From the IMG/VR virus record IMGVR_UViG_3300037424_001446: a stretch of 64,000 nucleotides of DNA. One strand, 5' to 3'. This DNA comes from an uncultured virus (IMG/VR IMGVR_UViG_3300037424_001446). Its lineage: Duplodnaviria > Heunggongvirae > Uroviricota > Caudoviricetes. Positions 1 through 64,000 of this stretch are shown in pieces (within the stretch, counting starts at the first letter, position 1; each line of letters opens with the position of its first letter). The notes below the pieces were generated by a model. That model saw only the letters and a list, made by a program, of their open reading frames with translations, was not told the origin of the DNA and ran no database searches. Made by a program: the position numbers and the translations under genes.

Positions 1-2
1 CG

Positions 3-755
3 GCCAGAGCCCGCCAGATCGCAACTCAGGCAGCCGTGGAAATAGCGGCCCAAAACGCAACCATGCAAGCGGCCCAAACTGCCGGCGCGTCTGAAGCGGA
101 GATCCGCCGCCTGGGAATGGAAATCACGGCAACCGCCGCGGCCTGGCAGGTGGGCGCCATGCGGGCGGAAGCGACCGCGGCCGCTCATCTTACCGCAACC
201 GCCGCGCCCATGACCGCTACCGCCCAGGCGGCTATAATGAATGAGGTAGCCCGGGCGGATCGGGAAAAGGAACTCAGGGCATCCTGGCAGGAAAGGGTAA
301 TCCCCATTCAGGCAATTTTTCCCACACTGTTTGGGGCTATGCTCTTCATTCTGCTGTTTATCGGTACGATTTATATCGCCCTGAAAGTGATCCCCATCCT
401 CCAACTCCGGGCATCCGTTTACCAGCGCGGGCCCGATCACGATGCGCCTTTACTGGTGATTAGCGGTAATGGAAAAACGACCGTGATCGATCCTGACCGT
501 TCAGCCGGCCCGGCCCTGATCGTTGATCGGGATGGGATTGTAGCTGGGGCGGTTACGCCTGAATCACAGGCAGGCGTAACCGCCCGCGACCAGCTTATAG
601 ACCTGGCCAGGGCTGGGAGGCGATCCGAAACAAACGAACTGCCGGCATTTTTCAACCATCAAGAAGGTCCGGATATTGAAATTATCGATGGCCAGGCTAT
701 TGAAATCAGGCCTCTTTTACAAGAGGTTGAAAATAAATTGTTGCTCGGAGGCTGA
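3..755 (+). CDS. Ala/Thr-rich membrane protein, probably 5'-truncated
   Basis: Frame is open from the window edge; TAQA-type repeats and one hydrophobic segment (IFPTLFGAMLFILLFIGTIYIAL). Confidence 0.7.
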   Translation, partial: ARARQIATQAAVEIAAQNATMQAAQTAGASEAEIRRLGMEITATAAAWQVGAMRAEATAAAHLTATAAPMTATAQAAIMNEVARADREKELRASWQERVIPIQAIFPTLFGAMLFILLFIGTIYIALKVIPILQLRASVYQRGPDHDAPLLVISGNGKTTVIDPDRSAGPALIVDRDGIVAGAVTPESQAGVTARDQLIDLARAGRRSETNELPAFFNHQEGPDIEIIDGQAIEIRPLLQEVENKLLLGG

Positions 756-758
756 GCA

Positions 759-1067
759 TTGAACATATCTCCCCCTTGCTATCCGGATCCGGGATTGCCG
801 GTGATCAATCAAAATTTCGAGGTGGTTCGGTGGACCGGCCAGCATTGGCAAAAGGTTGGTTTTGTGGATAAGCCGGCTGTAGTAACGGCCTGGAAAATGA
901 TCCACTGTAACGCGGAGTTTGTCACCTGGAAGCATCGCCTTGGTTGCATTATCGATATCGGTATGGATCAGGCAAAAGTAAGCCTCATTGATGAATCACA
1001 AGCACGCTGGATACCTTATTGGGAATTGAGATTCGATGGACCCGAGAGAATACCTGCCAATCGCTAA
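759..1067 (+). CDS. Hypothetical protein
   Basis: 102 aa ORF filling the gap in a + strand operon; GGAGG upstream. Confidence 0.55.
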   Translation: MNISPPCYPDPGLPVINQNFEVVRWTGQHWQKVGFVDKPAVVTAWKMIHCNAEFVTWKHRLGCIIDIGMDQAKVSLIDESQARWIPYWELRFDGPERIPANR

Positions 1068-2262
1068 AGATGTAAGCCGGCGCCTCCCAAAGGTGCTGGA
1101 AGAGCGCGGGTTAACCCCCGCTATTGATCGATTTATCCTGACCCATTCACCGCGCGGCGTTTGGCTGTTTGCGGTTATGGATGTTGAACGCCTGGGCAAG
1201 CTGGAGAGATATACCGGGATCGGTGTTACCCATCAGATTTCAACTGCCCTGGGCGGGCGCCAGGTGGTGATATCGAACACAAGCGGCCTGCGCTACGCGA
1301 TCCTGTTATCCAATGCTTATGATTTGCCCGAAACTGTATCGGCTCCGGAAGCTCGGGAAGGGCGGTTTCAGCCTGGATTGGGTCTGGAGGGCCCGGCATC
1401 CGTGGATTGGGAAGATCTAGGGCATGTGTTAACAGCCGGCATGACCGGATCAGGGAAGAGCAACTTCCTCCGCCTGTTAGCGGATCAGGCCATAGCGGAT
1501 GGCCTCCAAATTGCCCTGTCGGATCCGGATGGGCGCACGTTTGGCCATTTCGCCGGCCATGCCGCTCTATTTGGTCCAATCGGGGAATCGCTGGAAGGCT
1601 GCCAGGGGCTTGTGGATAACGTCAATAAGGAATTGGTCAGGCGGATCCAACTCTTTCGGAAGGCTCCGGGGGTAATCGACAATCTTCCGGATTACAACCG
1701 CGCAGTATCCGCCAGGGAAGCTATCCCGCGCCTGATCCTGATCATCGATGAATTTTCCGGTCTAGTAAATGCGACCGGTGGGCGGAATGCCGCCTTCAAT
1801 CGAACTGTAACCAATCTGGCCTGGCGCGGTCGTAAATTCGGATTGCACCTGGTTTTAGCTGGCCAGGATTTCAGTAAAGAAATTGTAGGGGCAGCTCGCG
1901 ATCAGCTTGCAACCCGGGTATGCTTTCAGGTTGCCAGCCCTTCAATCTCACGGATCGTTTTGGGTATATCCGGGGCTGAACTCTTGAAGGTGCCCGGGCG
2001 CGCTATTACCAATCGCTGGGGTTTGCTTCAGATTTACCGCGCCAGCCCCGCCCAGGCTGAAGGGGATGCCCTGACCATTGATGAGCGGGAATTACTGCAT
2101 GCGATCCAAACCCGTTTCGATGGCCGGATGACCTATGAGAATTTGGGTGAGCTCGGATATGGACGCCGGCAGGCGGATCGCCTCCGCCAGGATTGGCAGG
2201 CCCGCGGCCTGGCAGAGCTGCGCCCGGATCGGGATAATGCCCTTTGTGTTTTAGAGGCTTGA
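1036..2262 (+). CDS. FtsK/SpoIIIE-like P-loop ATPase
   Basis: Walker A GMTGSGKS, Walker B LILIIDE, GRKFGLHLVLAGQ motif typical of the FtsK/HerA family. Confidence 0.85.
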   Translation: MDPREYLPIAKDVSRRLPKVLEERGLTPAIDRFILTHSPRGVWLFAVMDVERLGKLERYTGIGVTHQISTALGGRQVVISNTSGLRYAILLSNAYDLPETVSAPEAREGRFQPGLGLEGPASVDWEDLGHVLTAGMTGSGKSNFLRLLADQAIADGLQIALSDPDGRTFGHFAGHAALFGPIGESLEGCQGLVDNVNKELVRRIQLFRKAPGVIDNLPDYNRAVSAREAIPRLILIIDEFSGLVNATGGRNAAFNRTVTNLAWRGRKFGLHLVLAGQDFSKEIVGAARDQLATRVCFQVASPSISRIVLGISGAELLKVPGRAITNRWGLLQIYRASPAQAEGDALTIDERELLHAIQTRFDGRMTYENLGELGYGRRQADRLRQDWQARGLAELRPDRDNALCVLEA

Positions 2263-2361
2263 TATGCCAGCAATGCCTGGCTAGGGATTGAGCGTGCGCG
2301 AACGCTCCAACCGGGCAGCCCGCGCGAACCTGACGAACCTGACAAACGGAGGCAAAACGCA

Positions 2362-2673
2362 ATGAGATTCATTCTTAGAAAGAATAATTTTAAGAATAAA
2401 GTACAAATCCGCGGTTGCATAGTTTTCGCCGGCCAATGGCATGATATTTGGTTGGTCGCATTATTTTCAGGAGAAAGGGCTCCGGCGCCCTACCTGAAAT
2501 GGAATAAATTTGCAGTTATGCATTTCCTTTCCAGGCGGGGGATCGCTCCTGAGCTTCCCATTTTTCGTTTCGATAACCAGGAAGATAAGGTTTCTTTCTT
2601 CAGCCAACCATTTAACGGGATGGGCTGGATAACTGTACCCTTATCAGAACCGATCTGGTTTTCAAGGAATTAA
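2362..2673 (+). CDS. Hypothetical protein
   Basis: AACGGAGG RBS upstream of ATG. Confidence 0.6.
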   Translation: MRFILRKNNFKNKVQIRGCIVFAGQWHDIWLVALFSGERAPAPYLKWNKFAVMHFLSRRGIAPELPIFRFDNQEDKVSFFSQPFNGMGWITVPLSEPIWFSRN

Positions 2674-2679
2674 TCTGTC

Positions 2680-2988
2680 ATGGCTGATAATCTTTTCAAA
2701 CTCGGGATGACTTCCGATGCTGCCCTGAGGGCCATCGAAAAAAATCGCATCGGCATTCTCAGGCCGGCCCTGAGCCTGGGGAAAACCGAACATGGGAAAA
2801 TCGTAGCCTGGTTTATCGCTGGCCATACGTTACGCTTTGAGCGAACTCAGCCGGCGCCGGCGCCTTACATATTGGTCAAGATTGATAGCGCGCCCGGGCA
2901 CCTTCAAAAAGAGCCGAAACCGATGCCGGATAAAAAGAAAACGAAACGCGGATCACGAGGGAAAAAATCCGATGATCAAACTAATTGA
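2680..2988 (+). CDS. Hypothetical protein with basic tail
   Basis: Operon continuity. Confidence 0.55.
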   Translation: MADNLFKLGMTSDAALRAIEKNRIGILRPALSLGKTEHGKIVAWFIAGHTLRFERTQPAPAPYILVKIDSAPGHLQKEPKPMPDKKKTKRGSRGKKSDDQTN

Positions 2989-3451
2989 ACGCGCTTTGCA
3001 TAATCAGATTCTAATATTGGATATGCTGAGAGAGTTGCTATCCAGGACCGAAAGCCCGCCGCGCGGTAAAACGTTTCGCGCCAATACGGCTATTTACGCT
3101 ACCAAAGAGCTATTGAAACGGCCCGATAAAAAGCCCCTTGAACGGGCCTTCGATGGAATAAAAGATTTGGTCATGGCTGGATATTATCATTCCGTTTATG
3201 AACTCTACACATCCTATATCGTTTCGGATCTTAAGGTAAGCGATTGGCGCGGCTATTTCCCCACATCACTAGCCGCGTTCCAATTCTGGCGGGATCAATA
3301 CGCGCACAATGATTATGCGGTTGGGGCAATCATTCAGATACAGATCAATCCGAAAACCTATGAAATGACCCGCCAGATCATCCTCAAGACCCTAAACAAT
3401 AATCCACATTTGCCCCCGGTTCCCGAGTATCCGGGATGGGGGATCGCCTAG
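2972..3451 (+). CDS. Hypothetical protein
   Basis: Likely start MIKL at 2972 after GAGGG; abuts the next gene. Confidence 0.6.
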   Translation: MIKLIERALHNQILILDMLRELLSRTESPPRGKTFRANTAIYATKELLKRPDKKPLERAFDGIKDLVMAGYYHSVYELYTSYIVSDLKVSDWRGYFPTSLAAFQFWRDQYAHNDYAVGAIIQIQINPKTYEMTRQIILKTLNNNPHLPPVPEYPGWGIA

Positions 3452-3946
3452 ATGTGCATTATATTAGATGGAACTGAACTTCCCCTGCCGGCTGGCCTGA
3501 CCCTACTCTCCGATAATCATATTTCCATGGTTTGGCGCGGAAACGGGCATATCTATAAACGGTCAATCCCCTTCCTGATCGAAAACGAATATTACATGCT
3601 GAAGAGCCTGGAAGCGACCGGGATCGTGCCTCTTGTAAGCCGCTATGATAAATATACCCTGAGGTTGCAAGATTTGGGGCGGAGTGAGCTCATTACAAAC
3701 GCAATGGACTTTTTAAGTAGCTTTAGGAAGGCCCGAAAGCTGCTTGAAATCCATGGCATCCGGCATGGGGATCTAACTCCGGCCGCGGTTATCGTGAAAA
3801 ATAATAAAGTTTACCTGATAGATTTTGCTGAAAGCCGGCTGAGCAACGACCCGCGCCCCGACAAGCGGCCTGAGGGGGATCTCCATTGGGCCGTGTTGAC
3901 CGCTATATCATTATTAAAAGATTCTCAATTTCGGGTGAAAATATGA
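3452..3946 (+). CDS. Minimal protein-kinase-like (RIO/APH/Kdo-kinase type) phosphotransferase
   Basis: IYKR Lys, ENE Glu, catalytic loop HGDL, YLIDF metal loop. Confidence 0.8.
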   Translation: MCIILDGTELPLPAGLTLLSDNHISMVWRGNGHIYKRSIPFLIENEYYMLKSLEATGIVPLVSRYDKYTLRLQDLGRSELITNAMDFLSSFRKARKLLEIHGIRHGDLTPAAVIVKNNKVYLIDFAESRLSNDPRPDKRPEGDLHWAVLTAISLLKDSQFRVKI

Positions 3947-4500
3947 TCAACCCTCCAACCAATATACGGGCCCAAAAGATTTTCGAGATTATTCGCCCTT
4001 ACATGGATCTATCGCATGCTGAAGTCGTGGATTACGGGTGCGGCTATGGCGATTTATGCATACTCACATCCAGAGCCGGAGCCCGCCGGGTCGCGGCGGT
4101 TGATATCGATCCCTATTGTATAGGAATTTTAGAAGAGAAGATGGCCAAAGAGATTCTTTATTTGGTGATCGAACCCATCCAAACCAATATTATTAAATTT
4201 GCCCTAAATATGGTGGATTGGGGAGCTTACGATTATGGATACTGTTTTTCCGTGCTGCCCTATCTGATCGCGAGGGATCGGAAAGAGTTTTTGAGAAACG
4301 CGGTCATGCAATGCGACACTTTATTCCTGGAATGCCAATACGCGGGGGATGGTCCTGGCTTTGATTTTGTTCATAAAGATGCCGATATGGATGCCTGGCT
4401 AACTGAGCAAGGCATCCTAAACAAGAAGATTGGCCAAACCAAGGTAAAGGAAGGGCTGTTTAGTCGAAGTATTTGGATGTGCCAGCGCGGTTTGAGCTGA
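3943..4500 (+). CDS. Class I SAM-dependent methyltransferase
   Basis: VVDYGCGYG motif I and AVDID; ATGA overlap with the kinase stop. Confidence 0.85.
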   Translation: MINPPTNIRAQKIFEIIRPYMDLSHAEVVDYGCGYGDLCILTSRAGARRVAAVDIDPYCIGILEEKMAKEILYLVIEPIQTNIIKFALNMVDWGAYDYGYCFSVLPYLIARDRKEFLRNAVMQCDTLFLECQYAGDGPGFDFVHKDADMDAWLTEQGILNKKIGQTKVKEGLFSRSIWMCQRGLS

Positions 4501-4560
4501 AATCCGGCGCCAGGATATCAACCAGGTTGCAACCCGTATCCAAAATGGCCATAAAAACGA

Positions 4561-4584
4561 GATACCCCCATTCCTGGGGGTATC
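4561..4584. terminator. Hairpin between convergent genes
   Basis: GATACCCCCA-ttcc-TGGGGGTATC perfect 10 bp stem. Confidence 0.6.
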
Positions 4585-4611
4585 ATGCTTTTAAGTTGCG
4601 ATTTTATCTCC

Positions 4612-6123
4612 CTAATCTTCAATCCGATTGCCGTTTTCGATTTCCATGATCCGGGCCCCGATCCATTCAATCACATTAACTGTAACCGCATTACCCAACT
4701 GGCGATAACGGGCCGAATCGCTCTGGCCGGCTGTATGCCCATCCGGAAACCCCTGAAGCCGCTCACATTCGATGGGCATCAACCGGCGCACGCCTATAAA
4801 TGGCACATCCTGGCCGCGGCCGTTCCTGGGTCGAAATGTTAAGGCCGCTTGATATCCCTGACCTGGCTTGCCTCCGCCCGCCTGAAGCGCATTCGTTTGG
4901 TCTGAAAGAAGCAACTCCCCCCGTATATTTTCACTCAAAGCCTGCGTTATCGTATCGGGCGGATCCGGATCTTGCTCTTCCAATGGCTGGATTATGGCTG
5001 TAAGGTCTGTGCCTCCCACAGTCAGGGCCTTATCAGTTTCACTTACATATAATCCTCCCTCGGGGCGATCCTTCCGCTTATGATTTCCACCATCGTTGGA
5101 TTGGATCGTATAAGCCATAACAGCCGGCGACTCTGTTCCCCCGCCCGCGCCCGGGTTGATCGTGGGAGAAACGTTTTCCATTGTGGCAGCTCCGCGGCGC
5201 GCATCGAAGGCAATCAGCGTATGCCGATCTTCCCGATCAACCCCACCATCTGAGGCGGAAAGGGCTTTGGATACCTCCGGAGCCATTGGGATCAAATTTT
5301 GATGCTCAGCCCCGGATGGTCCGGAGGTATGGCGCCACTTCTGATTGACCGCGCCAGAAATTGGCAAGAGCCCATTTTCCATTTCCCCCATGCCGTTCCC
5401 GCCTTGCTTGCCATATTCCGCCGGAAGTGTGCCGGCTATTAGGAAATCGGTTTCGTTCTTTTGGCTGCCTCGATCACCGCTTGCAGACTTTCTATCAGAG
5501 GTGCCGGCAATTCCCGCCCGCGCTTCTTTGCCCTTCTTAGGATGCCCTGAGCTGCTTTCGCGCTCAAATAATACTTCCGCGGCGCGGCCGGCTCCAAGAT
5601 ATCCAACAATGAAGACTCTACGGCGTCTTTGGGGTACTCCGAAATATCGAGAGTCAAAAACCCGCCAGGCCACCCCATACCCGCATTTGACCAACCATTG
5701 AAGGATAACGGCAAAATCTCTTCCCCCATTGGAGGATAGTAAACCGGGAACATTCTCGATAATAACCCAGCGCGGCCCAGCTTCTCTAATAAGTCTAGCA
5801 AACTCTTCCCATAATCCTGACCGCTTTCCAGCAAGGCCCTCCCGCCTGCCGGCAATGGAGAGATCCTGACATGGGAATCCTCCACAAGCAAGGTCAATTG
5901 CTTTGGCTTCTGTTGTGGGGTGCTTGTATCTTTTCCACGCTTTTCCATTGCGAAAACTCACTTTCCGAACGTCATCAAAACGCTCTGTATCTGGCCAATC
6001 CCTGGCCAGGACATTGTTTGCACATTGCGGATCGATTTCCACCTGTGCAACACATTCCATACCAACCGCATCCAAACCGCGGTCAAACCCCCCAATGCCT
6101 GTAAAGTAACTGATATATTTCAT
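4612..6123 (-). CDS. C5-cytosine DNA methyltransferase
   Basis: FTGIGG, GGFPCQD, IENVPG, QRRRRVF, and C-terminal ECERLQGFP...RYRQLGNAV; long variable region. Confidence 0.95.
   Translation of the reverse strand: MKYISYFTGIGGFDRGLDAVGMECVAQVEIDPQCANNVLARDWPDTERFDDVRKVSFRNGKAWKRYKHPTTEAKAIDLACGGFPCQDLSIAGRREGLAGKRSGLWEEFARLIREAGPRWVIIENVPGLLSSNGGRDFAVILQWLVKCGYGVAWRVFDSRYFGVPQRRRRVFIVGYLGAGRAAEVLFERESSSGHPKKGKEARAGIAGTSDRKSASGDRGSQKNETDFLIAGTLPAEYGKQGGNGMGEMENGLLPISGAVNQKWRHTSGPSGAEHQNLIPMAPEVSKALSASDGGVDREDRHTLIAFDARRGAATMENVSPTINPGAGGGTESPAVMAYTIQSNDGGNHKRKDRPEGGLYVSETDKALTVGGTDLTAIIQPLEEQDPDPPDTITQALSENIRGELLLSDQTNALQAGGGKPGQGYQAALTFRPRNGRGQDVPFIGVRRLMPIECERLQGFPDGHTAGQSDSARYRQLGNAVTVNVIEWIGARIMEIENGNRIED
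5439..5948 (-). CDS. Nested alternative-frame methyltransferase beta-type polypeptide
   Basis: 169 aa out-of-frame ORF inside the MTase gene with WSNAGM...SSLLDILE...KYYLSAKAAQGILRRA, resembling M.EcoHK31I beta as recalled. Confidence 0.7.
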   Translation of the reverse strand: MEKRGKDTSTPQQKPKQLTLLVEDSHVRISPLPAGGRALLESGQDYGKSLLDLLEKLGRAGLLSRMFPVYYPPMGEEILPLSFNGWSNAGMGWPGGFLTLDISEYPKDAVESSLLDILEPAAPRKYYLSAKAAQGILRRAKKRGRELPAPLIESLQAVIEAAKRTKPIS

Positions 6124-6638
6124 CGGCTCTTCCCGCGCTTGCGGCAGGCCGGATGGTGATACGCCTGGCTAGGATGGGTTTTGATAAACCTGACCGGGCA
6201 GCCTGGGCGCTTACATTTTATAACCTGGCTACCAGCCGGCAGCAAAACTCCCTCAGGGATTTCAGGACTGGCCAGCACCTTGACAAATACGGATCCTGCA
6301 ACTCCGGGCGGGCTTCCATCGATCCTTTGGGCCAATGCCGATATCGCCCGCGCCAGGCGTGGGGAGGGCCGGCAGCCGGCATATCCATGATAGACCGAAT
6401 GAATGTATTTAGCCGACCATGGCGGGGTTTTCCCCGCCAGGCTTGAAAGGTCTTTGGCCAGGGTTTCAAAAGTGGCCATTTCCGGGGCCATCCCCAGGGC
6501 GGAAATAATTTCCATCAACTCATATTGCTCTGGATAGGGGGTTTCCGGGCTTGCTAGATCGTCCAGAAGCATTCCAGAAAACCAATTCTTGACTGCAGGT
6601 AATAAATGCCCTGATTCGGGGGATCTAGCTTTCGTCAT
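6120..6638 (-). CDS. Hypothetical protein with C-terminal Cys/His motif
   Basis: CKRPGC...HHPAC; ATGA-coupled to the MTase. Confidence 0.65.
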   Translation of the reverse strand: MTKARSPESGHLLPAVKNWFSGMLLDDLASPETPYPEQYELMEIISALGMAPEMATFETLAKDLSSLAGKTPPWSAKYIHSVYHGYAGCRPSPRLARAISALAQRIDGSPPGVAGSVFVKVLASPEIPEGVLLPAGSQVIKCKRPGCPVRFIKTHPSQAYHHPACRKRGKSR

Positions 6639-6837
6639 TTTGGCCCAGCCTATCCCTCAGCTCATCAATGGCCCAATCGAGGATACTGGCCTTGCTGGTG
6701 CCCGTGGCCTGGGCCTGAGTTTCGATCCAATCCAGGCGCGTCTGTGCCGTGCTATAAAGGAACTTACCGCGCGGCTCGCGGGCGGGCGGGCGCCCCATCT
6801 TCTTCTTTCCGTTGGGAGCAATTAACTGAGTGGCCAT
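6625..6837 (-). CDS. Small ribbon-helix-helix-like DNA-binding protein
   Basis: MGRP basic arm followed by GTSKASILDWAIDEL helix pattern. Confidence 0.55.
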   Translation of the reverse strand: MATQLIAPNGKKKMGRPPAREPRGKFLYSTAQTRLDWIETQAQATGTSKASILDWAIDELRDRLGQNDES

Positions 6838-7196
6838 GTTTCAAAATCCTTTCCTAGACTATTGGGGTAAACCGTAATCACAATTTTTGGAATGGCGCCA
6901 TCGGTTTCAACGGTCATACTGGCGTATGTTTGCTGGCCAGGATAATCCAATAGGATTTCATCGAGCACGTCCAGGATGATCCGGTTAATCGCATCCAAAA
7001 GCGATATATCCTCGTGTAAGACCGCCTCCCGGGTAAATAATGGTTGTATTTTATCAACCGCATTTCGATGGTCTGATTCCAAAATACTCTTTGTCCTTTG
7101 AGTAATTTCCGGCCAATTCACAAACAATTCTCTTGAATCTAGATAAGAATCCAAGATGGGCATCTTTATAACTATAATATTGGGAGGTATATGCAT
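6822..7196 (-). CDS. Hypothetical protein
   Basis: Likely start MHIPP just after the upstream stop. Confidence 0.55.
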   Translation of the reverse strand: MHIPPNIIVIKMPILDSYLDSRELFVNWPEITQRTKSILESDHRNAVDKIQPLFTREAVLHEDISLLDAINRIILDVLDEILLDYPGQQTYASMTVETDGAIPKIVITVYPNSLGKDFETWPLS

Positions 7197-7197
7197 T

Positions 7198-8034
7198 TCA
7201 ATTATCCTTTCCTGGCAGGCTTCCATCGCCCGCAATTTTATTCAGCCTGGCAACCAGATCCGGGCGCTTGAAAGTTAAATGGATATTGCCATTGAAATAG
7301 AGGCGCATTTTGAAATATTCCGTTTCGCAATGGCCAGCATGGTTGGCTGTTTTGATCGCATCGATCAATTCCCCATTGTAGCCATCCGGGATGCCGGCCC
7401 CATCCAATAAATGAAACAGGCGATCAATGGCCTGCAACCTGTAATGTTGCGTGCCATATTCAACCCCCCAGCTATCGTGGGTTGTGTGAAGATAATTGAC
7501 CAAAATTACCTTGTGGGGGATCTTCCAATTCTGATTGGTCTTATATTTCCTCCGATGCCAGCTTTCCGGATCGGGAACCAAAATATCATAGACCTCTTTT
7601 ACCAGATCAAGATAAATCGCATCCTGATCCTGTAGAAAGGTCATCAACTCAGCATAAATATTTTCCGTGGTCACCTCCGGCATGCTTCCGTGCTCTAATC
7701 GCTCTTCAAGCTGGCTTTGCCGCTTTTGGGATAAAACCTTATCGATCTGGACAATCTCGAAGATCCGGCGCCAGGCTGCCCGCTTCAGGCTGATCATAAG
7801 CTCTGAAATGAACTCTTGCGGCTTGCGATGATCCCAAACGATCCGGGTCCATTGGCCGGCAACGGTCATTCGCCCATAGCCAACCGAATCGCCCAAAACA
7901 CTTTCAAGGATGGTTTGGGCATCGCTCAATTGGTTATAGGCGGCTGATATGATATCAGCCGCCCTATCAAAAGCCTCCGCTACTTGCTCCGCCGTTTGGC
8001 GGGTGATGATTTGATCAGGGCTATATGTAACCAT
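7198..8034 (-). CDS. DUF4942-like protein
   Basis: C-terminal ETEYFKMRLYFNGNIHLTFKRPDLVARLN signature; AACGGAGG RBS. Confidence 0.75.
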   Translation of the reverse strand: MVTYSPDQIITRQTAEQVAEAFDRAADIISAAYNQLSDAQTILESVLGDSVGYGRMTVAGQWTRIVWDHRKPQEFISELMISLKRAAWRRIFEIVQIDKVLSQKRQSQLEERLEHGSMPEVTTENIYAELMTFLQDQDAIYLDLVKEVYDILVPDPESWHRRKYKTNQNWKIPHKVILVNYLHTTHDSWGVEYGTQHYRLQAIDRLFHLLDGAGIPDGYNGELIDAIKTANHAGHCETEYFKMRLYFNGNIHLTFKRPDLVARLNKIAGDGSLPGKDN

Positions 8035-8078
8035 TTATTATCCCTCCGTTAATCCATGGTAGCCACATGGAACCCATT

Positions 8079-8405
8079 TCAATACTCGCCAGGGTGATGT
8101 AGCCATAGCCATTGATCATCCCCGATCTGGCAGCGTTCGCATTGGCAATCCGGGTGATGGCTGGCAACCGGGTTGTTGTGGATTTCGGAGCGGCCCGGAT
8201 CTTCCGGCTCTTCAACTCGCTGAAGCTGGAAACGGGTTTGGTCAATGGTTATATCTATGTTTTCGAGATAATTGATCTGATCACCCACCGCGGCTTTTAT
8301 CCAGGGATATTCCTGGAAAAGCTGATAGGGGGATAGCCGGCCTTCCCAATCTTTGGAAGGATCATCCGCTTGCGTTACGGTAACCTGAAAGAGTAAGATG
8401 CTCAT
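8079..8405 (-). CDS. Hypothetical protein
   Basis: Start MSILL overlaps the upstream stop; HHPDCQCERC motif. Confidence 0.55.
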   Translation of the reverse strand: MSILLFQVTVTQADDPSKDWEGRLSPYQLFQEYPWIKAAVGDQINYLENIDITIDQTRFQLQRVEEPEDPGRSEIHNNPVASHHPDCQCERCQIGDDQWLWLHHPGEY

Positions 8406-8605
8406 TTCGTTTCCTCTTTGATCTTTTCTAAACATGCCTGAAATTCATTGACCTCTTGAGGGGTATCCAGATAACAGCCTGAGAATTCAACTGCCCCGGC
8501 GTAATCCCCCGGGTACCAGGATAACCAAAGGAAGAAATTGGCCAGGGCATTCTGGACATTCGAATTAGATGTATATCGGTTTAGGAAAAGTCTATCGGCA
8601 ATCAT
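8402..8605 (-). CDS. Hypothetical protein
   Basis: Translationally coupled on both sides. Confidence 0.55.
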   Translation of the reverse strand: MIADRLFLNRYTSNSNVQNALANFFLWLSWYPGDYAGAVEFSGCYLDTPQEVNEFQACLEKIKEETK

Positions 8606-8943
8606 TGGGCAGGCTCCGGGCCAATTTCATCCCAAATCCAGGCCCATGCTCCGATGAAATAAACATGGACTGAGCGGCCATCCACCAGGATATCTGACCC
8701 CTGCCATTCATCTATATCCTCAGGTGCTCCGCCTTCCAAAACGCCGCGGAAGGTGTCCGTAGGAGCATCGTACTCCCACCAGGCGCCAGGGCCAACATAC
8801 ATGGCCTGCATGACCCGTTCAGCCTCAGCGCGCTCAAAGGCCGGGCAGGCCCAACCGTTCCAGTATTGGCCGTGGGCATGGCCGGCAAAAGCGGCGCTAT
8901 CATCGATCGAAAAACTCATGGGGTAAAACTGTCGTTCAACCAT
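8602..8943 (-). CDS. Trp-rich hypothetical protein
   Basis: AACGGAGG RBS before MVERQ; WNGWACPAF...IGAWAWIW. Confidence 0.7.
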   Translation of the reverse strand: MVERQFYPMSFSIDDSAAFAGHAHGQYWNGWACPAFERAEAERVMQAMYVGPGAWWEYDAPTDTFRGVLEGGAPEDIDEWQGSDILVDGRSVHVYFIGAWAWIWDEIGPEPAQ

Positions 8944-8985
8944 TGCAAACCTCCGTTTGATTAGATTGGATTGGATCGTTACTTT

Positions 8986-9015
8986 ATTATATCCGAATGG
9001 ATATATAAAAGTCAA
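8986..9015 (-). promoter_or_regulatory. Sigma70-type promoter
   Basis: TTGACT-N18-TATAAT on the minus strand. Confidence 0.7.
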
Positions 9016-9116
9016 GGGTAAAATCCAAATCCATATTTACTGTGGATTGTCAAGGAAAAATATCCTATCGATATGTTTCCTCTTTTTATATGCTATGATA
9101 GGAATGGAGGTGAGCA

Positions 9117-9326
9117 ATGCCAATAAACTCAGTTTTTATAAATTTAGATACTCAGACCGGTCAGCCTGAAATCACGGCCATTGAAGATCCTGAATCTGGC
9201 CTGGTTCCAGGATCAGCCGAAACCGTATTAGCGATCTATAAAAAAATCAGGGATTCGGATTGCCCGGATTTTGAATTTGTTTTCAAGGCAGCCGTTCAGG
9301 CCGTTTTCGGGCCGCTCAATTGGTAA
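9117..9326 (+). CDS. Hypothetical protein
   Basis: GGAGGTG RBS; TGCTATGAT extended -10 upstream. Confidence 0.65.
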   Translation: MPINSVFINLDTQTGQPEITAIEDPESGLVPGSAETVLAIYKKIRDSDCPDFEFVFKAAVQAVFGPLNW

Positions 9327-9397
9327 AGATCCGCGCCAATCCCTTTCTATTCGTATAGTATTCTAGAAGGGGAGGGGAGTGGCGATTGCCAACTATC

Positions 9398-9424
9398 AGC
9401 CCGCCAGGAATTATCTGGCGGGCT
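9398..9424 (+). terminator. GC-rich hairpin
   Basis: AGCCCGCCAG/CTGGCGGGCT stem; weak U tract. Confidence 0.4.
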
Positions 9425-9518
9425 TCCGTGGTTATGTGGTGGGATGCTGGATATTTATTTCCCCTGGGCTTTCCTGTGGCTATGTAGAGGGCAAATAGCT
9501 ATATTCTAAAATTCACCC

Positions 9519-9547
9519 TTGCTTTCAGGCGCAAAATAGCTTATGAT
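9519..9547 (+). promoter_or_regulatory. Sigma70-type promoter
   Basis: TTGCTT-N17-TATGAT. Confidence 0.6.
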
Positions 9548-9596
9548 AATACTACTTATGGTAAACGATCCAAATTTCACCTAACGGAGGCTTAAA

Positions 9597-9809
9597 ATGG
9601 ATAAGGCGATAAGATTAATACTTGAAAATCAGGGGGTTATATTGGCAACCCTGATTGAACTCAGGGAGAATACCCATATTCGATCCAACGATCCACATGC
9701 AGAACAATTGCACGAACTGCTAGAACGGGCATTGACCAGGCAAGCTATGAAGATCAGGGATTTTATTGGAGAGCCCGAGCCGGGCGAAGTGGATATATCC
9801 AATGGATAA
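9597..9809 (+). CDS. Hypothetical protein
   Basis: AACGGAGG RBS. Confidence 0.65.
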   Translation: MDKAIRLILENQGVILATLIELRENTHIRSNDPHAEQLHELLERALTRQAMKIRDFIGEPEPGEVDISNG

Positions 9810-10104
9810 CTTCGGCCCCTCCCCTCTGGCAGCCTGTTTTGAACTGGCCGGCATCCTGCAATTGGAAGCCGAATGGATTGCCGGCAGGCTGGATATCCCA
9901 CTTGATTTACTGTTGGGAAACGAGCCCCGCCCTCCCTTGCCCAATGAGCATCCTGACCCTGAACCACACAAGATAGAGACAAAAGAGGCTGAATGTATCT
10001 TGTGTGGCTGGACTGGCAGGCTCACGAAATGGATCCCGCTCAAAAAGCATTGGTGCCCCGATTGCCGGGAAACCCGGGGGCTAAGATTGGTGAAACGTGC
10101 CTGA
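9802..10104 (+). CDS. Zn-ribbon protein
   Basis: CILC...CPDC. Confidence 0.6.
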   Translation: MDNFGPSPLAACFELAGILQLEAEWIAGRLDIPLDLLLGNEPRPPLPNEHPDPEPHKIETKEAECILCGWTGRLTKWIPLKKHWCPDCRETRGLRLVKRA

Positions 10105-10312
10105 GCAACTTACCTATGAAATCGGTCGTTATCATGGCCAAAGTTATATAAAATGCCTGAAATGCCGCATGCGATCTTTCAACCAGAACGATATCAGGCA
10201 ATTATATTGCTCCAACTGCAAACTATTTCACATCCCGCCTGGCCTTCCTTCTCGCTATCCACCGCCAGGCTGGAAACCAACGGAGGATAAAGATGGACCT
10301 GCCTTATGCTGA
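10097..10312 (+). CDS. Zn-finger protein
   Basis: CLKC...CSNC..FH. Confidence 0.65.
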   Translation: MPEQLTYEIGRYHGQSYIKCLKCRMRSFNQNDIRQLYCSNCKLFHIPPGLPSRYPPPGWKPTEDKDGPALC

Positions 10313-10724
10313 GGATATGAATTATTGGAAAACGTCCAAATCGGGAGCGGATAGCTGGCTTGAGAAAACCGTCAAATTGATTACCACCCTGGGCGGGCAG
10401 GTTGGATCATACGCCTTTGGCCAGGAACCCGCAACCGGCCGCGGGGCCTATATGATGAATTTCCGGATCGGATCAGACGAATTTCGATTGATCTGGCCGG
10501 TCTTGCCAACTCGCAATGGATCAGATACCCTGCATGCCCGCCGGCAGGCTGCAACCATGCTGTACCACGATACGAAAACCAAATGCCTGAAAGCCGCTAT
10601 CTTCGGGGCGCGCTCCGCGTTCCTTGAATATCTCAAGCTGCCAGGCGGGCCGGGTGTAATCCAGCTCACCAATCAGGAATTGGCTGAGCATCTTCCAAAC
10701 TTGCTCCCCGCGGGAGATTATTGA
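10293..10724 (+). CDS. Hypothetical phage protein
   Basis: AACGGAGG RBS; 143 aa. Confidence 0.7.
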   Translation: MDLPYAEDMNYWKTSKSGADSWLEKTVKLITTLGGQVGSYAFGQEPATGRGAYMMNFRIGSDEFRLIWPVLPTRNGSDTLHARRQAATMLYHDTKTKCLKAAIFGARSAFLEYLKLPGGPGVIQLTNQELAEHLPNLLPAGDY

Positions 10725-10744
10725 TTTGATGAGGATTTTGACCA

Positions 10745-11674
10745 ATGACAAATGAACTCGCTCCGCGCTCAGGGGATATCGAGGCCGTTATCGATATGGT
10801 TGTAAACGGCTTGCTTTCCGAGCATAGCCGGCGCGCCTACGGAAAGGCCCTGGTGGATTTCTTGAGCTGGTGGGAAGATCAGAAGCGCCCTGCATTGACC
10901 AAGGCCATTATCAACCGTTACCGCGCCTTCCTTCAGGATCAGGAGTATTCTCCCGCAACCATCAACCAGCACATGAGCGCGGTTCGCAAGCTGATCGGAG
11001 AAGCTATTGATAATGGCATGTTGGATCCGCATTTGGGCGCCGGCATCCTGAAAGTTAAGGGGGTAAAAACAGCCGGCGTAAGATCCGGGAATTGGCTCAC
11101 TATCAACCAGGTGCGCGAGCTTCTAGATAGCGCGCTGAGCTCACCCGATAATACCAGGCTGAAAAGGCTCCGAGACCGCGCCATTTTGGCCGTGATGATC
11201 GGCTCCGGGATACGCCGCTCTGAAGTGGCTGCCCTGGAAGATCGGCATATCCAGACTCGGGATGGCCGGCCAATAATAACTGACCTGGTTGGCAAGGGAA
11301 ACCGCGTTCGAACGATCCCCATCCCGGAATGGGTAAGGCTGGCCATAGATGATTGGCGCCAGGCAGCCAATATATCAGCCGGCAGGGTATTCCGGCCCAT
11401 CAATAAGGGCGGGAAGCTGAGCGGGAAGATGCTCACCCCTCAGGCAATCTATTATATTATCCGTGATTATTCGCTCGAACTCGGAATAGAAGTGGCGCCC
11501 CATGACCTCCGCCGTACCTTCGCCAAATTGGCCCACCGCGGAGGCGCGGGCATCGATCAGATCCAACTCTCATTGGGCCATGCCAGCATACAAACCACAG
11601 AAAGATATTTGGGGGTCCAACAAGATCTTACAGATGCGCCTTGCGATCATTTAGGGATTGAAGATAACAAATAA
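10745..11674 (+). CDS. Tyrosine recombinase/integrase
   Basis: GIRRSE (R), GKGNR (K), HDLRR, LGHAS, TTERY catalytic Tyr. Confidence 0.95.
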   Translation: MTNELAPRSGDIEAVIDMVVNGLLSEHSRRAYGKALVDFLSWWEDQKRPALTKAIINRYRAFLQDQEYSPATINQHMSAVRKLIGEAIDNGMLDPHLGAGILKVKGVKTAGVRSGNWLTINQVRELLDSALSSPDNTRLKRLRDRAILAVMIGSGIRRSEVAALEDRHIQTRDGRPIITDLVGKGNRVRTIPIPEWVRLAIDDWRQAANISAGRVFRPINKGGKLSGKMLTPQAIYYIIRDYSLELGIEVAPHDLRRTFAKLAHRGGAGIDQIQLSLGHASIQTTERYLGVQQDLTDAPCDHLGIEDNK

Positions 11675-11684
11675 GGGCACATAA

Positions 11685-12161
11685 ATGGGCAAACGCCAAT
11701 CGCGCGAAATGATCACCGATGAATGGATAACCCCCCTGGAAATTCTGAACGCGTTGGGGCCTTTTGATCTTGATCCATGCGCCCCCATAATTCGCCCATG
11801 GGATATGGCCAGCCATCATTATACAATTCTCGACAATGGGTTAATAAAACCATGGTTTGGCAGAATTTGGCTGAATCCTCCCTATGGATCTCAGGCTTAT
11901 GATTGGCTCGAACTATTGGCCGCTCATGGGAACGGCATAGCCTTGATCTTTGCCAGGATCGATACACAAAGGTTTTTTGAAACGGTATGGGAGCGTGCAA
12001 ATGCCCTATTGTTCATCCGCGGGCGCCTATATTTCCATTATCCGGATGGCAAACGCGCCCCCCACAATTCCCCCGCCCCATCTGTTTTGGTCGCCTATGG
12101 CCAGAGCAATGTGATTGCCTTGAGAGAATCCGGAATTGACGGAAAATTGATAATTCTATAG
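11685..12161 (+). CDS. Phage DNA N6-adenine methyltransferase (Dam_phage-like)
   Basis: DEWITP, FDLDPCA, WLNPPY. Confidence 0.9.
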   Translation: MGKRQSREMITDEWITPLEILNALGPFDLDPCAPIIRPWDMASHHYTILDNGLIKPWFGRIWLNPPYGSQAYDWLELLAAHGNGIALIFARIDTQRFFETVWERANALLFIRGRLYFHYPDGKRAPHNSPAPSVLVAYGQSNVIALRESGIDGKLIIL

Positions 12162-12197
12162 TAAAATAAGATTACTCCAATCCGTCCTACCCTGGGC

Positions 12198-12237
12198 GAA
12201 ACGCCGGCTTCCTGCCAAGGATTACAGCCGGCGTTTC
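12198..12237 (+). terminator. Intrinsic terminator-like hairpin
   Basis: GAAACGCCGGCT/AGCCGGCGTTTC 12 bp stem after the methylase gene. Confidence 0.6.
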
Positions 12238-12322
12238 AATTTAATTCAATAATGCCCAACTCCGGATTAGGCATTATTGATAACTATTATCAGTTATATG
12301 ATAAAATTAAATTCAGGCGTAA

Positions 12323-12395
12323 AGGCGGTAACTGTGATAGGCCGTAGCGCGGAATCTATGCCGCGCCAAATGGGAGCACCTCCCACCTACCGCCT
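12323..12395 (+). ncRNA. Candidate structured small RNA
   Basis: Closing stem AGGCGGTA/TACCGCCT enclosing two hairpins; TGaTAAAAT just upstream. Confidence 0.35.
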
Positions 12396-12460
12396 GGGTA
12401 TTTTACTGGTATCCCTCTTGCCCCGCCTAATAGAAGCTGGGTCGCGTCCGGCTTCTATTT

Positions 12461-13588
12461 TTATACGGGGTCAAGATAGCGACCATCCTCATTCTGAACG
12501 CAAACCCATTTTCCTGCCCATGGTCCGGATTTGATCTGTATCCAGGCATCCGGCCCGCCAATATCCTGAACGGTAACCTTTTCTCCAGGATAGATATTGC
12601 CGATATCTTGTCCATACGGGGTTTGCCGGATGTTCAAATATGGATCGGCATCCGCCCTTACCTGCATTTCGAACTCACCCGGGATCGGCTCCGGATCTGG
12701 CGGGGGAGGCGGAGGGGGCGGAGGCGGAGGCTCTACCACATTGCCGGCGATCGCCCGCAACCATTCAGGTTGGTTGGCAGCCGCATCTAATGACCAAAAG
12801 CCACAACTATTTATACCAACGGTTTGACACGCCTCAAGGAATTGAACAAAATCCATGGGGGTTGGCGCCCAGGTCAAGGTTTTGTAGGCTGATCCAATGG
12901 GGATAAACGGAAGCGGATACATATCCTGCCGCACCAGCTCATTGTATTTTTCGATCGATACCAAAAGCTGTTCGCGGGGGTTATGCGATTCTTCCCAATA
13001 CAATTGCTGAGCAATAGCATTGCTGGATTCGTGATTCACGAACTGCTTAAAGGGGAAGAGCGAATGCAGATCCGGCCTGCGATAGCTGGATAAAGCCACT
13101 ACTGCCGAAAGCGGGATCCCGCCCGGGCGGAGCTGGTTCATAAAGGTCGTGGCAGATTGCTTCCGGTATGGATTGGGGGTGCCATCCGCCAGGGTTTTCC
13201 AGTAGCATTTTAATGTGGGCGAACTGTTCTGTTCGGCATCTAAAAATACAAAATCCGGGCGCAGCCCGTTGTTATTCAGCTTTTGATATCGCTCCCCGAG
13301 GTTGGCAGCCTGAGGGCCTGGGGATAGGGTCGGCAATGGATAGATCCATCCCCAAATCCCTAATTGGATTTTGTTTTCTACCAGGTAGCGTATAACATCA
13401 AACAGATAATCATCTTTGCCGGTCCATTCCCCCTGGGCATTAAACTGATTGTATTTGTTCAGCCCATCTGTAACCTTGATACAGACCCAACTGGCCTGGG
13501 CCGCGCCAAGCGTGTCCAGGATATGCTGTTTGCTTTTGAAGTGGAGCAATTTCCACAGATAAAACCCTACGCCGCGCGGGTAATTCAT
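12461..13588 (-). CDS. Probable endolysin (glycoside-hydrolase-like barrel, Pro linker, SH3b-like domain)
   Basis: WVCIKVTDG, GIWGWIY, FLDAE; poly-Pro linker; LNIRQTP...IGNIYPGE...WIQI SH3 pattern; next to a holin. Confidence 0.75.
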   Translation of the reverse strand: MNYPRGVGFYLWKLLHFKSKQHILDTLGAAQASWVCIKVTDGLNKYNQFNAQGEWTGKDDYLFDVIRYLVENKIQLGIWGWIYPLPTLSPGPQAANLGERYQKLNNNGLRPDFVFLDAEQNSSPTLKCYWKTLADGTPNPYRKQSATTFMNQLRPGGIPLSAVVALSSYRRPDLHSLFPFKQFVNHESSNAIAQQLYWEESHNPREQLLVSIEKYNELVRQDMYPLPFIPIGSAYKTLTWAPTPMDFVQFLEACQTVGINSCGFWSLDAAANQPEWLRAIAGNVVEPPPPPPPPPPPDPEPIPGEFEMQVRADADPYLNIRQTPYGQDIGNIYPGEKVTVQDIGGPDAWIQIKSGPWAGKWVCVQNEDGRYLDPV

Positions 13589-14112
13589 TCCCCACCTCCG
13601 GGGCTTCCATCGGCGCATGGCTCAGGGGCCCCCGTTGGTAAGATGCTTGCTTTGGAAAGCATATTGGTTCCAACTCCAAAGGCTGAGAAATGGCTTAGAA
13701 GCGATTGGCCAATATGCGCCAGGATGCCATAATAGACCACTTCAGGGGCTAAGAAGGTTATGCCATCCGGAATGGTTTGTGTTGGCAGCATCGATAGCGC
13801 GGCAACAGCCAACCAGATCAGGATGGGGATAATGTTTTTATCCAAATAATCGTTTAGATGATCCCAGGAAAACCGCTTTTGGCGAACGGCAAGGATTACG
13901 CCAAAGATCAAATCCAAGAGGGTCATAAATATTGCTACATAAAGCTGTATTTCGACTCGCCCCCAAAACGCCGCCAGGATGGCCGAAATATCCAAGGCCG
14001 ATGCCGGCGCCAGATCCGGCCCGGCTGCCATTCCAGGACCCGACAAAAACATAAAAGCAAAAACAAACAAAAACCAGACGATCAACATTTTAATTAGCTT
14101 TGAGCTTTTCAT
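13585..14112 (-). CDS. Holin-like membrane protein
   Basis: Several TM segments; LLDLIFGVILAVRQKRFSW resembles holin-4 family; coupled to the endolysin. Confidence 0.7.
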   Translation of the reverse strand: MKSSKLIKMLIVWFLFVFAFMFLSGPGMAAGPDLAPASALDISAILAAFWGRVEIQLYVAIFMTLLDLIFGVILAVRQKRFSWDHLNDYLDKNIIPILIWLAVAALSMLPTQTIPDGITFLAPEVVYYGILAHIGQSLLSHFSAFGVGTNMLSKASILPTGAPEPCADGSPGGGE

Positions 14113-14123
14113 TTCAATTCTCC

Positions 14124-14714
14124 TTATGGTGGTGGGGGAGGCGTAGAAACGCCAGGCGTTAATTCCCAAAAATGAATGTGGGTTGGAGTAGGCGTTCCAA
14201 AGGATTGAGCCGGAATGCCCGTTGGATTTAGCAAATCAATAATTGGAGAAGGAACTCCTACCCATTGCAAAATACCCTGACGGAAGCCGGATATAAACCA
14301 TAGATTGGCTATTAATAACACCCCAATCAGAATGGCCAATGCCAGTTTGGGATGTTCCTTGACAAAAATTCCAACATCCAAGGCCAGATTATTGAGAACT
14401 CTCTTATCAAATTTTTCCAGATCCGCCCGGATGCTCTGGATTTTATTTGAAAGCTCTTCCATCTGTTTCCTAAGAATTGTAAATTGATCTTGTGTCGATT
14501 GATAATCGTGCGTGTAATCTTTATCCCGATCTTGCCTGGAATCTTTCAAATCTGCCACATCTGTTTTTACCCCCTCAATGGTTTTTTGAGTAGTGTTCAA
14601 CGCTTCTTGATTATCTGCCTGGCTGGCCAGAATAAGGCGCAAGGCAGCATCAACCGGCAATGTGTTACCGGATTCGGCCATCCTCCTCAACTCTTCAAGC
14701 ATCTTGTTTGTCAT
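14124..14714 (-). CDS. Coiled-coil membrane protein of the lysis module
   Basis: Heptad region followed by a TM helix. Confidence 0.6.
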   Translation of the reverse strand: MTNKMLEELRRMAESGNTLPVDAALRLILASQADNQEALNTTQKTIEGVKTDVADLKDSRQDRDKDYTHDYQSTQDQFTILRKQMEELSNKIQSIRADLEKFDKRVLNNLALDVGIFVKEHPKLALAILIGVLLIANLWFISGFRQGILQWVGVPSPIIDLLNPTGIPAQSFGTPTPTHIHFWELTPGVSTPPPPP

Positions 14715-14787
14715 TTCAATTAGCCTCGAAATCAAAACCTGATACCATTATAGCCTATTTGAACTGCTATATTTTTTTGCCCAGGGA

Positions 14788-15204
14788 TCACAAAAGCCAG
14801 ATTACCTGATAATCGCCCGATAATATAACTACCGGTCCACCGGGATCGCTTCCAAAGCGATATTCTACATAGCCTATCAGATCGCCAATCAGGCTATCCT
14901 CAGCCGGCACAATCGGATCTGGCGTGCCAACCCATTCGATATAGCCCAAAACCGCTCCAATCCTAGGGGATCGCCTTGCTTCAGTATAATCGATATATCC
15001 AAAGAGCGTTCCGGTCGTTGGTGATCGCCGCGCTTCTGCATACTCGATATATCCTAGCAAGGTGCCAATATTGCTATCTTCAGCCGGCACAATCGGATCT
15101 GGCGTGCCAACCCATTCGATGTAACCGATAAGCGATCCAACCGTATATTGAAGCTCTTCGGTATAATCGATATATCCTGAAAGAGAGCCGGGATTGACAG
15201 GCAT
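14788..15204 (-). CDS. Repeat protein, probably tail-associated
   Basis: Six GxLxGY[IV][DE][YW] repeats. Confidence 0.7.
   Translation of the reverse strand: MPVNPGSLSGYIDYTEELQYTVGSLIGYIEWVGTPDPIVPAEDSNIGTLLGYIEYAEARRSPTTGTLFGYIDYTEARRSPRIGAVLGYIEWVGTPDPIVPAEDSLIGDLIGYVEYRFGSDPGGPVVILSGDYQVIWLL
14901..15120. repeat. 40 bp direct repeat (14901-14940 and 15081-15120)
   Basis: cagccggcacaatcggatctggcgtgccaacccattcgat occurs twice. Confidence 0.9.
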
Positions 15205-15205
15205 C

Positions 15206-16225
15206 TCAGGACTTAACCTTTACTCCAAGCTGTAAACCAGATAAATCACCCTCTGCCCAGGCGCCAGAATCGGAAGGATCAACGTCCCATGTCTGACATC
15301 TGACCGTATTCGATGTCAGCAGGGATTGGGTCGATCCGGTTGCCTCTGTAGCATTAGCCTTGATTACCCCTGCAATCGTACCTGTTCCACTGACCGATTT
15401 ACCTCCCATAAGCAGATGTACCCCATTGATAACAGCGCCCGCGGGCAAATCCGGAACTTCGGTCGCATACAGATCATATTCATCAACATCCCCTTCCAGC
15501 CCGGAATCTACCATTGGGGAGCGCGCCTGAGCAACGTTAGATCCCAAATCAACCCCCGTTTTCGTAAGCTGAGTCACATCTCCTGCCGCATGCATCCGGA
15601 TGGGCTGCAGTCGAGCTAGGCCAGGATAAGAATTATTGTATGAACCCGCATTATCGTTCAGGCAGAAGTCATCGAACCATAGATAATTGGCACTGTTTGG
15701 AGAGACAAGCTTTATCCCCGAAACTGCTTCTTGACCACCCGTAGTATCCCCCGTGTAGTCTATGACGGTAGGCCCATCGAGCTTTACTACAAACCTACCG
15801 CCAGAATTCAACGGCTTAACCCAACCTTCTAGCACGTACCATGTTTCAGCATTAGGAGCAACGACTGCAGAAGTAGCTAAGACCGAAGTCGATAGCATGA
15901 TGCTTATTGTTCCGCCCGTATTCCATCTAATGGTAAGATTACTGCCAAATTCATTACCGACTGGTCCAGTACCAATAACAATAAATTGAGCGCCTCCTAC
16001 ACCAGCAATTTTCCACATAAACGCAACCGAAAAGAAAATCTCAGTTGTATTTAAATGTCCGAATTCGTATTGGACTGCACCAGCATTGGCGTGTAACTGT
16101 AAAACTCCTGCTCCAGTCCTTGCCAAATGCGTCTGTAGAATGTTGGCTTGCAGAGCTCCTGGAATAGTGGTAAACCAGTTCAGTTCATCGTGATTTTCAA
16201 AACCCAATCTTCCGATTGCACTCAT
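15206..16225 (-). CDS. Tail protein with LamG/concanavalin-like fold
   Basis: GFE start, TWYVLEG...FVVKLDG...WFDDF; position in the tail module; lower GC. Confidence 0.7.
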   Translation of the reverse strand: MSAIGRLGFENHDELNWFTTIPGALQANILQTHLARTGAGVLQLHANAGAVQYEFGHLNTTEIFFSVAFMWKIAGVGGAQFIVIGTGPVGNEFGSNLTIRWNTGGTISIMLSTSVLATSAVVAPNAETWYVLEGWVKPLNSGGRFVVKLDGPTVIDYTGDTTGGQEAVSGIKLVSPNSANYLWFDDFCLNDNAGSYNNSYPGLARLQPIRMHAAGDVTQLTKTGVDLGSNVAQARSPMVDSGLEGDVDEYDLYATEVPDLPAGAVINGVHLLMGGKSVSGTGTIAGVIKANATEATGSTQSLLTSNTVRCQTWDVDPSDSGAWAEGDLSGLQLGVKVKS

Positions 16226-16235
16226 TAGTATTCTC

Positions 16236-18527
16236 CTAGGAAAACACGACCGTAATCGTCAAATCAGATCCGGCAATAGTAGATCCAACCTGATCTATAT
16301 CAAATGTTAATAACTGGCTATCAGACCAACTGTCCACCTCGATTGTAGTCGTATTGCCGGTAGTGTTTCCAGCAGTTATGGCGGGTCGGTTGCTCTGCGT
16401 GGTAAAAATGGTTGTTCCATCCCGATTGACATCTACTACCAGGGATGCTCCGGTTGGGGCTGTTCCAACGTCTAATCTTACTTCCGTAATCGTGCGAGTG
16501 GCCCCGGTCCTGTTTGGGATACGGATTTCAATCGAGCCAACGGTCAGTGGTCCTGGAACCAAAAAACAAAATTGCCTGACTACAGCCGCCGGAGCATTGA
16601 TCGTAACAACTGTGGCATCATTGCCCGCGTCATCCGTAGCCGCAACTCCAGACCCAACAAAATTCAGGTTTGCCCGGGCCGTGAGCGGCGTTCCTTCTTC
16701 CTGGATAGTATGCCCCCCCCCGCCTGCCCCTTCCAGATCATCAACCCGCTCCGCAAGTTGGTCTAAGGCGTTATCCACATCGCCCGGATCGGCATCCCCA
16801 TCCCAATCCGTAAGAACTGCCGGAGTATAGGTAACGATTGATGCATCAACCGCGCCCCCTGCCGGATCTTCCCAGGCCGCTCCGCCCGCTCCGTCCGCGG
16901 TCAAAACCTGCCCATCCGTGGCGGCTGCGCTGGTTAGATTGGCGGCGTCAAATGTATTGCCATCCCCCGCATCTCCGGAATGGTCATGGTCGGCTATCGC
17001 CCCGGTTTCAACGTCATCAACCCGCTCCGCAAGTTGGTCTAAGGCGTTATCCACATCGCCCGGATCGGCATCCCCATCCCAATCCGTAAGAACTGCCGGA
17101 GTATAGGTAACGTCTGCCGCATCGTGAACATGATCCCCTTCTGCCGCCTGGCCGGCTCCTGTTCCCAGGGTATGGTGGATGCCCGCCGCGTCGTCAATAT
17201 CATTGGCATGCTGAGCCTGATACGCCAGGGCATCCCAAGTAGATAGATCGCCCGGCAAAGGAATCCCCATGCCTTCTGCCTGATCCATTTGTACCGAATA
17301 GGTATAGATACCATCCCCCGCGCCTGCTTCTTCGATCACTTCAAAGCCATCAACGTTAGATATGACTATTGTTATGCTGGATGTGGTGCTTAGTGCCCCA
17401 ATGGCGCACGTAAATCTGATGTGATAGGTCTTGACGTGAAAATACCCTCCACCAGGAATAGCCCCAAACAATTCCGTGTCATAATCCCCCGAACAGACGC
17501 CTGCCTCGGCAGGAAACATCCACATCGTCATTGTTAGATCACCATCTCTGATTAAATACGGCTCTTGAAAAACGGTCGTATTACCAGGAGCACAAGTATC
17601 CTCGCCACCAGGAGCAGCCTTGGAGATAGAAGTCCACGACCCTGTATAAGTGGATTTGTTATCTGCGCCAGCAGCGCGCACCCAAAAATCCACCGGTATG
17701 AATACATCAACGGGAAAACCACTATAGATCGTCATTCCAATAGTAAGCAATGTAAACGGGCCATTGGCTGGATTGGAAGGGTCGCCAATATCCCCAGTGG
17801 TAGTACCGGTTACAACTGCAATTTCCATCGCGGTAGTTGATCCGCTGGCTTGACAGTCGTACAAATAAGCTTCTCCGGTAGACCCAAACTCTTTCAGGAC
17901 CGCAAACCCATTTGCTCCGCCTGAACCGGATAGCTTACTACCGGATATTTTAGTTATGCCATCTCCGCTGATTAACAGAGCAACTGCCTTTCCGTCTGTG
18001 GAAGATGCCTGGAAAACGCTATTCATGGCAATTAGATTACCGTCTTCTGCCTGCATGCAATACGTATCCCCAACGTCCGTATTAACAACCGTCACGGGGC
18101 AAGTCTGAACATAGGCCGTTCCAACTGAAGGCCCTACAATAGCCGTAAGGGCTGTGCCATCTGCCCCGGTCCTGACAACTTCAACCAGGACCAAGGCCGA
18201 ATCTGCTGAAAGCGTAAGCTGCCCCGTAAATATGGCTTTGTCAAATCCGATGCTGCCAACCGTGTATCCCCCTGGAATAGTATGGTTATTGGCAATCGTG
18301 CAGGGAGGCATTAGGATTAATCCTCCCGTGCCGTTCGCTCCCGCAAAAGCAACCGCCGCCGTAAATCCGGCTGTGTTTTGATCAAAATTTGCCGGAGTAG
18401 TACCATCATTCGGAATGACCCAAATGCGCAACCAAAGGGAAGCTACTACTGTGGCAGCGTCATCCCCATTGAGAAACTCCGGGCGCAATATTCGGATCAA
18501 TTCATCCGGGCGAACCTGGACAGTCAC
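16236..18527 (-). CDS. Tail fibre / receptor-binding protein
   Basis: Gly/Thr-rich; HTLGTGAGQAAEGDHVH and DGQVLTADGAGGAAW fibre motifs; C-terminal TAPTGA...DIDQVGSTIAGSDLT domain. Confidence 0.8.
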   Translation of the reverse strand: MTVQVRPDELIRILRPEFLNGDDAATVVASLWLRIWVIPNDGTTPANFDQNTAGFTAAVAFAGANGTGGLILMPPCTIANNHTIPGGYTVGSIGFDKAIFTGQLTLSADSALVLVEVVRTGADGTALTAIVGPSVGTAYVQTCPVTVVNTDVGDTYCMQAEDGNLIAMNSVFQASSTDGKAVALLISGDGITKISGSKLSGSGGANGFAVLKEFGSTGEAYLYDCQASGSTTAMEIAVVTGTTTGDIGDPSNPANGPFTLLTIGMTIYSGFPVDVFIPVDFWVRAAGADNKSTYTGSWTSISKAAPGGEDTCAPGNTTVFQEPYLIRDGDLTMTMWMFPAEAGVCSGDYDTELFGAIPGGGYFHVKTYHIRFTCAIGALSTTSSITIVISNVDGFEVIEEAGAGDGIYTYSVQMDQAEGMGIPLPGDLSTWDALAYQAQHANDIDDAAGIHHTLGTGAGQAAEGDHVHDAADVTYTPAVLTDWDGDADPGDVDNALDQLAERVDDVETGAIADHDHSGDAGDGNTFDAANLTSAAATDGQVLTADGAGGAAWEDPAGGAVDASIVTYTPAVLTDWDGDADPGDVDNALDQLAERVDDLEGAGGGGHTIQEEGTPLTARANLNFVGSGVAATDDAGNDATVVTINAPAAVVRQFCFLVPGPLTVGSIEIRIPNRTGATRTITEVRLDVGTAPTGASLVVDVNRDGTTIFTTQSNRPAITAGNTTGNTTTIEVDSWSDSQLLTFDIDQVGSTIAGSDLTITVVFS
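16738..17112. repeat. Exact 99 bp direct repeat (16738-16836 and 17014-17112)
   Basis: Both copies encode VTYTPAVLTDWDGDADPGDVDNALDQLAERVDD. Confidence 0.95.
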
Positions 18528-19684
18528 GAAGAAATACCCCCCATCCCAATTTTTGCCAGCTTTTGGGTTAATCGGTTGGTCCTGGAACCGGCCAAAGATA
18601 GTCCGTAAGGCGCGGTATAAGTGAGCTCTTCAATAAAAATCATCCTGGTATCCAGCCGCGGGTTAGTCGGCTTGAGTTTGGATGCCATAAAATCATTAAC
18701 GAAAATCCATTTCCCGGCTTCTACCTGCCAGGGTTTAACAGGATCGTCATTGGCTAATATAATGTCAGTCCTGGCCAGGCCGCGCTGATACGCGGCATGA
18801 GTATCTTGTAATTGGTAAGAAATTTTTCTGCCGGCTCCAACCATAAAGAGATAGCGATCATCATTCACATCGCCCAGCGCAACCGTTTCCTTGATGATCG
18901 TAATCCCGGTTGGATAGTCGTTTTCGTAAGCCGATACAAGGATCAGATTATCATCGATCCGTGAAAGATCGCTAGAGAAGATCCCGTTTGGCTCAGCCGC
19001 TAAAGCCGCTTTGATTTTATCCGTGGCCGTGGTCGTTCCTGAACTTACGATTTGATTGTAAATAAAGGTCTGAAGCCAATGGCCATAACCCAAAATGGAT
19101 AATCGAATTGCGGCTCCCTCCCGGCCCCCAACATTAATATCTTGAGAAGTATCGGGCTCAGCGTGTTCCGATAAATAGGTATCTCGGATCTGTTCCGCCT
19201 GACTGTCCGTAACCTGGCCGGCTGAAAGGATGCGTTCTATGATGCCATATTTTTCCTGACTGGCAGCATCCTCCGCTATGACGGTAAATGTAGAATCTCC
19301 GACAACGGGCGGATTAACTGTAGTATCTACGGGGGCATATCTTACGCTTACCCTGTTTGCAATATCCAATAATGGGCCGCGGGATATGGATAAATCGCCA
19401 ATATTCAGATCAATCTGATTGACAAATCCGCCAAATATTTCCCCTGCCGACTCGTCAAAGGCTATAATATCCCTTCCCAGGCCATCAACCATCCAATCTT
19501 CTGCCAGGCTGATATCGCCCTTGATATCCACCTGAGCTTTGTCATTGCCAAGCCATGCTGATTTAACATGCTGATATGAACTCAGGGCGGTTGTAATTGT
19601 CTCAATATGAGGCCGGCGAGTAGCGCGATAAACAGGATCCCCCACCTGCAACCCTATTCCAATGGCCTCATAAATATTAGGCAT
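18524..19684 (-). CDS. Minor tail / baseplate hub-like protein
   Basis: EDAASQEKYGIIE hub motif; position. Confidence 0.7.
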   Translation of the reverse strand: MPNIYEAIGIGLQVGDPVYRATRRPHIETITTALSSYQHVKSAWLGNDKAQVDIKGDISLAEDWMVDGLGRDIIAFDESAGEIFGGFVNQIDLNIGDLSISRGPLLDIANRVSVRYAPVDTTVNPPVVGDSTFTVIAEDAASQEKYGIIERILSAGQVTDSQAEQIRDTYLSEHAEPDTSQDINVGGREGAAIRLSILGYGHWLQTFIYNQIVSSGTTTATDKIKAALAAEPNGIFSSDLSRIDDNLILVSAYENDYPTGITIIKETVALGDVNDDRYLFMVGAGRKISYQLQDTHAAYQRGLARTDIILANDDPVKPWQVEAGKWIFVNDFMASKLKPTNPRLDTRMIFIEELTYTAPYGLSLAGSRTNRLTQKLAKIGMGGISS

Positions 19685-21759
19685 TATTCATCGCCAATAG
19701 ATGACAAAAATCTTTGCGTGGCCCCCATTTGAACTGCAAACAATGTTTGCGTTACGGCATGCTTTGTATTTACCAGCCAACTTTCAGACCGTTCCGCCAG
19801 GAAGAAAAGGCGCGTTCTAATCCCCGGAGCAATTTGGGGCGGAGTAATAGAGGTTGGGCGATAAGTTACCTCTAAATTACCATTGGCAACCGTTCTGACC
19901 GGAGCATAGAACGGATCTCTCGGGTAGGTAATTCCATCGATATCTAAATAATTTTCGGCATGTAGAATGTTGGTATCGGTTATTATCGCGGCTTCCTCAT
20001 AAGACCCTAACCACTCATCAATGGGCATAAGGATCAATTCATAAAAATCCAGGGTGCAACCGGTCGCGATAGCGCATTTGGCGCGGATATCAAAATAAAT
20101 TTGGGATATTGTTTCACCTGGTTTTATCCCGCCTGGCGGAAGGGAAACCCTCCCGAGGTCTAAAATAATCGGATCAAAGCCCGTGATCCGGCATGGCTGA
20201 AATTCTGTATCGAAATAAAGATTGGACGCCGCCGCGAATGCGCTTATTCGAATGCCGGCAGAAACATCCGCAGGCGTAGCCCCAACCGTCAAATGAACTC
20301 GCAAATAAGCATGATAGCGGCCCGCATATTCATTGGCGATCGTACTATCCAGGGTGATCCTGAAGGCCGCTTCAGGCGTGGTAACCTCTCCGGTTGGTAG
20401 CCAACGTCCGACAATCCCGGTCATGGAATAATCTTTTTCAGCAACGAAAGATCCGTTTACCCCCGCCGCGGCCGCAATTCCGCTTATATTTTGGGTGTTT
20501 GCTATGTTTAGATAGGGAGTAAAATTCGCTCCGCGTTCAACGGATCTGGCGCCAATGATAATATGATCGGCGTATAGCTGAGGCTCGCGATTAACATCAA
20601 CGCAGCTTTTATTGAAGATCTTGAGCCGTAAAACTGCTGGAACATCCCCAACAAGCTGATCCGATTGAACTTCCACATAGGGCCATACAACCGAATACGG
20701 CAATCGATTTTGCTGTATGGGCGGCGTGGGATTTACTCCAATTGTTGTAACCCTGGCGCGCACCCAATAAGCCGTTACGCCATTGATTGCGTTTGCCGCC
20801 CAGGTTTCGGTATCCATCCAGACCACGGAATTAACTCCCGTAAGCGTAAAACTTGATGTGCCATCGAAAACATCCAGAATTGGCATGGCAGCATCGAAAG
20901 CGGTCCAGGCAGATCCGTTCCAAAATTCCCAGGCCACTAACAATTGGAAGGCTCCTGTACCAATGTCAAAAACGAGGTTGGAAAAAGGGCCCGAATCGTC
21001 TAACGAGGTTTGGCAGCCAAAATAAACCGCGTCATCTTCAACGGGATCATCCGGCAATAACGGAAAATCCGCGGTTTGGCTGATCTGGTTTGAGCTGAAG
21101 GAGCCCCCATCGTCAATAAAAATATGGGTGATATTAGCCTGAGCATGGCCATTACGAAAGAATACCTCCGCGGCCGTGGTAGGGACCCGGGCACCATTCC
21201 AATCTACATTCCCAAAATTTATAGAGTTATATGCCTGCAAGGCACTTAACTCAACCGCCATTTCTTCAGAAGGAACTTCCAATAGCCAAAATGGAAGCCG
21301 CTCGAAGGCCAGGGTAAGCCCTTTGGCCAATACATATTCACAATCAAAAACCTCGGAAGAGTATGGATCGTCATCCTCGGGAACTGTGGCAGCAACCAGG
21401 ATAACATATCTGGTTTTCGATTCTCCCTCAGCCCTGGCGCCAATATAAACGAATGCAGATTGATGATCTGTGAACCAATAGGCCGCGGCCGATTCTAAAA
21501 GATTCCGCAACCTCCGCAAGGCGCCCGCCAGGCTATCTGGATTGGTAGCCCTGGCGTGAAATTGGATCGCTTCTCCCACGTTCCCATAGCGCCGGTAAGC
21601 CATGGTACGCCCATCCGATAACGGCGAATCCCGGTAAACTCCCCCATCCTTATATTGTGTTATCCGGGGGCGCCAATTGATCATGTAGAAATAATCCAGC
21701 ATATCTACTTCCGTGGTGCCATCCGTGATGTAAAATTCAGCCCATTTTGGCGTGGCCAT
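19684..21759 (-). CDS. Distal-tail-like minor tail protein
   Basis: Follows the tape measure gene; WEFWNGSAW...AYWVRAR inserted beta domain. Confidence 0.65.
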   Translation of the reverse strand: MATPKWAEFYITDGTTEVDMLDYFYMINWRPRITQYKDGGVYRDSPLSDGRTMAYRRYGNVGEAIQFHARATNPDSLAGALRRLRNLLESAAAYWFTDHQSAFVYIGARAEGESKTRYVILVAATVPEDDDPYSSEVFDCEYVLAKGLTLAFERLPFWLLEVPSEEMAVELSALQAYNSINFGNVDWNGARVPTTAAEVFFRNGHAQANITHIFIDDGGSFSSNQISQTADFPLLPDDPVEDDAVYFGCQTSLDDSGPFSNLVFDIGTGAFQLLVAWEFWNGSAWTAFDAAMPILDVFDGTSSFTLTGVNSVVWMDTETWAANAINGVTAYWVRARVTTIGVNPTPPIQQNRLPYSVVWPYVEVQSDQLVGDVPAVLRLKIFNKSCVDVNREPQLYADHIIIGARSVERGANFTPYLNIANTQNISGIAAAAGVNGSFVAEKDYSMTGIVGRWLPTGEVTTPEAAFRITLDSTIANEYAGRYHAYLRVHLTVGATPADVSAGIRISAFAAASNLYFDTEFQPCRITGFDPIILDLGRVSLPPGGIKPGETISQIYFDIRAKCAIATGCTLDFYELILMPIDEWLGSYEEAAIITDTNILHAENYLDIDGITYPRDPFYAPVRTVANGNLEVTYRPTSITPPQIAPGIRTRLFFLAERSESWLVNTKHAVTQTLFAVQMGATQRFLSSIGDE

Positions 21760-21776
21760 ACTGGAGAAACCTCCCG

Positions 21777-24700
21777 TTAAGCGATATCCATGATAATCCG
21801 TCTGACCCGGGCCTCAAATACGGCATTATCCATTTGATTATTGAAGATTTGCCCTCCCATATTGAGCTCGATATTTCGATTATAGTTTGTGGTCGCGTTT
21901 TGTACGATTCGCTGAGCATCTGCCGGCTTTTCTATCCGCCTCATGGCCAGGCTCAGCTTTGGCAATTCTTTTTTTGCGAACTCATCAACGGCCTTACCTA
22001 CCAGGTTGAAGCCGGCAGCCATCGGAGGCGGGCTTTGCTTCAGGAATGGGAGCAATTTGGTAAGATCAAGACCCAATATTTTTTGGGCAAGCGTAATAAT
22101 TATATCGATTGCATTCCCAATGGCCGTAGTCACCAGATCAAAGCCTTTGGCTAACGGTTCAAGGACATTGGTTTTAAATTTCAGAAGCGGCTCTTCTTTC
22201 TCTTTGACCGTGGTAAGCATGGTATCCCAAATCGTGCCCCAATCAAGAGAGATATCACCCATCGTTCCCAGGATCGAATCGCTGATCGCGGTCATCATAT
22301 CAGGGATAATCGAATGCCCAACCATTTCATATTTGAGCCGTTCGGTATCTACAATAATTTTATTGTTCCCCACCACAAAGGCATTATGCATCTTATCAGT
22401 AATATCTTCCGCAAAAAGACTTGCCCAGGGAACTTTCCCCGCTATGGCTAAGGGAAGATTGTTAATAAAAGTATTGATTGGGGCCAGAATATTGTCATGC
22501 AACCAGGTTTCAACTGCAGTCTTAACATTAGACTGTGTTGAAAGCAGCCAATCAGCGATAGCACCTGTGATTGCCTCATATTTTTCCGGGTTTGCCATCA
22601 TATCCAGAGAAGTCAAAACCAGCGCCAGGCCGGCAGCCATCAAGAAAAGTGGGCTGACAATAATACCCACGATCAAGGCTAACAATTTCAACCCGGTATA
22701 GGCTACCAGGGCCATGCCGCCCACGTATCCCAATTTCTCTGCCAGATCGGGGGGTACAAGGCCATCAAGGCTTTCCGCCAGGGGGGCAACGCGTTCATCA
22801 TAGAAGGTTTTCAGCGTTTGGGTGAATACTCCCCATTGGGTTTGGAACTCCAATAGTTTAGGCGCGACTTTCAATTCCCATGCATCAATCACGGGTTGGA
22901 AGAGGTCTTTCAATTTCTCTTTGACTTTGGCCTTCAGATCATCCAGGGCTGTTGAAATTGTATTCTCAAGCGTGCCCGTTCCCCCCAATAAACTTTCCGG
23001 ATCCAACAATCCCCCGCCTCCGCCGGCAGCGCCCGCCAATTGGGCAGCTCGAAGCTGTTCCTGAGTGATGCCAAAGAGCTGATCCAAAATATCCTGTTGC
23101 AACTGAACTTGTTCTTGAAGCGGCTGAAGGGCTTCCTGAGAATTGGCTACCGTAGCTTCCGCCGCGGCCGCTTGCTCTCGAACTACATCCCGTTCCTTTT
23201 CCGCGGCGTTAATTTGCGCCAATTTAGCTTTCAAGGTTGTTTTATCGGCGCCGGCCCGTAATAGATTGTTGTACTCTTCCACCTGTTTATTGATTATTCG
23301 TGTAATTTTTAGATCCGCGTTCCTGGCTTCCTGGAGAGCCTTTTCGGCCTCTTCCACTTTATTCGTGGCAACCGCCAGGGCTAATTGGGATTTGGCCAGC
23401 TTGACAACCTCCGCCCCGAATGGGCCGGCTGCCTTTTCGATCTTCTTAAACATCCCTTCTTCGATATTGCCCGATGCAACTGATTTGGCTATAGTCTTTG
23501 ATAAATTCGTGTAAATATCGGCTGCCTCTTTTGCCGTTACCTGACCGGTTTGGGTAAGGATCGAAAGAGCGGTTTTCAAAGGCGATTGGATCCCCTTCAG
23601 CGCCCCGAAATCAGCCTGAGTGAATCCGGATAGCCATTCCGCCATGGCATTCATGCCCCATTTGGGGAGATCCGGAGCGACTTTAGGGGGAGAGGCTCCT
23701 TTCAACCAACCAGACAGCAAATTGGAAATAAAATTCATGGCCGCGATCAGGGCATCCGCGGCCCCGGTGATAATACCGGTTGCCAACTGAGTAACAATAT
23801 TGATCCCCCAGGTCAGCGCACTTGTGGCGGTTTGCTCCATACTCCCCGAAATATTGGCTATCCAATCAATAATGGCATTTGAGGCCCCGCCCAATCCTGC
23901 CCTGAACTCTTCCCCGATCACAGAGGCTACAGCCCCCAAATTCATCATAATCCCGTGAAGCCGCCCGCCCTCATCAATCGCTTCCCGCCAGGTTTTGGCG
24001 GTATCCCGCATGGCTCCAACTACGGCGCTCATTGCTCCCAAAAACGGGGTGCCGGCGACTCGAAGCAATTCATACATATCCCGGCTGAACGAGCGTAACT
24101 GTTTGCCAGGGGCTTCCATGGCGGCTTCATATAGGCCGGCATTCCTGGCGCCCTCTTCCAGAACGGCATTTAGCATGGCCTGTTGTCGTTCGTTCTGGTT
24201 TAATGCCTGAGATGATTTCCCTATTTCCGCCGCGTATTTATTAAAAGCCTCCGCGGCTGAAACGTTGATGCCGGCTGTTCGTAATACAAGTGAATTATAG
24301 GTTTGGATACCATACAAAAGCCGGTTGAGCTCTTCCGATGAGTCGACCATCGAAATAACGGCTGTATCCTGAGCAACCCTGGCCAGATCGGCAGCCTTGC
24401 TAAAATCCAGCTCGTAACGAATAAACTGAGAAATCAGGTTTTGGGCCTCATCTGTCCGGATGCCATAATCGACTATTGAGGCCGTCATACTATCTATCTC
24501 TGCTTTGGTTTTTCCGGCCCGCCCGCCCAGGATTTGGAGGACAAAATCCAATTCCTGGGTACGGGCAGCCGAATCCAGAGCGGAGCGGCCATATTGCTGT
24601 AACATTCCAACCACAAATCCCACCGCGCGCTGGACCACATTGGCGATGATATTACCTAAGACGATAGACCTAAGGCCCAGCGTTTGAACTCCGCCTGACG

Positions 24701-24821
24701 CCTGGTGAGCGGATTCCCCAAATCCTCTTACGGCATCATTGGATTTGTTTAGAGCGGAGAGAAACCCTTCGGAGTTTTCAGCAACCAGAGCAACGCCGGT
24801 TTTCTTGAGCTGATCAGTCAT
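21777..24821 (-). CDS. Tape measure protein
   Basis: 1014 aa Ala-rich helical protein with TM segments, ASPPK and VGHSIIPDM motifs; follows the chaperones. Confidence 0.9.
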   Translation of the reverse strand: MTDQLKKTGVALVAENSEGFLSALNKSNDAVRGFGESAHQASGGVQTLGLRSIVLGNIIANVVQRAVGFVVGMLQQYGRSALDSAARTQELDFVLQILGGRAGKTKAEIDSMTASIVDYGIRTDEAQNLISQFIRYELDFSKAADLARVAQDTAVISMVDSSEELNRLLYGIQTYNSLVLRTAGINVSAAEAFNKYAAEIGKSSQALNQNERQQAMLNAVLEEGARNAGLYEAAMEAPGKQLRSFSRDMYELLRVAGTPFLGAMSAVVGAMRDTAKTWREAIDEGGRLHGIMMNLGAVASVIGEEFRAGLGGASNAIIDWIANISGSMEQTATSALTWGINIVTQLATGIITGAADALIAAMNFISNLLSGWLKGASPPKVAPDLPKWGMNAMAEWLSGFTQADFGALKGIQSPLKTALSILTQTGQVTAKEAADIYTNLSKTIAKSVASGNIEEGMFKKIEKAAGPFGAEVVKLAKSQLALAVATNKVEEAEKALQEARNADLKITRIINKQVEEYNNLLRAGADKTTLKAKLAQINAAEKERDVVREQAAAAEATVANSQEALQPLQEQVQLQQDILDQLFGITQEQLRAAQLAGAAGGGGGLLDPESLLGGTGTLENTISTALDDLKAKVKEKLKDLFQPVIDAWELKVAPKLLEFQTQWGVFTQTLKTFYDERVAPLAESLDGLVPPDLAEKLGYVGGMALVAYTGLKLLALIVGIIVSPLFLMAAGLALVLTSLDMMANPEKYEAITGAIADWLLSTQSNVKTAVETWLHDNILAPINTFINNLPLAIAGKVPWASLFAEDITDKMHNAFVVGNNKIIVDTERLKYEMVGHSIIPDMMTAISDSILGTMGDISLDWGTIWDTMLTTVKEKEEPLLKFKTNVLEPLAKGFDLVTTAIGNAIDIIITLAQKILGLDLTKLLPFLKQSPPPMAAGFNLVGKAVDEFAKKELPKLSLAMRRIEKPADAQRIVQNATTNYNRNIELNMGGQIFNNQMDNAVFEARVRRIIMDIA

Positions 24822-24824
24822 TTA

Positions 24825-25088
24825 TTAACCCTTCCCGCCCTTGGGAGCTTTATGCCTCATTTTCTTAGCCTGTTCCATTGCGAGTATGCCCTCAATCTGA
24901 TTATGGGTTTCATAAAGAGCAACTATAAACGATTGCTGCGATCCATCCAGCTTATCAAAGAACTCAGCCGGCTTGTAATTGGCCCAAATGGCTGCTTCAC
25001 ACCATTCCACAAGCGGCGAATAGGATATCCCTGATCGGGGTACCCGGTATTTCCAAATGTCACGGCCCTTGTAAGTCGCCTTGAAACG
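24825..25088 (-). CDS. Tail assembly chaperone frameshift extension (gpT-like)
   Basis: Frame is open from 25103, overlaps the chaperone 3' end in +1, and has no evident RBS of its own. Confidence 0.6.
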   Translation of the reverse strand, partial: RFKATYKGRDIWKYRVPRSGISYSPLVEWCEAAIWANYKPAEFFDKLDGSQQSFIVALYETHNQIEGILAMEQAKKMRHKAPKGGKG

Positions 25089-25563
25089 TATCTTTAGCCG
25101 CGGCTACCTCCTCATTGGTTGGCTCGGATCTACCGTTAATCGCTCTCAAAAGCTCTTCCATATCTTCCGGCGAGCCAATGCAGATATGGGAGACATAAAC
25201 CATTTTATCGGATCCGCGTAACTCAACCCCGATTTCTTCTTTATAATCTTCCCTGACCCTGTCAATCTCTTCCTTATCCTCTTCTGTCAGGGTTACAACC
25301 ACACCGCGCTTGATAACAAAGCTGCGAGACTTCTCTTCCAACTCCATAAAGTATTTACCCATTGCATCAACGTGGTCCGGATGGCTCGGGTTTTCCTCTT
25401 CCCGGATATCCCCATCCCCATAATCCACCTTCTGTTTTGGGGGCCTGGGAGGCGGGAAATCTCTACCGATTTGGGCCAAAAGCAAGGGGGAAACCTTTTT
25501 GATGAACACTACCCGCCCGGTATCCTTGAAAACATGCCGTTTCAACTCATTTTCCTTTACCAT
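25060..25563 (-). CDS. Tail assembly chaperone (gpG-like)
   Basis: Acidic 167 aa protein between the tail protein and tape measure genes. Confidence 0.7.
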   Translation of the reverse strand: MVKENELKRHVFKDTGRVVFIKKVSPLLLAQIGRDFPPPRPPKQKVDYGDGDIREEENPSHPDHVDAMGKYFMELEEKSRSFVIKRGVVVTLTEEDKEEIDRVREDYKEEIGVELRGSDKMVYVSHICIGSPEDMEELLRAINGRSEPTNEEVAAAKDTFQGDLQGP

Positions 25564-25825
25564 GACTGATACCCTTCTTTCCTGGTTTGTAATTCCGGCG
25601 CTGGCGTTTATGCTGCCTCCGGTGATAAAGCGGCAAATTTTTTATAGATACCGCCTGACTGATAATCTCAATACTCTTGCGATCTAAAATACCCGTTTCG
25701 GCTTCCAACATCTTTTCACGGATGCAGGCTGCCAGGCTGGTAGCAAGATCTATTTCGTCATCCGATTTATCAAAGCGGATAGATTCCTTGCGGGCGCGTC
25801 GGTATTTCTTCCGTTTGCTGGCCAT
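25547..25825 (-). CDS. Basic hypothetical protein
   Basis: Fills the operon gap. Confidence 0.5.
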   Translation of the reverse strand: MASKRKKYRRARKESIRFDKSDDEIDLATSLAACIREKMLEAETGILDRKSIEIISQAVSIKNLPLYHRRQHKRQRRNYKPGKKGISHGKGK

Positions 25826-25857
25826 AAGGAACCTATCCGCCTCATAGATTGATCAGA

Positions 25858-27381
25858 TTAGAACCGGCTGGCAGCCCCCAACAGGATAATGCCATCCGTG
25901 CCATTGCCGGCGATCCCTGCGATCGCCAGATTATTGACCGATATTCCGGGCTCATCGTCTGGACAGGCCAGGCGCAAACCGTCATCAAAGGTGGGTAAAT
26001 TGAGCAACCGATTTCCGGTATTTGTCCAATTGGCGCCCCCATCGAACGTAGCGAAAACCCTGGCTATTGGGCCGGCAGCCGAATGGGAGATAAATCCACA
26101 TTCATCCGTGGGGAAGAGGATATCCTGCACCTCCCCAGCACCAGACCCGGAAAAGCTGATCGTACTCCAGGACTCGCCCCCATTGCCGGTATAGTAAACA
26201 AAACCGGTTTCCGTTCCTACCCAAATCCGGCGTTTATCCAGCACTTCCAGGGCTTGCACATTGGCCGCGGTGGGAGCCGTGGTAACGGCTGCCCAGGTTA
26301 TCCCGCGGTTTACAGAGCGGATCACGGCCCCGCTTGCGCCCACGGCTACTAGAACTTCGTCGCGGCCTTTGACTCTTACCAGGTTTTGAGCGGTTGCGGA
26401 TCCGGCATCAACCACGGAAACGCCCGAAAGGATATTCGTGGCCTTATAGATATAACCCCCATCGCCCACAAACCAGGTTTCCCGAGGGCTGATTACATGC
26501 ATGGCCTTTGGAGAGCCGGCGCCCACAAATCCAGTGGTAATTTTTGTGAAGGTGCCGGGGGCGCCCGTTTCCTCATTCAACTGAGAATAATAATAGGCGT
26601 CATCACCCAGCACAACCAGGAAATTACCGACAATTGCGATAGCATAAGCGGCCTCTGCTGCCCCAATCCCATCAATGTTTACATCGGTCCAGGTCAGCCC
26701 ACCATCTAATGAATAAATCACTTCAGCCGGCGTCCCTGGCGATCCGGCGCCGGATCCAACGGAAACGGCATAGATGAACTGCGATCCATCCCCACATTGG
26801 CATAGAGAAGGCGGGCCAAAAACGATATCGGCAATTTTGTCTGTAACCTGAGTAGCGGCCTTTTCGCCAAACCCGAGGCTTCCCATCGGATAGATATCCG
26901 CCAGGGTCAGGGATAGCGAATCTTCAATGGTTTCATCCGAATCCCAGGAAGAGCGGCTTCCAAGGTCTTTATCCCCCACGATGCCATAAGAATAGATCAG
27001 GACGTAATCAGCCCATCCGTGCATGAGGTCAGTCAGGTCATTGCATTGGCCGGTAACCTCATACAGATTCAAAACGCATCTTTGCTTTTGAAGCTGGCGC
27101 GGGATAGATCCATGCTTTTCCAGCATCATAAGGGTTGCTGAAGGAAGATCGGCAGGGCTTACGGCCCTGCCAACCAGGCGATACCGCCCAGGTTGGCGCG
27201 GATCAGGCACCCAAATCGGATCAATACCGCCCACCTCCGGGACCGTAACCCCATCGATCGATAGGTATTGACTGTCCTGGCCGGCGTAGCGAACCACATT
27301 TTCTGGTTTCGGGCCTCCGAATTGGATATAATTACGCTTGTGTTTCTGAGTGATTACCTCATCTGCGGTTGGATTTGGCAT
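25858..27381 (-). CDS. Probable major tail protein with BNR/Asp-box beta-propeller
   Basis: SLDGGLTW, SVNRGITW, TGNGGESW, TFDGGANW; strong RBS; precedes the chaperones. Confidence 0.65.
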   Translation of the reverse strand: MPNPTADEVITQKHKRNYIQFGGPKPENVVRYAGQDSQYLSIDGVTVPEVGGIDPIWVPDPRQPGRYRLVGRAVSPADLPSATLMMLEKHGSIPRQLQKQRCVLNLYEVTGQCNDLTDLMHGWADYVLIYSYGIVGDKDLGSRSSWDSDETIEDSLSLTLADIYPMGSLGFGEKAATQVTDKIADIVFGPPSLCQCGDGSQFIYAVSVGSGAGSPGTPAEVIYSLDGGLTWTDVNIDGIGAAEAAYAIAIVGNFLVVLGDDAYYYSQLNEETGAPGTFTKITTGFVGAGSPKAMHVISPRETWFVGDGGYIYKATNILSGVSVVDAGSATAQNLVRVKGRDEVLVAVGASGAVIRSVNRGITWAAVTTAPTAANVQALEVLDKRRIWVGTETGFVYYTGNGGESWSTISFSGSGAGEVQDILFPTDECGFISHSAAGPIARVFATFDGGANWTNTGNRLLNLPTFDDGLRLACPDDEPGISVNNLAIAGIAGNGTDGIILLGAASRF

Positions 27382-27421
27382 TTCAGGCCTCCTATCTAAT
27401 CCATTGAATAAACAGATAATT

Positions 27422-27522
27422 AAAACCCCGCGCCAATACTGGCGCGGGGGTCAAAATCCGCGGCGCCCCGGGTGCCTTACCCCAGGACGACCCTTACAAT
27501 TTCAATTGTTCCAATTATAGCA
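27422..27522 (-). promoter_or_regulatory. Promoter plus structured leader/terminator, copy A
   Basis: TGCTATAAT, GUAAG-loop hairpin, terminator CCCCGCGCCA-gtat-TGGCGCGGGG-TTTT. Confidence 0.75.
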
Positions 27523-27529
27523 TAACAGC

Positions 27530-28789
27530 TTACACTGAAAACCCGCGTAAAATCCGCACGTTTTCAACTTCTTGCCATGCGTAAACATGCCCGCGCGCTG
27601 TTCCGAACGGGTTATTAAGATCACGATCAGCGATCCTATATTGTTCATCGCCTACGCCGGCTGATCTGGAAAGATCGAACTGCCATTTATGCAGCTCGCG
27701 GTTTGATCCATCGCAAGCACAAATCATCCTGGCCAGCTCAGCAATGGCAAACCTGGCCACTATTACCCGATAACGGTGCTCCATTTGCCCATTTTCAAAC
27801 GCCTGGCCAGCCCGATAGCGTATGATGGCCCGATCCGGAGCCCGGATCGTATCCCAACTCACGGAATACCAATTTCCGGTGGTGGTATCATACTCCGCCC
27901 GGCCCAGGCTGATCGTTCCCAAATCCCCATTGCGGATTCCAACCCGGGCCGTGGCGCTGGCAATGGCAGCCGGATCCCTGCTGTTATCCAGGGCTGAAAC
28001 TCCAGACCACGCCGCGAATGGAGGGGTTTCCCAAATAAGCGTAGCCTGAGCGTTATCAACGGTCGTTCCCGTAGGATCGTTATAAAGCCGGTAAACTTCC
28101 AGGGTAGAGGCAAAATTACCAGTCGTGGCCGGATCCAACCCGGTTTTCGAAAAGCCTTCATATAAGACCGGCTTGACAATCTGCCAGGACCGTCCGCGGA
28201 TGATCAGATCCGCCCCGGAGGTCGTAACGCGGATAGGCTCAATCCTGTAATCTTCTCCTACGGCTGCCCCATTCAGGCGATCCGCGGCCGCGAAATATAC
28301 GGCTATTTCATCGTTATCAACTACCCCAGCCTGGCCGGCAAGAGTAAGCGTAAAAGTATCATTTAGAGTGTCGGAATCCACATCGGATAGAACCACATTG
28401 GACGTAGCCAATAGCGTCCTGGCCAAAACGCCGGCTTCGATTACCTTTGTACGCTTCAGGTTGATCGTTTGCCAGCGATTATCCGCCCCGGCATAGCCCA
28501 GGCGGGAAACTCCCACATCCGGGAAGCGCGGGAAATTATAGGTTTCCTCTACCCATTCCGGAGCAACTGAGAAATTCAAGAAGATCCGGAGCCTTTCTTC
28601 CGCCGTAATGATCGATTGCTTGATATCATCCCTGCCAGCCTGATCAACTCCCTGCCAGGCGTATTTATAAACCAGGCTGTTACAACCGGATGTAACCGGC
28701 ACGGTTGAATTGGATAACCCCCAAAAATGGTAGGGATGGAAGCCAATGGCTTCCCGCCAGGCCTCGAGGGGTAAAAGATTATTGATCAT
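27530..28789 (-). CDS. Virion structural protein, probably head-tail connector
   Basis: Position; IIRYRAG...AIAELA and NNPFGT..G motifs. Confidence 0.55.
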   Translation of the reverse strand: MINNLLPLEAWREAIGFHPYHFWGLSNSTVPVTSGCNSLVYKYAWQGVDQAGRDDIKQSIITAEERLRIFLNFSVAPEWVEETYNFPRFPDVGVSRLGYAGADNRWQTINLKRTKVIEAGVLARTLLATSNVVLSDVDSDTLNDTFTLTLAGQAGVVDNDEIAVYFAAADRLNGAAVGEDYRIEPIRVTTSGADLIIRGRSWQIVKPVLYEGFSKTGLDPATTGNFASTLEVYRLYNDPTGTTVDNAQATLIWETPPFAAWSGVSALDNSRDPAAIASATARVGIRNGDLGTISLGRAEYDTTTGNWYSVSWDTIRAPDRAIIRYRAGQAFENGQMEHRYRVIVARFAIAELARMICACDGSNRELHKWQFDLSRSAGVGDEQYRIADRDLNNPFGTARGHVYAWQEVENVRILRGFSV

Positions 28790-29165
28790 TGGAATTATGT
28801 CCTATCTGGTGAGCAACCATCGATCCGCCCGCTAAGCCTAACCAGTATAACAGGATCTTCCTGGCCATTCCCAGCCTGACCGGAACGATAAAAAACAAAC
28901 TGATCGGTATGCTGATCCAAAAGGAAAGGCATAGCGGGCAATGAAAACCCTTTTTGATCCAATGCACTTGCCGGCTGTTCGGATCTGGCAGCCCCGGATA
29001 GAGAAGCAACCAGGTCCGGAAATTATCAAAGATATTCCCGGGCCCATCTTCCAGGGCTATCATGTGAGCGATCCTATTTGTGGCCAGCGCGCCCAGCCAT
29101 ATCCGCGCCCAAAAGGGAGGCCAATCCTCAGGCCTCTTCCCCGTATCGTTTTTCAATCTCGGCAT
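28779..29165 (-). CDS. DUF1360-like membrane protein
   Basis: ALATNRIAHMIALEDGP...FHCPLCLSFW; start uncertain. Confidence 0.7.
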   Translation of the reverse strand: MPRLKNDTGKRPEDWPPFWARIWLGALATNRIAHMIALEDGPGNIFDNFRTWLLLYPGLPDPNSRQVHWIKKGFHCPLCLSFWISIPISLFFIVPVRLGMARKILLYWLGLAGGSMVAHQIGHNSNDQ

Positions 29166-32157
29166 CGATGGCCTCCAGGGCTGTAACGCGATCCTTTCCC
29201 TTGCTTTCCAACTCACGCCAGGCCATAAGCTGGTTATAGGCCAATCCTCCCACCATGCTCAGGATTTCCTTGACCGTGCTGGGCAATGCTGGCGTTTCCT
29301 CATCTTCCGTTTCGGGATCAAAAACCGGTTTTTCTAATTCTGCCAGCGTTTTAGCCTTAACCGGTTCGAGCTCTTGCTCTTTGGGTTTTGTCCAGGTTTC
29401 GGTATCTTCCAACTCAGCCGCTTCCCGTTTGGCCTGTTCCAACGCGGCAACCGGATTCATCGGGGGCGCGGGCGGGCGGGCGGGCGCGGCCGGAGCGACC
29501 GGCATCGTGGGCGGAGGGGCCTCCGCCTGAACAGAGCGCACCTGACGCCATTTGCCAGTGGCAAGCAACGTGGGGGCATCTTCCGGATGGGCATCAATGT
29601 ATCGGTGCATCGTATTATTGCCGCCCTTATAGGTGCGCCCATCTTTGCCCCGATAAGTGACAGATCCGGCGCCCTCTCCAACAAATTCCAACCTAACTTT
29701 TCCAGCCATGATAGAACCTCCATTGTTTGACGCGCTTAAATCGATATAAGATGAATTGGCCCGGGCAATAATCGCCTTAGCCTTCAACAAGGCATCTGCA
29801 TTGCCTCCGCAACATTGACTCATTTCTTTTGTTCCTTTCCAATATGGATTATACCTTTTTCGCAGCTCCCCAAGAAGCTCATGGGCATTTTCCAATGATG
29901 TTTCCCGCCGCGTTCCCGTATCCATACGATAAACTAAAAGGGCCTCCGGAAGCCTTTTCCCGTGAATGCCGGCTACAGCGCATTTTACGAAGAAATCCCA
30001 ATCTTCCCAGCCATTCATGGTTTCATCAAACCCGTTGATATCCAGGGCATCCTTACGGGCCATCAAAACCGTTATAGCATGCTGCCCGCGCTCGAACCAG
30101 GCTAAAGGATCGTACTCAGGGACATCGTAGCGGCTCATTTCCCCATCGCGAATGGCCAGCCAATCCGTATAGATATAACGGCCTTCCGCCCCGGAATAGG
30201 CCTCCCCCATTTCTGCAAGGGCCGTGGGCATTAGATAATCATCGGCATCCAAGAATAAAACCAGGGGGGCGCGGGCAACTGCCAGGCCGGCATTTCTAGC
30301 GGCGCCTGCCCCATGGCGCTTGTCGGGGTCCATCCGGATCCATTTAACAAACGGGTAAATTCTCTTCAGATTGGATACATCCCCATCGGTATCCAGGATG
30401 GCTATAACTTCCCAATTCCTGGCGGTTTGCCCCAACAGGCTATCCAGGGCGGATGATAGGTAGTTTTCGTGGTAGGGCCCAACTGGTATGATGACCGATA
30501 CAGCCGGATCTGAATAAGACCGAACCAAAGGCGGATTTGTGGCCGGCGCCCCCATGGGGTATTGTAAATCTTTCATCCATGGGTGCCAGGTGTCCGTGGC
30601 TACATATTTTCTCTGCCGGCTGGCAGAGTCTTCGTGCCAGCGATAATGAAAGAACGGCTCTTGTGTTACTTTGGCAGCCCGAAAGCCTATTGATAGCCCT
30701 CGGGTCCATAATTCGGCATCTTCCCCGGGTGCATAAGCCTGATTATAGCCCCCGGATCTCTCCCACATATCCCGCCTGAACATGCAGGCGGATGGGATAC
30801 AATTTATTGGAGGAACGTTTGGGGTGCATTGCTGTTCCCAATTGAACTCCGGTGGCCAATGCGTGGGTGATATCCCGCCCGCATCATTGAAAAGCTGAAG
30901 GCCGGTATAGCCAATCCCGAGGCCGCGATCATCCATAAGAGCCTGGCGCAAAACCTGTATAAATTGGGGCGCGAGCTTATCATCTGCATCCAAACAAACA
31001 ATAAAATCCGAACTGGCCGCGCTAATTCCATTGTTCCTGGCAGCCGATACCCCCTGATTGGTCTGAGCAATGATCCGGATCCGTGGATTAGCCCCGTACA
31101 ACTCTTCCAGCATTTCAGGGCTGTTATCCGTTGAACCGTCATCAACGATGATAATTTCATCGGGCGGATAGATCTGATTGAGCACACTTTCTACCGCGGC
31201 CTTAATATAATGGGCATAGTTGTGGTTGGGAATAATCACGGCCACGCGCTGATTTTCGGCTGCCTGACGATCTAGGATCGATCGATAGAAATCAACATAA
31301 AGCGGCATGATCGCTTCCCAGGTGTAATTTTCCAGGACCCTCCGCCTGGCCATTGCCGACAGATCCCGCCAATGTTTTTTGATGTATTCATAGCCATACA
31401 TCAAAGCATCGATATCGCCGGGCGGCGCCAGGTAGCCATCAACTCCCTGGCGAACGATATCGACAACCCCGCCATGCGAATAACCCAATACGGGCACCCC
31501 CGCGGCCATTGCTTCAAGGATGCCAATCCCAAAAGTTTCTTTGGCCGTGGCCAGATAAACGGATGCCCCGCGGATCACTTCTTTCATTTCGTGGTGGGGA
31601 ATGGCCCCGGTCAATTTCATGTTTTTCAGGAGCGGCTTCCCAAATGCGTTAAAAGTAGTAACCACGGATAATCCGCGGTTGGCCAACTCCCAAATTGGCG
31701 TGGGATCGCAAACATCCACATCTCCCCGGTTTTTATTCCATAAAATATATCCCTCCGGCTTGCCTGGCTTCCAGGCTTCCGGATCGATCCCATGGCCAAT
31801 AACTGCCGGCTGCAGGCGCATATCTCGCCTGAAAGGCTCAGCTACCCAGGCGGAAGGAACTGTCAGGCCCAACGATTGGCGGATCGCCTCAATTATTTGA
31901 GCGTTCGTTTTGTGATGATAATTGGAGAGCCGGCCCCCATCCGGATCCCCGGTCCAATAAAGCCCATGGCAATGTAGAACGTCAACGCGTGGGAGCGTGC
32001 CCCGGGTTACGTGGGCAGCTATGATATCCGCTTGCTCAGGGGTCGCAACAATTTCAACTCCCAGGCCCGGGAGATACTTATGCTGAGCATGGATAACCTG
32101 GCCAATCCCATTATCGGTTTTGATTTGATCCGCGGTGGGGGCTATGAATATTTTCAT
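29128..32157 (-). CDS. Multidomain glycosyltransferase (GT4 + GT2 + GT2 + C-terminal extension)
   Basis: ETFGIGILEAMAAG (GT-B); VAVIIP..VDDGSTD..ARNNG..LDADD; VSVIIP..ARNAG..FLDADD..WEDWDF. Confidence 0.92.
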   Translation of the reverse strand: MKIFIAPTADQIKTDNGIGQVIHAQHKYLPGLGVEIVATPEQADIIAAHVTRGTLPRVDVLHCHGLYWTGDPDGGRLSNYHHKTNAQIIEAIRQSLGLTVPSAWVAEPFRRDMRLQPAVIGHGIDPEAWKPGKPEGYILWNKNRGDVDVCDPTPIWELANRGLSVVTTFNAFGKPLLKNMKLTGAIPHHEMKEVIRGASVYLATAKETFGIGILEAMAAGVPVLGYSHGGVVDIVRQGVDGYLAPPGDIDALMYGYEYIKKHWRDLSAMARRRVLENYTWEAIMPLYVDFYRSILDRQAAENQRVAVIIPNHNYAHYIKAAVESVLNQIYPPDEIIIVDDGSTDNSPEMLEELYGANPRIRIIAQTNQGVSAARNNGISAASSDFIVCLDADDKLAPQFIQVLRQALMDDRGLGIGYTGLQLFNDAGGISPTHWPPEFNWEQQCTPNVPPINCIPSACMFRRDMWERSGGYNQAYAPGEDAELWTRGLSIGFRAAKVTQEPFFHYRWHEDSASRQRKYVATDTWHPWMKDLQYPMGAPATNPPLVRSYSDPAVSVIIPVGPYHENYLSSALDSLLGQTARNWEVIAILDTDGDVSNLKRIYPFVKWIRMDPDKRHGAGAARNAGLAVARAPLVLFLDADDYLMPTALAEMGEAYSGAEGRYIYTDWLAIRDGEMSRYDVPEYDPLAWFERGQHAITVLMARKDALDINGFDETMNGWEDWDFFVKCAVAGIHGKRLPEALLVYRMDTGTRRETSLENAHELLGELRKRYNPYWKGTKEMSQCCGGNADALLKAKAIIARANSSYIDLSASNNGGSIMAGKVRLEFVGEGAGSVTYRGKDGRTYKGGNNTMHRYIDAHPEDAPTLLATGKWRQVRSVQAEAPPPTMPVAPAAPARPPAPPMNPVAALEQAKREAAELEDTETWTKPKEQELEPVKAKTLAELEKPVFDPETEDEETPALPSTVKEILSMVGGLAYNQLMAWRELESKGKDRVTALEAIDAEIEKRYGEEA

Positions 32158-32164
32158 TGTTTTC

Positions 32165-32344
32165 TCAAAAGAGCTTTACTCCGAGCACTAATTGAAGAAG
32201 AAGGTAGATTGCAATGATCGCAATGAGCACATAAGCAATCCATTTTGCATTGGCCAAATTGGTAGGGAACGGGATTTGCCCGACAACCCAAAACAAGATC
32301 CATATAACAATCAAAACAACTATCAAGGTTATTATTGTTTCCAT
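32165..32344 (-). CDS. 59 aa two-TM membrane protein, absent from the ORF track
   Basis: METIITLIVVLIVIWILFWVVGQIPFP...LQLVLGVKLF with GAGGAG RBS. Confidence 0.8.
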   Translation of the reverse strand: METIITLIVVLIVIWILFWVVGQIPFPTNLANAKWIAYVLIAIIAIYLLLQLVLGVKLF

Positions 32345-32388
32345 TTTATTTCTCCTCTTTCCGAATAATAAATCTTAGGTAACGCTGA

Positions 32389-33150
32389 TCAGCCTCTCAA
32401 TCCAATCAAGTAATAAGCTCCAACCGGATTGGCCGGCTGTAATAACCATCGGCTGTTTGGGCCAAACTGGAATGGAAGCATCCCAAAATACTCGCTGTTA
32501 TCCATATCGAAATGGATCAAATTGAAAGCAAAAAGATAATCTCTGGCAGGCCATAAATTGATGATCTGCCCCCGTTTATCTATGGGCATCTCGGAAAGAC
32601 TGTGGCAAGCGATCATCAAATCAATTGGCCCCAAATCGGGCGGCGTAGTGTTTAGATCTATCCAAAAAGTGTTTTCTGTTCCAACCGTATTGGATAGATA
32701 AAATTCCTGAAGGGCAGCGAACTCGGGAAGATCAAATATATAATATTTCCCCTTGAAGCCCAGGCGGCGCCAAACTTTGGCCATAGATCCATACCCTCCC
32801 CCAATCTCCAGGACCGTTTTTGCCTCTACCAATCCCTTCAATCCGCCCTTTGCCTGAAGATACTGCATTAAATGATAAAGTTGATGCTTATCATTCGAAT
32901 CTAGCCCATCTTCGAGCTCATTATCGAACTCTCCCCACCCAAAATCCCAAATTGCCTGGCGTTCCCAACGTAGATAGGGCGCCTCCGATCCAACAAACAT
33001 GGTGGATTGTACGACTGGCCAGGTCATAAATTGAAAGGGATTGCCATTCTGGATATAATCACGGATTTCCTTCCGCCTATCATTCCAGAATGTTTCTCCC
33101 TCAATTGCCGGCAGTAGCGATATTTTCTTTCGTAGCTGAATGGTGTCCAT
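32389..33150 (-). CDS. Putative sugar O-methyltransferase
   Basis: VLEIGGGYGSM, YYIFDLPE..ALQEFYL, ACHSLSEMP. Confidence 0.8.
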   Translation of the reverse strand: MDTIQLRKKISLLPAIEGETFWNDRRKEIRDYIQNGNPFQFMTWPVVQSTMFVGSEAPYLRWERQAIWDFGWGEFDNELEDGLDSNDKHQLYHLMQYLQAKGGLKGLVEAKTVLEIGGGYGSMAKVWRRLGFKGKYYIFDLPEFAALQEFYLSNTVGTENTFWIDLNTTPPDLGPIDLMIACHSLSEMPIDKRGQIINLWPARDYLFAFNLIHFDMDNSEYFGMLPFQFGPNSRWLLQPANPVGAYYLIGLRG

Positions 33151-34360
33151 CAAAATTTGGCTTTCCACTGAAATAATCATCAAAGACTTCTACAACGTAT
33201 TGCATATCATCCGGCTCTAAATATTGGTGACAACCAACATAGAATCCGGATTTCCGGATCCATTCCGATATTGGATAATCGAATGGGTCTAACGCTGCAT
33301 AGCTGGGCTGGCCAATGATCGGGAGCATATCCCGGGTTTCGATGCCGGCAGCGTTCAAATACTCCAATAAGGGCTCTTTGGATATCAAGATCCCTTTTTT
33401 GGGCGCCAGGATGACCGGATACATCATCCAAGAATGAGTATTCTCGGGTAGGGTTTCCGGCAAAATCAACGGATTGTCATGGTAGCGATTAACTAAATTA
33501 TTGAGCCCAGCACGCAGATGAGCTGCGTTTCTTCGCCGCGTCCGGATCATATTTCCCCAGGTTTCAAGCTGCGCCAGGCCCAAAGCGGCTTCGAACTCCG
33601 TTATTCTGAAGGAATGCCCCACGGCATCAAACTGAAAGCGGCGCCCTGGCATTGGCTGAGGGCTGAAATTGGCATCCGGATTGAGAAATTCCAACTGCAG
33701 ACCATGATTGACAAGGCTCCGCATTTTGGCGGCGTAATCCGGATTATTGGTGGTGGATAATCCCCCAACCCCCGTTACTAACAGGTGAGCAACGTAAGTA
33801 GAGAAGCAACCAATATCCCCCCAGCTCCCCACGGGCTTCTTGTGGTGGGTAGCAAACATGGTTTCACAGGAATCCTCAATAACCTGCATTCCGAGGCGCG
33901 AGGCAATCTCTGTGATTTCCTTTAGCCGGCATGCCTGGCCAAAGAGATTCACGGCTATAATAGCCCTGGTTTTGGGGGTCCAGGCTTCCAATATCCCTTC
34001 CGGATCCAATCCATAGGCCAGGGATTCGATATCCACAAAAACAGGTTTCATCCGGTTATGGATAACAATATTAGGCGTGGCAACGAACGTAGTGGCCGGC
34101 ACAATTATTTCATCCCCATCCTGCCAGCCATGGATTTCTTTCATAGCCTGTAAAGCAACATGTAATGCAGATGTGCCAGAATTGGAAAGAATTGCATAGG
34201 TACAGCCATGCAAATTGGCGAATTTGGTTTCGAACTCTCTGGACATTGGCCCATAAGATATTTGGCCGCTATCCAAAACCCGAGTGATCAACTCCCGCAT
34301 GCGGGGGGTTGCCTGGAATCCGCCTACCCCAACCTTCCGCCGGCCTCCATAATAGACCAT
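33101..34360 (-). CDS. DegT/DnrJ/EryC1/StrS NDP-sugar aminotransferase family protein
   Basis: NSGTSALH, VPATTF, IEDSCE, CFSTYVAH (His where the PLP Lys usually sits). Confidence 0.92.
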   Translation of the reverse strand: MVYYGGRRKVGVGGFQATPRMRELITRVLDSGQISYGPMSREFETKFANLHGCTYAILSNSGTSALHVALQAMKEIHGWQDGDEIIVPATTFVATPNIVIHNRMKPVFVDIESLAYGLDPEGILEAWTPKTRAIIAVNLFGQACRLKEITEIASRLGMQVIEDSCETMFATHHKKPVGSWGDIGCFSTYVAHLLVTGVGGLSTTNNPDYAAKMRSLVNHGLQLEFLNPDANFSPQPMPGRRFQFDAVGHSFRITEFEAALGLAQLETWGNMIRTRRRNAAHLRAGLNNLVNRYHDNPLILPETLPENTHSWMMYPVILAPKKGILISKEPLLEYLNAAGIETRDMLPIIGQPSYAALDPFDYPISEWIRKSGFYVGCHQYLEPDDMQYVVEVFDDYFSGKPNFDGHHSATKENIATAGN

Positions 34361-34361
34361 A

Positions 34362-35102
34362 TCAGCCCTCTTTTCTAAGATAGCCCAGCATTTTCAACTC
34401 GATTATATCCTCAACGCGTAAATAAGCCGTATCTAATATCCCGGGCCGGCTGGCACGGAAGGCCAATCCATGGCGTACTGGCCATTGCCGGGTACCCAAC
34501 ACAATATATCTATCCCGCATTCCGGATAGCCTGGGGGTGCCGGCTAATTCTACATCCTGAGCGGTCCAACCTGGTTGTAGGATCTCCAACATGGCATCCC
34601 GGCGCCAGATCCCGGTGATCAAACTCATGTGATATTGCAGGGTTGGATCGGATTGGATCAAATCCAAATAACCAACATGGCCATAATCAGGGATATCCTG
34701 AGGATAGCGCGGCCCAAATGAAAACAGGCGGTCTGTGGTCAGGTCTATCCTGGCCACATATTTAAATTGTTGCATATAGTAATAAAGGATCGAAACCGCG
34801 TTGGTATTGACCGGCCTGATCAGGAAATAATCTTCCAGCATGAAAACAAAAACCTCATCGGGCATCGCCTGGAGAAACCGGATCGCGGCATCCGACCATT
34901 TTTGAGCTGGATAATCAGCAAAATTTCCAATTGAATAATAGGTAGCGTAGGGGGGTAATTCCCATTCGGGAGGCGTAAAGCCGGCTACAACGACCTGGGG
35001 GATCGGCTGCCAGTATTTTTCCAGCAGCCAAAACCAGGCTTTCAGAGCCCATTGGTAGTGATCAGAGGTGAATACAAAAATCCGATAAGCGGGGGTTGTC
35101 AT
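34362..35102 (-). CDS. Putative GT-A glycosyltransferase
   Basis: VFTSDHY...KWSD...FMLEDYFL; context. Confidence 0.55.
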   Translation of the reverse strand: MTTPAYRIFVFTSDHYQWALKAWFWLLEKYWQPIPQVVVAGFTPPEWELPPYATYYSIGNFADYPAQKWSDAAIRFLQAMPDEVFVFMLEDYFLIRPVNTNAVSILYYYMQQFKYVARIDLTTDRLFSFGPRYPQDIPDYGHVGYLDLIQSDPTLQYHMSLITGIWRRDAMLEILQPGWTAQDVELAGTPRLSGMRDRYIVLGTRQWPVRHGLAFRASRPGILDTAYLRVEDIIELKMLGYLRKEG

Positions 35103-35273
35103 GCTGGCATCCTATATAAAAACGCCCGCGCCAGGCCGGCGCGGGCGGGAATCCCTAATCGATCCGATTTACAGATCGAACTGGCCGGCGTTATGGGCCA
35201 TGCCCACATTATACACGAAAGAACGGAGATCCTCCCGGGCAATCCCGGGAGGATCTTGATTAAAATCCAAACG

Positions 35274-36755
35274 TTATGCGGTTGGGCTGTAGAACGATGG
35301 GCCGTAGCCGTTTCGATCCGTGCGCCCGCCATCAACGAAGTATGCGCTATCAGTGAACGGGCTGCGCTCATGCTCCAACGGTTCGCACTTCACATCTGTT
35401 AACCTGGCTGCCAGGTAGGGGGTGAGAAGCATCAACCGCGGGATCATATAGCTTACCAACTGCACACAGAGATTTGTGGGCGGTTTCTTGTGCCAGAGGA
35501 AGCGACCACCATCCGAGGTGAAATAGCTGTCTGACGGAGCGAATACCCGCGCCATTTCCATTGGCCCATTGGGGCTTTCATAGTTGAAATGCTCCCAATA
35601 GGTTACCGGGCGGCCTCCCATAACGGTCAAGGGCACGAAATAGATATCGCTGGTAAACGTGCCATCCTGGTTTTCGGTTTCATCGATTGCGTCATCAACG
35701 ATAACGGAAATGCGCTGGCCATCGATCAGCAGATATTGGCCAGTATAGTTTTCCAGATCCCCGCGCATATCATCACGCATCCGCTCAGCCGCGCCCGAAT
35801 CCACGAATTGGGTTGTTCCAGATTGCGGGATACACCGATAAGACAGGTAAGAGCATGGCCAGCCTTCCGTGATCTGGTAAAACAGGTTGTATGTCATGGT
35901 GAGCTGGATTTGGGCAGGCGCCAGGCCGGCCCTTACTGCCAGGTGCCGAAGATTGCGGTAAATATTGGTGATCTGGCGGATCAAGGCAACCATATTATCT
36001 TCCGCCTTGAGGCCTCCAAAGCTGCGAACAATCGAATCGGCAGCCGGGCAGGCTACTCCGGTTTCGGCATCACGATAACCGGTATTGATCAGCACATCCA
36101 GGCCATAAAATTCCTTATACCCGCCCCCAGCCGTGTTATTGGTTGGATTGCCGGTATAGGTGATTTTGGCGAAATCCCGCGACCAGGAAACGCCCAACTC
36201 AAAGATCGATTTGCCGATTTCATTCCTGGCGGCACTCTGCAAATTGGCCCCTGCCGGAAGCAAGGGAAGATTTGGGTTATTGCCGGCGCCCTGGAATGGA
36301 TCACCAAACACATTGAAGTCAAAGAACTCACCTCGATTGGTGACCTGGCCAACGCGGTCGATATCGAAAACGCGGGTTTGCCGGCTGAAGCGACCATAAA
36401 CAAAAGAATGCATGCAGAGTTTGGTCAGGCCCGCGCTGGGCGGATCATCGCAAACCCCGGTCGGCTCTGATCCGGTCGTAGCGGTAACGCCCGTGATAAT
36501 CCCGAATAGCGGATTGGTTTCGTTATTAAAGGAAACCGGCAGGCGCGATTGCAAACCGATCTTGGGAAGGATCATTGCGGAAAATAGATTCTGAGAAAGC
36601 CCTGGGTAGCTGAATAGACCACCATCCCCGTGCCCGTAATATACGGTTGGGGTTGATCCTGGGCTTGTGTGCTTCAGGCGCGTTCCCGCCTGCCCGCCGC
36701 TAAACTGCTTAATCATCTTGGCTGCCAATTGTTCATAATCAATTACTTGGTTCAT
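35274..36755 (-). CDS. Major capsid protein
   Basis: Follows the protease/scaffold gene; AGGAGG RBS; TYTGNP...EFYGLDVLI HK97-like pattern. Confidence 0.85.
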   Translation of the reverse strand: MNQVIDYEQLAAKMIKQFSGGQAGTRLKHTSPGSTPTVYYGHGDGGLFSYPGLSQNLFSAMILPKIGLQSRLPVSFNNETNPLFGIITGVTATTGSEPTGVCDDPPSAGLTKLCMHSFVYGRFSRQTRVFDIDRVGQVTNRGEFFDFNVFGDPFQGAGNNPNLPLLPAGANLQSAARNEIGKSIFELGVSWSRDFAKITYTGNPTNNTAGGGYKEFYGLDVLINTGYRDAETGVACPAADSIVRSFGGLKAEDNMVALIRQITNIYRNLRHLAVRAGLAPAQIQLTMTYNLFYQITEGWPCSYLSYRCIPQSGTTQFVDSGAAERMRDDMRGDLENYTGQYLLIDGQRISVIVDDAIDETENQDGTFTSDIYFVPLTVMGGRPVTYWEHFNYESPNGPMEMARVFAPSDSYFTSDGGRFLWHKKPPTNLCVQLVSYMIPRLMLLTPYLAARLTDVKCEPLEHERSPFTDSAYFVDGGRTDRNGYGPSFYSPTA

Positions 36756-36813
36756 GATTCGCCTCCTGATATTATCTACAATTCAATGATTGATGGCTTG
36801 ATTATTGCCCGGC

Positions 36814-38640
36814 TTATTCAGCCGGATGGCCCTGCAAAACCCATTCGGAAAAGCCCCCTAATGGATCCCCGTGAGGGGCGGCATCCTTCAGCCGGCTATC
36901 TTCCTCTTGCAGGTTGTCATCGGCCTCAGATGGAACATAGGCGCCCCCAGCCGCGGGCGGCATATCACCTTTCAGGGTTTTCAACTCTTTGGCAAGGGTG
37001 CCGATCTTCTTTTCCAATCCGATAATGGTTTTAGCCTGTTCCGCCTGGCTGGTATTGGCAGCTTCTTTCTGGCTGGCACCCATTTCCTCGATGGATTTGA
37101 GGCGGGTCAAAACAGGGGTCAGGGCATCCGCGAAAACGGTTGCCATGATGCGGGCATACTCATCCGGATTCATATCCCCGAGATACGGCCCGCCGTAATC
37201 CTTTTCTCCCTCTTCCTCAGTTTCTTCCTCGGATTCTTCCTCAGTTTCCACTTCGGTTTCTTCCTCGGTTTCTTCTGCCTCGTCATCCGCCATGGGCGGA
37301 ACGGGAGGTTTCTTCTTCGCCTTTTCGGCAAAATCCAGGCCGGCCGCGGCCGCGTCTTTCTGGACATTTTTGGCCCCCTCCAAAATCGCGCCTGCCAACT
37401 CAGGATCGTCTACCAGCGCCTTCAAAGCCTTAATCTTTTCTGCTAAAGTGGACATAGCTGACTCCTTTCGTAAAGTTACAAAATCTGTTAATTGATTGGC
37501 TACCCTGCCCCGCGGTACCAAAGACCGTTCATACCTTCTGATCGTGTGGAAAACCCCCCTATCATCCGGCTCGGAAAGCGGATGGTTAAACCCTAAAGAA
37601 ATCTGGTAATCTCCCCCGCGCTCTTCCAGGGCGGCGCCAATTTCCTTGTAACGGAACGTGCCTCCCTCGATAAGCGTGGGCCCATACACCATATTAAACG
37701 TGCAATCTCCAACATCAACCCCGGGAATATGCCAAAAGCGGAGCGGCCCATAATCGCCTGATAGATCCGCCCGATCGCAATCCTCCGCCAGGGCCTTGAG
37801 GGACACAATTTCCCTATCCCTATCACGGAACGCATTGGATGAATAAGCAATCCAGATATATTCCCCATCGGCATTTTTGAAAACCTTTATCCGGCTGCCC
37901 GTGTTCAAAACGCCGGCCTGATCCGCCTTTTGGCGATTGCCCATCGATCCTTTGAACTGCTTAATAATGATCCGCTTTGTGGCTGAAACCGTTCCAAGAT
38001 CATAATCAAAGCGGGCATCCCCCCAGGCCACAGTTATCGTATCAAACGTAATTGGCAGGGCCGGAATTGGAGCGGCCTGGGGGGTTGGGGCATCCTCCGG
38101 AATGTATGCCAGGGTGATGTGGGGAGTAAAACCATGATTAGATAAAATGGGCTGGCCATTACTCTCCAGGGCAGCGATAAGATCCTGACGGAATGAATTT
38201 AATTCCGGAGCGTCAAAACTTGCATAAAAAGGATTGGTGCCATCCTCTTCAACCTTCAGGAAACGCCCAACTCCCCCAATTTGCCCGCTAAGCGGTTGAT
38301 GGGTGCCGGCAAAATCTTCAACGATTTCGGTAAGTTTATCGATCGGGATTCTTGTATGATCGGTATCCTCGAGATAGGCCAGGGTAATGTGAAAATCCGT
38401 GGGCGGGAGCGGTTGGCTGCCAGCCGGAAGATCCATCGGCTGAAGGATCAGGGGAGCCGTGAGCTCGGGGGGAACAAATAAAGCGACCATAACGCCCGTG
38501 TGTGGTGCCCGGGTAAACGCCTTGGTGCGTTTCACCTGCCTCCCGGTCAGCTTATCCCAATTCAGGGCCGCGGCCATAGAATCGGCGCCCACATCAGCCA
38601 AAGATCGGTGTTTCTTAGATAAGGGCGGTATTTTCTTCAT
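36814..38640 (-). CDS. 2H phosphoesterase fused to HK97-type prohead protease and acidic scaffold
   Basis: FHITLAY and PHITLAY; RDRDREIV, PLRFWH, ISLGF, YERSLVP..VAN; Glu-rich coiled-coil tail. Confidence 0.82.
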   Translation of the reverse strand: MKKIPPLSKKHRSLADVGADSMAAALNWDKLTGRQVKRTKAFTRAPHTGVMVALFVPPELTAPLILQPMDLPAGSQPLPPTDFHITLAYLEDTDHTRIPIDKLTEIVEDFAGTHQPLSGQIGGVGRFLKVEEDGTNPFYASFDAPELNSFRQDLIAALESNGQPILSNHGFTPHITLAYIPEDAPTPQAAPIPALPITFDTITVAWGDARFDYDLGTVSATKRIIIKQFKGSMGNRQKADQAGVLNTGSRIKVFKNADGEYIWIAYSSNAFRDRDREIVSLKALAEDCDRADLSGDYGPLRFWHIPGVDVGDCTFNMVYGPTLIEGGTFRYKEIGAALEERGGDYQISLGFNHPLSEPDDRGVFHTIRRYERSLVPRGRVANQLTDFVTLRKESAMSTLAEKIKALKALVDDPELAGAILEGAKNVQKDAAAAGLDFAEKAKKKPPVPPMADDEAEETEEETEVETEEESEEETEEEGEKDYGGPYLGDMNPDEYARIMATVFADALTPVLTRLKSIEEMGASQKEAANTSQAEQAKTIIGLEKKIGTLAKELKTLKGDMPPAAGGAYVPSEADDNLQEEDSRLKDAAPHGDPLGGFSEWVLQGHPAE

Positions 38641-41600
38641 TGCTGAACTCCCGCGAACAATCCAACCTGGCCGGCTGGGATCAGCTCTTCAACGTCCGTG
38701 GTTAACAGGCTGTTTAGAAGATCATCCGGGCTGATATCGATATTCCCGAAAACGCTGGAAGTAACCTGTTTCGGATTGGGCGCCTGAGCAACCAGGTTGG
38801 CATATTTCCGGAAAAACTCCCGGAGCGTTTTGGGCTTCCTGGCAATCGAATCGAATTTCTTCAATAAAGACAATTGGCGATTATTCAACTCTTTGCCAAA
38901 CATCTGTATTTGAGAGAGATAATCCGGAACAGGGATTCCCTGTTCTTTCAGCCTGGCCAGCATATCAATCGCTTTGGCGAAATCTCTTGCCAGGCTGAGA
39001 GCTGGTTTTCTTTGCCCGGATCCGATCAGCCATTCCGCTTTGGCCATTTGCGGCAGGCTCGCGCTCATGGCGTTTTCGAAATTCTTAATTCCGGGGTCCA
39101 GGCTTTCAAGGTAAGTATCTGCCAGCCTTTGGCCGGCTTCCCCTGGAAATACCCGGCTGAATACAGCCGCCTTGATCCTCCAAAGCCCCATCCGATTCAA
39201 ACTGCCATCCCCGCGCAGGAGCGCGGCCCGCTCATTCTCGGGAAGCGATCCAACGAATGATTGAACGAACGCGGTATTATTCTGGCTTCGCAAGGCCGAC
39301 TCAATAGTTTGATCTTCTTCAACCTTGAAGCTGGATAGGGATTTATCGTCAATGATCTTTACATCCGCCAGGGCTTGCTCAAGCGGGCTCATATCCAGCG
39401 TGGTTCGCTGATTGGTTTCGGCAGCAAATTTGGCCCGGTCAGGAACATCCGTTACCCGTTCCCGTACCAATACCGGAGCTTTCATCCCCTTGATATCTTC
39501 TTCTGTCATGCCGTAATCGTCTAAGCGGTCTTTCAGGGCACCCTGATATTTATCCCATTGCTCAGGGAACTCTTTTCGAGCTTTATCTAACGCCAGGGTG
39601 CGCCCATTGCCGGCCTCTACCATGTTATCCGCGCCAACGATCATGGGCCCTTCGTCCAGCTTATGGAAATCGGTAAGCAATCGATCCGGGTTTAGATCCG
39701 ATGCAATTGTATTGATCTGGCCTTCTGAAGCCTGCCGGCTGCGAATCCGTGGTTGAAGGGCCTGATCATAATCCGGGTTGATTTCACCACTCGGGGAATT
39801 GGAGGTTACCATATCATCCAATTCCATAAGTCGATATTTGAACTCATAAATCTTGTGGGCATCGGTGCCATAAGCAACCGCCGTGCCTCCGTAAGCTGTT
39901 GGACCAGGCGCCTTTTCGCCGCCTTCTTTTTTCTGTTTGTCCAACTCTTTACGGGCATTCAATCTTTCTTTGGCGATCTGATTATCGATTCCGGAAGCGA
40001 CCCATCCAACCTGGCGTGATTTTTTATCTACGGATTCCTGAAGGTCTGAAAGAGCATGCAACTTCTCTTTCGGGTCTTTTATAGTTTTATTGATATTGCG
40101 GATCCGGTTTTTAGTTTCAACCAGAGCATCATAAATATCGCCAGGGATTTCCCCGCGCCCGCGAGCTCGCTTCTTATATTCCTGCCATTCGGCTGATCCT
40201 TGCCCGGAGATCCGGCGCGCCTGCCCCATGCTTTGGCGCCCATATCGCCAGCCGTGGCGTTCCTGAGGGTGCTGCCCCGCCAGGTGCTTGATCCGGAATG
40301 CCGGCAGGCCCGATATAAAACGGCGTGTTCCTTTCCTTGGAGCATCCAGCCTTTCAAGAAAATCTTTCACGGATTTGACTACCTGCCATTTCATAATATC
40401 TGCCATGCCGGGCATATCCAACCGCAATTGATCATTGGCTTCCAACTGTTCAATAAATGGCGCCCGCTCCGCCGATAGATCGTTGATCTGCTTGTAGATT
40501 TTCCCTAAGCGCGCCCAACCGGAATCCGGATGCATTTGAACTTCCCGCTTATAATCATCGATCAGGCCCATGATTTTATCGTTATAGTCCGTTACCCGTT
40601 TCCTGGCCTGCGATATCTTCCAATCATGCCATGGATCGGTTTTCGCCTCCTGAAGGATCGGCTTTTCTCGCTCTTCCCAAAACGCTTCCCTTGCCTCGGG
40701 GGTCGCATTCAAAAGCTGTTTCCGCAACCAGGCTTCCTGAGGGGATACAGCTTCTTCAACTGGCTTTTGCCCTCCAAACAGCCCAAATTGAGGGGCCGGG
40801 CCTTCTCTCTTGGGAGGGGTGCTCGCGCTTGCCGGCTTTTGGCCACCAAACATGCTGGTTTGCCCTTCCCCTCCGCCTCCCCCTCCGCCCTTATCGGGTC
40901 CCATCATAGCCTGGGCCCAAATCCCGTGGCTGGCCTGATCGTGCGCGCCAGGAAGATGCTTATTCCGGCTGCCGCGCCCATGCCAGCCTTTTGACCGGCT
41001 CTTCTCTTCCGCTACCTCAGCTTCCAATAGGATCTGGCCAGTAGTTTTATTTTTGAATTGGAAATTTAGATCCTTCAAGAATTGATCCGGATCGATCCCA
41101 TATACTTTGGCATATTTGGCGAACTGCTTTTGCCCTAGATCCAATATTCTCTGAAGCCGATCCGCCTGAGCATTGCGGCCCAATACTACCTTTAGATGAT
41201 CACCCGCCCATTGGAAGCGTAAGATATTTCCGCCCAGCATCCCCAGCACAAATTTTGGAGTAACCGGGGTCAATTCGTTTGCAGCCCGATTGAGAGATTC
41301 CTTGAAGCGATCCGAGAAACCGGATTTGGCAATATTCTGACTCATCTGGCTTTGAGCGGTTTTCAGGTCGATTTTCTTCTGCCCCAAATTTTCAATGACA
41401 GAAATATTGTCGGGTATCAGGCGCAAAACCGGGGGGAGCTTTTCTTTTTGGAACAGGGCTAAATTATCAGCAACTCTTACCGCGGTGCCCTTCAGGTCGT
41501 TTTCCCAATCGATACTGGTTTCGAAATGGGTAGATATCATGTGGCCAATATCGGAGGCCTCCCGATCACCCATCGCTTTCTCAATCAACGGGCGAATATT

Positions 41601-42404
41601 TTTATCGTAATGTTGGGTAGACCATCTAGGATGCTGTTCATCCAAAAAATTCCGGCTGGGGGGCGCCATGTATCCGGTATCATGGAAGATCTGAGCGACT
41701 ACCATGCCGGCCATTTCGCCCGGGTCATCCGCGCCAGGATGTTGCTGTAAAATCTCGCTGGCGAAATTGATGTTCCCGGAAATATGTGCAATCCCATGAT
41801 CACCCAACACGCGGCCGGCGCTTTCATAATCCTGAGCTGCCAGGGCATCAATGGCCTCCATTGCTATTTCATGCCGATATGCCGGCTTTACGCCTGCCAT
41901 GGATAGAAGGTCATCCAACCCCGTTGAAATGATGCGGATTTCATCCGTGGTGGTAGTCGGTATAAGATCCCCAATTTGGCTCAGCCGCTTATCGATCGAT
42001 ATTTTTACGTCATTTTTATTGAGATTTGGGCGGGCGCCGGCATCCTTAAGCAACTCGTTTTGATAAGCTGGAATAGATTTGGTTGGATCCGCCTGGGTAT
42101 CCTGATCTTTAGCCGAAAGAGCGTTCCAGGCATCCCGCTTCTCCTGAAACCCCATCGCGTTCCATTTATCGGCATCGAACTTGGTTTCGTATTCTCCCCC
42201 TTGCGCCCAACTACCATGCGCCCTTTGATCGTGCTGGCCTTCAAGGTGCTTTTCCTTTTTAGGGGCCTCAGATGCATATAGGGCGCGCATCTGAACGGAT
42301 GCGCGCCATTTCGGCAATGGCTTATCGCTGTATTTTTTACCTTTATCATCCACCACGAAATACTTATCTTCGCCTGCGGATTGCAACTGCCAGGGCATGG
42401 CCAT
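38637..42404 (-). CDS. Polyvalent protein: HD domain + unknown module + ddrB-ParB domain; 3 tag motifs
   Basis: DHGIAH...FHDTGY...H...H...ADN; LQPRIRSR...GPMIV...VEAGNGRTLAL. Confidence 0.85.
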   Translation of the reverse strand: MAMPWQLQSAGEDKYFVVDDKGKKYSDKPLPKWRASVQMRALYASEAPKKEKHLEGQHDQRAHGSWAQGGEYETKFDADKWNAMGFQEKRDAWNALSAKDQDTQADPTKSIPAYQNELLKDAGARPNLNKNDVKISIDKRLSQIGDLIPTTTTDEIRIISTGLDDLLSMAGVKPAYRHEIAMEAIDALAAQDYESAGRVLGDHGIAHISGNINFASEILQQHPGADDPGEMAGMVVAQIFHDTGYMAPPSRNFLDEQHPRWSTQHYDKNIRPLIEKAMGDREASDIGHMISTHFETSIDWENDLKGTAVRVADNLALFQKEKLPPVLRLIPDNISVIENLGQKKIDLKTAQSQMSQNIAKSGFSDRFKESLNRAANELTPVTPKFVLGMLGGNILRFQWAGDHLKVVLGRNAQADRLQRILDLGQKQFAKYAKVYGIDPDQFLKDLNFQFKNKTTGQILLEAEVAEEKSRSKGWHGRGSRNKHLPGAHDQASHGIWAQAMMGPDKGGGGGGGEGQTSMFGGQKPASASTPPKREGPAPQFGLFGGQKPVEEAVSPQEAWLRKQLLNATPEAREAFWEEREKPILQEAKTDPWHDWKISQARKRVTDYNDKIMGLIDDYKREVQMHPDSGWARLGKIYKQINDLSAERAPFIEQLEANDQLRLDMPGMADIMKWQVVKSVKDFLERLDAPRKGTRRFISGLPAFRIKHLAGQHPQERHGWRYGRQSMGQARRISGQGSAEWQEYKKRARGRGEIPGDIYDALVETKNRIRNINKTIKDPKEKLHALSDLQESVDKKSRQVGWVASGIDNQIAKERLNARKELDKQKKEGGEKAPGPTAYGGTAVAYGTDAHKIYEFKYRLMELDDMVTSNSPSGEINPDYDQALQPRIRSRQASEGQINTIASDLNPDRLLTDFHKLDEGPMIVGADNMVEAGNGRTLALDKARKEFPEQWDKYQGALKDRLDDYGMTEEDIKGMKAPVLVRERVTDVPDRAKFAAETNQRTTLDMSPLEQALADVKIIDDKSLSSFKVEEDQTIESALRSQNNTAFVQSFVGSLPENERAALLRGDGSLNRMGLWRIKAAVFSRVFPGEAGQRLADTYLESLDPGIKNFENAMSASLPQMAKAEWLIGSGQRKPALSLARDFAKAIDMLARLKEQGIPVPDYLSQIQMFGKELNNRQLSLLKKFDSIARKPKTLREFFRKYANLVAQAPNPKQVTSSVFGNIDISPDDLLNSLLTTDVEELIPAGQVGLFAGVQQ

Positions 42405-42409
42405 CCTCC

Positions 42410-42516
42410 AAAAACAAACCTCCGCGCCAATACTGGCGCGGAGGTCAAATTCCGCGGTACCACGGGTATCTTACCCCGCGGTGACCAATTCAAATTATTT
42501 TGTGCTTATTATAGCA
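42410..42516 (-). promoter_or_regulatory. Promoter plus structured leader/terminator, copy B
   Basis: Same architecture as copy A; identical 20 nt core ccgcgccaatactggcgcgg. Confidence 0.75.
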
Positions 42517-42522
42517 TAATTA

Positions 42523-42777
42523 TTATTCTGCCTGATACACGGGAAACCAGGTAGGGCGGCAGCCACAATTAAGACACAAAACCCGAACTTTCATAGAAAT
42601 AGCAAAATTGCCGGCAAATAAGAATTGGCCATTGGTGGGCGCCAGGGGAGCCTTACAGCGCGGGCAATGCCAATCCGTGATGATCAAACCTGGCGAACTT
42701 GCCAGCTTCAACCCCGGTTGTGTGACACTTCCGAATCTATCGCCCGTTGAAGGACTTGGGGTAGCTCTTTCTTCCAT
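42523..42777 (-). CDS. Zn-ribbon protein
   Basis: CPRC...CLNC; start uncertain. Confidence 0.55.
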   Translation of the reverse strand: MEERATPSPSTGDRFGSVTQPGLKLASSPGLIITDWHCPRCKAPLAPTNGQFLFAGNFAISMKVRVLCLNCGCRPTWFPVYQAE

Positions 42778-43166
42778 TTTTCCTGTATTGTTTCCGCGAA
42801 CTCCCGGGCCTTAATGCCTGGCCGCGGATGCTTCTTGCTAATGTAAGCCATACCACCCCGCCCCTTAAAGGATGCAATCTTTCCGACCGCGGTTTTCGCG
42901 CTGAAACCCGGTGTCATGGTTGCATACCGAACGCGTGTCCCTCCGGAAACAAACTTATAGATCTTATTGAGCGTATAAATATATCGCTCGAACTTGCCCG
43001 CCTTGATAACGAACTCAGGCCGGCCCTCCCAGGTTTGGGTAGTGACATTGAAATCTACCTGAACGCCCAGAGCAGCCGCATTTAGACCGTTATCAATCGC
43101 CCGGGTGAGCCGTTTAGGATCCGCAACCAAAGATTTTGGAACAAACACTTTCATTTGAATTTTCAA
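42708..43166 (-). CDS. HK97 gp10-like neck/head-completion protein
   Basis: Basic; YKFVSGGTR...HPRPGIKAREF. Confidence 0.7.
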   Translation of the reverse strand: MKIQMKVFVPKSLVADPKRLTRAIDNGLNAAALGVQVDFNVTTQTWEGRPEFVIKAGKFERYIYTLNKIYKFVSGGTRVRYATMTPGFSAKTAVGKIASFKGRGGMAYISKKHPRPGIKAREFAETIQEKWKKELPQVLQRAIDSEVSHNRG

Positions 43167-43408
43167 TAAATAACCCCCGGTTCCGATTCGATTTCATAGG
43201 GTCCTATCTCCCCGCTCAGCCACTTTTGGGCTTCTTCAGCCATCGCAAGATCTAGGCTCGGGGTGTATCCTTCGGGCACCCAACCATCAAAGATGATTTC
43301 CAGCATTTCCTGAGCCTCATCTGAGGCTTCCCATTCGCCCGCCTGGAAACTGATCACCATACCATTTTTCATGGTCAAAACTGCCGGCTTAATCGTTTTC
43401 TCGCTCAT
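43163..43408 (-). CDS. Small acidic protein, possible partner or immunity protein
   Basis: 81 aa, ATGA-coupled to the upstream peptidase gene. Confidence 0.65.
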   Translation of the reverse strand: MSEKTIKPAVLTMKNGMVISFQAGEWEASDEAQEMLEIIFDGWVPEGYTPSLDLAMAEEAQKWLSGEIGPYEIESEPGVIY

Positions 43409-45498
43409 TCTGGTATCCCTTGTACGATCGATAAAACTAAATCAAACATTTCCGGATCCCCCGTGGCCAGCTTATAAGGATTGTTGAACAAATACTCCAA
43501 TCCCATGCTTATAATTTCCGTGGCGCCATCCTGATATATTTTACCAATATATCCCTCAATAAACTTATCCTTGATGATCAGCTCAGTATCACGGCCCTTA
43601 TATTCAGTGATCTTTTTGCCGGCTGTTCGTTTCTCAAGAAAGTTTTTGGCCCGCCCCCAAAGATTATTGGAATGATTCTCAATCCAATGGCCCAACTCAT
43701 GGGCCAATTGGCCGCGGATCAATTTCGCATTTCTAACATTATAGGGGCTTACATTGGTAATGTGAAGAGCATCCCCCTTGGTCGAATAATAAGCGCGGCC
43801 GGCAGGCGATTCGCCTACTCGGATATCGGAGCTTCCATATACAGCCGCGATTTTACCGATTTCATTCAATTCGGATTCGATAAATCCCCGGGTGTAATCG
43901 CTTAGGTCCTGGCTGTAATCATGTTCCCCCTCAACCACCTTCAGATTTATATGCCCGCCAGATATATCCACCTGATCAATGTACTTACCGCGAAATTTGT
44001 AAACTGGATTGAACGTGGCCGGCGTTTCGGCTTCCAATTCCTGGCGGGCCTCATCTTCCAGCTTGTTTATGCGTTTCTGAAGTTTCGTGCGCTCTCTCTT
44101 GTGGGCGCGCAATTCATGTTGTAAATCCCAAAATTCTCTGTGATATCCCCGGCCCAGCCTTTCCCGGGTTTCTCTTGCCTGTTTCGCCATTGCCCGGGTT
44201 TTGGCATCCATGGCAGCCAATTGATCATATTCGGGCTTCAGCTTGCTAACAAATGATTCTCGAACTCCCGAGGCGGTCCGGCCTGACGATGAGGCCCGCG
44301 CGGCCCGTTCGTTCCTGATCGCCCGCTCAAATAATGGGATATCCTCCGCGGCATCCCCATCCGGAGCATACCGATCTTGCCCGCCCCTTGCCCAACTCCC
44401 GTGGCTGGATTGGTCATGCTGGCCAGGAAGATGCTTTTCCCGGGTGCCGGCCTCCGGGATATCTTGGACAATCGATAAAACCAGATCAAACATTTCCGGA
44501 TCTTCAAGCGCCAATTTCTGAGGGGCAGTAAATAAATAGGCCAATCCCGTGCTTAATATTTCGGTAAATTTTGAGCCTGGATAAAACTTAGAGGTGTAAC
44601 TGCTAATAAAATTACCCCCATAATAGCTTTCTCCCGTAAAAGGATCTTGGCTAATCTTACCATCTGAGCGGCCTATCAGAAAATGATAAGATCGCTCCAT
44701 TGCCTCAGGCACATTGAATTCGATCCAATGGCCCAACTCATGGGCGATGTGTTTGGCCATCAAATCTTTGCTCAGCCCATCCTGATCATGCTCCAATTTC
44801 AAGGCGCTTACATGGATCGCATTATCGCCCGGATCAAAGCGAGGCCGGCCATGGGATGGGAAAATCGTAATTTTAGCGTCCTTCAAAATGGGCGCCATGG
44901 CGCCAATCTCGGGTAGGATCTGATCATTGATATAACTCTTGGTGTATTCCGTGAAATCATTCCAGCCCTCTTCCTCAGTCCATTCCCTCCCGAATTCGGC
45001 TGTTGGATTGGCCGGCTGATCGGATTTGATTACCTCCCTGGCGGCATCCGTTAAATCCCACCACTTTGCTTTTTCGGCATCGTGTTCCTTTTTTGCTTTT
45101 TCCAGGGCCTCAGAAACCTCAAAGCTGGATTTATCCCAATTCATATAAGCCTGGCGATATGCCGATTGCAATTGGTCTAATTTGCTCTTGGATTTTCTAT
45201 ATTCAGCGTAAGAGCCTTCTAATAAAGAAAAGATTTTCTCGCGCGCCTGCGCTGAATTTGCATTGCCGGCAGCCGGCCCGCCTGAAGCCCAACTCCCATG
45301 GCTGGATTGATCGTGCTGGCCAGGAAGATGCTTTTGAGCATCCCCGCCAATCTCTTCAACAATTACATCCGATTCGAAGAGCCCCTGAGCAATCCCAACA
45401 TACAAAAGGATTGCATCTGAGCCCCACCTGGTATTTTCTTTCAACCAGTTTACGGCCTCATCATAAGGCATGGCAGCAATATCGATTATTTGATCCAT
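43405..45498 (-). CDS. Double HExxH metallopeptidase-like protein; 2 tag motifs
   Basis: AHELGHWIE twice, each followed by TEI[LI]S.GL.YLF and DPEMFDLVLSIVQ. Confidence 0.88.
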   Translation of the reverse strand: MDQIIDIAAMPYDEAVNWLKENTRWGSDAILLYVGIAQGLFESDVIVEEIGGDAQKHLPGQHDQSSHGSWASGGPAAGNANSAQAREKIFSLLEGSYAEYRKSKSKLDQLQSAYRQAYMNWDKSSFEVSEALEKAKKEHDAEKAKWWDLTDAAREVIKSDQPANPTAEFGREWTEEEGWNDFTEYTKSYINDQILPEIGAMAPILKDAKITIFPSHGRPRFDPGDNAIHVSALKLEHDQDGLSKDLMAKHIAHELGHWIEFNVPEAMERSYHFLIGRSDGKISQDPFTGESYYGGNFISSYTSKFYPGSKFTEILSTGLAYLFTAPQKLALEDPEMFDLVLSIVQDIPEAGTREKHLPGQHDQSSHGSWARGGQDRYAPDGDAAEDIPLFERAIRNERAARASSSGRTASGVRESFVSKLKPEYDQLAAMDAKTRAMAKQARETRERLGRGYHREFWDLQHELRAHKRERTKLQKRINKLEDEARQELEAETPATFNPVYKFRGKYIDQVDISGGHINLKVVEGEHDYSQDLSDYTRGFIESELNEIGKIAAVYGSSDIRVGESPAGRAYYSTKGDALHITNVSPYNVRNAKLIRGQLAHELGHWIENHSNNLWGRAKNFLEKRTAGKKITEYKGRDTELIIKDKFIEGYIGKIYQDGATEIISMGLEYLFNNPYKLATGDPEMFDLVLSIVQGIPE

Positions 45499-46562
45499 CC
45501 CAATACCCTTAGATAGTTATCCATAGCATCCGCAATCGGTTCAAAATCGTTATCATCCCAATCGTAAGGAAAGCCGGCTGTGATATTAAACCCATTTGGG
45601 CTGATAAAATCGGTGCTCAGCGTGGGCCGGCTCCGAGCAGCATTTAACTCCGCCAAAAGGGCCGGATGGCCTGACCGGAGCGCAACATATTGGGCATACG
45701 CCCGCGCAAATATTTCGGCGGGCTTCCGTAAATAGACCACAAACTTTTTATCCAGGGCAAACCGTAATTTTTCCCCCTTCGAATTTGTTCCTACTAAACT
45801 GCTGGGGGAGCGAATCATTTTCGTGAGCGTTTGATAAGATTTACTCTCATATATGGCTTCATACAGAGCCTTACCTGCCCGCCTGACCTCGCTGGGGATT
45901 TCTACCTTTACCATCGAATCTTCATAATTCAAAGCGTTATTAATGTAATCGAAGGTTTCAACGGCATTTCCCAGGCCGCGATGGTCTATAAAATGCCCAA
46001 TTTCGTGAACCGTATTCATCAAAGGATAGTCAGCATCTTCTTTAACTCTGATAACACTTTCGAGAATTTCTTGATGACCATCCGGAAACGTTTTCCTTTT
46101 GTAATGATAGGTTCCGGAAGATAGTTTAGCGCCCGATGGAACGATTTTTATAACTGGCAACTCCCCATCCCCATTAACCCTATCGATTGCCGATATCGCT
46201 TCCCTAACTATTTGTTCGTGGCCGGCCTTCAAACCATTGATTCTCAGCTTGTCACTGATCTTGGACCCGTTTGGTTGATGATACGAGGGGGGAGCAACCT
46301 GAAAATCATCAAAACTGACTTGCCCGGCTGTAACTACTGGCCGCGCCTGGCGGTAAGGATGCGATTGGCCCTCCACATCCCCGCCCGTGGCCCAACTCCC
46401 GTGGCTGGCCTGATCGTGCTGGCCAGGAAGATGCTTCTCCCGGGTGCCGGATTTCAGGGCGGCGTGAGCTGCCAGGTCTTGTTTTTGATAATCCCCAATT
46501 GTTTTGATCCAATCCGCATTCAGATCGGATCCGGTTGCATCGATCACTACTTTTTTATTCAT
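45486..46562 (-). CDS. HExxH metallopeptidase-like protein; 1 tag motif
   Basis: VHEIGHFID...EIFARAYAQY; likely start MNKK. Confidence 0.85.
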   Translation of the reverse strand: MNKKVVIDATGSDLNADWIKTIGDYQKQDLAAHAALKSGTREKHLPGQHDQASHGSWATGGDVEGQSHPYRQARPVVTAGQVSFDDFQVAPPSYHQPNGSKISDKLRINGLKAGHEQIVREAISAIDRVNGDGELPVIKIVPSGAKLSSGTYHYKRKTFPDGHQEILESVIRVKEDADYPLMNTVHEIGHFIDHRGLGNAVETFDYINNALNYEDSMVKVEIPSEVRRAGKALYEAIYESKSYQTLTKMIRSPSSLVGTNSKGEKLRFALDKKFVVYLRKPAEIFARAYAQYVALRSGHPALLAELNAARSRPTLSTDFISPNGFNITAGFPYDWDDNDFEPIADAMDNYLRVLGWIK

Positions 46563-46585
46563 GGAATATCCCTGCCACAAGAGTA

Positions 46586-47881
46586 TTATAAAACCGGATA
46601 ATCCGTATATGGATCACGCTGATAAACCACCCCAACCTCATCGGGCGATTTCCCATTGTAAACAACCACTTCGAACTCTTCCAGGCATCCAAAACCGGAT
46701 CTGGCGGTACAAAATATTCTTTCTACCGGAATAGTCATTCCCAATATATAAGCATAATTATCCCTTTTCTGGCCAAATCTGCCGGCCACTCCAAAGCGCA
46801 GGGTCCAGCTTTCCATAAAATTCTGAGTAAGATCTGCAATATCCCCAACCTTGAGGGGTAATGAATCTTCAAACCCTACCCCGCGATAAACGATCAATTC
46901 TTTTATGCCGGCTTGTCGAAACTTATCCTGTGTCCAATTATACAATTCCTTGAAGATAGCGCGGTATGCTTCTCGCTCCGTTCTAAATTTAGCACCAGGC
47001 TTGGGGCGCCCATATTTATCCTGGAATGGGGATTGACTGTTTTCGTTCAACTCCAGATCCCCAGCCGGCGCCTGGTTCCGCAATTGGACCATATTGGCGC
47101 CCAGGTCAGAATAATCACTCCACAAAGAGGATACCTGGTTGTTTATCTTTTGCGCATCTTGCGGATCCTTAGAATATTTTGCCGCATTTTCCATTCGCTC
47201 AATATCGGATCGGATTTCTTTCCGCTTATTCTCTAGCCCCTCAAACTCTTTGATAACTTCCGGATGGCTCATATTCCAATCGATCTGATTCTGGCGCCCC
47301 TCCGCAACAATTCTAAGCCGCTCAGCTTGCCAATCTGATAGCTCTTGACCCATCAACTCAGCCGCATATTTTTGGGCAATCAAAGAAGCATAATGCATAT
47401 CATTGGCTGATTGCGCCCAATTTCCGATAACTTGATTCGCCTCATCGTAATCCACGCCGGCTTTTTCAGATATTCTGGTAACAATTTCATCCTTTTGCCG
47501 CTTGATTTCCCCCTCATCAAAAACGGCTGAATAGGCGCTTATATTCATAAGGGCATCGCCCAATTCCCGGTTTTTGCTGAACTGTAAGAAATCTTGATTG
47601 AAACCTTTGGATGGTGAGTTTTGAGGCATCTCATTGACAAACCAGCTCAAACCCTCTATTGATTCACGGGTCTTATTATTCAAAACCGGCCCGGCTGCCT
47701 TCCTCCATTTCGCCCAATTGCCATGGCTGGATTGATCGTGCTGGCCTGCCAGGTGCTTCTCTCGGGTGCCGGCGTCTGAAGCTGGGTAAGCCGCCAGGTC
47801 TTTCATTTGATAATCCCCCACTTTTTTGATCCAATCCGCGTTGATATCGGATCCGGTTGCATCGATTTTTATTTTCTTCAT
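46586..47881 (-). CDS. R-S-E class ADP-ribosyltransferase; 1 tag motif
   Basis: VYRGV, ESWT, EFEV. Confidence 0.85.
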   Translation of the reverse strand: MKKIKIDATGSDINADWIKKVGDYQMKDLAAYPASDAGTREKHLAGQHDQSSHGNWAKWRKAAGPVLNNKTRESIEGLSWFVNEMPQNSPSKGFNQDFLQFSKNRELGDALMNISAYSAVFDEGEIKRQKDEIVTRISEKAGVDYDEANQVIGNWAQSANDMHYASLIAQKYAAELMGQELSDWQAERLRIVAEGRQNQIDWNMSHPEVIKEFEGLENKRKEIRSDIERMENAAKYSKDPQDAQKINNQVSSLWSDYSDLGANMVQLRNQAPAGDLELNENSQSPFQDKYGRPKPGAKFRTEREAYRAIFKELYNWTQDKFRQAGIKELIVYRGVGFEDSLPLKVGDIADLTQNFMESWTLRFGVAGRFGQKRDNYAYILGMTIPVERIFCTARSGFGCLEEFEVVVYNGKSPDEVGVVYQRDPYTDYPVL

Positions 47882-50800
47882 TCGAAATATCCGAAACTTT
47901 GCACAATATCTTGAACTATGGCAACCTCATCGGGAGCTTTGCCATTGTAAACAATCACTTCGAACTCTTCCAGGCACCCAAACCCGGATCTGGCGGTACA
48001 AAAGACCCGTTCAATAGGAATTTTCATTCCCAGGACGTAAGAATAATTTACCATCCCCTGGCCAAATTGGCCGGCAATGTGGGATCGCAGACTCCAGCTT
48101 TCCAGGAAGTTTTGGGTAAGATCCGCGATCCCCCCAACCGTAACCGGCAAGCGATCATCGAATCCTACGCCTCGATAAACAACCAATTCCTTTATGCCAG
48201 CCTGGCGGAATTGCTCTTGTGTTTGCTTATACATGGCTTTCAATACGGCCCGCATTGCCGCTTTCTCGCTTTTGTACTTCAGGTCTGGTGACAACCGGCC
48301 ATAAGCATCTGTAAACGGGGATACTAAATTGGGAGGCATATCCATAGAATTAGGCTTTCGGGCAATATCATCCATTTCCCGGCCAACGTTATCTAATTGG
48401 GTGCTTGCTTTTGCCAATCTATCGCCTACCGAAAATAACTCTTCCCGATCCTCAGCCGGCCAATCGTCAATATTAACATCCCGGTTTTTGTGAGATAGTT
48501 TTTCGTTACGATCATACAACACACCCATTTCGATTGTAAGGCGTTCCAAATCGCCTTTCAGGGTTTCATATCTGGCAATCTCTTCCGGATGGGATTTATT
48601 CCAATCTATAAATTCTTTCCTGGTTTCCGCAACCCCATCAAGTTTGTGTTTTTGCCAATCTGATAATTCCTGACCCATCAACTCAGCCCCTACGCTTTGA
48701 GCAAGCAACGAGGTATATTTTTCATCATTGGAACTACTCGACCAACTTTTAACCACGTTGCTTACCTGATCCGGAGTTAATCCGGTTTCGGCAGCTATCT
48801 TTTCGGCAATTTTGGCCTTTTGGGCCGGCGCCTCGGATTCTTCGAACACATCCATAAATTCATCCCCTGTTTTCTTTTCTTGCTCCCAAATTTCCTGAGT
48901 AGCGGCGCCAGGATTGCCGCTCACTAGCGCATTTCTAACAAAAAAATGCGGGCCGGGTCTATCCGGATCAACATGCTCAGACAAATACCAATTCATACTC
49001 TCAAAAGATTCGGTTGTTCTGCCTTTGAAAACCGGGCCGGCTGCCTTCCTCCATTTAGCCCAATTCCCATGGCTGGATTGATCGTGCTGGCCAGATAGAT
49101 GCTTCTCCCGCCTGGCCTGGCGGAAGCGTGGATTACGGATTCGAGCTGGATTGAGCTCTTTTTTCTCTTCCGAAGTTTCATCCAACCATTCATAATACTT
49201 GTTCAATATCTGACGCGGATCATACATCCGCTTCCCCCCGGAGGAAAGCGAATAATCCAGCTTACTAAGCAACCTCTTGGTATCAACGGGCCGCATTCCC
49301 AATTGTTTTAGAAACGCCTGAGCGCGGGATGATACGGCAAGAGGCCAGCCGTGAGTAATGAAATCTCTCATTCCGGTTGTAAGCGGATCTTGCGGCTTAT
49401 AGGCTATTTTACGATTGCGGAATAAATCCAGCGTAGCATTATGCTCCGCCTGAATTTTTACACTTTCCAGGGTCTTTTCAAAATCGGCATCCGCCAGGGC
49501 AGCCATGGAACGCGGCGGATCTGCGAACCATCCCAGCCCGGATTTTATTTTTGGTCCGAATCGATACTTGCTCTGATCCTCTTCAAAAATGGCATACTTG
49601 CCCTTTGTGAGCGGCATAGAGCCTTGCACGAACTGATAACGCCCATATTTCCCATCAATATATCCCAAATAATACCCAAACCCGCCCACAATGGGTTTGT
49701 TGGAATGATCGGCGTTTGGATCGGGCGGCTTAGTTGGATCTACTACTATTTTATGCTCAGCCGGCATCCAGGTTGGCAGAGGCGGAAGAAGCGTGGGCTC
49801 TGAGGGGTTTTTCGGAGCATCATTGAATAAATCTAACTGCCTGGGCGGGCCCCCGCCTCCCTTATCTGGCGCCCAATTGCCATGGGCAAGCTGATCGTGC
49901 CGGCCAGATAAATGCTTGAGCGCGCTAACTAAAGATCCTTTTAGCGATTTCAGCATGCTTGGATTTTCGGGGTCAAATGTGCCGATATTGGCCAGGGCTG
50001 ATTTCACCTGGCGCGGGTCGTAAATCAATATTTCTGATAGCCGCCATGGAACTGTCACTTCCCCGGTTTCGTCATCCCGATATCCGCTATATTCCAATAC
50101 CCCATCATAGCCGGCCTTCTTCAAAATGGCCGTAAATCTGGATGCCCCGATCTTCTTTACCAGATGCAGGAGAAATCCCCAATTATCTTTCCCAGCTCGT
50201 TTATCATTATATTTTGCTATGGCCTCCCCTTTTGTAAAGCCGGATGCCTCAACAATCCCGCCTTTGCCAATACTTTCTTTTTCCCAGGTCTTTACAACAT
50301 GCCATTTCGTGGCACCCTTTGTATCCTGAAATTGATCAGTAAATAAATAAAATTCGCTATCGCCCTCGTGGTAGCTGTGATAAATCTCTACGGGCTTCAG
50401 GGTTTCATCTAATTTCAGCTCTTCCGGGATCCCCTCCAATCCTTCCAGGGATTTCCTGAAATTGTAACTGTTAGTATATCCAGTAGAATTATCATCATAT
50501 ATTACAAAGGGCTTTTCAACCTTCAGATAAGCCGGGATGATTTTGTTTCCGAACTCATGGGCATAATCCGGATCTGGTGTGAAGTATGCCCCCTGGCCTA
50601 ACCAGCCCGAATCGGTTATCCCCCAGCCGCTTGTTTCAAATTCTGTGAACTCAGGGGCTTCCCATTCGCCGGCTTGCTCGGATCTCACGTAAGGATTATT
50701 GCTGTACTCCGGATGGGTTGGGGTGCCGTGATAAGCAACCAGGGGTTTTCCCTGATCATCTACCACTTTCGATTTTCCAAACCAGCGTTTGAAATTAGCC

Positions 50801-52170
50801 TCCCGCCGCGGGTCGCCTGCCGGCAGCTCACCCGCCTGGCCATGCGCCCAACTCCCGTGGCTGGCCTGATCGTGCTGGCCTTGAAGATGCTTCAGCGCGC
50901 CAGGCTGAGAGATATTTCCGATCGCTGTATCTACCTGGTTTAGAGCGGCTTCCAATTGCCGGATCTGGCTATACAATTCATCCATCCGGGAATCCGGATC
51001 GATTCCGGTCTTTCTTTTGAAAGCTGCTCGCGCCCGTTCTGTATAATAGCTTGGATGCATGCTCCGATCACCATGCCCCGTGATAGAAGAGCTCGCTTCC
51101 AGGCCGACTCCAACCTGCCCCAACAGCTTATATTCATCTATGGCTTTGGCCAGCCGGCTTTTCAACTCCCCGCGCCTGGCAATCCATTTTTCGATGGGAG
51201 GTTGCTCCCCGCCCGCGCCCGCCCGATTGCCGTGATCCGCCTGATCGTGCTGGCCAGGAAGATGTTTCAGCCTGGGCATGGCCATCTTTCGCATGATCGT
51301 TAGATAGCGATCCGAATGCCCCTCTTTATGCTCTTCCCGCCATTGCTGCTGCTGCTGAGCCCAAAGGCGCTGCATTTCCAGGTTTCGGATAACCCCTTCC
51401 GTGAAACGTTTGGTATCAGTATATTTATCAAAATCATCCGGGCTCATGGTGTATCGATGCCCGGATGTAATCAGATCCGCGGCCGCTTCAACCCAGGTTT
51501 TGAAGCCGGTATCACCCGAGAAACCATCCCGATCAAAATAGGTAGCCTGGGCAGGCGCATCCCGATATTTGGCGGAGGGATGGACCACGGCGCCCCGAAA
51601 CTCGCGACCTGAGCGGCCATTGGTCAATACAAAAGGATCATCCCCCTCCCCGCCAAATCTCTTGCGATAATATTCGATCATGGCATGGCCGGCAGCTTCC
51701 CCAATGGGATGCAAATCGTTCTTTAATAGGGTTTCAACTGATAACGGCTCTTTCGCATAAATCGTTTTCCGGTTAGGGCTGATCATATCGCCAGGATGAT
51801 CAGCACCCAGGATCCGCTTACCGCTCCAATAGGTATAATTCATGCCAGCCGCTTCCAGCTCACTATGGGGGGTCTTGCCCTCGGAAAGCCAAAAATGGGT
51901 AGGCGCCCGATGGAACAACCTGGCTAATTTGCGCTCTTCCGCGTTGGACCCATGCGCCCAATTGCCGTGGCTGGCCTGATCGTGCCTACCGTGCTTTTCG
52001 GTTGATGCCGGCTTTTCCAACTCAGGCAACGCGCTGAATGGCGCCGGCTTAGCGGTCAGGAAAAGCGGCTCCGGATAATCGCCGGGGGGGATATCGGTAA
52101 GAATGGGCGGGATTTTGTATAAATCCCGATCATCAATACCATCTGGAATAGGTAGTGGAAGTTTAGCCAT
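47878..52170 (-). CDS. Polyvalent protein with ART-PolyVal-like and R-S-E ART domains; 5 tag motifs
   Basis: NFKRWFGKSKVVDDQGKPLVAYHGT...GAYFT...GYDGV...QVKSA; C-terminal VYRGV/ESWS/EFEV. Confidence 0.88.
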   Translation of the reverse strand: MAKLPLPIPDGIDDRDLYKIPPILTDIPPGDYPEPLFLTAKPAPFSALPELEKPASTEKHGRHDQASHGNWAHGSNAEERKLARLFHRAPTHFWLSEGKTPHSELEAAGMNYTYWSGKRILGADHPGDMISPNRKTIYAKEPLSVETLLKNDLHPIGEAAGHAMIEYYRKRFGGEGDDPFVLTNGRSGREFRGAVVHPSAKYRDAPAQATYFDRDGFSGDTGFKTWVEAAADLITSGHRYTMSPDDFDKYTDTKRFTEGVIRNLEMQRLWAQQQQQWREEHKEGHSDRYLTIMRKMAMPRLKHLPGQHDQADHGNRAGAGGEQPPIEKWIARRGELKSRLAKAIDEYKLLGQVGVGLEASSSITGHGDRSMHPSYYTERARAAFKRKTGIDPDSRMDELYSQIRQLEAALNQVDTAIGNISQPGALKHLQGQHDQASHGSWAHGQAGELPAGDPRREANFKRWFGKSKVVDDQGKPLVAYHGTPTHPEYSNNPYVRSEQAGEWEAPEFTEFETSGWGITDSGWLGQGAYFTPDPDYAHEFGNKIIPAYLKVEKPFVIYDDNSTGYTNSYNFRKSLEGLEGIPEELKLDETLKPVEIYHSYHEGDSEFYLFTDQFQDTKGATKWHVVKTWEKESIGKGGIVEASGFTKGEAIAKYNDKRAGKDNWGFLLHLVKKIGASRFTAILKKAGYDGVLEYSGYRDDETGEVTVPWRLSEILIYDPRQVKSALANIGTFDPENPSMLKSLKGSLVSALKHLSGRHDQLAHGNWAPDKGGGGPPRQLDLFNDAPKNPSEPTLLPPLPTWMPAEHKIVVDPTKPPDPNADHSNKPIVGGFGYYLGYIDGKYGRYQFVQGSMPLTKGKYAIFEEDQSKYRFGPKIKSGLGWFADPPRSMAALADADFEKTLESVKIQAEHNATLDLFRNRKIAYKPQDPLTTGMRDFITHGWPLAVSSRAQAFLKQLGMRPVDTKRLLSKLDYSLSSGGKRMYDPRQILNKYYEWLDETSEEKKELNPARIRNPRFRQARREKHLSGQHDQSSHGNWAKWRKAAGPVFKGRTTESFESMNWYLSEHVDPDRPGPHFFVRNALVSGNPGAATQEIWEQEKKTGDEFMDVFEESEAPAQKAKIAEKIAAETGLTPDQVSNVVKSWSSSSNDEKYTSLLAQSVGAELMGQELSDWQKHKLDGVAETRKEFIDWNKSHPEEIARYETLKGDLERLTIEMGVLYDRNEKLSHKNRDVNIDDWPAEDREELFSVGDRLAKASTQLDNVGREMDDIARKPNSMDMPPNLVSPFTDAYGRLSPDLKYKSEKAAMRAVLKAMYKQTQEQFRQAGIKELVVYRGVGFDDRLPVTVGGIADLTQNFLESWSLRSHIAGQFGQGMVNYSYVLGMKIPIERVFCTARSGFGCLEEFEVIVYNGKAPDEVAIVQDIVQSFGYFE

Positions 52171-53828
52171 TAATAGATTACCTCCCGCGCGGCCTCGTGC
52201 TCTATCATGCGGGCCGGATCGATTTCCCAGGTATATTCCATGTGGTATTCAGGGTGATCATTGGTGAACTGCAGCCAAACCTCATGCCAGAAATTGGCGG
52301 AATATTCGCGCGGATTGATAATTCCCAGCTTGATCGCGTTGGATAAATTCTTGTTCGCGGTGAAATGGGATGCCGACAAATCGTTTTGAAATTTCAGGTT
52401 ATCCCCCAACTTGGTAATATCTATTCTGGATTCTCGGGGGTTGAAGCGCATGATATAAGTGCGCCCCCAGGGAGTAACGGCTCTGATTTCCTTGAACCGG
52501 GCGGCAAGGGCCGTAGTGATATCTTGCTGGCTAAAAGTTGATCCGGCTGTAAATGGATCATTTTCCGTAAAGCCTTCCGGAATAATGCTTTCTAAGGGCC
52601 TGGTTAATCCATGCGAACTGTGAGTAGTCAATAATTGAGGTTGAAAATTCCTGTAATACTCCCCAACAAGCGGATCCTTTAATAGCACATCCCGGCGCAA
52701 TTCTGGATTTGCAGGATGATTATGGATCAGGGTTAATTCATTCGCTTCTGAATATTCCCCATCGTTTTCGAAATGGGAATTGGTATATTTATAGATTGTT
52801 TCCATGGCAGCCCCGGTTATTTTGATGGTTTTGTTATCGCCATGGTCGCGATATTCGGTTTCACCTTTTGAGTTTAAGAGATACAGAATCTCATAAGGCT
52901 CTTTGTGAATTTCCCTTTCAATCTCCCGGATCCGCTTTTCCCTGGCATATTCACTTCCGCCAGAGCGCGCCCGGGCCCGCCGTTTGAAGTCGGCTGAGCT
53001 GGCCTCGAAGGGATGATAATTCCCATAAGGGCGGGTTTTGCTCAGCCGGCGCATAGTGCGTTTGGCAGCCCCAAAGCTCCCGTATCGATACCCATGGGAA
53101 AGCTGATCGTGCTTGCCGGCTAAATGTTTCAACTTGTGGCCCAAAAGAGCTTCCAGCTCACCCTGGATTGCTTCAAATTCCTTATATTGGTACTCGGGAA
53201 TCTCTCCCCCGATCATCGATTCGGGAATGATCAAAACCATATCCCGGATCTGAAGGGGCTTCCATAACCTGGCGCGCTCCAGGCAGGTTTGGCAATGCTC
53301 CGTTTTCACCTCTCGGGTAGCGTTCATCACCCAATAGCAATCATAATCCCCCAACTCTTCCGATAAAACCCGCACATCCCAGGCGCAAGCGCATAATTGG
53401 CCACATTGGGATGTGAGATCTCCGGGCATGGCCGGCAATGGCAGCATTTTTACCGCGCCCTTCCAATAAGGGGCGATTATCCCCCTGGCGTAGCTGGCAG
53501 CCCGCCGATACCATCCCTGCTGGAATTCCCCCTCGGATTGGATCACCAATCCAAAACCGCTCAAATAATCCAACTGAGCGTGAATGTAAGGGCTGATATT
53601 ATCACGATCCGTTTGGGTCAAAACGCCCGATTTCTGGCCAGCCATATAAGCCGCGGAATGGAATCGGGTAACCAGGCCGGCAATCTCTGTAAGCCACTCT
53701 TCCAGGGTCTTTCCGGCCTTCTCCAACTCTTCCACAAGGGTTAGGATTTGATCCGTAAAGGATTCGAGCAACCAGCGCAAATCTGGCGGATAACCCGAAT
53801 AATCGTAATCGGATACATTGGGCGGCAT
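52170..53828 (-). CDS. MuF-like minor head protein with C-terminal JAB/MPN-like domain; 1 tag motif
   Basis: Directly after the portal gene; Cys cluster PGD..SQC..LCAC and EHCQTC; C-terminal E...IHNHP...TFSQQDI. Confidence 0.75.
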   Translation of the reverse strand: MPPNVSDYDYSGYPPDLRWLLESFTDQILTLVEELEKAGKTLEEWLTEIAGLVTRFHSAAYMAGQKSGVLTQTDRDNISPYIHAQLDYLSGFGLVIQSEGEFQQGWYRRAASYARGIIAPYWKGAVKMLPLPAMPGDLTSQCGQLCACAWDVRVLSEELGDYDCYWVMNATREVKTEHCQTCLERARLWKPLQIRDMVLIIPESMIGGEIPEYQYKEFEAIQGELEALLGHKLKHLAGKHDQLSHGYRYGSFGAAKRTMRRLSKTRPYGNYHPFEASSADFKRRARARSGGSEYAREKRIREIEREIHKEPYEILYLLNSKGETEYRDHGDNKTIKITGAAMETIYKYTNSHFENDGEYSEANELTLIHNHPANPELRRDVLLKDPLVGEYYRNFQPQLLTTHSSHGLTRPLESIIPEGFTENDPFTAGSTFSQQDITTALAARFKEIRAVTPWGRTYIMRFNPRESRIDITKLGDNLKFQNDLSASHFTANKNLSNAIKLGIINPREYSANFWHEVWLQFTNDHPEYHMEYTWEIDPARMIEHEAAREVIY

Positions 53829-53831
53829 AGC

Positions 53832-55445
53832 TTACCTCATAAATTTTTCGTTGATCAGCTTTTCCATATTGCCCTGGATAGTCGCCTTGGCATACAGGTC
53901 CGCCGCTTTTTCATCTTCGGATAAAATCAAATCGGCAGTATCCGGAAGCAACTCAATCAATTTTACGCCCGGCTGATCGCTTGCTTCCTTGAGCCCAAAC
54001 GGGGTTTTTGGTTTGGCGCCATTACCGCCAGGCTCCGCGGCCGGCTGTTTCCCGGCTGCCGGCTTACCAGCCTGATCGCCCTCTGCCGGCTCTTCCTGGT
54101 TGGGCTCAGCCTGATCTTTGGCGGGAACGGCATCCGCATTCTCGCGCTCTTCATCCGGCTTTTCGTCATCCGAAAGGGACTCTTCCGGCGTTTGATCTTG
54201 AGGCAGGAAGGAACGTGGCAATTCATCTTTATCTACAAGTAGCTGTAATTCTTGCTCCGCCGTGGTTATTTGGGCCGTGATCCGAGTCTGTGCAACCCCA
54301 GCCAATGCCTGACTAACGTCCGCGGCAGCCTTCTTATCTCGCAAGTCGTTTTCGCTAAAGGCGAATTGGGTGCCGCGCCTGGGCATTACATATTCATTGA
54401 AGGCATGGGTGAATGCGCCCACCCAAAATACTAGGCCCTTCCCCTGCCCTTTTTCGTGCAATATCTGGCTTTGGGTGCCTGTTCCTAGTGCTGTACCGGA
54501 AAGCGGTTGGATATCTTGCGGATCCAATCCCAGGGCATCCGCATAGGTCAAGATGGATAGATCGAACTCTTCCTTACGATTGAACCCCTGGGGTATTTCG
54601 GCAAGGGGGATAGTAACTACCTGAGGCGGCTCCCCGGAGGGAACTCCCACGATCACGGCGCCCATATACGCGCTCACGCCGCGCGCCACTTCCTGGCTTT
54701 TGGCGGCTTCCACCGCGCCCTGAAGCTGGTTATCCAATATCCCATTTACAATATGGATCGCCAGGGGGCGCAACCCGGAAACTTTTTCGGTAAGAAATTT
54801 TTCGATCGATGCCAGCTTATAAATCGCCTGATAAGCTCGGGAAGCTGAGCACATCCCCACCCCATAAAATGTATCTCCCGGATCCGGCATATCAGCCAAA
54901 GCAAATACTTGATGATCTTTGAGCTCATGGATTCTTTCCTGGCGGTCGCGATACAGAACAGGGATTTTGGGATCCCCGGTCCTGGTGCAACGGTTGCTAT
55001 CCAGATGCCTTAATCCCACGATCTTTGAACCGTAAGCCTGGGTAGCGCGAACAATTTCCGTGAAAGCCCCGTTATCCGTGGTCAGGAAATCCCGAAGATG
55101 TTTGGCGAGGTAGCCGCTCGATCCAACCCGGCGTGTGTCGGCTGATAAAAACATTTTCTGATATTCGACCCGCCTGGCCGGCGAATCGGATATGATCTCC
55201 CAACTCTTGGAGGCGCCTTTCGTGATGGCAATCCCTACCGCGCTTGCCCACATGGCTTCATGGTGAATCGTGGCCCTCAAAATCACATCCCGCCTCAGGG
55301 TCCAATATGGAGGCAACTCCGGAGGCAGCTTAACTAGATGGGCGCCAATCCAGGTCAGGGGTACAACCAGGTGTAAAATATTTCCGTTTCGAACTACATT
55401 TACATCATCGCGGGTTACGGATCTAGTTATTAATTGATCGGTCAT
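53832..55445 (-). CDS. Portal protein
   Basis: Follows TerL; RDFLTTDNGAFTEIVR...LRHLD...FYGVG HK97-portal-like pattern. Confidence 0.85.
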   Translation of the reverse strand: MTDQLITRSVTRDDVNVVRNGNILHLVVPLTWIGAHLVKLPPELPPYWTLRRDVILRATIHHEAMWASAVGIAITKGASKSWEIISDSPARRVEYQKMFLSADTRRVGSSGYLAKHLRDFLTTDNGAFTEIVRATQAYGSKIVGLRHLDSNRCTRTGDPKIPVLYRDRQERIHELKDHQVFALADMPDPGDTFYGVGMCSASRAYQAIYKLASIEKFLTEKVSGLRPLAIHIVNGILDNQLQGAVEAAKSQEVARGVSAYMGAVIVGVPSGEPPQVVTIPLAEIPQGFNRKEEFDLSILTYADALGLDPQDIQPLSGTALGTGTQSQILHEKGQGKGLVFWVGAFTHAFNEYVMPRRGTQFAFSENDLRDKKAAADVSQALAGVAQTRITAQITTAEQELQLLVDKDELPRSFLPQDQTPEESLSDDEKPDEERENADAVPAKDQAEPNQEEPAEGDQAGKPAAGKQPAAEPGGNGAKPKTPFGLKEASDQPGVKLIELLPDTADLILSEDEKAADLYAKATIQGNMEKLINEKFMR

Positions 55446-55459
55446 AATGGCACACTCCC

Positions 55460-56968
55460 TTATAATTGCCAGTGGGCAGCTCTATCGCTGGCCATGCTGG
55501 CACAAACCGCCAGATCGATTTTTTTGGCATCGTTACGTTTAATAATTCGCATGGTCTTTTCATCTTCCGTTTTCGCATTGGCGTTTTTAATGTGGGCATC
55601 CAAATCCGGCTCACCCGAATGAAGTAAACGCCGCTCGCGGATCCGGTCATGCAGGGCCTTATCGGCAATCGCCCGGGCCTGGCCTTGCTGAAAGGGGAAG
55701 ATATGCACAATAAGATCTTGAGATAATTTCTTCGCCAGGCTGTAAAGCTGGTATGGATCATAAACGAACTCTACTATATTATAAGTGCTGATCAGCCGGC
55801 GAATCTCTCTTTCCACATCGTTCCAATCGATTTCCCCATGGGAAGGCGGGTACCAGGCGCGGGCATAGCGAGTATGGAAAACATCATTCCCGCCCGCTCC
55901 CGTAAGCATATACAGACCAAAGCAATCCCCCGTTATGGCGGCATCCGCGGCCAGGATGGCCGGCAGGTCGCGGGTTAATTCTGGTATCGCGGCCGGCTGT
56001 TTGCAGGCATCCCACCACTCCCCAGGCACAAAAACGCCCACGGAAGAGGTCCATTTATTTTGATGGATCCGTTGGAACTCTTCCGGGCGGAGGTCAATGG
56101 ATTCGGTTGCATAATATTCATGGGTTTGCCAGGGGGATCGTGGCTTATCGTTCCATAAAACGAAATGCCGGCTGCGAGGATCAGCATATACCGGCAAGGG
56201 CGGATCGAATTCATTGGCCCAGGGTAGTAGATTCTCGGGTTTTACCGTATCATCATACAGCTTTTCCAGTATTGGGGCCTCCCCACTATGGCCGGCGTAA
56301 GTTTCAACCCAGCGCATGGATTTACCATGCTTGGTGGGCGAAAGCGTCATTTCAGTCCACATCATTTCCGATGCTTTGGTATTGGCTGCCCACAACTCCG
56401 AGAAGATAATCAGGTCATCATTACCGCCCGCCTCCCCTTTTGGATCAATCGGAAGGGCTTCTATCCTGGCGTTATTGGGTAGGGTTATGGTGTATCCCGA
56501 TGGTTTCACCCTGGCAGCTTCTTTCATTTCGGGGTTTAACTCGATGCTCCGCCGCATATAGAACGAAACCCGGGAATCGGCCTGTTTAAGGTCGTTCGCT
56601 ACCACTTTTACGCTCCCCCAATCAATGTGCCATGCCATATACAATCCAACTGCCGCGGCAATCGTGGATTTTATAGATTTTTTGATATCAGACCAAACGA
56701 CCGTGGAATAAGGTAGATTGCCGGCAGAATCCCGGCTGAAGATGTGCCTGAGGCAGCGTTTTTGATATTCCTGCAGATAGATAGGGCCTTTGGTTTCTGG
56801 CGCGAAAAAATTGGTTTCAATCCAGTCGGATATATCTACAATGGCCAGCGAATCGGTAGCGGCATTTGGATCAATGCCCCTGATTAGCTCCCTCGCTAAA
56901 AACCGCTCTAAGGTCATTGGTAATGGCTGAGAGAATGGCTCTATCGGATACATTTTGCCTGATAACAT
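55460..56968 (-). CDS. terL: Terminase large subunit
   Basis: LQEYQ, IKKSIKST Walker A variant, IIFSE, ILAADAA, FVYDPYQ, KIDLAV; start uncertain. Confidence 0.9.
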   Translation of the reverse strand: MLSGKMYPIEPFSQPLPMTLERFLARELIRGIDPNAATDSLAIVDISDWIETNFFAPETKGPIYLQEYQKRCLRHIFSRDSAGNLPYSTVVWSDIKKSIKSTIAAAVGLYMAWHIDWGSVKVVANDLKQADSRVSFYMRRSIELNPEMKEAARVKPSGYTITLPNNARIEALPIDPKGEAGGNDDLIIFSELWAANTKASEMMWTEMTLSPTKHGKSMRWVETYAGHSGEAPILEKLYDDTVKPENLLPWANEFDPPLPVYADPRSRHFVLWNDKPRSPWQTHEYYATESIDLRPEEFQRIHQNKWTSSVGVFVPGEWWDACKQPAAIPELTRDLPAILAADAAITGDCFGLYMLTGAGGNDVFHTRYARAWYPPSHGEIDWNDVEREIRRLISTYNIVEFVYDPYQLYSLAKKLSQDLIVHIFPFQQGQARAIADKALHDRIRERRLLHSGEPDLDAHIKNANAKTEDEKTMRIIKRNDAKKIDLAVCASMASDRAAHWQL

Positions 56969-57527
56969 CGATCACGCGGGCGATCATAAGCAAGGCCCGT
57001 TCTGAAGTGATTGCCTGTTGCATGGCAATCAGCCGTTTTTCTTCTGATTCTACCAGTTTCCGGCGCATTTCCAGGTTGGAGATAACCTCCTGCCAGGCTA
57101 CATAATCATTATAGCCGGTCTGGATAATGGCTTCCAGCTCCGCCAGAGCATTCATATATCGCTTATTTCCGCCCGGGCTGGCAGCTTTCACAGATTTGAA
57201 CTTGACCAATACAGCCGGCCAGAGAGCCGTGGGGTTTTCCTTTTCGATCTGTTCCAAAAGGATCTGATTGCGAACATCAACCAGGCTGATATCTTCCCGG
57301 ATAGAAAGCAACTCCGGATCGCTCAGCGCGGCGTTATATCTTTGCGCCAGGTTGATCCCCAAAACTTTAGAATAGCGACCGTGCTTAAAGAGCGGGCTGG
57401 CTATCCCAGCCGGAGATAAGCCTCCGTGCAAGCGGCATTTGCCATTGGTCATGGCCCAGCTTCGGCATTTCTTACCGTCTTTCGTTTTGGCGCCACATCG
57501 TTTTGAAGTCATGGGGCCTGCAATCAT
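56871..57527 (-). CDS. Probable terminase small subunit with HGGxSTG-like domain
   Basis: CGAKT...CRLHGGLSP...KHGRYS; directly upstream of TerL. Confidence 0.75.
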   Translation of the reverse strand: MIAGPMTSKRCGAKTKDGKKCRSWAMTNGKCRLHGGLSPAGIASPLFKHGRYSKVLGINLAQRYNAALSDPELLSIREDISLVDVRNQILLEQIEKENPTALWPAVLVKFKSVKAASPGGNKRYMNALAELEAIIQTGYNDYVAWQEVISNLEMRRKLVESEEKRLIAMQQAITSERALLMIARVIDVIRQNVSDRAILSAITNDLRAVFSEGANQGH

Positions 57528-57570
57528 ATAGGGATACCGCGATCATATAGGGTATCCTCGGGGTATCCTC
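57523..57570. repeat. Short direct repeats upstream of TerS
   Basis: ATCATATAGGG twice and GGGTATCCTC twice. Confidence 0.8.
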
Positions 57571-57572
57571 TA

Positions 57573-57917
57573 TTACTCTTTATACAACTCCGGATGCTCA
57601 TATCTTGAATATTTCCCATGCTTGAAGTTTTTGCTGTTCACTCCCCCGGGGGTCTTTCCGCCGTGTAATTTACAACGACCATTCGCCATGGCCCAACTTC
57701 GACATAGCTTTCCCGATCTGGTTTTAGCTCCACATAGCTTATGAGCCGGCTCATCTTCCCGATGAAAGTATTTGGAATATTTCCCATGCTTGAACCTTTT
57801 ACTGGCTATGCCCTTCAGGGATAATCCCCCATGCATCCGGCAGCGCCCATTTTTCATGGGCAAATTCTGGCATGGATTTCCGCTTTTTGTTCTGGCGCCA
57901 CAAATATTTGAACTCAT
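57573..57917 (-). CDS. Tandem HGGxSTG-like domain protein
   Basis: Two CGAxTxSG..C...GRC..HGG...KHGKYS units. Confidence 0.85.
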   Translation of the reverse strand: MSSNICGARTKSGNPCQNLPMKNGRCRMHGGLSLKGIASKRFKHGKYSKYFHREDEPAHKLCGAKTRSGKLCRSWAMANGRCKLHGGKTPGGVNSKNFKHGKYSRYEHPELYKE

Positions 57918-57977
57918 TTCAACCCTCCGTAAGCCTACCAAAAGCCCATCAAAGCAATGAGATTATTATAACCTGTT

Positions 57978-58014
57978 AAAAGAAAACCGCCCGGGGCGGG
58001 GTGTGCCCGGGCGG
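57978..58014 (-). terminator. Intrinsic terminator ending the leftward early operon
   Basis: CCGCCCGGG stem plus TTTTCTTTT; a TATAAT for the terminase operon follows. Confidence 0.8.
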
Positions 58015-58040
58015 CATAACGATCCAACCCCAACGGAGGG

Positions 58041-58427
58041 CTAGGGAAGGTACCCATATTGTAACATAAATGACCAGGCAATTACCAGGAAAATCCCCAA
58101 ACCGATTAAGCAAGATCCCAAAATCACTAAAACCCATACCCCGCCGGAATGTGTTTCAATTGGCTGACCGGGATCCGCTTCACTATCTCCCGGAGGAAAT
58201 ACCCCCTCCGGCCAGGTAATGAAAAAGCTCTGCTGGCAATTGCGGCATAACCCCACGATGAAATTTTGCGTTTTATTTTTCTCTTCCGCGCTCATTTCCT
58301 GAATCGTTATTCTGCGACTGCAGCACGATGGGCAGCTAATATATTCCCCTCCATAGACCCGCCCCAACGTGGCGCCAACGCGCTCTATGTACTTCCGAAC
58401 GGTACTATTCAGCTCCGGGTATTTCAT
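58041..58427 (-). CDS. Zn-ribbon membrane protein
   Basis: CPSC...CRNC and a C-terminal TM helix. Confidence 0.7.
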   Translation of the reverse strand: MKYPELNSTVRKYIERVGATLGRVYGGEYISCPSCCSRRITIQEMSAEEKNKTQNFIVGLCRNCQQSFFITWPEGVFPPGDSEADPGQPIETHSGGVWVLVILGSCLIGLGIFLVIAWSFMLQYGYLP

Positions 58428-58644
58428 TCGATTGTACCTCCCTCAATTTAGATTCTGCCTCAAATAATGCCAGGATCAGCCGGCTTTCAATGGGTTGGAT
58501 GGTGTCGGAATACCAGATCTGGTAATCCGCCTCTGAAAGAGCCTGGCGCAACTGCCCCAAAACATCTGCCAGGGCGGCGCGGGGGCCATCCTTCAAACAG
58601 TCTGTATCGATCCTTCCGCGTATGGTCCACCCGGGTTGGGGCAT
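58405..58644 (-). CDS. Hypothetical protein
   Basis: Coupled operon gene. Confidence 0.6.
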   Translation of the reverse strand: MPQPGWTIRGRIDTDCLKDGPRAALADVLGQLRQALSEADYQIWYSDTIQPIESRLILALFEAESKLREVQSNEIPGAE

Positions 58645-59042
58645 TATTTTACCTCTGAAACATCGATTTCAACGGAAACGAACTGGCCAGCCTGAAGCAT
58701 AGCCCCTTTCAGGGCGGATATGCGCTGAGGATTATCGTAATCGATCGCCCAAAACCACCTGGCAGCCATGTATAACGCCTCCAGGGCTGATCTAACTGCC
58801 CGCTCCGTTTCCTTCAAAACCTTGATTTGTTCGGTCAGGGAAATGATCACGATGCCGCGAGCCTTGGCCGTTTGTTGCTGGATATCGGCGCGCCTGGCTT
58901 CCGCCGCTACTCGCTCTTCCCAATCTTTCAGGCTGCCATCTTTGAGCATCTTCTCCGACTGAGCTTTCAGGCTTAACTTCAATTGGGCATTTTCAATCCG
59001 TAGCATTTCAATTTGCTCTTCTGAGCTGATTATTTCATCCAT
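58644..59042 (-). CDS. Coiled-coil hypothetical protein
   Basis: Coupled operon gene. Confidence 0.6.
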   Translation of the reverse strand: MDEIISSEEQIEMLRIENAQLKLSLKAQSEKMLKDGSLKDWEERVAAEARRADIQQQTAKARGIVIISLTEQIKVLKETERAVRSALEALYMAARWFWAIDYDNPQRISALKGAMLQAGQFVSVEIDVSEVK

Positions 59043-59236
59043 CGGCTGTTTTTCCTTTGAGATCTAGGCCGGGTTATCCACATAAACCCCCATGCGAAAA
59101 CCAGGAAGATAATCACGCCTGCCGGCACGGATAGGGAAACGGTATCCGGATTGCCCATGCAGATCAGGCCCCCAACCAATGCCAGGACTAGGGCCATCAA
59201 GAAAAGAACGGTAGTAAAAGAGATATTCATTTTCAT
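59030..59236 (-). CDS. Two-TM membrane protein
   Basis: Two hydrophobic stretches. Confidence 0.65.
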   Translation of the reverse strand: MKMNISFTTVLFLMALVLALVGGLICMGNPDTVSLSVPAGVIIFLVFAWGFMWITRPRSQRKNSRWMK

Positions 59237-59243
59237 TCACCTT

Positions 59244-59861
59244 TCATTCCATATAGGGCGGAAATTCGATCCGCCAAACCCTGGGATTGGTATCCCAGGG
59301 ATAACCACGTTTGGCATTAATTTCATTCCAAAGCATACAATAGGCATAGCGGTAAGGTAGATTTGCTACACCTTCGGATTTTGCATCCTCTTCGCTAATA
59401 TCCTGAAGCCTCTCGGGGCGGATAGATAAGATTGGCAACTCAAAACGGGATGCCCAGCGCGGCATAAAGATAGGTGACCTCCATTTACCAAAAAAATCCT
59501 TCCGATAATCGGCTGAATGATCATCGGTTGCCTTATACCAAACTTGAGGCCAGGAAAAATCGCCATATTGAATTTCCGAAGGCTTGAGATGATCCAATGT
59601 GTTTACAACTGCCCACGTTTCCCTGACCCATAGGGTATGCCCAGGCTTCCCGTAGGGACAATGAATCCAGGGATCGGGCTGGTGCCCGCCCGGATAACGA
59701 ACATGCACAGAAAAATAATCCGGGTCATCAATCCTGACTCCGTACCCCCACACATATTCAGGTTGCGGATTAATCACCCGCCGCGTTTGGGTTTTGCGCC
59801 CATCCATATAAGCGCGCACCATATTCGAACTGAATAGAATGGGATGGCTGGATTTGTTCAT
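59244..59861 (-). CDS. ASCH/PUA-like phage protein
   Basis: PILFS..MVRA..DGRKTQTRR, LWVRETW, WRSPIFMPRWASR, ERLQDIS. Confidence 0.85.
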   Translation of the reverse strand: MNKSSHPILFSSNMVRAYMDGRKTQTRRVINPQPEYVWGYGVRIDDPDYFSVHVRYPGGHQPDPWIHCPYGKPGHTLWVRETWAVVNTLDHLKPSEIQYGDFSWPQVWYKATDDHSADYRKDFFGKWRSPIFMPRWASRFELPILSIRPERLQDISEEDAKSEGVANLPYRYAYCMLWNEINAKRGYPWDTNPRVWRIEFPPYME

Positions 59862-60586
59862 TCGCTGCCCTTTACATCCCCTATCCCCATAATCGCCTGG
59901 GATGGGTCTTTGCCCTTGCTTTCCAGCAATTTAATGGCCTGAGGGAAATTCAGCCCGGATCGCTTTGCTTCAGCAAAATAAGGCAGGAACATCGTGGCAG
60001 GCCCATAATCCGGATCTTGTTTGGGGTCCAGGCCAGCGATTTCAGCAATCCGGATTGCGGCTTCTTCCGCTATAAGATAACGTTCCAAAGCGGTCAAGAG
60101 ATATTGGCGGCGCGCCAGGGGCGGAGCCTTGGGTCGATCTGGTTTCTTTTGATCGGCTTCCGCCTGGGCAGGCTCAGGCTTGCTGGCTTCCGCCTGGGCT
60201 GGCTTGTGGGCCGGCTTCTCTAACTCCAGCTTGCTTTGAACGGATGGGGGCAATGGTTTGGATTCAGACATTGCACGGAATTTCAACACGGTCAAGAAGT
60301 CGGTACTACCATCCGGCTTCTTGCCAATGGGCCGCGCGTACCAAAAACCGTTTGCCTGGCCATCCCGCTCTTTCCAATAACGCTTATATACCTGGCCATC
60401 GAACTCTACCAGGGTAGGGCCGGCAGGATCTTCCTGGACTATCCGGAAGCCTTCCGCCGCCCAATCGAATGTTTTGAACTCGGATAGGGCGCGGACAAAA
60501 ACCATCGGCGCGTTTTTCTCTTCCAGCGCGGCCGCTATCCGGTCTAATAGGTCCAAAACTTTGATCTGAAATTCATCCATTTTCAA
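59858..60586 (-). CDS. Deinococcus DdrB-like ssDNA-binding/annealing protein
   Basis: FDWAAEG...VEFDGQVYKR...WYAR...DG..DFLTVLKFR parallels the DdrB core as recalled. Confidence 0.6.
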   Translation of the reverse strand: MKMDEFQIKVLDLLDRIAAALEEKNAPMVFVRALSEFKTFDWAAEGFRIVQEDPAGPTLVEFDGQVYKRYWKERDGQANGFWYARPIGKKPDGSTDFLTVLKFRAMSESKPLPPSVQSKLELEKPAHKPAQAEASKPEPAQAEADQKKPDRPKAPPLARRQYLLTALERYLIAEEAAIRIAEIAGLDPKQDPDYGPATMFLPYFAEAKRSGLNFPQAIKLLESKGKDPSQAIMGIGDVKGSE

Positions 60587-61803
60587 CCTCGCTCTACAAT
60601 CCAGCCTGGGGGAATCTCATACCCATATTTATCAATGGCCCCGCGGATCAGATCCCAAACAATTTCATTGGGGATTTGTGGCCATGGCAGAGGGGCTGGC
60701 AGCTTGTCAAGTGGAAGAAGGCTTTCAAATTCCTTCTTTACAACCTCAGGATCCCAATTTACTGAGTAAAATTGAACGGGAAGAGATGGAAGAAGCTCAG
60801 AAATAGCCTGCATACATAATTCGACATCCCAATCCCGGGCCGGCCAAAAGACGATATCCTTTTCGATCAATATCACATGAGGAAACTTGATCAGGTGAAT
60901 TTTCCCCTTACGGATTACCCGGTAATATCCATCGGCATTGGGATCGTGAGATTCTAGCCAATCCTCAAACCATACCCCTTCAATCTCATCGGATAAATAT
61001 CCGGATGAATAGCGGATCTTGGCCAAATTCTCGGGCAGATCAAGAGCACTTATGAAATCATTAATAGCCGCCCAGGCCGGCTTCATAACCTTCTCTATTT
61101 GTTCCATCTGGCGATCAAGCGCGATCTTGAAATCCCGTTCCAGTCGATCTAATTCGGCCTCGCGCCTGGAATCCGCCAGTTGTTTTAAAACCGCCAGCTT
61201 TCTCGCGGCTTCTTTCTTGCTGCGTTGCTCTTCCAAAGCGGTTATGGCATCCTGGTATATAGCCTCGATATCCACTTGCGAGCCTGAGGGATCCGAGTAG
61301 AAATTCAATAATAAATCCCTGGCAGCTACAAGATCTTCAACGGTTTTCCCAAAATATATATCATGGGGTCTGAGGGTATCTTTGGCGCGCTGGATTTCCG
61401 TAGCATGCGTTTCCCGGAGATATTCCGGGAATCGCTGCGCCTGCTTATAAATAAAATCGCCCATTTGCATATCTTTGTTAAAGACTTTGGGCCTTATCCC
61501 ATGATAGGAAAAAAGCGCGGTGTTAATGCCGTTCTCATGCCAGAGATAAAAAGGCGTAATTCTCAGATCCTCAAGATTTACGTACAGCCTGACAACCGGA
61601 CTTTCTCTTCCGTGGCTTGCATCTGGCATTTCAATCGTTTCGGAAATATAGCCCTTGATTTCTTCCCACAACTGATCATCGAAAAGGGCCTTCAGGGCTT
61701 CCCTCTGCCTGGTTATGCTATCTTCTACGGCCTTTGCTTCATTCTGTCTCTTGAACTCTTCCATTTCCCGGCCTTGCTCGAGGATGCTCTTTAATACGCT
61801 CAT
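60583..61803 (-). CDS. Hypothetical protein
   Basis: 406 aa with a central coiled coil. Confidence 0.75.
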   Translation of the reverse strand: MSVLKSILEQGREMEEFKRQNEAKAVEDSITRQREALKALFDDQLWEEIKGYISETIEMPDASHGRESPVVRLYVNLEDLRITPFYLWHENGINTALFSYHGIRPKVFNKDMQMGDFIYKQAQRFPEYLRETHATEIQRAKDTLRPHDIYFGKTVEDLVAARDLLLNFYSDPSGSQVDIEAIYQDAITALEEQRSKKEAARKLAVLKQLADSRREAELDRLERDFKIALDRQMEQIEKVMKPAWAAINDFISALDLPENLAKIRYSSGYLSDEIEGVWFEDWLESHDPNADGYYRVIRKGKIHLIKFPHVILIEKDIVFWPARDWDVELCMQAISELLPSLPVQFYSVNWDPEVVKKEFESLLPLDKLPAPLPWPQIPNEIVWDLIRGAIDKYGYEIPPGWIVERG

Positions 61804-62012
61804 TGCAAATCTCCCAATCTTGCCTCTATATCTGAATGGACCTGAATTAGAAATTCTTTGAACTCCACTAGCTGGTTATCCATTGCCGCAAATTCGAACA
61901 GTTTTTGTAGGATGTAATCTATCCAGCCGGCCCACCGGCCCGGGTTTTGGACCCCCAAAGAGATTACAAACCGCGCGGCATACGCTTCAATGTTATCGCC
62001 TATGCTGGGCAT
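61800..62012 (-). CDS. Hypothetical protein
   Basis: Coupled operon gene. Confidence 0.6.
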   Translation of the reverse strand: MPSIGDNIEAYAARFVISLGVQNPGRWAGWIDYILQKLFEFAAMDNQLVEFKEFLIQVHSDIEARLGDLQ

Positions 62013-62454
62013 GCATCAACCGCCTTTCCCAACTGGATTTACCTTTCCCCTTCCTGGCCAGCCGCTCAGCTTCTTCTTTGTGGATATCGAGAGGGGCATG
62101 ATCAAGAAAATCAGTGTAGTCATAGCGAAAATCTAGCTGATCCGGATCGATCCCAACCGTTTCAGGATCGCCAATCCGTTTGGCCTGTAGCAAAATCTGG
62201 CGGCATCGCTCCGCCCGCTCAGGATCACGAATCAAACGGAGGCAGCCCTTAAACGCGCGGGCGCCTCCCTTCCATTTACGAACTATCCATTTTTCGCTTT
62301 CCAGGGTAGAAAAAACTTGCTCAATCTTTTGGCCAGCCTGAAGCTGCCCGCCGCCCATGCGAATCCACTTTCCCCCAGGGCCTTCTTTCAGCTCGATTCC
62401 GAACCATTGGCCATTTAACTTTTGGAAATCGATCCTTGTGGTATCTTCCAACAT
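61993..62454 (-). CDS. Hypothetical protein
   Basis: AACGGAGG RBS; first gene after the leftward promoter. Confidence 0.7.
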   Translation of the reverse strand: MLEDTTRIDFQKLNGQWFGIELKEGPGGKWIRMGGGQLQAGQKIEQVFSTLESEKWIVRKWKGGARAFKGCLRLIRDPERAERCRQILLQAKRIGDPETVGIDPDQLDFRYDYTDFLDHAPLDIHKEEAERLARKGKGKSSWERRLMHAQHRR

Positions 62455-62521
62455 GCTTTACCTCCGTTATGTTAGACCGTTTGAAACCCTGCGTCCCAGG
62501 CACCCCGCCCGGATATCTACA

Positions 62522-62550
62522 ATCTTATCAGTTTATGTTTATCTTGTCAA
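62522..62550 (-). promoter_or_regulatory. Leftward sigma70 promoter
   Basis: TTGACA-N17-TAAGAT. Confidence 0.8.
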
Positions 62551-62560
62551 GATTTCCTTA

Positions 62561-62589
62561 TTGACAATCCGGAAAGTCTTTCATATAAT
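62561..62589 (+). promoter_or_regulatory. Rightward sigma70 promoter (perfect consensus)
   Basis: TTGACA-N17-TATAAT. Confidence 0.92.
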
Positions 62590-62613
62590 CAAGGGGAATA
62601 ATGGAGGTTATTT

Positions 62614-62841
62614 ATGGACACACAAACAGCAGGCGTTGAATACAAATCGAAGATCCCCGGGCTAATTGAAGAAAAAGGATTCACCATTAAACAGTTTGTG
62701 GCTTACTGTATGCTGGCAGGGATATCCCAAACCACGGCATATAAAATGGCCACAGGCGCAACCGATGTTTCTATCCCTTCCCTGGCCGCGGCCGCGGTTG
62801 TACTGAAAACCACCATCGGAAATCTATTAGAGATAGAATAA
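62614..62841 (+). CDS. XRE-family HTH regulator (Cro-like)
   Basis: AGISQTTAYKM...SIPSLAAAAVVL.TTIGNLL; GGAGGT RBS. Confidence 0.85.
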   Translation: MDTQTAGVEYKSKIPGLIEEKGFTIKQFVAYCMLAGISQTTAYKMATGATDVSIPSLAAAAVVLKTTIGNLLEIE

Positions 62842-62924
62842 CGGTTTTCGAATCGGCGCGGGGTAAACCGGTCAATCTGCCGGCAATCTCCCGCGGGCGC
62901 GCAAGCGACCGCGGTTTTATATCT

Positions 62925-63179
62925 ATGAGCGCAATTAATTTTTCGGCTTTACCAAAAGGAACTCAGGCCAGAGTAGCAAATTTGCGGAAGGCAACCGCAC
63001 GGCCCGTTTATGTTAAGTTTGATGGGCGCATCTGGCATCTCCGCCAGGTGCCGATATTTCCTGTTGGCTCATGGAAATATGGCCGCGTGGAAACCGTCTT
63101 AGAAGATGCTGGGTATAAGATGGTCATTGGGAAAGGTGCATTGGAGGCATATCTTGAAGATCAAAGGAAAAACAGCTAA
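62925..63179 (+). CDS. Hypothetical protein
   Basis: 84 aa ORF in the rightward operon. Confidence 0.6.
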   Translation: MSAINFSALPKGTQARVANLRKATARPVYVKFDGRIWHLRQVPIFPVGSWKYGRVETVLEDAGYKMVIGKGALEAYLEDQRKNS

Positions 63180-63612
63180 GATTGACCTGATAGCGCCAAT
63201 CGTGATGGACGAAATTGGGCGCCGGCGTGGATTTGACAATCGGATTAGCCAAAGCCGGCTATCTTCCATCTGTTCAAGGGCGATCAACACAAAGGTAACG
63301 GATCGGGAAATTGAAAAGGCAGTACAGGTTTTGAAACTATCCCGCCCAGGGTGTATGATTGCCTCGACTGTGAAAGAGGGCGGGGGGTATTTCATGGTAG
63401 AGACAAAGCGCGGGCTATTGTATTGGCTGAAAGCTGAAATTGTCAGGATCCGGGAAAATTCCAGGCGGATCAGGGAACAATTACACCTGGCAGGCATGGA
63501 AGAAGATGAGGTGGAACAATTATGGCTGCCTGGCTTCGCATTTGATGAGGAAGATCCGGAATCTGGTTACAGATTCCAGGTGACCGAAGGGGGGCAAATT
63601 AAATTCCTATGA
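63106..63612 (+). CDS. wHTH-like hypothetical protein
   Basis: TDREIEKAVQVL...IAST...GGYF pattern; start uncertain. Confidence 0.6.
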   Translation: MLGIRWSLGKVHWRHILKIKGKTAKIDLIAPIVMDEIGRRRGFDNRISQSRLSSICSRAINTKVTDREIEKAVQVLKLSRPGCMIASTVKEGGGYFMVETKRGLLYWLKAEIVRIRENSRRIREQLHLAGMEEDEVEQLWLPGFAFDEEDPESGYRFQVTEGGQIKFL

Positions 63613-64000
63613 TCAGCCAACAGGAAATATTACTCTTCCGATCGATAAAGAGTGAAGCCATAATCCTGATCCTCATGCTCCGGATGGATAAGCCAACTGG
63701 TGAAACGGAAATCAGTGAAATCCTGGATATGCATCCTGAAACGGTCAGGAGCAAACTCCGCGGCCTGGCCAGGCTGGGCCTGATCACCAGGACCCATCAC
63801 AAACAGGGTTATATCTTGACCGGGGCCGGCTCTCAGATCGTTTTGGGAGCAACCGCGGAAAATCCGCGGTTGGAGGTTTCTTCTATTACTGAATCTCTTA
63901 ATAAGTTAAATACTATTAATACAGTAGTAATAGAAGGAGCAACCGCGGGAATCCCGCGGTTGCTCCCCGATTCGGCCCAAAATGTGGAAAACCCTGTGGA
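63609..64000 (+). CDS. Replication initiator-like protein with N-terminal wHTH, 3'-truncated
   Basis: MISQQE...ETEISEILDMHPETVRSKLRGLARLGLI; frame runs off the window; contains origin-like repeats. Confidence 0.7.
   Translation, partial: MISQQEILLFRSIKSEAIILILMLRMDKPTGETEISEILDMHPETVRSKLRGLARLGLITRTHHKQGYILTGAGSQIVLGATAENPRLEVSSITESLNKLNTINTVVIEGATAGIPRLLPDSAQNVENPV
63846..63966. other. Candidate replication origin
   Basis: Two AACCGCGG-N5-CCGCGGTT palindromes flanking an AT-rich core. Confidence 0.6.

Follow-up and report, generated by a model that had tools for sequence, protein, structure and literature searches.

A histidine-triad header behind a predicted prohead protease site in multi-module proteins of phage head loci

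The head-gene region of an uncultured Caudoviricetes virus (IMG/VR IMGVR_UViG_3300037424_001446; a 64,000 nt stretch, hereafter the window) encodes a string of effector-like modules, each preceded by a histidine tag, a short conserved peptide common to otherwise unrelated head-associated proteins. To judge from the sequences, these modules are probably packed in the capsid, separated by cleavage and then delivered as exchangeable weapons. On balance, we lean towards a cut-and-header system for cargo in phage heads, in which cleavage at a P1 residue, handling of the header, crossover at the tag and partner leaders operate together.

Organisation and spread of the tag array

The first-pass annotation had described 13 tag copies in six genes, and all of these were recovered on the minus strand (as are all features given below), spanning 38637..53828. 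A loose pattern gave 13 matches, in these six frames only, confirming that the tag is absent from the rest of the window; none was found in any of 200 residue shuffles. Two points of the original description had to be revised. The supposed single array is laid out as two blocks, with ten tags, three untagged small genes and then three tags, while the Lys that opened the motif as first written (KHLxGxHDQxxHGxW) appears to belong to a cut site instead; Lys as a tag residue was ruled out because the residue preceding the first histidine (His1) varies by phage. The consensus of the header is thus H-x2/4-H-D-Q-x-x-H-G, followed by a Gly-rich linker. Within the window there is one short form, K-H-G-x-H-D-Q (tag 2), and one P-for-D variant, HPQ (tag 13).

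Upstream of the array lie the terminase large subunit (55460..56968; Pfam TerL_nuclease, E 5e-12; phrog_9, E 2e-41) and an untagged probable portal (53832..55445), and downstream of it the probable major capsid protein (35274..36755). The portal and capsid genes gave no Pfam, PHROG or NCBIfam match, so they are named by position, after the terminase in the first case and with conservation as a further guide in the second. The gene at 36814..38640 combines a 2H phosphoesterase (Pfam 2H, E 1e-10), a prohead protease (37447-37920) and a scaffold. Since profile-profile alignment could not connect the protease families, S78 with XkdF included, a fold search was used for the protease. Its AF2 model (pLDDT 85) best resembles T4 gp21 (Z 11.7, rmsd 2.6, 126 aligned), with herpes proteases next, and H64 and S108 are invariant across 17 sequences; a gp21/herpes-fold prohead protease in this gene is thereby confirmed at the level of the predicted structure.

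The first tagged protein, of 552 aa (52170..53828), consists of a MuF-like lineage core (aa 1-233), tag 1 (53082..53129; K234/H235) and a JAB-like module. Its N-terminal part matches a 182-186 aa gene of the relatives L267, L269 and L271 (E<1e-40) and is termed MuF-like from its position right after the probable portal and its conserved Cys/His residues, with no Pfam MuF match; the other five tagged genes possess no such domain. The 1430 aa polyprotein (47878..52170) carries tags 2 to 6 (51955..51996, K59/H60; 51220..51267, K302; 50845..50892, K427; 49870..49917, K752; 49057..49104, K1023), which precede two unknown modules, an ART-PolyVal module, a further unknown module and an R-S-E ART of ~407 aa; tag 6 opens the first copy of an ART cassette duplicated from tag to tag. 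The 431 aa protein (46586..47881) comprises a leader, tag 7 (47711..47758; K42) and an R-S-E ART of a DRAT-like family, 45% identical to the final module of the 1430 aa protein. A leader, tag 8 (46389..46436; K49) and an HExxH zincin-like module make up the 364 aa protein (45486..46580, likely start 46562), and a leader and two paralogous HExxH zincin modules, behind tags 9 (45286..45333; K56) and 10 (44389..44436; K355), the 697 aa protein (43405..45498). Finally, the 1255 aa protein (38637..42404, likely start 42398) has a leader, an HD-like module of 430 aa, an unknown one of 224 aa and a ddrB-ParB module of ~549 aa, behind tags 11 (42204..42251; K52), 12 (40914..40961; K482) and 13 (40242..40289; K706). 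The module lengths first annotated were reproduced, at 243/125/325/271/408 in the 1430 aa protein, 430/224/550 in the 1255 aa protein and 299/343 in the 697 aa protein.

The identities originally proposed for these modules held in part. The ART-PolyVal and ddrB-ParB modules exceed Pfam cut-offs, and the three HExxH modules and two R-S-ExE ARTs were recovered, one zincin matching MPTase-PolyVal below the Pfam cut-off. Family searches with the HD and JAB modules gave no match, and both assignments stand on motifs; for JAB this is HNHP..S..D, with a weak Prok-JAB lead only, and structural look-alikes of the module occur as fusions with MuF, minor capsid and portal proteins. Both R-S-E ARTs show the Arg, Ser and ExE residues and an ART fold. 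In their family the Arg and ExE are invariant and the Ser is present in at least 90%, two members match Pfam DRAT, and the best Foldseek matches are the ART toxins TreX/TreTu, at an E of only 0.05. Multidomain proteins of the ART-PolyVal, MPTase and ddrB-ParB type are encoded beside head genes, as in polyvalent-protein systems.

Between the two blocks lie an 81 aa gene (43163..43408), a candidate immunity or partner protein of the upstream zincin, whose homologue (E 9e-9) also trails the same zincin family in L052; a 152 aa lineage core gene (42708..43166) with homologues in 10 relatives; and an 84 aa ORF (42523..42777), small and Zn-ribbon-like by sequence, for which no homologue was found among the tagged and related loci compared.

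The tag was found in 1,588 protein clusters and on at least about 108 IMG/VR contigs, with only two of 19 loci of the window's own lineage carrying it. The expectation that it would be restricted to head modules, fall at domain boundaries and precede variable cargo was borne out: of 33 contigs whose flanks are long, 29 have their tags in the portal/MuF-protease interval (of the remainder, two have them beside the terminase, one 3 kb beyond the capsid gene and one is unplaced), none of 61 Pfam domains overlaps a tag, and effectors downstream of tags vary between relatives. A GTDB pattern scan returned six stretches in four contigs; the single real locus lies in a Nanopelagicales MAG, where it is a phage head module, and the other three contigs contain single matches outside plausible genes, with about one expected by chance. 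When 50,697 GenBank phages were searched by tblastn with a 35-aa tag stretch and with the capsid protein, no match was obtained, the short query having low power. The tag profile gave one chance match in the PDB (E 2.2), no family in Pfam, NCBIfam or the ESM Atlas is named for it, the unannotated phrog_2859 is the sole PHROG overlapping it, and ten tag-protein clusters checked for annotation bore no informative names. In the mostly openly accessible literature, exclusive of the Iyer 2017/2022 supplements, no published description of the tag was found, and the literal motif matched unrelated papers only.

These contexts bear on whether the tagged proteins are virion cargo at all. They could be late intracellular polyvalent effectors, with a motif that acts as a linker for metal binding or oligomerisation and with no processing role for the residue before it. 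Arrays of up to 15 kb would be a large load, and the tagged genes outside the portal-protease interval would fit such a role. Yet in the great majority of the contigs the tags lie in head modules, tags are fused to MuF, portal and protease proteins in other loci, and the residue before the tag follows scaffold sites phage by phage (see below), which makes this explanation a decidedly improbable one.

The residue before His1 as a predicted cut site

The residue ahead of His1 differs by phage and may be K, F, E, A or L. Among the best 150 proteins, 143 have K only, six carry F/L, A or E consistently throughout and one is mixed; the F, E and A scans yielded 17 loci with several tags, of which 16 are likewise uniform. 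In K phages, scaffolds contain 104 phi-x-K|A/S sites where 14.6 are expected, and in E phages 20 phi-x-E|A/S sites against 4.3; in S78 capsid propeptides the count is seven against 1.9. The signal was weak in F and A phages, and the scaffold test was negative in the window's own lineage (1 vs 2.4 expected). The window's capsid candidate has a putative maturation site, R-L-K|H, at aa 28/29, and the conserved block is preceded by K in 12 of 13 distinct relatives and by R in one, as read by eye. Position P3 varies with lineage: it is hydrophobic in 143 of the 149 tags from phages with an XkdF protease (background Lys, 916 of 2755), in none of 28 tags of the window's lineage, and it is non-hydrophobic in 11 of 12 K sites of that lineage's capsids. 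At one locus, L260, the residue ahead of His is A, whereas K sites are found in both the protease and the capsid.

Because the preceding residue is phage-specific, uniform per locus and matched to scaffold and capsid sites in K and E phages, it is most likely the P1 of each phage's own prohead protease, here Lys. The proposed link between tag and processing is thus upheld at the sequence level, the preceding residue tracking each phage's maturation sites. Both this phage-specific residue and the tie of leaders to the upstream effector had been overlooked in the earlier reading.

A rival account would make the His triad an extended prime-side recognition element for clan-SH head proteases, marking an efficient or late substrate and having no job after the cut, with loading left to MuF, portal or protease fusions or to chaining leaders. 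His1 is fixed at the putative P1' across all lineages, the proteases recognised in tagged loci are all of the S78, XkdF, Mu-I or gp21-like type, leaders dock onto upstream modules when modelled (see below), and one leader family comes after the MuF gene in eight of nine cases. Against this, predicted scaffold and capsid propeptide cuts occur without the tag, the same tag accompanies proteases too divergent for profile alignment, and other headers take the same slot within the same loci. We regard this account as unlikely, albeit the most credible of the rivals, and retain the preferred reading of a cut followed by a functional header.

Cassettes, leaders and a proposed mechanism

In 125 ORFs, the first tag is preceded by a leader of at least 11 aa (median 36), and many copies are internal. 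Among pairs with similar leaders, 61 share the upstream module only and one the downstream module only; by family, 13 are tied to the upstream effector and one to the downstream. At the sequence level, therefore, leaders travel with the upstream effector and the shuffled cassette runs from tag to tag, although in group A phages crossover at the tag alone can explain the linkage. The notion of leaders as a common loading signal was dropped, given many families, each tied to its upstream gene. The leader of the 1255 aa protein resembles the N-terminal extension of relatives' proteases (E 2.7e-5 against that of L269), and by eye the L060 leaders likewise look like protease extensions; these leaders are exceptions to the tie with the upstream gene.

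DNA blocks of 80-96% identity begin at the Lys codon and cassettes break at tags, as they would if the motif were only a DNA repeat promoting cassette recombination; synonymous identity among the window's tags is also raised (0.64 vs 0.45 expected). In 11 other genomes, however, it is 0.45-0.56 against a codon expectation of 0.42-0.51, so that the amino acids are conserved even though third positions have almost saturated, which speaks for protein-level selection. Loop-length variants moreover retain H..Q..H, and the one real GTDB locus is again a head module. A repeat devoid of protein-level function is accordingly the least probable of the explanations considered.

Two leaders suggest what the preferred cargo system might use them for. 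The 431 aa gene, whose start overlaps the stop of the 1430 aa gene, opens with an acidic I-D-x-DW-x-K peptide (47759..47881), a candidate partner or inhibitor of the ART in the 1430 aa protein. A second such peptide leads the 364 aa protein (46437..46562), and was modelled on the ART encoded just upstream, in the 431 aa protein. The complex scored 0.62 (best control 0.02), passing a mark that was reached by 116 of 157 solved pairs and two of 215 mismatched pairs. Contacts agree to at least 50%, the partner has a pLDDT of 47-49 and the peptide touches the catalytic Arg, while the conserved DW part is not confidently placed. The leader may merely be a split-off strand of the ART, which would explain the passing score. 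In a survey of 54 domains, 11 of them from one protein, the peptide trails 34 of 47 classifiable ARTs of the R-S-E family (26 in cis, eight in trans; 13 lack it) and one of 73 Vip2-like ARTs, and is present in 20 of 34 proteins. That the leader of the 364 aa protein folds onto the ART in the model suggests that leaders act as inhibitor peptides, each specific to its effector, and are cut away as the head matures.

In the scheme we propose, cleavage of the six precursors during head maturation would yield 13 modules, 14-61 kDa in size, that all open with a His header and Gly-rich linker. The header would then recruit or hold the module in the head and let it exit with the DNA. This is the weakest step; the header is the most likely handling signal because it is the sole element common to all cargo, and handling would probably involve metal-assisted or nucleic-acid contact independent of the family to which capsid, portal or protease belongs. 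The existence of a two-His form weakens the case for a strict three-His metal site. In an AF2 model of tag plus ART (alignment of 13 rows only) the tag has a pLDDT under 40, too low to be informative. At the sequence level, crossover falls in the tag DNA, the exchanged unit comprising tag, effector, stop/start, leader and Lys. The leader, most likely an inhibitor, would silence its effector in the producing cell until cut off in the prohead, and ARTs, zincins, kinases, HD and JAB modules would therefore be armed only in the mature virion. More tentatively, the header may be a protease-independent code read by something common to virions, such as metal, DNA or the exit channel, and the arrays toxin strings whose immunity peptide forms the cleavable leader of the next gene, head maturation both separating and arming them.

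Comparison with known systems

In LPMOs, a histidine brace is formed by an N-terminal His exposed by cleavage, and the predicted cut would likewise free an N-terminal His here. In the accessible parts of PMC7411985 and PMC9958956, the T4 CTS is carried by IPI-III and Alt and processed by gp21; the likeness lies in a short common peptide, head cargo including an ART (virion role predicted here) and a gp21-fold prohead protease. The CTS is N-terminal and removed. The His tag was at the native N-terminus in none of the 125 ORFs and starts after the putative P1, so that it would be retained; for these two reasons it differs from a T4-type loading tag. It is also internal, in up to 10 or more copies per protein, and common to phages whose capsids, portals and proteases belong to different families. 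MuF polymorphic toxins, as far as described in the sections consulted of Jamet 2017 (PMC5576092) and Zhang 2012 (PMC3482391), share variable effectors behind portal/MuF, small ORFs downstream as partners (candidates here) and a toxin-immunity order, putative here, in which one crossover brings both. Here, by contrast, there are many effectors per locus and polypeptide, most without MuF, a fixed header marks every cassette, and the partner often appears to be the cleavable leader of the cargo gene that follows. The latter of these sources also tabulates the PT-VENN pre-toxin motif. Like the His tag, it is a conserved motif at a variable toxin border. VENN precedes the cut, whereas the His tag follows the predicted one.

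Polyvalent proteins and P1 DarA/DdrB (Iyer 2017, PMC5512222; Iyer 2022, PMC9503650) resemble the present proteins in their ART-PolyVal, MPTase, ddrB-ParB and 2H domains and as large head-associated proteins predicted to be injected. In the main parts of those papers, autoproteolysis by MPTase is proposed and no header motif is described, whereas the sequences here point to a recurring site and to cutting by the prohead protease. Many internal head proteins of SPN3US/phiKZ have a three-residue P3-P1 maturation site (predicted here), gp245 cutting at A-X-E (PMC10052503); there, according to the portions of that report available, propeptides are removed and the prime side shows only a Ser preference at P1', with no conserved header reported.

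The tag, in more than 1,500 protein clusters, allows the protease specificity of each phage to be predicted from its sequence, sets residue-precise boundaries for hundreds of candidate effectors against hosts or their defences and pairs these with candidate inhibitors. To our knowledge, the choice, holding and ejection of internal phage proteins are understood for few models, namely T4, P22, T7 and giant phages. If the leader reading is true, phages would have a route to hold toxins inactive up to capsid maturation, and possibly a portable signal for loading proteins into their heads.

The tagged array and neighbouring genes

The window, a segment of a tailed-phage genome, encodes a terminase, a probable portal, a protease-scaffold protein, a probable capsid protein, a tape measure and an integrase, the portal and capsid labels deriving from gene position only. 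A six-frame search of the window returned 13 copies of the His-triad tag (38637..53828) in six genes, all on the minus strand and none elsewhere, while 200 shuffles returned none; the count made in the first-pass annotation was thus confirmed, and its module lengths were reproduced. The array forms two blocks with three small untagged genes between them, and neighbouring array genes, without exception, overlap or are directly contiguous where one stops and the next starts.

The central domain of the protease (36814-38640) has a fold like that of T4 gp21 (Z 11.7, rmsd 2.6, 126 aligned residues), with an invariant His and Ser. At its N-terminus lies an untagged 2H phosphoesterase (weak Acb1 match, E 0.06), also present in two relatives (L059 and L269), which is a candidate head-delivered anti-CBASS enzyme. 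The capsid-to-tail interval (29128-35102) holds a glycosyltransferase (1009 aa), a methyltransferase-like gene, a DegT-like aminotransferase and another transferase-like gene; glycosyltransferase/transferase genes are similarly placed in loci L011, L023, L059 and L216, and the interval is possibly a virion or DNA glycosylation block. Upstream of the terminase (56871-57941) are two genes with repeated CGA.T..G..C...GRC..HGG units, presumably a small terminase and its paralogue, while 4612-6123 and 10745-12161 carry a cytosine methyltransferase-like gene, the integrase (phrog_1) and an adenine methyltransferase-like gene.

Distribution, genomic context and cargo

The motif is real and widespread. 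At least 206 stretches in IMG/VR match its exact DNA pattern, on at least ~108 contigs (hand count), and a profile built from 102 sequences recovered 1,588 protein clusters (50% identity, E up to 0.001). The one genuine GTDB locus is a head module of a phage within a Nanopelagicales MAG, and searches of cultured phages and solved structures gave no match. In 29 of 33 contigs with long flanks, the tagged genes lie in the portal/MuF-to-protease interval, or adjoin whichever of these is in view; the expected restriction to this interval holds for these contigs but not for two loci beside the terminase and one 3 kb beyond the capsid gene, a fourth being unplaced.

The cargo of 121 tagged proteins includes Vip2-like and DRAT-like ARTs, zeta kinase, Macro, CCA/poly(A) polymerase, topoisomerase IB, Tpt1 and SprT domains, and much that belongs to no family, in agreement with the variable downstream modules foreseen. 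Tags overlapped none of 61 Pfam stretches, consistent with their proposed position at domain boundaries. Within the DNA fetched, only two of 19 loci of the window's lineage are tagged, and the arrays are therefore accessory. A giant tagged protein of the comparison set (P0003, 7059 aa) carries ~20 headers, the majority of a two-His variant, and 11 ARTs from one family, with the DW peptide described below after nearly all. Elsewhere, a portal is fused to a DarB-like methylase-helicase (L261 10862-19747; 2962 aa), and HipA/PI-kinase-like modules follow E|His tags (L243 10267-14943).

The residue before the first histidine

Among the best 150 of the 1,588 clusters, the residue before the first His (P1) was Lys at every copy in 143, only Phe/Leu, Ala or Glu in six, and mixed in one. 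Scans for the F, E and A forms likewise placed these in head modules, with P1 uniform in 16 of 17 multi-tag loci (some near-duplicates of one another), and uniformity extended to copies unselected by the pattern, such as 7/8 in locus L216. Lys had originally been drawn as part of the motif; its switching among K, F, E and A between phages, with uniformity within most loci, argues against this and suggests that it is a protease cut site. Two reports describe phage heads matured at P3-P1 words of such kind, with specificity varying among phages (PMC10052503, PMC7411985).

Of 149 tags in XkdF-protease phages, 143 have a hydrophobic P3 (two residues before P1), compared with 33% of background Lys residues and with none of the 28 tags in the window's lineage; P3 thus tracks lineage. 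In K-phage scaffolds, phi-x-K|A/S sites numbered 104 against 14.6 expected, and in E-phage scaffolds phi-x-E|A/S sites numbered 20 against 4.3; the test was weak in F and A phages, and enrichment was absent from the window's own lineage (1 against 2.4). Locus L260 is discordant, having Ala before the first His yet K sites in protease and capsid. In the window's lineage, support comes from the capsid protein: by eye, 12 of 13 distinct relatives have Lys, and one has Arg, directly before a conserved block near the N-terminus. P3 is non-hydrophobic at 11 of the 12 K sites, which matches the tags of the window, and the window's own candidate site reads R-L-K|H, also by eye. The processing role envisaged for the motif is thus favoured by P1 switching and by the K and E sites in scaffolds and capsids, and disfavoured by the scaffold result in the window's lineage.

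The putative mature N-terminus of the capsid protein (35274-36755), K|H, is followed ~14 residues on by a conserved, loosely tag-like HG.GG; this capsid lineage gave no family match. In one relative (L276/L277, 9989-11419 and 8488-9948), Arg replaces Lys at the capsid site and in the scaffold, a natural specificity switch inside the lineage.

Leaders, headers and proposed delivery

Once twelve redundant or near-identical loci and overlaps had been removed, 122 leaders (stretches upstream of the first tag) gave 86 similar pairs, of which 61 had only the upstream module in common, one only the downstream, nine both and 15 neither. Thirteen leader families were upstream-linked and one downstream-linked, with four ties; the bulk of the families derive from a single group of related phages. 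Leaders thus appear to belong to the upstream effector. The window's ART cassette is duplicated tag to tag with the leader within the copy, its DNA repeats starting at the Lys codon; this is the order described for polymorphic toxin-immunity cassettes (PMC3482391).

Of 47 classifiable ARTs in the window's family, 34 are followed by an acidic I-D-x-DW-x-K peptide (20/34 by protein), against 1 of 73 Vip2-like ARTs, 7 and 12 unclassifiable ones being excluded, respectively. The peptide lies in the same chain in 26 of the 34 and forms the leader of the next gene in eight. This one association recurs across K, E, F and A phages that are distant from one another. Modelling of the 431 aa ART protein (46586..47881) with the next leader scored 0.62 (best control 0.02); 116 of 157 solved pairs reach the score mark, as do 2 of 215 mismatched ones. 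Contacts agreed at ≥50%, with a partner pLDDT of 47-49. The model supports binding of the leader, which adds a strand next to the catalytic Arg and may act as an inhibitor; the peptide could just as well be a strand split off from the ART domain.

An 81 aa candidate partner gene lies behind the same zincin family in the window and L052; an 88 aa gene that is similar by eye lies behind a zincin-ending protein in L056 (1295-1558). In phage L060 (8950-11831 and 6350-7231), three tags are preceded by leaders that look, by eye, like the C-terminal scaffold helix of its S78 protease, possibly a loading signal in that lineage.

The header was never observed at a native N-terminus, and the linker behind it is rich in Gly (27% against 9%); the header's loops vary and a two-His form exists. 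Other headers (QPRD..G.W, GHPFRGNQ) occur in the same loci behind the same P1, and GHPFRGNQ, QPRD..G.W and HPGHPDQ accompany the His-triad's loci and P1 in L013, L016, L220, L240 and L261. In 11 other genomes, tags match one another at third codon positions about as often as expected, so the header is kept by selection on protein; in the window such matches are raised (0.64 vs 0.45), a sign of recent copying. Co-occurrence with at least four capsid and at least four portal PHROG families makes a single conserved protein partner less likely; the header would more probably contact metal, DNA or a channel.

We propose that precursors would enter the prohead, where the protease would cleave behind Lys, as occurs in HK97, removing leaders from effectors; the 13 modules, with header retained, would then exit together with the DNA. 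Such cargo, known here from sequence, would act like a combination of T4 internal proteins and MuF polymorphic toxins, but the header lacks two features that define the T4 targeting sequence: its place at the native N-terminus and, as far as sequence indicates, its removal. The portions consulted of PMC5512222, PMC9503650, PMC5576092, PMC3482391, PMC10052503, PMC9958956 and PMC7411985, and the other literature searched, contain no description of the header. The system is apparently unpublished, and the header offers a clear route to experiment.
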